The position numbers were made by a program, and so were the translations under genes. The notes beneath the pieces were generated by a model that saw only the letters and a program-made list of their open reading frames with translations, made no database searches and was not told the origin of the DNA. A stretch of DNA of 64,000 nucleotides from Styela clava. Its lineage: Eukaryota. The stretch covers positions 9,052,001-9,116,000 of the forward strand of contig NC_135258.1 in NCBI RefSeq assembly GCF_964204865.1, written 5' to 3'. Positions 1-64,000 of this stretch are shown here, in pieces (the first letter of the stretch is position 1; each line of letters opens with the position of its first letter).

Positions 1-12
1 AGTTGATTTTAC

Positions 13-1926
13 CAAACATAAGGTTGGTGCCTGATATCTGTAAGTCATACTATCTGTTTCTCATCTTTTTATTTTGAGATTTATTTAATAATTGATATAA
101 ATATACAGAGGAAAACATCTCTCAGCGATTGGCCAGCTTGTTAACTATATTACACACTCATTTCACTTATATTAAATGCTTACTACATGGTTTAATTTTG
201 ATCATAGCATTACCTTCTCCGTCAGGTTTTTCGCAATTTCCTTGAGAAACAAAATGTCCGTTTATGATTCTGGTAATACACGGACCTGAATCCCCTCTAA
301 AGATAGACATCAGTTAATTTTATGGAATACATAATATTTCCATACTTGAAAATGCGGATCTGTCGCAATATTATCTAATTCAGGGGTCACCAAACTACGG
401 CCCGCGGGCAGGATCCGGCACGTGGCGTCTTTCATACGGCCCGCGATAACACAAAAAATGGCGATTTTTTTTCCAATGAATTAGGCCGCGAGACGAGGCC
501 GTTTATATTTCAGTTTCGTACCGCACATTAAGAACTACTTGGGAATGATTTTAAAATGTTCCTCAGAAATTAAATAACAAATAATACCTTGTTTCCATTC
601 CCAAAAGTTGCACGTTTTACGAAAAAGACTCTTTTACTACAAAAAATAAGTGCTATACCCTCGGTCTCAAATTCTCTGCCATTTCGGCGACATTGGCCAA
701 TGAACGCAGACTTCTACGTGACCTAACAATTAAAATGTTATCAGCTGTAGGCGGGCGGATGAATCTAACTTTGTACTTCTTTCTCTTGCGTTGAGTTGGG
801 TAGCCTTTTCATTTTTTTTTTTAAGTTATTACTACTTAAGTTATGACGGTGACGGTGTTCAAAGGCATAAAAGCTATTTTTTGAAGATTTGTAGAACCTT
901 ACCATAGTTACCAAAAGTTGAGCATTAACTGATATAACGTTGTTAAATAGGTACCGTTAACATTAAGGAAGGCTAGACCTCATCGGTATTCTCGTGCTAA
1001 AATGAACGTCGAACGCATTTTACAGGTCACGTTAACTTTTGTACTGCTTTCATTCAATTCTTGTGCTAACAGCTAACCTCAGGATAGCTGTCTATAAATC
1101 ATGCATATTTGTTCTGCAATGATGTTCTTGATCTATATTCTGCGATATAGAATTTAATATTCAAGCCTTCAGAAATGTAGAATTCATATTGTTGAAGAAA
1201 ATGAATGCATTTCCCAACTTTAGGGAATTTATTGTATCGCATTGACAAAAATAGGTGCTCCCGAAGTATGCGAACCAAGATGGCGGACATCGGAATATGC
1301 GAACCAAGATGGCGGACATCGGAACGTAACATGGGTAACAGGTTAGGGTTAGGCGATAATTTTTTTCCAATTTTCCTTATTTTAGTCCTATTATCAGTTC
1401 GAAGACTAGCCAAGAGCCTCCCGTAGTATTTATACCTAAAATCATGGCCTAACCCTAACCTAGTACACATATTACATTCCAATGTCCGCCATCTTGGTTC
1501 GCATATTCCGATGCCCGCCATCTTGGTTCGCATACTTCGGGAGCCCCCAAAAATATTTGTCCGGCCCGTTTCAACACAGTTTGAGTCAAACCTGGCTCGC
1601 GGTCAAATAAGTATTATGACTCCTGATCTGATTGATTGATTTTGTATAGTCGCCGATAATATAAATGCAATATTACATTTTCAAATACCATCTGTCTATA
1701 AAATAATTGTATTGATACATTTACAAGAACACCTTGCCCTGTACTGCTATTAATTGGTCAAAAAAAAAAAACTGTGTTTAAATACAATGAAGTCTGTCTA
1801 TAATAATAATGAATTCATGTTAAACGGGTGATAGTGTTTCAATAGTTACTATAATACCTTAGCTTGTATTGACATTATTAGGCCACAAGCAAATCCAATA
1901 ATGCTGATTATCATGTAGAATTTCAT
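13..1926 (-). CDS. Candidate secreted protein, 5' part only (exons 1926-1858, 1695-1689, 285-214, 37-13); runs off the window
   Basis: ATG exon encodes signal-peptide-like MKFYMIISIIGFACGLIMSIQAK|gtatta. Phase-compatible GT-AG exons follow: 7 nt (ttatttttatag|ACAGATG|gtattt), 72 nt (GPCITRIINGHFVSQGNCEKPDGE) and 25 nt. No homology recognised. Confidence 0.4.
381..1625. mobile_element. Non-autonomous hAT (Charlie/Buster-like) DNA transposon
   Basis: Termini CAGGGGTCA...TGACTCCTG, subterminal GGCCCGCG motifs, 8-bp TSD atctaatt/atctgatt. Confidence 0.8.
1254..1547. mobile_element. GG-terminal MITE nested in the hAT element
   Basis: Long TIRs with tandem (TATGCGAACCAAGATGGCGGACATCGGAA) units, perfect 8-bp TSD caaaaata, internal GGTTAGGGTTAGG and CCTAACCCTAACC. 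Confidence 0.9.
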
Positions 1927-4354
1927 CGTCTCTGTGGCCTGGTCGTCAAACACTGACTTCAATTCTAACTGTTTAGTACAGTAATAATTTTACAGTGCAA
2001 AGAAGTACAGCAAAAACGACGAAAAATTTTGAAATTGCTAGAAATTCGAGTTAACATAATCAATAGATATGTTAATGCACCGCCACTTTTTTTTTTAAAT
2101 ATTTGCTACGAACGCTCAAACTTCATCATAATTCCTATATTGAAATGAGCAATAGCCTTTTCAGAAAATGCTCACTGCCGTGTTACAGCCCGTTAAAGTT
2201 ATTATAAAACTTCCAACATAATGGGATGCGATTAAAAATTGATAACAATGACTCAGTGCTTCCGATCGTTCACTAGAATCAGGGTATTTATGAAAATTTA
2301 GTAATACCACGCTCAACTACTGCTGAAATAACGTCACACAATTTTAGACGGAACTCACATTGTTATATCAATGATGAATGATGCAGAGTGGAACTGACTT
2401 TTATTCCAGTCCACGGTGGATACTGTTAAAAAGTACAGCCTATGCATTCTTCGAAAAGAATTTTCTGGTGTCATCTTTATAAAAGTGACAATTCGAATGA
2501 TAATCTATATGTCAATATAAAGTGATAAAATGGCAGTTATTTTAGTGTAAAATATCTGTTATTTCAGTCGAAATTTTTGTCTCGAAGAATGCTGATTTAT
2601 TTTGCAGACTTGTAGTCACAATTCATATTCTTGCTTGCGAACTTAGTAATAATAATAAATGACATTTATAATGAATATTAATTATAAAAAACATATCACC
2701 TTAGGGAAGATGGTATAATATAGGATTTCTGACACACACGTATGTCAAGTTGAAGGAGGTATGAGTACTCCAATACTCGCATTAATACACATTTATTCAG
2801 ATACCTGTCGCGGCGCCATTAGGACAAAATTTATGGTAGTACAGCGATGGTGTGGCGATACGTCAAATTAATCTGTCTTGGGTATAAGTTCCTATGAAAC
2901 ATATTCATATCTGGGTATTGTTGGAAGAAAAAGAAAATTAGAGGAAGCCTTGAGTTAGACTTTATTAGAGAATCGATTAACGTGATGTGTGGCGTTGCAG
3001 AGAATCCAACATTATTTCCACGTCAGCGCTGTTAATAATGTGATTCAATTTGAAAAATATTCCTTTACTGGTCCAGACATTGCAGCAAAGAAACATACGC
3101 TAGCAGATGGCGTTTCAGGAAAAAGGACTTTCACAGTGAGAGTGACGCGAGTTTGGGAGTGAACGAGTGTGAAACTTTTTATATCACACAAAAAAATCTC
3201 AAAAATAAAAATTTGCTAATATAAAAAATAATATAAAATTTATATAAATTTATTTTTTGCGATCTATCAATATAAACGTATAATTGGCTAAATACGCCAA
3301 AAAATTATGCTACTGTTTAACAAGAGATGGATGCTCAAATATATCGACAGGAAAGCCAAAACGAGGTAGTACAGGTTTGCAATTTGTCACGAGAGACTAC
3401 TGGTGCCGCGGTTTTTAATTCACGATTTCAACCGCTATAATGTGCACAATTTTTAATTTAGATAACGTAATGGCACACAAACAAACAAATTCCGGAGCCC
3501 AGAAATTTTTTGAAATAAATGAAAGTAATAGCCTTTTAGCGAAAAATACAATCTTTGACCATTGAGAATTTTAAAGCAATTGGACCAGTATAGTTTAAAG
3601 TCGTGTTTTAGTTGTTAGAGATAAAAGAGATATGAGTGAGTTTGTGCAAACAGATTAGGAGAGTTCTATGTCATTGGAGTTAACATGCTATCTTGCCTGC
3701 ATGTTAATCTAGGTCAATTGATATTAGGGCATCGAGTACAGATTGTTTGGTAAACGTCAATGACACTGAATGGACAAAAAGACTGGAAAAGTTTGCAGGT
3801 CAATGTAGATTGATCAAAGATTGTCAGTCGTGAAAGCTAGCAAAGCGACCGAGAGGTAGCCAGTAGTATTGACTGTTTGGCAAGAAAGCTAAATCGTGGT
3901 TTTGTATTTCGACCCTTATATACTGTGAACAATCGAAATATTTGACATGACAATGACATTTTTGATAATCGAATGCAAAAAATACGAGATGTATAAAGCT
4001 GTAAAATTTACAAACTTGCGTTTTTTACCTCTCAAAATCCCGTGTTAAAGTGCTTAATACGGTTTTAAACTTAAGATTATTGTAAACAAACAAAAAACGC
4101 TTATTACAAGTGAAGAAAAACAATTACATTTTATGTACATTTTTAGGTAAATCGAACAATTACTAATTCTGAAATGGCTTTGTTTGATAGGGTCTACGAA
4201 TGCATTTTTATCAGGTTTGTCACATATTTTATAGTTGGCTTTCTTTACGTGGATTTGTTTTATTAAAATTGTGATTGATTTCACGAGCAGCTGTTTTTAA
4301 GCACTGCGGTTTCCTGTTGTTTATGTGTTGTTCATGTTATTGTTTACAATCGCC

Positions 4355-5766
4355 ATGGCGGATTTTGATACTCAGGACATACTAGCAGTTGTAAGGGAAA
4401 GCGACCGAAAGGGTGAAAACGATGACGCATTTTTCTTGCACGTCGCAACACCTGGAAAGCCACCATCTGCATTGCATAGGAAAGTGATAGTTCCCTTCCT
4501 GAAGGATCATGGCTGGAGAAAAGTCAGCTATCAGAAAACTGGATTCAGGTATGTATTACTCACTTGCAAATTGATGCAAGTTTACGGGCTGTTTCAGTCA
4601 CATTGATGTATATAGCTGTGGGAAAAGCAGGCTTTTTAAATTGTGCTGGAACAGCATCCTGTTGTTTCCACCATTCACTAAGTTCTAATCTGTTTTCTTC
4701 AAATTCTAGTTAGCAAATTAGGTGAATGCCCCGCCTTTAACTAACATGACATAACCTGATTCAAAAAATACGCCGATACAAAGAAACTACCTCAGGGCAT
4801 TAGTGGCAGGATATTAATAGATGCAGCCATGGTTTCACGACTGAATTTGACATTTTAACAACATCAATAATATTTTAATGCAACAGAAAATTTCATTTTA
4901 TCCGGGGTCGGTCATGTTACCTGATTGGGACTACGTCTGGAATTGAACCTCCGATTTGAATCGTATTTACAAATAGAAAGGGCCATTCCGAGCACATGTT
5001 GAATTTCATCAATTTTTTTGAAAGTATAGTGAAAGTAATTTTTTTTGTATTTTTTTATATCAAAAGACATTGGAATTTTATTGGATTGCATTCATTTCAA
5101 CGAAAAAGTTTTTGATGGTTTATACAAAATGACCTGAAATGTCGAAATTTTGGTATAATTGACATATTTTGTGATGATTCGTGACACAAAGTGTTTGATT
5201 ATGCAAAACAGTTATTTGGTATGAAATAGACGCACTGGGCTTTGTACCCATGTGTTTTTGCGTTGACCGTTCAGTAAATTAGATCTTTGGGTCCCAAATT
5301 CCCAATAGCAGTAAACAGCAGATTTGCTCGATAATACATTTTTTCTAATGGTTTTGTGGCACACAACTTCTCTTCAAAAGGCAAGCAAACTGCGGATACC
5401 TTAATCCTCCACATCCAAACTTTACTGGGCAGTATTTTTAGTAATAAATAATGAACGAATACGTTACGCCATTATTTTATTGTTAACCATTTTAGAGCTC
5501 TTTATTTTCTGCGAAAAGAAAGCGACGAGACAACATACAACAACGGTCGTCAAAACCTGAAACAATTGAATATACACAAATCCAGTCCTTCGAATGCAAC
5601 ACAGCTGCTGGCAATGAATCATCGTTCGGAATTGAAACGTAGAATCGAGGATTACAAACGTCAACATAATTTAAGCTTCCATATTCATCTTATTCTTTCT
5701 CGACCTCTTGATTATGAAGAAGATTTTGCTGAAATTGCAAACAAACACGAAAATAATGGAGTTTAG
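4355..5766 (+). CDS. Two-exon hypothetical protein, 154 aa (exons 4355-4548, 5496-5766)
   Basis: gccATGg start context. Donor ag|gtatgt and acceptor ccattttag| join the ORFs at 4325 and 5566 in frame with no stops (MADFDTQDIL...KTGFR/ALYFLRKE...HENNGV*). Confidence 0.7.
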
Positions 5767-6534
5767 ATCTAATAGTTTGTTTGTGGGTGGTTTTGTCGAT
5801 GATATATGGTATGGAGACAATGAATAAATGTCCCTATTGTACACGAACGGTGTTTCATCAATATATGAAAATCGGGAGAACTGTGAACCTATTTTCTTCC
5901 GTACAAGGTTAAAGATCAAATAAAGTAAGGCTTATGGGCGTATTTCGATTTTTTTTTCGGTTCAGAATAGGCATAAAGTTATAAATTGAATAAACAAAAT
6001 TTATCAAGTAATGCCATATTGTTGGAGACGCCCAAACAGAAATTGCTCAAATTGAGTAGATTGACTGTTTAATACTCCAAGACACGGTTTAGTAAATATA
6101 TCAGAATGAGCTTAGAATATTTATTGACATAGAAATTTTGCTTCTTTTCAACCCAACAGTCACGGAAGGGTGTGTTTATAAACGGACTACAAGATCCGCA
6201 TTTTATGCAGTTTTGTCGATTAACGAAATCGCAAATATCTCTCAATATCGATGTTGATTTGTGGTTAATCAACTCATCTAAACAAAATTCTCGATAGCGT
6301 TTGAAATGGTAAATAAACGATGATGTACCACGCCGGCGAACGTAATACTGAAAAATTCGGAAATTTACTAGCTCACTGCATAAGTTACTTGAAATACCCC
6401 TTGTTGTTGCCGAGGTATAAATGTTGTCAGGTAGTTATTGAACGGTTCAGTTTTCCAAAAAATTTACTCTAGATTGCGGCTCTCAAAGTTAATTCAACTC
6501 GTATTCATTCATTTCACTGCTGTTTATGAAATAT

Positions 6535-6671
6535 ACCTGGTGTGGCTCGGGAGTGCAATGACTCGACTCGGCTTAGGACTCAGACTTTTAAATTTGCTAG
6601 GAATCGTACTTGACTCATACTCAAATCATCCGTGACTGGCGACTCGACGCTTAGAAATAATACCTAACACT
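6535..6671. repeat. Degenerate GACTC-rich repeat, probably a DNA-transposon remnant
   Basis: Several GACTC(G) units, ending in aacactg; no clear TSD. Confidence 0.3.
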
Positions 6672-7251
6672 GCCTTTGATAAGACCAACCAAAATAGAAA
6701 ATAGTGCAATATTTGTCTTTTACCTTGTGCTGCTGGGCATGTGTATATGTGCATTACACAAAAGTCGACATAATTTCTATTACTTTGCAATGCATTTGTT
6801 TGATTAGTCATCAAGTCATGAGATCGTATGTTTGCTAAATAGTTCATCAAACCCAAGTAAACGCAGATAGTTATTTCGCTTCTCGGATAGGCCATTTAAA
6901 TTAAATGTAGAAACTCGCTGTTCGGAGGTTAAAGGTACGTTTATTTGTAATCTCTTTGCGCCTATTTTCCAGGGCCAAAATTTATCGAAATATTTCAGTA
7001 TTTGGCAAAGTTTGATTTTACATCAGTTAACTGATTAGCAATCCTTGAAATTCGACCCGGTAACTCGTTTATTAGGTAGCGGACTTTTTGTTGATAAGAA
7101 TTGGAAATTCAACAGTCCAAGACTTTAATTTTACGTTGAAATCTCAGGCAAAATCAAACAAGATTTATTGAATCAGACAGAATTGAAGAAAATCAAAGGT
7201 ATTGTAGCAAAATTGAAAACACGCTACAATCGAAGTCAATATAGCTATAGG

Positions 7252-10200
7252 ATGATGGATGAATCAACAGATTCGTCAGAAAGCGGTTCAACGTTTACAC
7301 TATCATCGTCCATTATATCGGTATGAAATTTTATACTGACATATTGTAAAAATAGATCAATTCATAGATATAAAAAATTAATGAATAGATAAACTAGTGA
7401 ATGATATATATATATATATAATTCTAGTAATTACTAGAACCTTCAGAGAAAATACTTTTTGGCTCAGCAACACTGATTAAAATTAAAACCACATTCAATC
7501 ACGATCTGAAAGTTAACTTTGTGACCAAATAAAACAAATAAACCAAGTAGAAAAAAATCAATATCGTTAGTCCGATTGAAAAAATTTCAAAATAATATTT
7601 ATTCCAACAAGTTAGTTTAGACTACTAGACTGTACCCAGTTATAATATAGGTCATGACAATTATGTGTTGTTACAGAATGAAGATGAGAAAAAGAAATTT
7701 GGCGTAACGACAGCTGCATTGTTTATTGTTGGAACAATGTGTGGAACTGGAGTTCTGACTATTCCACAAGCCATAGTGAATAGCGGATACATTGGTGAGA
7801 AGTATTCAGTGTTCGTTCAAAAAGTGTTACATAGGTCGTTTTGATCATTATCCCGGGCGGCCAGGTCATCTTCAAAATTCCTCTAAACTACTTTCCACGA
7901 GAGAAGCACTTCTGTTTCGAGTAATACCATTGAAGCGCCGAATACATCGCCCATCTGGTGGTCTGATGGCTATTTAATACAATCTCTATTAACTATCCAT
8001 TTTCCAGTAAGTGATGTTAGTTGGATAAATGATATGAGAATGCACGTACGCGTGCCGTGGGGCACACAATTTAATACCACATCACATACTTTCAACAAAT
8101 TTCAAACTAGCAACAGTGGCAATGCTTGTGATGCTATACACTTACAGAATCACAGAATAGAAGATATAGTAAATTTTATATTACTAAACATACAGTATCA
8201 TAATATTTCACAGGACCTGCCCTTATCATTGTGTGCGGCACAGTGGCTTCATACACAGGAACTCTTCTCAGTGAATGTTGGACCATACTACGAGCTCGAT
8301 ATCCAGAATATGAAAGCGAAAGAATCCCCGACCCATATCCAACCATAGCTCACAGAGCTGGAGGACGATTTGCTGAAGTTGGTACCAGGATCTGTATCGA
8401 TTTTACCATGTTTGGAACAGGTATTTGGCATGTCAAAATAATTCTTTAACAAGCTGTAGGAGAGAACTAGATTGGGAGGAATCAAATTTAGAATGGACTG
8501 GCCAGGGTTTGAGATCTCTATCTTAAAATAGTTACCTTGGGGTCATGCTAAGACTAACTAGCTAACATGTAAATACATTTTTGAAGCGAACCGATTCAAC
8601 CTCAAGGAGTGATCCAATTAAATTCTTGTTATTATGAGGCTTAAATCGAGGAAGCGCAAAATATACAGCATTTATATTTTAGAATAAATAACCGGATAAT
8701 TGCTTAGATTTCACATTACCTGCATGGTTGATGATTGAACTGTTTTTGTTTCCCATTTTCAGAAGTAGTACTCCTTCTTCTGATATCAGGCAATATATCC
8801 AATTTAATTACCAACCTGGGACATGATAGTTTTCCTCTTTGTTATATTGTGATGATCACCACAGGATGTCTGATACCCCTTTCGTGGTTGGGCACACCAA
8901 AGGATTTTTGGCAAGCCGGAATTATTGCCGCGTGCACAAGTATCGGGGCTGCCTTCTTTGTATTCGGTAGTATGATTAAAGTAAGTGACAAAAATTCATA
9001 CTTTCTGGAATGCACACATGACATAATCCATTTATTTCTTTTATTTATTTGTCGTTAATTAACAGGCAACTTCAAATCATCCTCAACCTGAACGTGCAGA
9101 ACCTGAATGGTCAATATTTCTCAGTTCTTTAGGGACAATACTTTTTGCATTCGGAGGTGCTGGTTGCTTTCCAACAATTCAACTTGATATGAAACATCCT
9201 AATAAGTTTTCAACATCTGTGGTAATGGGAATTTCAAGTGAGAATATGTCTTTCTCGTTGAATAAAACTTTGTCAAAGTCGATCGCAAGTATTCCATGGA
9301 ACAACAAATTGAAACTAGAAATAAATTTTGAGACTTGCAAAGAAGATCAGATGAGTTTCTCGATCAGAATTATGCCTACTCATATGCTAGCGCTGCGAAC
9401 CAAAATGTAGCGTTTTTTTAGACGAGCATGCAATAATTCATGATTTGATGACAAAGATTAACAAGTACAATGTTATAAAGTACATAAAATATCAATTTCA
9501 ATTGAAATTATCACAACCAAGTTTTCAAAATCAATTTTAGACTTCAAACGTGGAACATATATATATAACTGGAATATTATATTCAGATAACTCTAACATG
9601 ATACATGGTACATGGCGGCACAATCATCTGGGAAAGTTTAAAAACATAATTAAAACTACTCAGATATACAATATTGTAAATTTGTTGATCAATTATCGAG
9701 TGAAAATCAAAATAATATATTTTTCAGCTGTTATCTCGGTGTATCTTCTTGTCGGAGTCACAGGGCTCGTCGTTCTCGGTGACAACATGAAACCAAATGT
9801 TCTCGATGCTCTTCCTGCCGGGTGGATGTCATACACGGTTAATATTTTAGTGACGTCGCATTTTCTCATGGCTTATCTCATCTTCAACAATCCTGTCAGT
9901 CAAGATATCGAAGGAATCCTCGGGATACCCAACAGTAGGTTTTCTTATTGTTATTTTACATATTAAACAAGTTAGCTTGAGGTAGTCCAGATACAAATAC
10001 CAACCGATATGTCATGAATAAATGGGAAAAAACATTTACTAATCGCGAGAAATGTTGTTACTGAGCTAATTTGTCTGCAATATATTAGTGAGTTCTAATC
10101 AAATAATCGCCACAAATTAGTTACCGGTCGACAACTCAAAGAACGAAACGAATTCTAGTTAAGTTTGAGTTTTATTACTTCACAAATATTTGAGACAATG

Positions 10201-10724
10201 CACTTTTCATTTATTATGCGAGTATCAAAGCTTACAGAACTCGCTTTTAAGTTATTTATTTGTTTACAGAATTTTGTCTCAGAAGAATCTTGTTTCGGAC
10301 AACTTTCGCCGGTGCCGTCTTGTTTGTGGCGTTGTCAGTTCCTCACTTCGACATAATACTTTCATTATTGGGTGGGACTACAATCGTTTTAATTTGTTTC
10401 ATTTTCCCACCGGTATACTATTTGTTGTTATCGAGACAGCGAATTCCTTCCGATGCACACGGTCCCCTACCCTGCCATCTAACACGAGGGAAAGAGTCAG
10501 AAACAAATTCAAACTCTTTAGTTACTCGGTCAGATGATAATACAAAGCATACTGGTTGGATTCAAGTTGATGTTGAATTACACACTAAAGTTATTTTAAT
10601 GGAAATCATAATATTTAGTTTTGTCGGAGGTGCATGTTCAACCTATTTTTCAATTGCCTCCCTTGTTAATGGACAGTCAGGATTTACTGCACCGTGTTAT
10701 ATTAATATTAGTGTTGGACTTTAA
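7252..10724 (+). CDS. Amino-acid transporter T1 (Aa_trans, SLC32/36/38 clan), 481 aa; exons 7252-7320, 7677-7794, 8214-8420, 8763-8980, 9066-9237, 9728-9934, 10270-10724
   Basis: GT-AG introns, frame continuous. Motifs: GTMCGTGVLTIP (TM1), DPYPTIA, PLSWLGTPKDFW, FAFGGAGCFPTIQ (TM6), GGTTIVLICFIFPP (TM10). Confidence 0.92.
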
Positions 10725-10761
10725 ATAAATACTATTTTGCACTTCATAGCCAAAAACAAAG

Positions 10762-11268
10762 TTTTCCATTATTTCTTAATCACTTTATTGACATTCTTCT
10801 TACTGATATTGATCAACAATCGTATGGAACAACGCCAAATGAAACAATACATCTGTGAAAATTATCTTGACGTTTACGAGATAATGAACATAAATGCAAG
10901 GAAATGTGTAAACACATTTCCAATACAGACAACTTGCGTGTTCAGGGATGCTATAAAAAATCAGGATGATTTTCGATGTGTTTTTCTAAAACTTCGGTAG
11001 GCGAATATTTATTTCTTTATTTTCCATTATTTCTTAATCACTTTATTGCCATTCTTCTTACTGATATTGATCAACAATCGTATGGAACAACGCCAAATGA
11101 AACAATACATCTGTGAAAATTATCTTGACGTTTACGAGATAATGATCATAAATGCAAGGAAATGTATAAACACATTTCCAATACAGACAACTTGCGTGTT
11201 CAGGGATGCTATAAAAAATCAGGATGATTTTCGATGTGTTTTTCTAAAACTTCGGTAGGCGAATATTT
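10762..11268 (+). repeat. Recent tandem duplication, two ~250-bp units (period 258)
   Basis: 10762-11010 and 11020-11268 are near-identical. Confidence 0.9.
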
Positions 11269-11659
11269 CAAAATATTGACTGGTACATCTACGTTCAGGT
11301 ATTTTACCTCGAAAATTGTACACAAACATAAAACGCTTATTACAAGCAAAGATAAACGTTTACAGTTTATATATATATACATTTCTAGTAAATCAAACAA
11401 TCACTATTTTTGAAATGCTTATTGTGTGATGTGGGGACTGTAAATGCATTTTTATAAGGTTTGTCAGATATACTATAGTTGCATTTCCTCATATTAAGTT
11501 TTTTTTTAGAAAAATGTATGTACATATAAGTGTACTGGATGATAATGGAATGAATGTAAATTTTGCGCACTAGCTTTTGATACCCAAGGTATATTGATAT
11601 TCCGCTACACCCAGATAGCCGTGAAAAGTCTACAATTATTACACGATTCAACAAGGTCA

Positions 11660-11930
11660 AATGGAATGTCGTGCCTTTTGGCCTAATGAATTTCCAAGCT
11701 ACCTTGCAGAGGCTAATTGATGACTTTACAAGAAACCCGACTAAGTATTTGCATATGTCAATGACATGCTTGTTGATAGCAAAACTGAGGCCAAAATTAT
11801 TTGAATCTTTGAATGAGTATTAGTCAGTAGCAGACTCTATTCGGAGTCGATACCTTCATATTTTTAGGTTTCTTAGTTAATAGAAATGGTATTAAACCTA
11901 TGGAGTCCAAAGTTGAAGCTTTTCGAGAAT
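11660..11930 (+). mobile_element. Decayed Ty3/Gypsy reverse-transcriptase fragment
   Basis: With frameshifts it translates to WNVVPFGLMNFQATLQRLID...AYVNDMLV (mutated YxDD)...FLGFLVNRNGIKPMESKVEA. Confidence 0.8.
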
Positions 11931-13755
11931 TAATCTTTATGGCCAATTGATTGTTCTACGAAGGTGAATATTTGATTTCATAATTTGCGCTATTCATAAT
12001 ATGTAAAAACTGACTGATACAAGCCATTTCGATTAGATAGATTTCATTAACACTGAAATAGGGTTAAACTGGCTATTTTTATACTCTTTTGTCAGTAATG
12101 TGACTTTTAAAAGAGGATTCAAATGAATCACACTTTTGAACACTTATAGTATCGTTTATATACCACGGTACGTAAATTAGCTCGCCAATATATTCGTTGA
12201 ACACGTGCATATAATAACTATTTTTTGTGCTAAACAAATTTTTTACTTTTCAAAACCTAAAGATAGCATACTAGACTCATCGCAACAAGCGAATACTAAA
12301 AGCGCTTTTTTATACTTATATTTACCCGACGAGGGATTTTCAAAAATTGCCAACACGACCAATCGCAACATCGCGATAACATGAGAGATTAGTGTAACTC
12401 GGTGTAACGAAGCATATTGGATTCAAATATTAGTTTTAAAAGTCGAAATCAAATTTAAATAGTAATTTCTTTTCTAATCATATTCTTTTCTAATCTGAAA
12501 CTTTAACTTCATCCTATTTCCTTCTTATTTTTTAAATCTCCTCGTCCCATAATGTGTATTTTAATTTGTGGTTTGTGTCATTTTACTATTTTTCAATTTT
12601 TTTTAACTTCATGTATGTGAGGCGACAAATATGTTCAAAACCCCGATCCGATCAAAATCGGCGTAGATATTTAGGGATAAATTAGTTATTTTACCTAATA
12701 TTTATAAAAGTTTATAAAAGGACTAACATTTACTAATTAGAAATTCTTCGAATTGGAATTTAGATCGGCGAAAAACCCTTCTAAATTTGGAAGCAAATGT
12801 CAACCAAAAATATTAGATTGATAATGTACAACACATGTTGATTACTAATCAATAATGGAAAAGGTAGTTCACGAAAGGAGTATCGATTGCTCAATTATTA
12901 CATAATATATTATAACGCATATTATACACGAATATTCTCCGAAGACATATTGATCGCAGCACTAACGTATATAATCAGCTTTGATTTCGTGTCGTCTCGG
13001 TAAGACTCGTCTGGATCGTTGTCGTCTCGCCTCTAACTAACAAATACCTAAATACTAACTAATAATAATAAAAATATAAATATGTCCTATAGTAGGTGTT
13101 TTTGCTCGGTATTTTGACAATAAATTATTTCTCACCTTGTACACGAAGGCTGTATCGTTAATGTATGAAAATCGGAACTAAATGGAATGGCTGGTCAACA
13201 TTGCAAAACAATAACGGGTAAACCTGTCAAATAAACGGAGTTCGATCTGATTACTGCAATCTATTTGTTTGACAAACCATTCGTGCAAGTGTGTTTAAAT
13301 TAAAACCCCGTCATATCGCAAGCAAACCCAGTTATGGTCATAGAGTTTTGACATAGTTTCTTCCAAATTAAACAAACTCAGTCATTTGCTATAGTTCACC
13401 AGGTAATCATCCAGTTGTAGCTCGGTGAAGTAATTACTAAATAATACTGGCATATTGAGCAAAAGTTGTTAGGTCATACTGGTGAAAATGATTTTTACCT
13501 TTTAAGAAGAAACAATATTATCAAGACTTCTGTCTGATTTTATGTGGAGGTATGTTGGATAGCTTAAAATATTTGAAACACGTAAGAGTAGGAAAGGCTG
13601 AGTGTGGTGCAAAAACGAAGAGAAAATACTAGGAATTATTTTTAAATTAATATCTGAGAATTCATACAATTATTGAATTCTTAGGATTCAAGATATGCTG
13701 TTGTCATAGGTTAAAGTATTGTTATCATGTTCTGGAAGCCTAAAGAATAATTGGA

Positions 13756-16419
13756 ATGTATGGATCAACGGATTTATCTTTTCATGGTTCCACATTTTCA
13801 CTGTCGTCCAACAATTTGCAGGTACCGATAGCTAATAACATTATATATTTTTTTTTCATTACAAATAAAACGTCAAAGGTTCACAGAGGATAGTTAGCTA
13901 ATTCTTTTTATGATAAGATATATATCCCATCCCAAAAATTTGGATATTATTTTGAAAGTTGCATTTTATGCCTACTTATTTGTCAATAATTTATAATAAA
14001 ATTTCCACTCCAAGAGAAAAAATGAAGAAGACCGACTTGGAATTGCAACAACCGCATTGTTTATTGTCGGAACGATGTGTGGAACTGGTGTACTAACTAT
14101 CCCGCAAGCTGTCGTCAATAGTGGATACATTGGTACGTTTATTACATTGCTGCACGCGTTTTTTTCAAACAAGAATATCAAGGGGTCGCTCAGTTATGAT
14201 AAAATTTGAATCACATAATGCCTAAGCCGATATGCTTATATAGATAAGTTAACGCTTTAACGTTTGGTTCGGGTCCTCTTGGCCATATTCGATTAAATGA
14301 TAAAATGCCTCGTGATCCTGGAAGCCTACAAAATTTGTTCAATTTTCCTGTGTCTCAAATGTTCAAACATCTAAAAGACTTCAAAACTTCTGCTTTAGTA
14401 TCGTGTTATTGTATACAATTTTGCAGGACCAGCCATTATTCTTACGTGTGGTATTAAGGCCGCGTATACGGGAACGCTTCTTGGTAAATGCTGGACAATA
14501 CTACGTAATCGTTACCCAGAATATGAAAATGACAGAATTACGGACCCCTACCCAACTATAGCGCATCGAGCTGGAGGACGAGTTGCTGAAATTGCTACAA
14601 GAGTTTGCCTTGATATAACAATGTTTGGAACAAGTAAGAAATATTTTATATATTTGCAAAAATTTCACGAGTCAGTTATTTGCTACATATTACGCTGCTA
14701 TTTTGATATATCTCACACTGTATTCACAAAGTAATTATATTGTCTTTTCTTATTCTTAGAAGTTGTGCTTCTGCTTCTGATATCTAGTAATATATCTGAC
14801 TCTATATCCGACATAGGACATCATGATTTTTCTCTGTGTTATATCGTCATGATCACTACTGGAGTCTTGATTCCATTATCCTGGTTGGGAACACCAAAGG
14901 ATTTTTGGCAAGCTGGACTTATTGCCGCATGTGCAAGTATTGTGGCTGGATTTTTTGTGTTTGGGAGCATGATAACAGTAAGTTTTGGTATAAAAAAAAT
15001 TATGCTTATAAATTTTGCGTAGTTCAATATTTACTTTAAAATAAGCTATGCAAAAACAACTGGCACATTAATTCGGGTAAGGATTAATTCTTGTACTCGC
15101 CAACAGTCATAAATTGAAATGCTCTTGCTCATCGCCCTAAACAAAATCAGCACTTCCAACCTTGGCTTTTCAGAGCACTTCAAATCAATCAAGTCCTGAA
15201 CATGCGGAACCTCAGTGGTCCCTATTCATGAGTGCTGCAGGTACAATACTTTTTTCGTTCGGTGGAGCAAGTTGTTTCCCAACCATTCAGCTTGATATGA
15301 GACGTCCATCCAAATTTCCAATATCAGCGATCATCGGAATTTCAGGCAAGTATTATTTATTTATCTACTCCAGATATTTGTACGCATCAAACTCCATCGC
15401 ATAAAATATTGACATCTGTCACCATAGATGTACTGTAGGAAAAGTATTGCTACAATATATATGCACTTACTTTGATGATTGTAACTTCTTATTGTATGCA
15501 AAAGTATACCATTGTCTCAACTCATAATTTAAACAGTAACTTTTTTAGTTGTCATGTCGGTGTATCTTCTTGTCGGAATCACTGGGTTTGTGGTTCTCGG
15601 AGATAACATGAAACCAAATGTTCTTAATGCTCTACCTGGCGATTGGATGTCATACACGGTCAACATATTGGTGACATCGCATTTTTTCATGGCTTATCTC
15701 ATCTTCAATAATCCTGTCAGTCAAGAGATTGAGGGTATCTTAAAAATACCGGACAGTAAGTGTACCGAATTTATCTTTCATTTAACTATGCTGTTGATAA
15801 GGAATTGATCTTTTTGTAAAATCATAAAATGTTAAATTTGCAAAGGAATATTGCAACTGAATATGCATATACGACGATGAAATCCCCTTCAGTCTCATAA
15901 AATCGTAATATAGTCAATTTCTAAACAAACTTTTATCTATTTTTTTCAGAATTTTGCCTAAAAAGAGTATTGTTGAGAACAACACTTGCACTGACCGTAA
16001 TGTTTGTAGCTTTGACAGTTCCGCATTTTGACGTCATCCTATCTCTATTAGGAGGAACAACAATAGTTCTAGTTAATTTTGTGTTCCCGCCTATGTTCTA
16101 TATTATGTTATCAAAGCAACGAATACCTTCAGATGCCTATGGCCCACTTCCATCCCATCTTACTAAGCGAAAACAATCAGCGATCGATTCGACCTCTTTG
16201 GTTACTCAGTCTAGTTTTCAGTCTGAAGAAGATGTTTCAAATAATCCAGTTTGGACGCAAGTTCAAGTAGAACTACATGTTAAAGTTATTTTAATAGAAA
16301 TTATAATTTTTGGAATAGTAGGAGGCGGTTGCTCAACCTATTTTTCAATTGCTTCTCTTGTTAACGGAAAATCAGGATTTACTGTGCCTTGTTATGTTAA
16401 TACCAGCGTCGGGCTGTGA
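13756..16419 (+). CDS. Amino-acid transporter T2, 485 aa; exons 13756-13821, 14015-14132, 14427-14633, 14760-14977, 15174-15345, 15549-15755, 15950-16419
   Basis: Internal exon sizes and motifs match T1, its closest paralog. Intron 5 uses a GC donor (ag|gcaagt). Confidence 0.9.
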
Positions 16420-17328
16420 ATATTTTTTTGACGAAACAGTATTCTTTTTAAAATATTATTGATCTATATTTTCAGGTACAATTCAGTTTTGTTGTTTTTA
16501 TATTTATATATTTCATTGTAGAAGTTAATAATGATGAAAAGTAAAATAAATTTTATGCAAAAAGCGATATGAGACTATAAGTTGTCGGGCAAAGTGATCA
16601 CGGTCGCAGTTGAGAATTCAGTAGAGTCGTGTTCATAATCAGTCAGCGTAGACTTTCGACCTATCTCAAATTCCTAACACTAACTAATATACAAGTATAG
16701 TATAGAAAAAATAATATTCTTATATGTTTCCTCGGATGCTCAATCTTAAAAATTCAATAGACAGTTTATTATTTTATTCTAATTTCCAATACACATTCAA
16801 AAGGTACACTGCCTACGCTCACACAGAAAGAATATCAAGAATTGTTGTGATAATTTCTTTAAAATATTTTTCACGACACACAAAACAAAATTTGATGATA
16901 GCTTGGAATTTAGTTGTCTAAGGGAAATTTCAGAAATGCCATTGAAGAGGCACTACGTCAGAGTGGCATTTTGACCCAACTTTCTGTTGAAATGGACGGA
17001 TATTCAGAGGGCGCTAAAAAGTAGAATTCATTTAAAATTGTATTATGCAATTGTTTACTGGATCAAGAGTATCAATTATCATTGTTGCACAAATGGAAAT
17101 AATGTCAATATAATACTAATAATAAGCATTACCTCAGAAACTTGGAAAGTTCCCGGTCGTCAGAAGGTTAAAATAAAAACAAAAAATGAAACTGAGAAAT
17201 AATATTATTAATAGAAATTTCATATTACTCAAAGTACTGCACTGAATGCAGACGCAGCGACTGCCCAGCAACAGAAACGTACATTTCGATCCGTGTCGTT
17301 GATGTTGAATATAACTAGTTCAAAATAT

Positions 17329-20300
17329 CTAGATTCCAACGCTCATGTTAACAAAACATGGAACTGTGAACTCGGATTGACCGTTGAATACAGAAGCAAA
17401 AGAAAAGTACGTAGACGAAGCTCCACCAAATGCACCAATCATAATAATTTCTATCAAAAGAACTTTGACATGCAGCTCCAGGTTTATTTGCATCCAACGA
17501 GGATGTTGACAATCTTCTTCTTTACTTTGTATATGAGTCCCTAATGAGCTCGAATCAGAAGCGTAATCTCTAGGGTTTGAGATATATGATGGGAGAGATC
17601 CGTACGCCTGTGAAGGAGTCCTCTGTCTTGAAAGTAAGAGATAGAATAGAGGCGGGAATATAAAATTTGTCAAGGCAATAGTCGATCCACCCAAAATTGA
17701 CAGTATTATATCGAAGTGAGGAACAGTCAAACCTATAAACATTGCCGCTAATGCAAGAAGCGTTCGAACCAATATTCTCTTCCAACCAAACCCTGAAAAA
17801 AAGTTGAAGGATGTGTTACAATATCATACAGTTCTGTTCTCGTACCTATGTCATAAAACTGATAAGCTTGGCGAAAAACAATATCGACGTCGATTCAATA
17901 CGGAAACCGAGGAAAGAGAACACATATAGTAGTGTTATATGGTCATTTGTCGTGTTACCTTAGTACAATTTTGTCTCTGTTTTCTTTCTATAATTTTTGC
18001 ATTAATGCCGCGACACTTTCTTTTAAATAATAAATAAGTAACTGTAAAAACATAAAAATCACATACTGTCCGGTATCTTTAGAAAGCCTTCAATCTCTTG
18101 ACAAACGGGATTATTGTTGATGAGATAAGCAAAAATTAGATGAGATGTGATTAAAATATTAACGGTGTATAATATCCATCCAGCCGGTAGAGCATTGAGT
18201 ACGTTTGCATCCATGTCATCCCCAAGAATCACAAATCCTGGTATCCCGACCAAAAGATAAACCAGCATCACGGCTGAAAACAATGATAACGGTATTATCA
18301 AGGTTTTAATCATGCTGCTGCTTTGGTATTTTTGTGCCCCCCATTCGGATACTGTACCTCCTCTTGATATTTGATAAAAAAGTAAAATAAGAATGTCCTT
18401 CATTAAATCTATAGATATAGGGCTATAGATATCAATTTTACTCTTTAGGTTTTCACTTCAGCAGTTTCCACGAATCAAATTGTTTCATCTGTGTCGCAGG
18501 AATAAACTTATAGATCTTAGTTGTCCAAAATCTTTACAAATTCTGTTTACAATACTATATTAGTATAACTCCGATGAAATAAGGACATTGCTTTGGACAA
18601 GCTGTATCTTTAATATATATGAATATATATTCCAAATTCTTACTTATGATTCCCAAGACAGCGGATACTGGAAACTTGTTGGGCTCTTTCATGTCCACTT
18701 GAATAGTCGGAAAACAGCTTGCCCCACTGTATGCATATAGTATCGTACCCAGGGCGCTAAAGAATAAGGACCACTGAGGATCTGCATGTTGAGGATTTGG
18801 ATTATCAGGGATTGCCTGGAACAAACACGAAACGTAAGAATAGGAGAAATGTGGCATCGGAAATTCATCAATTGCTGTTACTTACTGTAATCAAACTTCC
18901 TAATATGAAAAACGAAGCCACAATGCTAGTGACGGCTCCTATTATTCCGCCTTGCCAGAAATCTTTTGGTGTTCCAAACCAAGTAAGTGGGGTTATGACT
19001 GCAGTGATTATCAACATGAGGTAGCATATCGAAAACTGATGATGTCCGAGGTTAGTAATTAGGTTTGAGAGGTTTTCCGATATCAGCAACATGAAGACCG
19101 TGTCTGTAAAAATTAATGTTGTTAGGTTGAATGTTTATATATTAGTATTAGAATCATTTAAAACTGTTCCGATAGCTCTAATTTTTCATGTTTTATATTA
19201 TGAAAAATGCTATTTATGTATTTGTTATATTCCAAACTGATATGAGACAAAATCTTAGATTTTATTAAAATGCAGCAAGTAAGAATGTGGTAGTAATATT
19301 TCTTTCTTAAAATTCGGCTATGTCAGCTCCCCAGAAGTTTGGATGTAAAAAAATTTAATATTTACTATTGTACACAAATTATTCCTAAATTCGTGTTGTT
19401 GAAATTATTAGTGCTATTGAAGACAGCTCAGTAAATACCTACCGGCATATACGATATCGCAGTTTGGCCGCAAAATCTGCGTCATTATAGCCATCGGCGT
19501 ATTTTATATATATCTGTACAAAAACCATTTAGATATATTACACCTCTGGTATTTTGTACATGTACTGATGACGTACTAATTTGGGAAAATTTAAAAACAT
19601 TGCTTCTCTTTTTAACAAATTTTGAGTGCTTAAATATATTGTTGGAGCCACTAAAACAGCTATTTTTTTGTTTAGTTATTTTTCAAATTTCCCCTGAGTC
19701 CTATGGGACCGATATTTCATCTAAAAGTTTGCTGTTTCATATCAATTCATGGAAACGCATTTTGTGAAATATGGAAACACTTTATTCCGTCCCGCTTTAC
19801 AACAAACTAATTGCTCAGCCAGGGTGATACAGCACACCTTCGTAAATATATATTTTTAGCAGTACTCTTTTAATTTTAATTTATTCCCATGTAAACACAA
19901 ATTTGAGTATTACACAAAAAGAGTTGTCTTGGGCACATTTGTGTCAAAATTCAACTTTACCTGATCCAAATAATGTGATGTCAATGCAGACTCTTGTTGC
20001 AATTTCCGCAACCTTTCCACCAGCTCGATAAGCTATGGTTGGATACGGGTCTGTGATTCTGTCACTCTCATACTCTGGGTATCGTGTCCGAAGTATAGTC
20101 CAGCACCTCCCAAGCAGAGTACCAGTATAACATGACAACACCCCACACGCTACAACAATAACTGGTCCTGCAAATGGATAAAATAACCTTGCTCACATAA
20201 AAATTGATACAGCCCTGTGTAGCAAGCACAGCCACGAATAAAAAAAAACATTGAAATGTCTGGGTCCATTATTTGGCGCTCCAGAAGTGTGTGTACCAAT

Positions 20301-20914
20301 ATGGAAGTAACTAATTTTGTTCGCCAAAATTACATCAAGTTGTGTAAAGGGACTGAAGCCTATGATCACCTATGACCTGTTATTCTCTCAATTTATCTAC
20401 GAGCCACACTCACCAATGTATCCGCAATATACAATAGCTTGTGGAATAGTTTGCACTCCTGTTCCGCATATAGTGCCAACTATAAAAACAGCTGCTGTGA
20501 AAATACCAAGACCCTTGTTTTGCTGGTAATCAAAAATAAAAGAAAAAAAAGTTGAACAATGCAAAGACGAAGCAATAATTTTAAGTGACTAGCAATAGTC
20601 TATACCTAATTAACATATCGATGACTCTCGCCAATTTTAAAATGTGCCGCTGACAGAATAAGAAAAGGACACTGATATTCCTTGTCCTTTGCAGAAACAA
20701 TTGTAAATATTTGCATGATATTAAATATCGTTGGTTATTGTATTATATTATGTTTCTAGATACTATACATTGAGCTGTAGTCCAAGAGCCCACACACAAA
20801 ATGCAAACAATATCAAAGTTTTACTTTAGTGATAAGTATTATTCTTACCGCTTGTAAAACAGGTGGTGATAACGATTCGTAAGCAATGTCAGACTGTTGT
20901 AATATTTCTTGCAT
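17329..20914 (-). CDS. Amino-acid transporter T3, 480 aa; exons 20914-20849, 20522-20414, 20167-19961, 19103-18886, 18815-18644, 18273-18067, 17792-17329
   Basis: GT-AG introns, conserved exon sizes. Motifs: GTICGTGVQTIP, YAYSGASCFPTIQ, GGSTIALTNFIFPP. Confidence 0.9.
20275..20364. mobile_element. Truncated copy of MITE family B in T3 intron 2
   Basis: Matches the GGCGCTCCAGAAGT.TGTGTACCAATATGG end of the element at 26209-26416 / 45155-45362. Confidence 0.75.
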
Positions 20915-22458
20915 GTCGATGATGTTTTAGGTGACCAACAGATATTTATCAGTAAGATTCTCACTCATAACATAACCCAGTATGTAGTTTCTGGTGTATT
21001 GTATACTTTTGGGCAGACAGGCTAACTGAAAGTTTTCCGCTAAAAATCTAATGTTAACTGAAACTACAAATCCCAGATTTAGTTTCCAAAAATACCTAAG
21101 CACTAATCAAATCAGCCACATAATAAATTAATGCTTGAACTGACTTATCATTTGCTGACCGCTTTTATGTGCCTACGCAATTTTATGTAATAAACTGTAT
21201 ATTTGCCATCACGTCACACTAATGATGAAATCATCGCATTGCAAAGATTACTTTGTCAATCGGACTGAAACAAATTTATCTCACCTATACATTTTAGCAT
21301 GCATAAAAATAAGGCTCCTAACCAGTAAAACATAAACTGGACTGGATGTAGAAACCGTAGCTATTAAAACGAAAGAGTTGTCAGTGCAACAGTAAATCTC
21401 TACTCCGTCTATTTTAAAACTACCTCATTTTACGATTTTCCTCAGAGCTCTGGTATTTAAAAGTCACTTCAAATAAAGCATCACCTATCGTTGGGTGGTT
21501 CAACAAACAGACGATCATGCAATGCACGCCTGAACTTTATCGAATATGTTTACACACTAATCCGTATCTCTGGTGAATTTCCCCAACTCGTCCGATGAAT
21601 AAAATAACCCGTGACTAATGCATATATAGAAAGAGGGAGATCTTCAAACACCAACAAATATTTAAGCAAGATGTGAAAATTTGTCCAGCTAATGAGATGA
21701 CAAAAATTACACATTTCATCACTTTGCTGATAACTAAAGTTGAGGTATTTCATCACTATGCCGATAACGAAAGTCGCGGTTTGATCGTGAAGAAACTAAT
21801 TATGTGTTGTGTTGCATTTAAACATGACTCATTTTCACTGCCTATATACAACCTGAGGTGTTCAAGTATACTAGTCCAGACGATGTTCATTTATATTATA
21901 TCTGACATTAGGAAAACATGAGCCATATAAAGCAATGCTAGCATATCGAATTCTTTTCCAACGAACTACGCCGCGACGAGTATCCCATTCAATATCACTC
22001 GATGAATGCAACGTATCGCTTTTGATTCTCTCAAAATTAATCTCATTGTCATGTGATGTGCGAGAAATTAAACTTATGGAATGAACAATGAAATGCAATA
22101 AAAATTTAAATATGCAGTAAATTGCATCGTGTATTCAGATGATATGTTCACATTGAACGGTTTAACGGTTGAACCGATTTATCTGTAGCAATGGGCAAAA
22201 TAATACTGGGGCGATAAGGACCCGTATTCACAAACATTGTGTTTTTCATGTCAGTAGCTTTCAAATATAATAAGATAAATCAATGCTTTTATTTTTATTT
22301 TTGTATTGCCTTTTTACAAGATTGATTTCTATATTTATGTTTTGATTAAGCGTCATTCACTCCTCAACTTAGTAAGCCAAGTTGCTTGTTATCAAATATC
22401 AGTTACTTGCTTAGATGTATACAATCACAATTGACAGCACTGGCTCATTTTCCAAATT

Positions 22459-22852
22459 ATTACTTATCGATCTTAAGATCGGTAAGTATATTGATAGGTA
22501 TTTGTATGTATGTCTGTCTGTGTGTGTGTGTGTCTGTTAGATGCACGCGATATCTCACGAAAGCGGGATTGAATCTGCTCCAGATTTTGCATGTGCATTC
22601 ATCTTATCTCGGACCAGAATCCTATTGATTTTGGGCGAATTATGTCGTATAATTAGCGAGTTATCAATCAATTATTGATATAGTGATCTAGATTTTTGTA
22701 GAGCGAGAGAATTTTGAAACCCGCCGAGTGTGTGTGTGCGATGCGCAGTGCGCAAGTTACAAGAGCGGATGAATCGAAACTGCAGTTTCTGTTTTGGGGG
22801 ATCCCCTAACTATCGATCGATAAGTCTTCGGTTTCCAACCGATATTCTCGTT
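22459..22852 (+). mobile_element. Helentron-associated (HINE/DINE-1-like) element
   Basis: 5' hairpin TACTTATCGATC-ttaa-GATCGGTAAGTA, (GTCT/GT)n microsatellite, 3' subterminal inverted repeat GATCGATAAGT, stem-loop TCGGTT-tcc-AACCGA, T-rich ends. Other copies at 48697-49098 and 49412-49721. Confidence 0.75.
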
Positions 22853-23751
22853 TGAGCGTTATTCATAAATCGTCTCACTTTTTTTTAAATCAACTTCATC
22901 TTTTTACTCACTAACAATTCTTACCTATACTTTTGTTCCGATTTCCAGCAACGGCGCAATAGCTTCATCTTGCATTATATTTGACATTTATTTCAAAATT
23001 CTGAAAATGATATAGCATTGCAAACGAACACGTGAATCAAAATATATTTCCACAGAAGAAAAAATCTTGTGCGCAAAATGAAAGAATTACCTCCGTTAAA
23101 ATTGTTTGCTATCTAAATATTTTTAGATAACATTTTGATTACCAGTTTTAAGCGCAAAAGCAATACTTCTTATTTCTCAAGTTTCTAATATGAATTTCGC
23201 TTTGTTTGAGAATTGCTTCTTCAATATCAAATTGTTTAGCATGACTATAACTGATATTTAGCATTATTAGGCAATTTCTCATGAGGAAATGAAATTGAGT
23301 CAAGCTGCTTACACTTTCACTTTGGAAGTGTTTTCGATGGCTGGCGGTAAATTTTGTTTGTAAGACTGAGTTGCGCAGACACATCGCAAATGCGCCATAT
23401 TGCATCAGATATTACAAATAGAATTATAATGTGACGGAAAAGTCGATTTTATCTCAGGATAGCAACTTATTGTTCCAGATATACTTTTCATTTTATTATG
23501 GATAAGAAAATATGCTTACAGGATAAAAATAACGTTTTGAAATATGTGCTCACGGTCCTAACCTAATAGAGTTTCTATAGTTTAGTATTCTCATTACCCA
23601 CTTGTTATAAATGAAAGTTATTTAATTAGTTACAAATAGCGAGAAATGAAAATAAGTTTGAATTGAAAATAAATATATGCTCTGTCTACATAATATATTG
23701 AAATAATGGAATATAAACATCCATACTACTTAGATTTTCATAAAGTGAATT

Positions 23752-23826
23752 GAGTACTCCTGAAGTATGCGCACCAAGATGTCGCACAACCTGAACCCTA
23801 ACCTGGTACACAATCCGAGTTCAGGT
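23752..23826. mobile_element. Truncated MITE family A (mirror copy ~47732-47806)
   Basis: Left arm GTACTCCTGAAGTATGCGCACCAAGATGTCGCACAACCTGAACCCTAACC; right arm largely missing. Confidence 0.8.
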
Positions 23827-26208
23827 GAAGTAAAGTGAGTAAAATGTGCTGAAATCTTCAAAAATTTGGTTTTTGTTGAAAATATAAATTGTGCCCGAAG
23901 CGTGCATGCCTGTTTAGTCATGATGTCGATTTTGCAGACAATAATGGGGATTTCCATACGGTCATATTTTCATACTTAATATGTATAGGTACATATGGGC
24001 CGTGTTTATATGTCGTTCTTAAATATGTTCATGAAGGTTTTTTTTACAGAAAGAAGTAGGAGTCATCGTTACTCATAAGGTAGGCGTTCAAAAACAAAAT
24101 AATAATATTTTACGATCTATTTATGATCGCATTTCAACATGTCTGATATAATAGTTCTGAACAGACTTTCAACTCATGTGATGTTGTGTGAGTGATGTGT
24201 GGGAGGTTATTATGTCAGATAAACGTATTCAGTTACGAAATTGGTATTATTCAAAGATAAGAGTGAAAGTTCAAGATGTATGTAAATTGAAATTTGTAGT
24301 TGTGCAAGTTGTAACAGGCTCCAGAATTTAAACATTTCCTTGTATATTATATGAAATACAACTGCTCTAAAACTTGTAGACTGAAGAGTTATGGTAACAT
24401 CCGCGTTTTCCATTTTACTATTTTCATTCTCGCGATAATTACGAATGGCTAAAACTACTGTAAACCTATTAAATTCTTTACAAACCGAAAATTACCTAAA
24501 TGTACGTATGTAGCATTTCATTTTCTAAAATCGAAAGGAAAAGTGATTTATTCATTCTACCATTTGAATGTTGATGCGGTCTTTTGAAATGACAACACAT
24601 ACAAACACTATAACAGAAGTAAGATATGTAACATTTTTAGTATAATCTAATATTGAGCAACTGAGGAAGAGTCCTGCAGAGTGTTAACTCAGAAAAATTC
24701 AGCGTTTGTGTAAATAACTCAATGTTATCTGATAATAATCCAACGGAAAATATTTTTAAATGAATGGAAATTTTTTTTAAACTATTTTATTTTATTATAA
24801 AACAACCTGGCATATTGTTCTACATTTCTACGGTTCCTATACCACTAGCTGACAAATTTTACTTATTTTCCTCTTCTAACCCCTTCCAGCCATAAAAATA
24901 CTAACAATTCAAAATTTTCTGATTTAAACAAGCTGCAGCAGAAGTTACAACTGCACACTAATTGTACAGTCTGCACTATTAGTAGCTTTACACGTATTGC
25001 ATAATAATCAATGACATTTATCATTAGCGCGAATGATCATCTATGGCTATATATATCTTATGACAGCTACATCATGTGATAGTAATTTCTCATGAGAGAC
25101 TTGAACAGTAATGCTGAAAAGCAGACTCGTTCAACCGTTTTTGTTTGCACCAAATGTTTTGCCCAATGAATCGATTTTTATGAACTTTGTTTGAAATTTA
25201 ATGATATGTTTTACGCTTCAATGGAATACAGTAAATATGTGTTATTTCTGTCATGTAAATTTTCAGTTCAGTTTTTGTCACTGCTTATGATTACAAAAAT
25301 TCTATTTAACCATATTTATGTTTTTGGTAATTTGAAATGCAGCAAACACAGAAAAATGGAAATGTTGGTTAAAAAGAAATGTTAGTTATCTACAGAGGCA
25401 ATAGTATAACTTCTATTAAGACGACCTCTGACCTCTTTAAATAAAACGATTTTCATAACGAAGGTATAAGAAAAGTCCTCTTGTTTGTACATTTTGATTA
25501 ATAGAGATATTTTTCGCGTTGTGGATTGAACACCTACACCACTTTCGTACAAAGCAAAACGAAAAATATACTCAGATAGTATTTTGGGAAGAATTACTTG
25601 TAACTGTGCCAATTGAAGCAATTTGAATTCAATATAATGAATGTTTATATATGTATAAAACGCTCGCATGTAGTTTAAAATTGACTCTATAAATCGTTAT
25701 AGAGTTTTCAATGGTTACACGCTAAGATAAATTCAGTGTATATATATTTACTAAACCTTTGATACTTTATAATTATCTTGTTCATAGATGATACGTTTTT
25801 TTCTAGTTTTATCTGTAAGTTTCAACTTTACCAAATTTCACGTTGTTTTCATCTCCTTTATTTTTCATCTCGCGCTATCGTTCCGGCGCACGAGGTATCC
25901 TCACATTAGTACATCGACTTATCCAATAATTACTAAATTAATGGACATCTTCGTATTAAGAAACCGAGATATTAAATATGGCACGCTTCCATCTGAATAC
26001 AGTTATAATAATTCTGAAGGCTATATTCCTATGATGGCAAAGAAATATATTTTTCTTCTATTATTGATGGTATATATATAATATGAATACGATCAAATGA
26101 AAATACATGAAAAAAATAGACACGTTATGATTTAAATGGCCTCAGTTACTACGAATACGTCCTAGTTGCATGCCTGACCATGAATGTTTCTAGCAAGCAT
26201 AAAAAAAC

Positions 26209-26416
26209 GGCACTCCGGAAGTATGTGTACCAGGTTAGGCCATATTTTTATTCTAATTCTTATTGTTTTAGTTATATTACGAGTTCGGGAACAGTCTGTG
26301 TTAGCCACATAAATATATCCTCTGTCCATAGGTTTAAGTCCCTTTACACAATTTGACGTAAAATAGGCGAACAAAGTTAGTTACCTCCATATTGGTACAC
26401 ATACTTCTGGAGCGCC
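26209..26416. mobile_element. MITE family B (mirror copy 45155-45362)
   Basis: TIRs GGC(A/G)CTCC(G/A)GAAGTATGTGTACCA, perfect 8-bp TSD aaaaaaac. Confidence 0.85.
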
Positions 26417-28812
26417 AAAAAAACTAACCAACCAAGGCAAATCTCGCACAATATTTATTCTGAAACAATGAATTTAGGAAACAAAATTTGTATATTTCAG
26501 TTCTGATCAACTTATTTCCATCTCGATAGGAAGAATAAGTTACGTGTTATTTCACGTTCTCCAGGCCATAAATTGACTTTGATCCTGAAATTCTAAATAT
26601 TACTAATTTTACATGCTCAAATACAAATTTAGGCGAGGTTTAATTTACAGAAAATTGGCGACATATCCCGATTCTAATAGGAGTTGAAAGCAATCAAAAT
26701 TATTTATATTATCATGCAATTTCGTATTCGTATATTATTATGAGTGTCCGACTGAAGTGTAAACGAAAAATGTCCTGCTTCTTCCGCCCAATTAGGTTTA
26801 AAATGTTGGTGGAGACAAAATATATCGATTCTTAAAGAAGTTGAAAGCAGTTTAAAGTCTTCATATTGTTATGCAATTTTGTACGCTTTTATGAGTAACG
26901 TAATGTAGCCTAAATGCAACATTATGCATATTTCACTCAATTGGTTTAAAATTTAAGTGGCGATGCCTTCGTTTTGGTCAAACTACGTTGATACGGAAGG
27001 TTAAGTAATCTCGTACTTGTGCCTTAGCCAACCAGGCCATCGCTTACCCAAGCCCCTTAAATGGAGTGACGAAAGTCGGTAAGATATGCTGAACAACGAA
27101 AATTCAAAAACCAACAACACCTTACATAACGTCTTCTGAGTGTGTGAACACTTTAAAAATCATTGCGCCTGATTATAACCCCGAAATCGAATTGTGAGGG
27201 ATTTTACTACTTTTTTAAAAGTGTAATTGTGTAAATTGTTCGTTCAATATTGTTCAAACAATACATGCAAGTATGCACCGGAGTTGCATTATTGGTGTCC
27301 AATTTATTGCATGCGCGAAACATTCTATTAATAATCAACAATTTGTGCTATTACAAAAATAAAAAATTCTACTAAAAGTTTTTAGTAATTTAAAACATAA
27401 TATTTGTGTGCTTTTTGAATAATATACAAAAAATAAGATTCAGATACTTCAAGTCTCATTCTTGACTCATATGTATTTATTATAACAATTTTGTTCCCAT
27501 ACGATAAATAACACGCACAGTGTAGCAATTTCATAAGTTTCGCAATAGTATAGGTTCATAGTATAGGTCACCTAAAAAATCATGTGACTGGAAAGTTAAG
27601 AGTTGATATGTGCCTGTTTACTACAACTTTAGCTGTCAGAAATAGTCTGTTCGATTTTGATATATGTTGCATTTGCAGTGGTCAGTATTGTTTGAGAATA
27701 TTTCCAGACAATTTCAGACAAGCGTATAACCTGATAGGTCAAACTATAGGCATGGTATAAGTTGAAAGACGCATTCAAGGACATACTAAAAAATGATATT
27801 GAAAGATAATTAGAGACACTTTGCCTTTCTTCGAATGAAAAAATAATTTTGATTGTAATATATTGCCATTTTATAACATCTCTCGCAGATTTAAATAGGG
27901 AAATTATCTTATAGGCAAGCTATCTATTCAATATGCCGTAACAGGTATACACGACTGTGTGCGTACGTGTTCAGTTTCAAATCTGAACTTATTGATTACG
28001 GATGACTTCGTAACGTATTTAGACAGTTCTTTTCATTAAATATATCATTTAATTAATAATGAAGCCCGCAAAGCGAGATATTAGCCAGCGTTAATGAAAA
28101 CTTTTGAAGTTGCAACCTCTCAAGATGTTTATAAGTTCAATAAAATGCAGGCATTTTGAGTTCATGAGAAAACAAATATTTTAACAGTATGGAGAAATAT
28201 ACAGTTGAGAGCGTAGATAAAATATGATATATGTCACGTGTTTGACTACTAGTAATGACACTACTTCTGAATTTTCGATCGGTTTCAGATTTCAATGAAG
28301 AAATATATGTATTTTTTAGACCATATCGATACTGGCATTTAATTTCATATAGTTTGGAAATATAATGAATTTAGAGAAATTTTTTTTAATATAGAATGAA
28401 ATTGTTGTAGCTTATACAAAATACTCAATTAATAGAGTATTGATGTTAATTAAAAGTCGGTTTCCTTTGAGGTCATACAATGGTTTCTACTATTTTGCTA
28501 TAACTATGTTTTGCGGTACAGGTTACAAGGATGCGAATACCAACGGTGATCATTGCAATTGGACATATTTATTGCTATTCCAGATTACAATCATGGTTTG
28601 TCTAGTGGAAGCCTATAATAACATTACCTAATCTGGGTGTGTACGAAATTAGGAATATGTGAGGAAAATAATCTTATCTTATCGGGTTATTATGCATGTC
28701 TTATTCAGAACAAATGTATGAAATATAATTAAGTTTACAATAAACTTGCTGAATTGGTAGAAGTGAAATGAATGTTCTGTAACGTAACTTCTGTGCTAGC
28801 GAATAGACAAAT

Positions 28813-31800
28813 ATGTCTGAAAAAACAGGATCGTCTCCACAAAGTTCTACATTCTCAATACAGGGAGAAGAGGTATGTTGAAAAAATTTCCCCGTGTTTG
28901 TTGTAAAATTGCGCTGTGTGTATCTGCGGCCGTTTAAAATTTATCGCTTTGATGTTCTAATAATAGAACCTTCAGCAAGCCACAACAGGTGTTCAACAGT
29001 ACAGTGTCGCTTAAGTTTCGAAAATTCTGTATTCTTTATCGTTGTGGTGAGTCATCAATAACATATATGGATGATGAACGAATGCATTGCAGTTATGCAA
29101 AAATCATTCAATTTTATTTTTTTTCTCACATAGAATCAACCACAAAGAAAGGGTCTTGGTGTAGTGACAGCTTCAGTGTTCATTGTTGGAGCAATATGTG
29201 GGAGTGGAGTATTGGCTGTCCCACAGGCTATCGTTAACATCGGATATATAGGTAAGTAGAATTGAAGAGTTATTTAGGAACGAAACTTTTATTTCACCGT
29301 TCTCATGTCTAGACGCAAACTCAAAATCTCCAGAAATGTTCAGTAAAGTTGGACCCATTATGAAACGTTTTAATAACCTACTGAAGTTGCTTTCATACTA
29401 ATATTTTTCCGTTTTGACTGATTCCTGTTCCAACAGGTCCTATCGTTCTCGTTGCCTGTGGACTTATTTCTTCATATACCGGCAGCATCCTCGGGAGATG
29501 TTGGACATTACTTCGTGCTCGATATCCCGAATATGAACACGAGAGAATTACTGATCCGTATCCAACCATAGCTCATAGAGCAGGAGGAAAAGTTGCCGAA
29601 ATTGCTACAAGAGTTTGCATTGATGTTACGTTATTTGGAGGAGGTAAAGTAAAAATGAGACGAATCACCGGAATTAAAGTGGCACATTTTTTTGTGCACG
29701 TATGCTGCAATTGTCTGAATACTTGCATTTAGACATAAAACTAAGATATATGTATCATGAATCCTTTTTTGAGTAGTATTAGAATAAACATAGGCGGCTT
29801 TAAATGATAATAACACTTTCGAGCAATCATGAGAAATTGACTATTAGAATATATGAAATAACAATTAATGAACGACAATTTAAACAAATACAAAAAAAAG
29901 AGTAAATATTAAAATATTTTGCAACATTCCGGCATATCTTAGATTCTTTTTGCGGTGAGAATATTATTACCACTTGTGCCTATTTTATTACTTATATCAC
30001 CCATGCAAGTCTGTCAAAGCAACTAGTTTATTTGCAAATCGGTATTGAATAACATTTTTTGCGAATTTTGACGAGTAATATTCGATATTAATGCATACAG
30101 TATGAAGTAATATTATGTATTTGTATTTCAGCCACAGTGTTCCTTCTGTTGATAGCGGGCAATATTTCAAATCTGATTGCTAATCTTGGCGATAAACAGT
30201 TTTCTCTTTGTTATTTATTACTTATTGTTACTGGAGTTCTTACTCCTTTCACGTGGCTAGGAACTCCAAAAGATTTTTGGCAAGCAGGAGTAGTGGCTGC
30301 ATGTACGAGTGTGATAGCATCATTTTTTGTATTTGGAAGTTTGATGACTGTAAGTATAAATTTTTCAATTTGTATCATAAAACAGCATTTTTCTGACAAT
30401 TGTTTTTAATTTTTCATAAGGCTATTCCAGACCTTCCGAATCCACAGCATGCAGCAACGCAGTGGTCTTTATTCTTTAGTGCATTCGGTACGATATTATT
30501 CTCATTTGGAGGAGCAAGTTGTTTTCCAACTATCCAAGTCGACATGAAACAACCAAATAAATTTCCCGTATCTGTTGTAATTGGAATATCAAGTAAGCAC
30601 GAGTCAAAGAAATTGTATAGTTAGTTTAAATGAATGTAAATAAGAGTTGAGCTGTTTTTCGGAACTTCTAAAAAACTAACCAACTAAAAATATTCTACGA
30701 ATTACACTTCTTTTAAACAAACTATCTGGCACATTGATCCAATAACAATGAAGCAAATCTTGATATATATAGTCTAGTTTAGCTATAATCGACGCGTGGC
30801 CCAATAAAGTACACGTATACTTGGAGCAATGACCTTTTGATCTGCCCTCGAAGTTAAATTTGTTATCATCGTGTTTTACTGAAACTTGTGCTTTTTTTTC
30901 TATTTTTTTTCTTTCTTGTAAAACTGGTATCGAAAATTTCAATTCAACCCACTGAACGTATAGAACAGTGTTTCCCAACCCGAGCCCGCGGTCTCAAATG
31001 AGTCCGCGGAGCGTTTGAATGATTCCGCAACGAGCCAGAAATTCAGCCACGTTGCGATTTACGTTAGAATTTACATAAAACATTAAAAAGCAAGTTTAGT
31101 AACATCACATTTATCGAGTCAATAATTACTGGTTACTGAGTATATCTGGGCATATATTCGAATATTCAACTATTGGAATAGCAATTTACTATTCGAAAAT
31201 TTGGTAACAGGTGACGCGATAGGTCACTTGCGCTCAATCAGACGATTGGATTTCACGGTGACCGTGCACTTGAACCCACGTACATTTGAACCCAGGTGTA
31301 TATCCACGGGTTCAATCTATATGCGGGTGCTAAAACCCATGGGTTAGGGTTAGTATGGGTTCAAATATCCGTAAAACAAAACAAAAAATTTCCTCAGGTG
31401 CAATAGTATGCAGGTGCAGTTGTCGTGGGTTCAAATGTACGTGGGTTTAAATGTAATGGAACCGGGTTTCACAACTCACTTGCGGATTTCCGACGAAAAC
31501 ACAAATCTCCACACGCTTCGATAAATACCTAAGTGGTGTTTCTCGCGAGTTCTCACAACGAGGAATAATTTTTTTTCTTATCTGGTTGGTGTGGCTGGCC
31601 CAAATTTTCTAAATGGAAAAGCGGCAATACAAAATACTAAAAATAAAACGAAGAACACCATAAGTTTTGTTTTATGATGGTCCGCGACCGATTAAAAACG
31701 CTTTTTCGACATTGCAAATCGCAAAATTTTGGATGCTACCGTACCAGGACATTTCCCCTTAGGATTCTTTGCTTTACTGCCGCCACATTGGTACACGTAC

Positions 31801-34288
31801 AGTACTGCCGTAGGCGTTGTACGAACAGCTCAGATTTGACGAATTCACAAAAATACGAATCAAAACAAAATATAATCGGGCACTTTACCACGCATTTTTG
31901 TGTCGTGAGTAGTATCGCTTTTATTTCGTCAACACAACCGCAGATTAAAATGATCACAATAAAATTAATAATAAACCATGGCGATGAATATGTATTTTTG
32001 ATTTACTAATATATATACTTTAAATATATTTTTAATGAGTACTAAATCAAGTTGCACTTTCTAAAAATTTATAGCAGACAGTAAGATTTTTCTAACGGCG
32101 ATAACAAATTAGCAAGATCGCAAAAAATATGTATCAAAACTAAGTATAATCGGACAATATATTCTCACATTATTATGTTCACCGATTGCCATTGTATTTT
32201 AGCGAAGTAATGCTTTCATCTTGTCATAATTCGACGCAACCGCGAATTATCATGAACACAATTAAGTTAAAATAGGAATACATCTTAAATTCTCGTCGTT
32301 GTCATGGTTGAATTTTGTGCGACAGAAAAGGCCATTGTTGAAATTCGTTAAAATTCTGTTGTGTTCGGTTTTATTGCCTGTTCACACAGAGTATACGGTT
32401 GTAATAAACGCACCTTGAGTCCGCAAAGGGTTTCGCCGGTGAGAAAATAGTCCGCGACCAAAAAAGGTTGGGAAACGCTGGTAAAGAATGAAGTTGGGGA
32501 TGATGTATTCAAAAATAAACGAATCAAAGATATACTCGCTAATGCAAATATAAATAAAGGGACCTCCTGAAGTATGCGCACCAAGATGGCGCACAACCTG
32601 AACTCAGGTTGTGTACCAGGTTAGGGTTCAGGTTGTGCGACATCTTGGTGCGCATACTTCAGGAGTACCAAATAAAGATTATTCTATTTAGTTTAAGGGT
32701 CTCGAATTAAATAGAATATTCATTTACACTCTTGCCACAGCATCCTTGCGTTATACACATACGGATCCACCTGCGCAAAGGCATAGAGCAAGGAAAAGTA
32801 GTTAGTTTCACGTAACCCCAACTGTTAGATAAATAAAGATACACTGGTTCAATTATTGGTAGTGGTTTGTGCGTAATAGAATTTGAATTACTCGCAGTAA
32901 ATTAATTAGGCTACAAACTAATTGAGTAATAATATATATATACTTTGTGACATACAGACTTCAAGCCAATGAAACCAATACTATCCAAAAGTTCTCCTTT
33001 AATCACCTGTAGTCACTCATTATATATATTTTTTATCAATAATTTCAGCCGTTCTGGCAGTTTATCTTCTTGTGGGACTCACTGGATTTTTTGTTCTTGG
33101 TGATGACATGGAACCAAATGTTCTCGATGCATTGCCTCCTGGATGGATGTCTTATACTGTTAACATTCTTGTTACATCACATCTTCTTATGGCGTTTCTT
33201 ATCGTAAGCAATCCTGTCAGTCAAGAAATTGAAGGATTTTTTAAGATACCAGACAGTAAGTTGTCTAATGAACATACGCGGAGAATAGTTGAAATTCTTG
33301 CAAAAAAATACGAAAAGCTCAAATCTTTTTCTGAAAACATGACTCATCTTTGTTCAGGTTTTGCATCAAAATAAAGTAAACATTAATATATGTTATGTGC
33401 AACTACAGAATTTCGATATATTAAAAATGAATTACCTAATATTCAAATCCCTCACTTCATAATAATATAGAAGTGGTCAGAAGACCTATATTATACTATT
33501 TTTAACTTTAATGATTTTGGTGGTAACTCAACATTTACTATTCGATTGGTCCCAGTTATTTTATTTGGAAAAAATGTCTGTGAGATTATGAGCAATTGAT
33601 TTAAACCAAACATAAAATAATAGTCAGTAACTGACATCATTATTTTCATTATTTTGTTCGTTTTTATTTATACTTTTCATATATTTTTGTTTAATATGTT
33701 AGATTGTAGAGCCATGATACAAATTAGGCCTTGTAGAAAGTCTTAAACTCTTATCAATATTATGAATATTGTTACAAAATAAACTAATCTGATCTCATTC
33801 TATGATTACTTTTCACAGAATTTGGCGTCAAGAGAATACTGGTTCGAACGTCGTTGTCTGGAATGGCAATGTTTGTTGGTCTCACTGTTCCCCACTTTGA
33901 CATTATTTTGTCGTTGTTGGGAGGTTCAACAATAGCTTTAACCAATTTTATTTTTCCGCCTCTGTTCTACCTTTTGTTGTCGAGACAAAGAACTCCTTCT
34001 GCCGCTCATGGTCCTCTTCCATCATACATACAGTCTTCAATAGAAACCACCTCGGATTCAACATCACTGCACCCTCAACCTCACGTTCAATCGAGAGAAG
34101 AAGATCCTGCACAGCCAAGTTGGATGCAAGTTGATTTAGAGTTGCATATTAAAGTTATTTTAATAGAAATCATATTGATTGGTATAGTTGGAGGTGTTTC
34201 TTCCACTTACTTTTCATTTGCTTCTCTCGTTAACGGAGATTCCGGTTTTACAGTTCCTTGCTACGTCAATGTAAGCGTTGGGTTGTAG
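28813..34288 (+). CDS. Amino-acid transporter T4, 483 aa; exons 28813-28872, 29134-29251, 29437-29643, 30132-30349, 30421-30592, 33049-33255, 33819-34288
   Basis: GT-AG introns, conserved exon sizes. Motifs: GAICGSGVLAVP, FSFGGASCFPTIQ. Intron 5 is expanded by TEs. Confidence 0.92.
30966..32480. mobile_element. Non-autonomous hAT element in T4 intron 5
   Basis: TIRs CAG(T/C)GTTTCCCAACC, 8-bp TSD gtatagaa/gtaaagaa. Confidence 0.85.
31257..31463. mobile_element. MITE family C nested in the hAT element
   Basis: TIRs built from TACATTTGAACCC units, 9-bp TSD ggatttcac/gggtttcac, internal GGGTTAGGGTTAG. Second copy at 36581-36783. Confidence 0.85.
32560..32669. mobile_element. MITE family A (110-bp hairpin)
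   Basis: Near-perfect inverted repeat, perfect 8-bp TSD aaataaag. Confidence 0.9.
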
Positions 34289-34334
34289 AGATGCAAGAAG
34301 CTTAACAAGCAAAACATATAAGCATTGAAATTTT

Positions 34335-34445
34335 GGTGCTCTAGAAGTATACGCACCAAGATGTCGCACAACCTGAATCCTAACCGGTACGCACCTACTA
34401 TGTTCAGGTTGTGCGCCATCTTGGTGCGCATACTTCTGGAGGTCC
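34335..34445. mobile_element. MITE family A just downstream of the T4 stop
   Basis: Hairpin, TSD gaaatttt/gcaatttt. Confidence 0.85.
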
Positions 34446-36321
34446 GCAATTTTATATTTTAAACGTTGAATATTTGAACTTGACTGCAATACTAATATAA
34501 TATTTAACATTGTATTTCTTTTACCCTAATAACTATTATTATAAATTCAAAACACGTTTTTGTGATAACGTATGAGAGACTATGTTTTATGTTATCAAAA
34601 TCACAAGTGCTCACCCTGTCACCAGCACTGAACGAGGCAATAAAGTTGCAACGAGTTTTTGCAAATTTTTGAAGTTTTTCGTGAAAAAGTGTTTATAGCT
34701 GTCCAATGCGAAAGACGTAACAAGGCCTCTGCAGATGTCAGATATTTCCAACCCACTATTTAAAAAAAAGTAGGGTTATTTGACTTGAAGTCCATTGATA
34801 TTGTAACGTATATACTGAGTTTTTCAGTTTTATAGTTCACAGAATTAACGATGTTTCGAAGTTGATAACGGATTTTTGGATCTGTATAATTAGAAAGCAT
34901 GTCGAACAGTCATATTTGACAAATAAAATATCGTAAGCAAATCTATTCAGTGCAAGCGGAAAGAAAGTGACAATATCACTGGTGGGAAATTCGCAATAGA
35001 CCTAAAACGAACCAAGTTCCCATTGTGCACTATCTACTGCAGCAGATATCTGTTATGAAGAGATTTGAAAAAGTACAGCACTGCCAAGGACACAATAAGC
35101 TAGAACAGTCATCGAATAGGAGGCAATCAAAAGAGGGTTATTAAAAACAAAAACAGAGCAAAACTTTTGCGTGCTGACTTAAGTACAGATGTCATTTTCA
35201 TGAAGTCGACCATAATGCCACCTTTTCTTTTTGTGAATTGAATATATCTTAGGTCGACAAACGCTATGGGATTGGTAAGGCTGCTGTATTTATCATTGGT
35301 ACATTATGCGGAAGTGGAGTATTGGCAATACCACAAGCTATTGTAGATGGAGGATGGATAGGTTAATATTATTTAGATTTAATATAGATTTAATTTTATG
35401 TCTTTATTTCAATCTCAATGATTCACTCAAGTTGTGACCAATTAATTACCTTGTCTTACTATTGTATATACTAATCATGAATTCGTTGCCATACAGATGA
35501 GAAATAACTTCAACCGTATATACAATTTGTATATAATTCCCACTGTGTCAATGTTATTCAGTTCTCTGTGACTATCACATGAAAAACTAATTCTAATTAT
35601 AGTTCACGCAATCATGGAAAACCCTTCTATCTTTCTTGTAATCAATAGCACGTGACTAAATTCTAGGTTATACGTAAGTGGTTGTATTGCCAATTTATCA
35701 AAGTATTTGCCGCGTTTACGCTATTTAAATTAAAAAGGTTAGTTTTCATCAGCTGCAAAATTGCAGAACTTCGGTGCGACATGGTACTATTTCTACCGGC
35801 ATATCTTTAAAACCTTTTTTTGGTTTTAACCTAATTTAAGTATTTTTTTATTTATTTTTTTTTTTTTTTTTATTTATTTTATTTATTTGTACACGCCTTT
35901 AAAAACAGCAATAGGTATCATTTTTTTTCTCATATCTCCACTATTGTTGTATTCATCTACCTTCTTAGTACGAAGCACAACCTTTATAGGTGGAGCGGGG
36001 ATGGGAGGGGGGGGGCTGAAAAAAACAAGCCTCACCTTATGTCTAATTCTGAAGTTAACTTCAATAAGGTATTGAAATACAAGAAAGTAAAATTGTGATA
36101 TCATATGAATCATACAAACAGCTGACATTCATAGCAATTAATTACTTACCAGTAGTTTAGTTTAGGATTTCAATGAAATGACCCCATGGCAAATATTATA
36201 CTCAGCATATTTCTTCTGTCAGCATTTCATGTGATTCAAGTGCACTCTCGGTCATAATGAACAAAGAACAATTTGCTACTGTATCATGGCTATACATAAA
36301 CTGAGTCTTGTTGGATTACAT

Positions 36322-37120
36322 CAGGGTCGTCCAACCCGCGGGCCACATGTGGCCCGCCGTAAGTTTCCGAGTGGCCCGCGCACTATTATTCGAATCCCAA
36401 TGTCTTTCACAAATCTAGGCGGCCATTATTGCAACCTCTGATAAAAAAATTATTCCTTGTCATTCAAACGTGCGAGAAGCCCCACTCAGCTATCGGAAGC
36501 TTATTCAAGTCCCATTGTAAGCGTTATTGCTGGAGAGGGATGTTTGAGTTTATTTTTATCGTGTGCCAGGTATTTCAATCGGTTCCATTACATTTGAACC
36601 CACGTACATTTGAACCCATGACAATTGCACCTGTATGCTATTGCACATATGGAATTTTTTTTGTTTCACGGATAGTTAAACCCATACTAACCCTAACCCA
36701 TGGGTTTTAGCACCCGCATATAGATTGAACCCGTGGATATACGCATGGGTTCAAATGTACATGGGTTCAAATGTACGTTCACCATTTCAATCTGTTTTCT
36801 GTCTTTTTCTTTGAAGCTAGAAGAGGCGGTTTTTATGATCTCAATATTTGACAGCATTTAGGCTACTTGTGGGAGCAAGTTTTTTGCTGATGAACCAATT
36901 CAAATCCCCCGTGAAATCACTAATTTCTAACAGTCATATGAAAAATTCGCTATGAATTGCTTCATCGTCCATCGCAGCAAATATTGACAAACTTATTGGA
37001 TAAAAGCGGTGTCATACTTGACAATAAAATATCTATGTTTTGTAAAAACTTTCGACTTAACTGTATCTTCATGTTTTTATAATTTTGGTGTTAGGGCTTT
37101 GTTTGTTGTTTCATAAATCT
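36322..37120 (+). mobile_element. Truncated hAT (Buster/GTF2IRD2-like) element with a transposase C-terminal relic
   Basis: Left terminus CAGGGTCGTCCAACCCGCGGGCC. ~36860-36995 reads YLWEQVF/LMNQFKSPVKSLISNSHMKNSL*IASSSIAANIDKL, resembling the hAT dimerisation region. Absent from the T6 paralogous intron. Confidence 0.75.
36581..36783. mobile_element. MITE family C nested in the hAT fragment
   Basis: Perfect 9-bp TSD atttcaatc, internal CTAACCCTAACCC. Confidence 0.9.
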
Positions 37121-40100
37121 AAAGTTTTTTTGTGTGTGTTTATACGACATGCCGTTGATATGATGATATCTTAAGCAACTCAAATGGAGTCAATTTTTGT
37201 TTAAAACCGGATTATTTCATGTCCGGTTTGTTACATACAGAAACTCACGGTATATATAAGTTTGCTTGCATATATGACGACCAAGTTTCAATTGCTGTTT
37301 TAAAATATTTTCTAACATGAACTATTGTTTTATTGTCAGCAATGCCTTTGCTTGTGGTATGCGGTCTCGTATCAGCATTCACCGGAACTCTTCTGGGAAA
37401 GTGTTGGATTATACTGCGAGAAAGATATCCTGAATATGAGGCAAATAGAGTTACCGACCCCTATCCAACAATTGCGTTTCGGGCAGCAGGAAAAGTTGGA
37501 GAATATGCAACAAGAGTTTGCCTATGGCTCTCTATTCGGAGGAGGTAAGATAAAACCAACAGAAAAATAAATTGCTTCAAAAAGTTGTGACCTAAACGTA
37601 GTAGGGCTAATAATCCTGTAATCGCACTGCTGTTTAAAAGGTTTGCCACATATATAACGGTTTAAATCACTAAGCGTATCGGGAACTGTTGTGGCTTTTT
37701 TTAAATAAACTACGTTAAGTTGCATTCAATCTGTAATAACTTCTACACTTTGTTGTTATCTATTTTCCATACCCAAATTGGATCAGTGACCGAACGAAAA
37801 ATCATATGGTTCTTCATATAATTAAGACTTCCTCTCGGCTTTATTATCGTTTAAAAAAAATATAATAAATATCTAATTCTACAGGTTAATAGTAATCACG
37901 GGCTCAAGTAACTTCTAATATACGCCATTTCCATCTTACTGTAGATCACAACTAACTTGTAGTCAGAACAACAGTTACTGTTATGTATGACAGCTATAGC
38001 TAGATTTTATATCTTTCCTATCAGGTACAGTTTTTCTTCTTTTGATTTCCGACAACACAACAAATCTTCTGCAGTCTATGGGTGGAATTCAATTTTATCC
38101 TTGCTACATGATGATGATAGTATTCTGCATACTTACCCCACTCTCTTGGATTGGAACTCCGAAAGATTTCTGGTATGCAGGTCTAATTGCTGCTGCAACA
38201 ACCACAATAGGAGCTTTGTTAATCGTAGCTGGAATAGTTCAGGTAAACTTCATCATTCAGCACATGATGAATATTTAAATCCGGTCTGAAATAATTTATT
38301 TTTGAAATTAGATTCATTCTTAAAACCTTTTCGTATTATTATCAGCGCCTTTTAACAAGTACAATTAAAACCAGTAGGTTGTACTTAAATATAAGCACAC
38401 TGCATTTTCAGAGAAACTCGATTTTTATTATCCCATCTTTCATAGGAGTTTGTTGGCCCAAATCCTTACTGATGTTTTAATATGAAAGAAAAATATCAAA
38501 ATGCCGAAATACTAACCTATTACAAAGTGAGATGCCTGAGTAACGACCGTCGCCGATTTTCATGTCTATTTGTTTAGGTTGTTTTGTTACTTGTTTCCCT
38601 TCTCTTTTGGTGGGTGAACACGTGTGATGCATTTTAAACTTATTTTTAAGTTTTGTTCATTCCCAGATTGGTCGCCTCAATTTTTTTGTGTGTGTATTAC
38701 TTTATTTTTGCAAATGTATCAAAATAAATTTTATCTATCTGATGCATTTCAGGATGCGCCCGATCATGTTGATTCATACAGACCAGAACCAACAGCCTCG
38801 TCGTTTTTCAATTCATTTGGAGTTATCGTTTATGCGTTTGGTGGAGCTAGTTGCTTTCCTACAATACAAGTTGATATGAAAAATCCAAATAAATTTAATA
38901 CAGCAGTTGGTTTGGGAATAATTGGTAAGTAGGTAACTAAATCATATACTCCGCTAAATGATGCTCTTCAGCCCTACACGTATTCCAGATGTTAAACTTA
39001 TAGCATTGAAATCGTAGCAAAAGAGCATAGCTCAAATTTCGTTAGGAGCGTTTCACCGTGGAAATTGGCGGACCGGTAATGACGGATCCGTTCAAACATA
39101 TTATAAAGTGGGTATGGTGAAATAATAAGTGTTCAATTCAAACTAAAATAAAACGGAATTTTTTGATGAAATATCGAGTCCGACCCAAAGGGAATTTTAA
39201 AAAATTGAAAGTACAATAGCTTGCTAGCGTTTCAACCATCTTTAATGAAATTGATTCGTTCATTCGTTTTGGTCCATTTGTGCCCAAAAACGTCTCAAAG
39301 GTACATTTAGTGCCCAATAACTAAGCACGAAAAGTTGCTAGTAGATTTTATGTGTCATTTGAAGCGACACTGATTTTAGCAAATAAGAATAACGCATGTC
39401 AAATCAAGATATATTTCGCAATTAACGTGTTCCATATTTTTGTTGTCAATGAAAAGAAATGGGTATGAAATTGTAAATTTCTCTATTAACAATTCAGTTT
39501 TATGTGCAAAATTCACGATTTCTGGAACTCAGAACCGTCGTCAATGTCAATTTTTTTTTTAATTTCTAAAAATCCTCAGGTGTAATCTTTCTCTATTTCC
39601 CTGCTGGAGCTGCCGGATATTTCGTATTTGGCAACGACATGAAACCTAACGTATTATCTGCTTTGTCCCCTGGATGGATTTCGTACACAATCAACATCTT
39701 GATTACATCACATCTATTAATGGCATTCGTTATTATTTCAAATCCAGTGACGCAAGAAATTGAAGGTTTCCTAAATATTCCAGAAAGTAAGTTTTATGTA
39801 TGTAAATAACAATCGGAATTGATAGATTTCACAACCTAATGATATTTACTCCAAACCATTGTCATTTCCCTAGGCATCCCATATATACAGCGTAAGAATT
39901 ATTGGAAATATTTTCTTTTTATTGAAAAACAGATAATTCACTTCACATGTACTTAGCAAAATAAGTGGAATAAAATCATAATTATGGTACTGCACTTGTG
40001 AATTTAAAGGTGATCTCCTCCAACCTATTACCTTTCCTAAATATCTGTTGAGAAAGAGACTTATTAGTATAAAATCACAGAATCGCTGAAACTTTGATAC

Positions 40101-52300: not shown

Positions 52301-54959
52301 TTTTGATTTCCGACAACACAACAAATCTTCTGCAGTCTATGGGTGGAATTCGATTTTATCCTTGCTACATGATGATGATAGTATTCTGCATACTTACTCC
52401 ACTTTCTTGGATTGGAACTCCGAAAGATTTCTGGTATGCAGGTCTAATTGCTGCTGCAACAACCACAATAGGAGCTTTGTTAATCGTAGCTGGAATAGTT
52501 CAGGTAAACTTCATCATTCAGCACATGATGAATATTTAAATCCGGTCTGAAATAAATTATTTTTGAAATTAGATTCATTCCTAAAACCTTCTCGTATTAT
52601 TATCAGCGCCTTTTAACAAGTATAATTAAAAACCAATACGTTGTACTTAATTATAGAAACACTGCATTTTCAGAGAAACTCGATTTTTATTATCCTATAT
52701 TTTATAGGAGTTTGTTGGCCCAAATCCATACTGATGTTTTAATATGAAAGAAAAATATCAAAATGCCAAAATACTAACCTATTACAAAGTGAGATGCCTG
52801 AGTAACTACCGTCGCCGATATTCATGTCTATTTGTTTACGTTTGTTTGTGACTTGCTTTCCTTCTCTTTTGGTGGGTGAGCACGTGTAATGCATTTTAAA
52901 CTTATTTTCAAGTTTTGTTCATTCCCAGATTCGTCGCCTCAACTTTTTTTGTGTGTGTATTACTTTATTTTTGCAAATGTATCAAAATAAATTTTATCTA
53001 TCTGATGCATTTCAGGATGCGCCCGAACATGTTGATTCATACAGACCAGAACCAACAGCCTCGTCGTTTTTCAATTCATTTGGAGTTATCGTTTATGCGT
53101 TTGGTGGAGCTAGTTGCTTTCCTACAATACAAGTTGATATGAAAAATCCAAATAAATTTAATACAGCAGTTGTTTTGGGAATAATTGGTAAGTAGGTAAC
53201 TAAATCATATACTCCGCTAAATGATGCTCTTCAGCCCTACACTTGTTCCAGATGTTAAACTTATAGCATTGAAATCGTAGCAAAAGAGCATAGCTCAAAT
53301 TTCGTTAGGAGCGTTTCACCATGGAAATTGGCGGACCTGTAATGAAGGATCCGTTCAAACATATTATAAAGTGGGTATGGTGAAATAAAAAGCGTTCACT
53401 TCAAATTAAAATAAAACGGAATTTTTCGATGAAATATCGAGTCCGACCCAATAGGAATTTAAAAAAATTGAAAGTACAATAGCCTGCTAGCGTTTCAACC
53501 ATCTTTAATGGCATTGATTTGTTCATTCGTTTTGGTCCATTTGTGCCCAAAAACGTCTCAAAGGTACATTTCGTGCCCAATAACTAAGCACGTAGTGTTG
53601 CTATGTGTCATTTGAAGCGACACTGATTTTATCAAATGAGAGTAACGCATGTCAAATCAAGATATATTTCGCAAATAACGTGTTCCATATTTTTGTTGTC
53701 AATAAAAAGAAATGGGTATGAAATTGTAAATTTCTTCATTAACAATTCAGTTTTAAGTGCAAAATTCACGATTTCTAGAGCTGAGAACCGTCGTCAATGT
53801 CAATTGTTTTTTTAATTTCTAAAAATCCTCAGGTGTAATCTTTCTTTATTTCCCTGCTGGAGCTGCCGGATATTTCGTATTTGGCAACGACATGAAACCT
53901 AACGTATTATCTGCTTTGTCCCCTGGATGGATTTCGTACACAATCAACATCTTGATTACATCACATCTCTTAATGGCATTCGTTATTATTTCAAATCCAG
54001 TGACGCAAGAAATTGAAGGTTTCTTAAATATTCCAGAAAGTAAGTTTTATGTATGTAAATAACAATCGGAATTGATAAATTTCACAACCTAATGATATTT
54101 ACTCCAAACCATTGTCATTTCCCTAAGCACCCCATATATACAGCGTAAGAATTATTGGAAATATTTTCTTTTTATTGAAAAACAGATAATTCACTTCACA
54201 TATACTTAGAAAAATAAGTGAAATAAAATCATAATTATGGTACTGCACTTGTGAATTTAAAGGTGATCCCCTCCAACCTATTACCTTTTCTGAATATCTG
54301 TTGAGAAACTTATTAGAATAAAATCACAGAATCGCTGAAACTTTGATACCACCTCGACCAGACAGATGCTAAAAAATGAATGATGATATATTAATGAAAT
54401 ATATTTCCCAAATATTTTTTGTTTGCTTTTTTGTTACTAATTAAACTCGTCGAAGTGAGTGAAAAACATTACTTTTGGCAGAAAATTAGAATGTTTGTGA
54501 TGCTATTATAACTAAATATAATTTTCAGAATTCACTTGGAAGCGTGTGATGACTCGCACAATCTATATGCTTGCTGTATTATTCGTCGCTCTCAGCATTC
54601 CACATTTCAACGTTATACTTTCCTTAGTTGGAGGCTCTTTAATTGGCTGCACCTGTGTGGTCTTCCCGCCGTTATTTTACTACTTATTATCAAGGCAACA
54701 GAAGCCTGAAGACGCCTACGGGCCACTACCGGAGCACATGCTGCATCCGTATACACCAGCTAATAACTACAGAGCATTCGAAGCAAACTATAACTGGAAG
54801 CAAGTAAACTTGAGTCTCCACATGAAAGTCTTCCTGTTTGAAATCATCATTTTTGGAGTGGGTGCCGGTGTTTCTTCAACTTACTTTGCGATCCAGTCTT
54901 TGGTAACAGGATCCTCTGGTTTCACTGTACCTTGTTATGTTAATGCATCGGTAGGTTGA
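49306..54959 (+). CDS. Amino-acid transporter T6, 439 aa from an internal ATG; exons (49282)49306-49390, 50780-50986, 52286-52503, 53016-53187, 53833-54039, 54529-54959
   Basis: All exons in frame with canonical sites. Sequence upstream of 49207 is replaced by arm A'. In-frame ATG (MAAVFIIG) just before TM1. Confidence 0.78.
49412..49721 (+). mobile_element. HINE/DINE-1-like element in the first intron of T6 (intron 2 of the paralogs)
   Basis: Same family as 22459. Absent from T5 (empty site tcttta|tttcaa at ~35407), no TSD, T-rich target. Confidence 0.8.
51245..52065. mobile_element. 821-bp non-autonomous TIR element in a T6 intron (intron 3 of the paralogs)
   Basis: ~34-bp perfect TIR CGTCACGCTAATAACCGAATTGCGTAAGTCATTTTT flanked by ATAT. 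Empty site catatggtt in T5 (~37803). Confidence 0.9.
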
Positions 54960-55828
54960 TTCGTGTTAGATTTCTAAGAATGGTAAAACAACCTGTGAAA
55001 CCAACTTTTCATGACTGTATTCTTAGGAAATGTTTGTCTGTAGCCACGAATATTATGTCCATTTGTATACTCTATGCTTCCAAAGCATTTCTATCACTCT
55101 GTATAGGAATAAAAATGTGAAAAAATTTGAAATATCTCTAGCAGATAATAAAAATTGCTTAATAACTAACTAATGAACTTTCACAATTTTTCTATATATA
55201 TTGCCTCTGAGGACAGTATATTTGAGTTATTTGTTATAACGCACTACGAAATTCTGGGAGTTTGTCTTTTTAAAAGCAAACTATAATGATCTAAATATAT
55301 ATAGTAATTAATGTTGTCATATTCCGTAAATAGTTTTTATCCGACATGACGAGAGGTTTTATTTTAGATTTTCTGATATGCATGAATACACTTTTCCTAA
55401 ATTTTAAATCTGAAAGTAAAGTTCTTGTAAAAGAACCTCGGAATTTTTTTCACAATTCATTATATTACTATTGACCCTAAAGACTGACTGGGTTGAATTT
55501 ATGTGATTGAGGTCCATTTGAGGACTAGTTAACATGTTGGCTTGATCTCCGATCTCCTGAACCCAGTAACATATTTCACCTAGCTACTTTTGAACACATA
55601 TATCTTTATATTTTTTATTGTGAAAATATTTTATCAAAAGAGAAAAACGTGCAATAAATAAATAAACATAAAAAAACGTAACTTTTGTAATAAGCCGATA
55701 CTTCTACTCTAGTGCAGGAGTAAACTGTGCAAAAATCGTGACCGTTTTCAATCTCGATGTTTTGTTTACTCTTGTATCCTGCATTATTTCCTCTATATTT
55801 TTAACCTTTTTCGATTTGTTTATGATCA

Positions 55829-57766
55829 TCAACTAACAGTTTTGGCAGACATCGATGATGAAATACGTTTGAATTTTGATTCTATATTACGCTTCTTGTT
55901 AACATCATTCAACCATTCCAAAATATGTTCTGTTTTACCAGGATCACAAAAATTTATGTGATCTGGCATGGATGGAATAGGCTGAAAATGTGTTGCGTGT
56001 GCGGACAACAATGTTGACGACCTTGGAGAGTCCGGTAGCATAGAAGTTCTTGGAGAATGTGCTAAATTATTAATTTTTAAATCTAACGAAATGTATTGCA
56101 CTGGTTGTTTTTGTGGTTGACCACTCAAAGGTACTGTTTGTCGATAGCTAACGGCAGAGTTTTTGTTGACTTTGACGATTGGCGCTCTCGCACTTGTAAT
56201 CTTAGGAGGTTCAATAATATTTGTCTGTTTGCGTGCTCCATCGCTTCGATTCAACTTAGCAGAATATGACATAAATGTTTTTCGTTGTTTTGGTGCTTGA
56301 TCCGGAAAAGATGGAGAAATAATTGCCTGTTTGTTTTGTACATACTTAGATATAGGCATGATATTTCCTTTCCTCGCGGGTCGAGCTGCGACGAAACCGG
56401 TCGCATTTCGTGTAGGAGGTCTTGAGGTCTGTACTTCCGATGGTGCATTTGCGTTTTCTGTGCTATCGTGCGCTGTATTTTGCAAATTTACTGAATTACT
56501 GATAATCTTGGTTGCCAAATCTAAAATCTTCTGTTGAGAATATGGTTTTGTAGGGACCGTTTTAACTTGCTGTTGCGAAAGATTTTCACGTGTGTTTTGT
56601 TCTTCTTGTTGTATTTTGCGCCTCGTAACAGTTACTCTAGTAATTGGGGACACGAAATTGCTCGAATCTTCTTCCTCGTCCAAATTGCTTTCATTTGGCG
56701 TAGCTTTTCTCTCGTTTTTGATTTCGATCTTGTTTTCCTTTGACTCATCGGCAGCTGCCCAGCCTTCTTTAACTCCACGTTGTAGCTTCTTGCTTACTGA
56801 GTGAAGAAGAGTTTCGACGTAGGGAGGTTCCTCCATTTTATCAGTTACAGCTGAACTGAAACGTACGCGTTTCTTTTCTTGCTTGCCGTATGTTGATACG
56901 TGCTTTGCAGAAGCTCCAGGCCAGTCTGGCGAATTTGATCTCGAATACTTCAACGCACTCGGTGCTCTTTTTTCTGTGGTATTTTTCTCCAAAGCTTTTG
57001 ATACTTCTTTTTGAAACGTCGTTCCATCTGGAGACGGAGTTTTAGTTTTCTTACTCGGCTTTTCTTTGGTTGGTGATTCTGCCTCGCTCGCGCCATCTCC
57101 TCGGCTACGATGCTCATAAAATGGAACGTAGTTTACGATAGTGTGATGAGGTAAATGTGTTCCTGACGATATATTGTGTTTATTAGCTAATGTTGGATTA
57201 TAAAATGATCTGTTTTTGTAAGATTCAGATAATAAAGCTTGGCCTGTTGCTGATATTGTGGCATGCGATGGAGTCCAGTTATATGGCACTGAGCTGAAGG
57301 CTGAAAGTCTTGATGCAGATGTACTTGGCCGGACTGGTAATGTGTTATTATTAGTTTGCGACGTGGATGCGTAAAGTGTAGCGGACGGCACGGAAGAATT
57401 TCGCCAATGGCTTGATTGTCGTTGTAGATTTCTGGATGAAGATCGTTGAAATAAATTTGGAAGCCTACTTCTGGCTGAAGTTTGCTTATACTGAGCTCCA
57501 TGCCTCGGTAGTGAATGAAATAGCATAGAATATGAACCTCTATGCTCCGGGGCATGAATAGCTTGATAAGCAGTTGCTGAGCTGAGTCCCAAGTTACCAT
57601 TGGAATAGGTTTTTTCAACTCGAAATTGATCTAGTTCTCGTGGCCGTTGACCTGTGACTCCGTCGGGGCCTTTGAGGTCTTCTTTGATACGGTGAGTAAT
57701 ATGCATCTTGAGTGGTTTGTTTTCTCTGAAATTATCACTGCTGATAAGAACATCTACCGCGGCCAT
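55829..57766 (-). CDS. Intronless ORF X, 645 aa, S/T/P/K/R-rich, probably disordered, function unknown
   Basis: A 1.9-kb ORF in AT-rich DNA. Differences from its duplicate are mostly synonymous. Contains KKRVRF and a C-terminal KTEHILEWLNDV segment. Confidence 0.85.
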   Translation of the reverse strand: MAAVDVLISSDNFRENKPLKMHITHRIKEDLKGPDGVTGQRPRELDQFRVEKTYSNGNLGLSSATAYQAIHAPEHRGSYSMLFHSLPRHGAQYKQTSARSRLPNLFQRSSSRNLQRQSSHWRNSSVPSATLYASTSQTNNNTLPVRPSTSASRLSAFSSVPYNWTPSHATISATGQALLSESYKNRSFYNPTLANKHNISSGTHLPHHTIVNYVPFYEHRSRGDGASEAESPTKEKPSKKTKTPSPDGTTFQKEVSKALEKNTTEKRAPSALKYSRSNSPDWPGASAKHVSTYGKQEKKRVRFSSAVTDKMEEPPYVETLLHSVSKKLQRGVKEGWAAADESKENKIEIKNERKATPNESNLDEEEDSSNFVSPITRVTVTRRKIQQEEQNTRENLSQQQVKTVPTKPYSQQKILDLATKIISNSVNLQNTAHDSTENANAPSEVQTSRPPTRNATGFVAARPARKGNIMPISKYVQNKQAIISPSFPDQAPKQRKTFMSYSAKLNRSDGARKQTNIIEPPKITSARAPIVKVNKNSAVSYRQTVPLSGQPQKQPVQYISLDLKINNLAHSPRTSMLPDSPRSSTLLSAHATHFQPIPSMPDHINFCDPGKTEHILEWLNDVNKKRNIESKFKRISSSMSAKTVS

Positions 57767-60163
57767 TGGAGTAAAGTATGTAAACTAGTAATAATGAATC
57801 TATGATAAGACAAATGAATATTAGTTAGAAAATGCATTCAATACAGTTTAAAATGGGTCTTCAGTCGCAATGCCTCTTCAAACAGTTGTGCATCAATTAA
57901 GGAAGCAATTACATAAGCGCAACCTCAAGGTGTATTTCTTGAGGAAGTCGTAAAATTGATTTCTCTGAAACATTTAAAAACTATCTTTCTAAATTATCTG
58001 CTCATATATTATGTGCTGGACGTTTTAAATACTCCTGAAACATGATTTTTGCAATTCGCAAACGTAATCTAGATTTTCCTATCTCAGTTCGAATAGAACC
58101 AGCTCAATTGTCCGGCCAAATACCGGAAACGAAAAACGAAACGAAAATGTACTGAATTTTTAATTATAAATACGCAAAGCATTGATATCAAACCCCATTA
58201 CTTTGTCTAGCAAATCTATCTATGTCTGACATCTCGCAGCTTCTAAAATTCTTCAGAGCTTTTAATTTTCAAAACAATAAAAACAATACTGAATTTACCA
58301 GCACTCTAGAACTTGTTTATTATTCGTACTAGTTCCACTGACAACGCAAATAAAAACTCGAGGCGCAGTTTCTCAGTATGATTAATAACCTCATTAAAAT
58401 CTATCATATCATTTTTAAAAATATGGACCAGCCTCTACTCAACAATTATATCATAATTAAATAACTTGCTAATGAAAAGCCTTTTGACGCCTCGGTAAAA
58501 TTATCTTGTCGGCTTCTATTGTTTGCGCTCCGATACATTGTGATGATGCCATGTACCATATTATGTACAATATACAATGAGTCGCGCAATATTGTTTTAA
58601 AATGAATTTTTGATAAAGGAAGAATGGGTTGTACTTTAGAAAAGTGTCCGAGAATACAAGATAATTTCTCAGAGCCAAACATAGTTAAACCACAGCTCCT
58701 TCCCTTCGAGTGGGACTGTACCTACAAGGCCAGCACGGTGTTCTCTGACAGAGTACTGAGTTTCCATTCAAATTACTATAAAACTGGAGTATAATTATCA
58801 GATTTTAGCGAGTGTAGATATTTGTACCAGCGCCTGTATTGTTTACTGAGCTCAAGTATCACGTATCTCTAAACAAAACTTAATAAACCTGACGTATCAT
58901 TCATTAAATACACTTTTAAAACAAAATGAAGAAATTTAACTGTACTTTTCAGCATCACTGTCTAGTAAGGACATGAACCTTTGGTAAAATTCATGATCTT
59001 TCCTACGAGTAATCCTATATGTATACAGCCGTGCAGGAATAAGTTCAGCTTTTGAAAGACGTGATATTCATCTGTAACTCAATAATTTCAGTCTCTAAAT
59101 GTAGCGTACCGCCCAACTCTGCACGATGAATGAGTAAAATGCGACTGCCCTACAAAGATATTTATATTAAGAACTATCATATCTGTGATACGTTATCACT
59201 GTAAGCTACAAGTTACGTATCTGTGAACAAAAGTAACAATTCATTTTCTTTATCTAATCGCGCCCCAGTTCTTTCATCGTATAAGTACGCGAAGAAGTTC
59301 TGTTGCTGTGCCGATTGCGAACGATAATTATCGGCGGCTCTTTGCCGTTGATGTCCTTCAAGTTGTGCAATTAACAGAAATAACTACAATTTATGACAGC
59401 GAATCGGGCGGCTTCAATCAAAAGCTACACGAATTGAATTGTTTGTAGTTTTATTTGGTGTTCAGACATTTGACGCTTATCAGGCATAAATTGTCGCACA
59501 CAAGAAATAATGCAATTCGATCAATGTTTACATAAAAGTAATAAAATAAATTTAATCCTTCACCTAATTTTTTTTTATTGAGTTACTACTATCTTGTATT
59601 TTCTGTTGTTTTTTTTTATTAAGAAAAAACCACTAGTGTCACCAAACTTTTCATGTTCACAGAGAAATCACCAGGGATGTGGAATACCTCAATTATTAAC
59701 TTACTTCTTTTTGTATGATCATCAGAATAATATAGAATTTATGTTGAATCGTGTTGTTTCATATATCAATTGCTGATGCGTTTTCCACCATTATGTATTC
59801 AAATTCATCAAATGTGTTTCAGTTCATTTTGCTCTCAAGGCAATTTTGTTTTGTTGTTATATCGTGTTTTGTTGCAGAAATGCAAATTTCAATAATTATT
59901 CAATAACATTGAGTGGCTCGTCTATGGAACCGGAATTATGGACTTTGCTGTAGCAGGCCTCGTGCGTTTTTTACGCAATATTACAGCAAACCCTTACATG
60001 TCGCGAAGAGTTGATTTATTAACCGATATGTCAACAACTCCTGGTCATATAGCAGAGAAATCTTATTTAGTGACGTTTGTTATTATACAGGAAAGCATTA
60101 TATGCAAAGTGCCTTTAAAGTTGTAGTGTGTTTTCGCCTTTTCGGCAATGTTATACAATTGCC

Positions 60164-60274
60164 GGTACTCCTGAGAGGTATGCGCACCAAGATGTCGCAC
60201 AGCCTGAACCACAACCTGGTACACAACCTGAGTTCAGGTTGTGCGCCATCTTGGTGCGCATACTTCAGAGGGAC
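60164..60274. mobile_element. MITE family A
   Basis: Hairpin, perfect TSD caattgcc. Confidence 0.88.
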
Positions 60275-61079
60275 CAATTGCCTCATATATACGATCGAGA
60301 AAGAAACAGTTTTATATTTATTTTAGAGAAGAGAGTAGCAGATGAGACTGCTTGCTCATATGAGAAACCAATCGCCTCGATTGGTTACGAATAGCACGTG
60401 TTCAAACTTACATGTTCTGTTTTTCAAATGTAAGTCAAGTTCGATTCCTGTTTATGTTAGGAACACGTAACTAGCGTGTCGGAAAAAGGGTCAAACAGAG
60501 CGTGTGACATTGGGTGATCGTGCATCGTGGTAAACGTTTGCAGCCGTAGACAATTGATAACCGCAGCATGACATCACAAAGTAAGGTAATATATCGTGAC
60601 TCGTTCACTCACACCTTTTAGTAACCTAGCGTCCCACTTAGTTCAAAGTGATCACGAAACCTACCGGTGGAATCCATCCACTTTTTCTTCTAAAAAAAAC
60701 ATTTCCACCATCCGGTAAGCTTATGGCTGTCATTTTTACGCCTTGTCGCCTAGTTGAGAACAAGGCCCTGTAGCAACAATCAACTATCGCCAAAGAAGCG
60801 TGCCTCAACAATGGTTCAGTTACGCATTATAACTCTGAGCATGTTCATCTACCAGATAACGATCATAAGACATTTGATGTCGCTAGAGTAGCTACTATTC
60901 ATTTCTTTCGTTGGGGATGACAAAGAATCAAATGAAATATATATAATTTATTGTAAAAATTTCTTTCGTGTTATGCCGGTTAAATTAATCTATGGAATTC
61001 GTGCGCAGTAAGAAGATTTTTTTATATTTCCAGTAAATATTGCTTAATATACATCGTTATTCTGCAAAAGAGGAATTTG

Positions 61080-61188
61080 GGTACTCCTGAGGTATGCGCA
61101 CCAAGATGTCGCACAACCTGAACCCAACCTTGTACAAAACCTGATTTCAGGTTGTGCGCCATCTTGGTGCGCATACTTCAGGAGGTCC
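61080..61188. mobile_element. MITE family A
   Basis: Hairpin, TSD ggaatttg/agaatttg. Confidence 0.88.
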
Positions 61189-61949
61189 AGAATTTGTATT
61201 TTATGGAAATATACAAAAAATCATTTGTGATGTCACTTCAGACGTCTCTTGCCGTTCTTATTTGAAATATGTTTCAATTCTCACATTTATCGGTAATTAT
61301 TCACACACAGTTGGTTTACGATTAGATGATTTTGCGTGAGATTTATCTTTTATATATTCTACTCAAATTCATAAGACTTAGGAATCAAATATGCAAGTAA
61401 AAAAGAATAATCAATCAATAAATCATTTATTTGTCATCACACAAAAACAGGGCTCAGAAAACTGACACAGTAAATAAATATATATATATAGGCTACTGAT
61501 AATTTTATTTTTGCGGCGGTGTCGAGCAGAGACACCGATAACACTGCGCTGGCAAAGGTTATTTTAAAAAGTATCTGCAACTATTCACTTTTCAGTAGGC
61601 GTGACCGTAAACATAATTGAGATTAACGCCCAGATTATCAAAAAAAACATGCTGAAATTTATAAAAAAAAATACAAGTGAAGCAAATTTGAAATCGGAAA
61701 AATGATGACCAAAGACTTTTGATATGCAGTAATAATGTGCATAATACATGCAGCAGAGACATTGCCACGACATGTAGATTGTATAACATTTACACTTGTA
61801 CTTTTGTTTTGAGCTTGAAATCTGAAATTGATTGCTCAACAGTGCCACATAGCGGTGGTTGAGCGATCGCACTAGGTGCACGTTTGTTATTCTTATGTCA
61901 GTATGTGCGATTAGCTGCATGTCGCAGATTTCAGAGCATCTTGAGTAAA

Positions 61950-63937
61950 ATGGACGAACAATACACATTTCGGCGTGTAATAGGACAGCAGATGGTACCA
62001 TGTGTATGCAAAACCGATGCGATTTTCGAAGCTGTCAAATTATCAACCTTTGCACCACAAAATCTATCCAAGATCTTATCCAAAGAAGTTCTCAAATTTA
62101 GAATTGGAAAAAGAACCGAATCTGGTGAGTTTTTCACAAATTGTTCCAAAATACTGCAACATGGGTCTATTCTGGTACCGATATACTATTTCAGAATAGA
62201 AATTATATTTTTTTGAGATTAAAACAGAATTTTACTGTTAAAATTGTAAAATGAAACACAATTCTGAAAACTTGCTTATTTAAGTTCAGAAGTTACGGTA
62301 CCGGTAGCTTTATCCCCATGTTCCACTGTTTTAGACATCTTCAAAACATCATTTTCCAAGAACCAAAATTTCAGATTGAATAAGATTTTTATATTTCTAA
62401 AATGAGGGAAACGATAAGATGGCCGATGTTCACCATATGATTTAGCTGTCTTCTTGACTTTCTTCACCCCAGGATAATCAAATCTTATTCGGCCTTACTG
62501 TCGAACCATACTTTTCGGTTATCAGATCAAATATGACAATAATTAACCAGTTCTGCAGATGCAGTCGGATGTTTCGAATGCAGGCACTCACTGTATTGTG
62601 GGAAACCATAACCGACCAGTTACTTGAACATATTATGGAGGCGAAAAGTACAGAAATCCTCCCAGATCCCTAATTATTTTCCGAGGCATTCATACCTGCA
62701 ATACCATCTGGGCTAATGACAACCTTGTTCCCAACTTAAGAACTTACAGTCAGCATGATGCACTGAAGTTTACATATCATAGGGCTTAGACACTAATTGA
62801 TATATTATAGATGATATACTGACCTACTATCGTCTGTTTGTTAGTAATTTCCGATCAAAGAAATTTTTCATGAGCATTTTCTTAATTTGAATGTTATTAT
62901 TTCAGAAGTACAGTGGGAAGGCTTGTGTAGCATTCATGAAGTTTCGATTAATGACATTTTAGTATGGAATCAAATCAAGGATTGTAAAACAACTAAGGGA
63001 ACAGAGAAAAAAATACAACAAACCATAGGAGCCTGTTGCAATAAACATTACTGGTGTTATGCTGACTACATGTATATGAAAGATCTATTTCAAAATCATC
63101 CAGAAATTTTACCTTTGTTAGATTGGAATAGTTTAGGATTCCACAATAAAGATGGCGGAGATAGCACTATGTGGCTTGGCACTACTGGAGCTCACACACT
63201 TTGTCACTATGACACATATGGATTCAATATGGTTGTTCAGGTGGGGGAGTTTTTACTAGAATTCATCATTAAAATTGTATTGCTTCAGATTTGGTTTTGT
63301 ATTGAGTATTTTACTCTGTAGCATATCTATATACAAATCATTCGTTAATTGAAATTTTGAATTAATTTTAATTATTATCAATTTAATCATGACTATACCT
63401 AGTGATAAAAGCAAATGTAACTTTAAAATTGCCTATATAATATGTAGTATGTTTTAAAGACTCTTCTACTTCTTTATTTTTATAGGTATTTTTCATTTCA
63501 TATGAACTAGAATGATTTAAGTTTAAAATAGTGTTAGGGTTAAATTTTCATTTGCTGAATGCAACTTCAGAGGGAATGTCCTATTGACATCTGTATATCT
63601 ACTGCAAATGAGACAGCATTTTTAGATCACTGCTACCACTATTTGGGTATTTACCTTCCAGAAAACAAGTCGAAAGATGAATTCTATATTTTTAGAAATC
63701 TGAAATATAAGTAATTAATATTTTAGGAACACATGGTCACCCAACATAATATATTTGTGGTTTCTTGTTTTTTTTTCTGATTTAACATTTTCATATTTAG
63801 ATTTCTGGAAGAAAGAAATGGATTCTGTTTCCACCGTCTGACAGTGATTGCTTATATCCAACCCGAATTCCTTATGAGGAATCCAGTGTTTTTAGTGAAG
63901 TCAACATTAAGCAACCGGATTTTAAGAAGCATCCAAA
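61950..63937 (+). CDS. HSPBAP1: HSPB1-associated protein 1 (JmjC domain), 5' part; exons 61950-62124, 62906-63240, 63801-63937; continues off the window
   Basis: Motifs FRIGK, WCYADYMYM, DSTMWLGTTGAHTLCHYDTYGFNMVVQ, GRKKWILFPP, LYPTRIPYEESSVFSEVN. Splice phases are consistent. Confidence 0.9.
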
Positions 63938-64000
63938 GTATGATGATTGTCTGTGTATCTACAGCGTCATTTATAAAATCTGGGTTTATAAAACTGCCTA

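What the first reader, a model, noticed from the sequence alone, without database searches (positions are those of the whole stretch)
22346..57184. Two-junction template-switch rearrangement (A...B-Ainv-B') with microhomology at both joints
Seen: the sequence runs into ORF X up to 42919, then jumps to 28671 on the opposite strand (shared TTATT). It copies back to 22346, then jumps forward to 35178 (shared CTTAA, CTCAA at 49207-49211, preceded by TGAC in both donors) and resumes. Established: this is the FoSTeS/MMBIR signature. One event explains both the inverted and the direct duplication, so this shows how the transporter array grows.
Basis: partly seen in the sequence, partly recalled or inferred. 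Interest (0 to 1): 0.75.

Follow-up and report, generated by a model that had tools for sequence, protein, structure and literature searches.

The report
Inverted spacer copy between two transporter genes
A 6.3-kb piece of DNA from between two transporter genes has been copied, flipped and joined by tiny sequence overlaps between two neighbouring gene copies, a known kind of copying slip, but those gene copies look older than the slip.

Summary
A (22349-28671) recurs inverted at 42915-49208. B (35178-42919) recurs directly at 49207-57184. Both joints have 5-bp microhomology and no longer homology. This is the known DUP-NML-INV/DUP layout of human complex rearrangements (PMC6902434, passages).

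The claim that one event made both duplications is not supported. A/A' is uniformly about 2.4% diverged. B/B' is a mosaic:
- transporter introns 4-7%;
- last transporter exon, dS 0.12;
- C-terminal 63 codons of ORF X, dS 0.34;
- the 1.16 kb next to joint 1, dS 0.03, with a sharp change point at 41755.

Best reading (0.5): two older [transporter + ORF X] units already existed. A later microhomology-mediated template-switch chain replaced their spacer with a fresh copy of the middle of X plus inverted A. That truncated one X copy and the 5' end of transporter T6. So it shows remodelling of the array, not its growth.

The read check was inconclusive. No listed record bridges joint 2, although 183-bp contigs in two runs of one sample end exactly there. 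Assembly artefact is unlikely (about 0.07). This is a known kind of rearrangement and of moderate interest.

The parts
22349..28671 (+). Segment A, the donor. It is most of the spacer between the divergently oriented transporter genes T3 (minus strand, first conserved exon at 20525-20409) and T4 (plus strand, first conserved exon at 29134).
   Evidence: pairing with 42915-49208. (positions of T3 and T4 exons).
28672..35177 (+). Segment C, not duplicated. It holds transporter T4 (29134-34285) and the 0.9 kb upstream of T5.
   Evidence: no second copy in the window or among the candidates scored in the assembly, apart from a 1.5-kb dispersed repeat at 30951-32489.
35178..42919 (+). Segment B. 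It holds transporter T5 from 75 bp upstream of the acceptor of its first conserved exon, the 3' flank, and the 3' two thirds of an ORF X copy.
35253..40711 (+). Transporter T5 (Aa_trans, PF01490). Six conserved exons, approximately 35253-35363, 37339-37500, 38018-38248, 38750-38920, 39576-39803 and 40274-40711. All are open.
   Evidence: (Pfam, exon by exon). The donor of the first exon lacks 4 bp that T6 has.
41565..42919 (-). ORF X fragment (codons 195-645 of X). It is cut at joint 1 and has a 1-bp deletion near 42337, opposite 56602 (codon 389).
41755..42919 (.). Low-divergence block of B that ends at joint 1. 11 differences in 1145 filtered sites, and the last 369 bp are identical to B'. 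The change point is at 41755.
42915..42919 (.). Joint 1: TTATT is shared by the X-side donor and the 28671 end of A.
42920..49206 (-). Segment A', the inverted copy of A. 175 substitutions in 6271 aligned columns, and the largest gap is 17 bp.
49207..49211 (.). Joint 2: CTCAA, where both donors have CTTAA. It lies in the intron upstream of T6's first conserved exon, 75 bp before the acceptor.
49207..57184 (+). Segment B'. It holds transporter T6 without its native upstream region, the 3' flank, and codons 195-645 of the intact ORF X.
49282..54959 (+). Transporter T6 (Aa_trans). Six conserved exons, approximately 49282-49392, 50779-50940, 52279-52509, 53013-53183, 53829-54056 and 54522-54959. 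All are open. It has ATG where T5 has AAG in the first exon.
55829..57766 (-). ORF X: an intact intronless ORF of 645 codons with no Pfam match. It has homologues at 28-43% identity, and its C-terminal domain is nearly invariant among them.
48696..49100 (.). Copy of a high-copy dispersed element of about 405 bp inside A' (it equals 22457-22860 in A), 108 bp from joint 2. It is not at the joint.
   Evidence: The fold z-score of the A copy is -3.4, with small hairpins only.
49407..49725 (.). Related dispersed element present only in B', in T6 intron 1, inserted after the B/B' split.
51241..52070 (.). 830-bp dispersed repeat present only in B', 95-99% identical to 39 other scored copies.

Best explanation
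The structure is real, and its two joints were made together by one microhomology-mediated, most likely replicative, template-switch chain (MMBIR/FoSTeS type). That event did not create the direct repeat.

Before the event there were already two older tandem units, each a transporter followed by a convergent ORF X: [T5-X5] and [T6-X6]. In the later event a nascent strand copying the T5-X5 unit did the following.
1. It moved by homology onto X6 near 41755 (56019 in B') (inferred).
2. It copied X6 up to codon 195.
3. It jumped on 5 bp (TTATT) to the opposite strand at 28671.
4. It copied the T3-T4 spacer back to 22349.
5. It jumped on 5 bp (CTTAA) into the intron upstream of T6's first conserved exon, and went on.

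The net result is that whatever lay between X5's 3' part and T6's first conserved exon was replaced by a fresh copy of the middle of X plus an inverted copy of A. What was lost would have been X5's 5' third and promoter, and T6's own upstream region. X5 is left 5'-truncated, and T6 is left without its native 5' flank.

Shown: the layout, the microhomologies, the lack of longer homology, and the divergence strata. Inferred: the replicative nature of the event, the homologous first switch, and the lost spacer.
For: Layout and joints. Microhomology of 5 bp or more occurs at 0.79% of random joins. There is no extended homology at either joint. No repeat-family end lies at a joint, and the joint flanks are unique among scored candidates.

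Age strata:
- A/A' is 156/5935 = 2.63%, or 137/5815 = 2.36% outside one 120-bp patch. Its longest identical run is 181 bp, against a null median of 191, so there is no sign of recent conversion.
- In gap-free 100-bp windows, A has a median of 2 differences (n=49) and B non-coding has a median of 5 (n=17), Mann-Whitney p=4e-6.
- The change point in B/B' is at 41755: 5.76% to the left and 0.96% to the right.
- dS is 0.34 for X codons 583-645 (11 synonymous, 4 non-synonymous), 0.119 for T exon 6, 0.043 for T exons 1-5, and 0.032 for X codons 195-582. The last does not differ from A/A' (Fisher p=0.40) but differs from the X C-terminus (p=2e-6).

The young material (X middle plus A') is one contiguous block, 41755-49208. 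That fits a single act of synthesis.

Large indels: four in the T5/T6 part, and none over 17 bp in A/A'. Three of the four involve dispersed repeats.

X has no third copy in the genome that could have donated the divergent C-terminus. That C-terminus is the most conserved part of the family, so its many synonymous differences mean long co-existence of two functional copies.

The same sample (runs X2-X4) holds exact A'-specific and B'-specific contigs and also A-state contigs. A 183-bp contig ends at 49210 in two runs.
Against: The read-laying output was dominated by repeat rows, with thousands of rows not shown, so the joints rest on the assembly alone.

The two-stage history needs a lost spacer that cannot be seen, and an extra homogenisation of T exons 2-5 and introns 2-5 (3.2-4.0%).

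Without an outgroup or population data, the strata could also come from gene conversion after one old event, or from exchange with divergent alleles after one young event.

T exons 1-5 synonymous divergence is not significantly above A/A' (p=0.11).

The X fragment shows only 3 non-synonymous changes in codons 195-582, where 10.7 are expected for a neutral fragment of A/A' age (P=0.006). A plain pseudogene does not predict this.

Junction sequence cannot tell replicative switching from end-joining of copied fragments.
Confidence: 0.5

Rival explanations
1. A single DUP-NML-INV/DUP event with two template switches duplicated B, and so created T6 and the X fragment, and inserted inverted A between the copies. 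The uneven divergence arose afterwards.
For: It needs no unseen deletion. B/B' homology starts exactly at joint 2 and ends exactly at joint 1. The layout is one of the three structures described for one-step DUP-NML-INV/DUP in patients (PMC6902434). T exons 1-5 dS (0.043) and X codons 195-582 dS (0.032) are close to A/A'.
Against: dS of 0.34 in X codons 583-645 and 0.119 in T exon 6, 7.3% in intron 1, and a sharp change point at 41755 cannot arise after an event dated by A/A' at 2.4%.

If the event were as old as the oldest stratum, the whole 6.3 kb of A/A' would have to have been homogenised evenly right up to both joints. Yet A/A' shows no long identical tracts and even divergence outside one patch.

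No third X copy exists to donate divergent sequence.
Confidence: 0.2
2. The same history as the best explanation, but not replicative. A break or deletion between X5 and T6 was repaired by microhomology-mediated end-joining that captured a free 6.3-kb copy of A. The copy could be a replicated fragment, as in the breakage-replication/fusion model.
For: 5-bp microhomology is equally typical of alternative end-joining. PMC12807874 (abstract and passages) argues that many copy gains ascribed to MMBIR come from replication and fusion of broken ends.
Against: It needs clean breaks at both ends of A on a sister or over-replicated copy, while the donor locus stays scarless. It does not by itself explain why the adjoining X block has the same synonymous divergence as A'. 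The hallmark of that model, adjacent parallel breakpoints with small offsets, cannot be assessed in a fixed, diverged allele.
Confidence: 0.15
3. Assembly artefact: A'/B' are the other haplotype of A/B, or a chimeric read path, wrongly placed in the contig.
For: Differences between the copies are biased to synonymous sites, as allelic differences would be. Copy-specific contigs have roughly half to three quarters of the depth of shared ones, which fits alleles as well as paralogues.
Against: There is no N anywhere in the window. A haplotype mis-join would give a direct A'-C'-B' order, not inverted A' without C, and would not give 5-bp overlaps in mid-contig.

dS of 0.34 and 0.12 in parts of B/B' is far beyond allelic divergence.

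A 183-bp contig in X2 and in X3 ends at 49210. That fits a true fork, with two different left neighbours, at joint 2 in that sample (inference).

Both states are seen in sample S2, and at 49119 in the Hi-C run of sample S3 (3 of 6 reads).
Confidence: 0.07
4. Non-allelic homologous recombination or transposon-mediated rearrangement within the tandem array.
For: The region is a tandem or inverted array of six paralogous transporter genes. A dispersed element lies 108 bp from joint 2.
Against: There is no homology beyond 5 bp at either joint. The breakpoints lie in a spacer, an intron and a single-family ORF, not in paralogous exons. No repeat end coincides with a joint.
Confidence: 0.03

Closest known systems
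DUP-NML-INV/DUP complex genomic rearrangement (PLP1 locus patients; PMC6902434, passages read)
   Same: Two duplicated segments are separated by a copy-neutral segment. [quoted passage not shown] The proximal segment lies inverted between two direct copies of the distal one, which is one of the three structures the paper lists. The joints have microhomology or microhomeology, and the paper assigns them to iterative template switching (MMBIR).
   Different: The human cases are de novo or recent, span hundreds of kb to Mb, and often use inverted Alu or LINE pairs for one switch. This one is 6-8 kb per segment, is diverged by 1-6%, has only 5-bp overlaps at both joints, and lies in an invertebrate-like genome. 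The direct repeat appears to predate the joints, so it may only mimic the one-step pattern. The paper's supplementary figures S7 and S8, which draw the structures, could not be seen.
FoSTeS/MMBIR template switching (my knowledge of the Lee/Hastings/Lupski models; described in PMC6902434 and PMC12807874 passages)
   Same: Templated segments are taken from within 20 kb in cis. The strand reverses at one switch and returns at the next. Overlaps are 5 bp, and the donor is not lost.
   Different: There is no direct evidence of replicative synthesis. A homologous (paralogue-guided) first switch is inferred here in addition to the two microhomology switches.
Breakage-replication/fusion (PMC12807874, abstract and passages)
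   Same: It explains copy gains and inverted joins by end-joining of replicated DNA ends, with microhomology at the joints.
   Different: Its hallmark of adjacent parallel breakpoints, and its tiling short insertions, are not assessable here. It needs several breaks, with all original adjacencies restored.
Concerted evolution (gene conversion) in tandem gene arrays (general knowledge)
   Same: B/B' shows a patchwork of divergence from 1% to over 10%, with sharp boundaries.
   Different: Conversion explains the patchwork but not the two novel joints or the inverted A'.

Membership tests
DUP-NML-INV/DUP | Two duplicated segments with a copy-neutral segment between them | tested here: met
   A and B each occur twice. 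C (28672-35177) occurs once in the window and among scored candidates in the assembly.
DUP-NML-INV/DUP | [quoted passage not shown] | tested here: met
   42919 (distal end of B) joins 28671 (distal end of A). 22349 (proximal end of A) joins 35178 (proximal end of B). The definition is from PMC6902434.
DUP-NML-INV/DUP | Both duplications arise in the same event | tested here: not met
   A/A' is 2.4-2.6% diverged. B/B' strata run from 0.96% to 5.76%, with dS up to 0.34. Later conversion could mask a single origin, so 'not met' is itself an inference from divergence.
FoSTeS/MMBIR | Microhomology of a few bp at each joint | tested here: met
   TTATT and CTTAA. The chance of 5 bp or more at a random join is 0.0079.
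FoSTeS/MMBIR | No long homology at the joints (not NAHR) | tested here: met
   Local alignment scores within 300 bp either side of the breakpoints are 14 and 21, against shuffle medians of 14 and 19.
FoSTeS/MMBIR | Templates nearby in cis, and donor retained | tested here: met
   The donors lie 14-27 kb from the joints on the same contig, and A is intact.
FoSTeS/MMBIR | Replicative (conservative, error-prone) synthesis | not testable with these tools
   A cluster of 19 substitutions in 120 bp at A 27472-27591 is unexplained and is not evidence either way.
Haplotypic false duplication in an assembly | Copies are alleles: divergence in the allelic range, and half depth on each copy | tested here: inconclusive
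   dS of 0.12-0.34 in parts argues against alleles. Depth has no single-copy control in the one stretch that could be laid.
Haplotypic false duplication in an assembly | No reads span the joints | tested here: inconclusive
   None of the 24 listed pieces bridges 49208. More than 43,000 pieces and 1,237 loose-end rows were not shown. A 183-bp contig ends at 49210 in X2 and X3.
NAHR / unequal crossing-over in a tandem array | Breakpoints inside long paralogous homology | tested here: not met
Transposon-mediated rearrangement | Element termini at the joints | tested here: not met
   The nearest dispersed element ends 108 bp from joint 2. The joint flanks are unique among scored candidates.
Aa_trans (PF01490) transporter genes | Match to the Pfam profile | tested here: met
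   Tested exon by exon. 5 of 7 exon ORFs pass the 25.6-bit cutoff on their own (27.6-47.1 bits) and 2 are below it (18.0 and 23.8 bits). The five T5/T6 exon ORFs tested match profile positions 4-41, 39-92, 97-172, 239-304 and 320-377 of 410. Exons were not joined.

The most novel reading that the evidence does not exclude
The junction event was a 'double upstream capture'. An inverted copy of a bidirectional intergenic region was placed head-to-head between two 5'-truncated genes. It gave T6 the far-upstream region of T3 and gave the X fragment the upstream region of T4. At least the X fragment stayed under purifying selection for most of the time since: 8 synonymous and 3 non-synonymous changes in codons 195-582, where 10.7 non-synonymous changes are expected if it were neutral. 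One template-switch chain would then have rewired two genes at once, and both products were kept by selection.
Probability: 0.15. Interest if true: 0.6.

Novelty: new member of a known kind. Interest (0 to 1): 0.4.

Why it matters
Complex duplication-inversion rearrangements with microhomology are well documented as fresh disease alleles in humans. Old ones retained in natural gene arrays are seldom dissected joint by joint.

This case gives clean joints and internal 'clocks'. The clocks show that a layout which looks like a one-step DUP-NML-INV/DUP can be a later remodelling of older paralogues. That is a caution for reading mechanism and gene birth from structure alone.

If transcripts of T6 and of the X fragment start in the inverted spacer, it would also be a natural example of one rearrangement rewiring two genes.

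Tried and rejected
- **NAHR and transposon routes.** Rejected: there is no homology beyond 5 bp at the joints and no element ends at them.
- **Recent gene conversion as the cause of low A/A' divergence.** Rejected: the longest identical run is 181 bp, against a null median of 191, and divergence is even outside one 120-bp patch.
- **Selective constraint as the cause of low divergence next to joint 1.** Rejected as the sole cause: the adjoining, more conserved C-terminal codons of the same ORF are far more diverged.
- **A third X copy as donor of the divergent C-terminus.** None was found (17 of 17 candidates scored, 3 matches: X itself and the two pieces of the fragment).
- **A conserved upstream 'exon 0' shared by the six transporters,** to tell what T6 lost. 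tblastx and blastn of the six upstream regions found nothing beyond the known A and B edges.
- **Hairpin potential of the dispersed element near joint 2.** Weak: z = -3.4, small hairpins only. It was not used in the argument.
- **Calibrating single-copy read depth from repeat bins.** Abandoned: the ratios of repeat to unique bins differ about 20-fold between the raw-read run and the contig runs.
- **The read check.** I laid joint 2 because both of its flanks differ from their paralogues. The answer was swamped by three dispersed repeats in the stretch. With hindsight, joint 1 or a boundary with single-copy sequence might have told more.
All six conserved exons of T5 are open. Only its first donor site is weakened, by a 4-bp deletion.
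- **Exons were never joined.** The Pfam search and the dN/dS counts were made exon by exon and only the counts were summed.
- **Literature searches**. They were not a search for absence. I make no claim that such a case is not in print.
- **Unseen supplements.** The supplementary figures of PMC6902434 (S7, S8) could not be seen and may bear on how exactly the layout matches.

Full report
**Observation.** The window has no N. Self-comparison shows two repeat sets.
- 22349-28671 (A) pairs with 49208-42915 on the opposite strand: 96.2% over 6347 columns.
- 35178-42919 (B) pairs with 49207-57184 (B') on the same strand, in five blocks of 87-95% separated by large indels.

I read both joints directly.
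- Joint 1: B and B' share ...GTGTTTATT. The window then continues with the reverse complement of A from 28671, and TTATT is present in both donors.
- Joint 2: the reverse complement of A ends ...GAATGACGCTTAA and B starts CTGACTTAAGTAC. The window has GAATGACGCTCAAGTAC, so CTTAA is shared and one base has since changed.

Random joins of window positions have 5 bp or more of microhomology in 0.79% of 200,000 trials. Within 300 bp either side of the breakpoints there is no further homology: scores were 14 and 21, against shuffle medians of 14 and 19.

**What the segments hold.** The window carries six paralogous multi-exon genes of the Aa_trans family. The genes are:
- T1, 7629-10721 (+)
- T2, 14012-16416 (+)
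- T3, 20525-17332 (-)
- T4, 29134-34285 (+)
- T5, 35253-40711 (+), inside B
- T6, 49282-54959 (+), inside B'

A is most of the spacer between the divergent genes T3 and T4. B starts 75 bp upstream of the acceptor of T5's first conserved exon and ends inside ORF X.

ORF X is an intronless 645-codon ORF on the minus strand (55829-57766) without a Pfam match. It has homologues at 28-43% identity whose C-terminal domain is nearly invariant. It has no other copy in this 377-Mb assembly except the fragment in B. That fragment (41565-42919) is cut at codon 195 by joint 1 and has a 1-bp deletion at codon 389.

**Repeats and uniqueness.** In the assembly, A' matches only A, and the joint flanks match nothing else among the scored candidates (each search scores 40 candidates, so repeat counts are lower bounds).
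- A dispersed element of about 405 bp lies in A and A', 108 bp from joint 2.
- A related copy is a B'-only insertion in T6 intron 1.
- An 830-bp dispersed repeat is another B'-only insertion.
- B has about 1 kb of extra sequence in intron 1 that includes a fragment of a 1.5-kb repeat family.

No repeat end coincides with a joint.

**Is it real?** The look-up of sequencing runs gave four contig-level runs of one sample (X2-X5, sample S2, holding 0.64-0.69 of the sampled words) and one raw Hi-C run of another sample (X6, sample S3). I laid X6, X2, X3 and X4 on 46200-52199, with joint 2 in the middle.

The result is inconclusive for the joint. None of the 24 listed pieces bridges 49208. More than 43,000 pieces and 1,237 loose-end rows were not shown, because three dispersed repeats dominate the output. 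X6 covers the unique parts only patchily, at depth 0-2.

Some things can still be said.
The sample therefore carries A/B-type sequence and almost no private variants.
- The same sample also carries exact A'-specific contigs (46701-46895, no differences across more than 15 distinguishing sites) and exact B'-specific contigs (50106-50398 and 50402-50612).
- A contig of exactly 183 bp covers 49210-49392 in both X2 and X3. It stops at joint 2 on one side and at the B'-only insertion on the other. That is what a true fork in the sample's reads would give (inference).
- In X6, 3 of 6 reads at 49119 carry the A state and 3 the A' state.

The depth of copy-specific contigs is roughly half to three quarters of that of shared ones.

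Several points argue against an artefact.
- There are no gaps in the window.
- A haplotype mis-join would give a direct A'-C'-B' order, not inverted A' without C.
- The 5-bp overlaps lie in mid-contig.
- Parts of B/B' are far too diverged to be alleles (see the next section).

I put an artefact at about 0.07.

A/A' is evenly diverged.
- It has 175 substitutions in 6271 aligned columns.
- More than 10 nt from gaps it is 156/5935 = 2.63%.
- Outside one 120-bp cluster it is 137/5815 = 2.36%.
- Its longest identical run is 181 bp, where 191 is the null median, so there is no trace of recent conversion.

B/B' is a mosaic.

| Part of B/B' | Divergence |
|---|---|
| Intron 1 | 7.3% |
| Introns 2-5 | 3.97% |
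| 3' flank | 8.2% (about 5% without one messy patch) |
| T exons 1-5 | dS 0.043 |
| T exon 6 | dS 0.119 |
| X codons 583-645 | dS 0.34 (11 synonymous, 4 non-synonymous) |
| X codons 195-582 | dS 0.032, dN 0.0033 |

- Gap-free 100-bp windows give a median of 2 differences in A (n=49) and 5 in non-coding B (n=17), p=4e-6.
- A single change point at 41755 splits B into 5.76% (210/3645) and 0.96% (11/1145). The likelihood-ratio statistic is 60.9, against a maximum of 17.8 in 300 permutations.
- The last 369 bp before joint 1 are identical in B and B'.
- The synonymous divergence of the middle of X equals A/A' (Fisher p=0.40) and differs from the X C-terminus (p=2e-6).
- All four large indels lie in the older T5/T6 part. 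None over 17 bp lies in A/A'. By my own arithmetic, (6.6/14.1)^4 is about 0.05 if indels fell evenly.

The young material therefore forms one contiguous block, 41755-49208 (X middle plus A'), bounded by old sequence on both sides.

The C-terminal domain of X is the best conserved part of the family. Its 11 synonymous differences against 4 non-synonymous ones mean that two functional X copies co-existed for a long time before one was truncated.

**Best explanation.** Two [transporter + X] units already existed. A later chain of template switches made both joints. The steps are:
1. A homologous step from X5 to X6 near 41755 (inferred).
2. A 5-bp step to the opposite strand at 28671.
3. 6.3 kb of copying back to 22349.
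4. A 5-bp step into the intron ahead of T6's first conserved exon.

The chain replaced the old X5-T6 spacer. This needs an unseen deletion, but it needs no coincidence. B/B' homology begins at joint 2 simply because that is where the strand landed.

It accounts for three things: the equal age of the X middle and A', the sharp boundary at 41755, and the old strata.

It does not show how the array grows, because T6 was already there.

**Rivals.**
- A true one-step event with later conversion or allelic exchange (0.2).
- The same history made by end-joining capture of a copied fragment, as in the breakage-replication/fusion view (PMC12807874, abstract and passages) (0.15).
- An assembly artefact (0.07).
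- NAHR or transposon routes (0.03).

**Consequences for the genes.** All six conserved exons of T5 and of T6 are open. Over them dN/dS is 0.15 (20 synonymous and 10 non-synonymous differences).

T6 lacks everything upstream of 75 bp before its first conserved exon. In that exon it has ATG where T5 has AAG. T5's first donor site has lost 4 bp (GTGAGT in T6, GTTAAT in T5).

Orientation puts the T3-side end of inverted A next to T6 and the T4-side end next to the X fragment. Each faces the way it faces its native gene.

The X fragment has only 3 non-synonymous changes in codons 195-582, where 10.7 are expected for a neutral sequence of A/A' age (P=0.006). It also carries the frameshift, and derived changes at conserved residues, among them the invariant E318. 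Its status is unresolved.

**Comparison with what is known.** The layout meets the structural definition of DUP-NML-INV/DUP given for PLP1 patients. One switch joins the distal ends and the other joins the proximal ends, and one listed solution has the proximal segment inverted between two direct copies of the distal one (PMC6902434, passages). The supplementary drawings could not be seen.

It also meets the sequence-level criteria usually used for FoSTeS/MMBIR. It fails the single-event criterion on divergence.

It is therefore a new, old and small member of a known kind of rearrangement, with the twist that the one-step look is probably deceptive.

**Verdict.** The finding is of moderate interest. 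The decisive tests are long reads across both joints, depth with single-copy controls, an outgroup, and transcripts.

Noticed in passing
window 27472-27591 (A), about 43986-44105 (A'): A cluster of 19 substitutions in 120 bp, without any indel, in an otherwise evenly 2.4%-diverged pair. Unexplained; it could be a mutation cluster, a short ectopic conversion, or something else.
   Followed up: partly
window 22457-22860, 48696-49100, 49407-49725: A dispersed element of about 405 bp with at least 40 scored copies at 91-98% identity across the chromosomes. The third copy here sits 15 bp after the donor site of T6's first conserved exon.
   Followed up: partly
window 51241-52070: An 830-bp dispersed repeat, 95-99% identical to 39 other scored copies. 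It is a young family and is present only in B'.
   Followed up: partly
window 30951-32489 and 36580-36783: A dispersed repeat of about 1.5 kb inside T4, with an inverted fragment of the same family in T5 intron 1.
   Followed up: no
window 10762-11010 and 11020-11268: A tandem pair of 249-bp units (258 bp start to start), 99% identical, just 3' of T1.
   Followed up: no
window 11388-11820: Reverse-transcriptase-like ORF pieces between T1 and T2, probably a retroelement fragment.
   Followed up: no
window 35360-35372 against 49389-49405: T5's first donor site lacks 4 bp (GTGA) that T6 has. T6 has ATG where T5 has AAG a few codons into the exon.
   Followed up: partly
window 55829-57766: ORF X belongs to an unnamed protein family. 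Three homologues are 28-43% identical, with a nearly invariant C-terminal stretch FQPIPSMPDHINFCDP..WL.DVNKKRNIE. There is no Pfam match.
   Followed up: partly
window 32546-32672 and 34332-34459: An inverted pair of 127 bp at 86% identity, one arm inside T4 and one just after it.
   Followed up: no
same chromosome, about 1.42 Mb before the window, and genome-wide: The scan's notes list 147 entries mentioning inverted duplications in this genome, one of them an inverted intergenic block with a chimaeric paralogue. All are unchecked.
   Followed up: no
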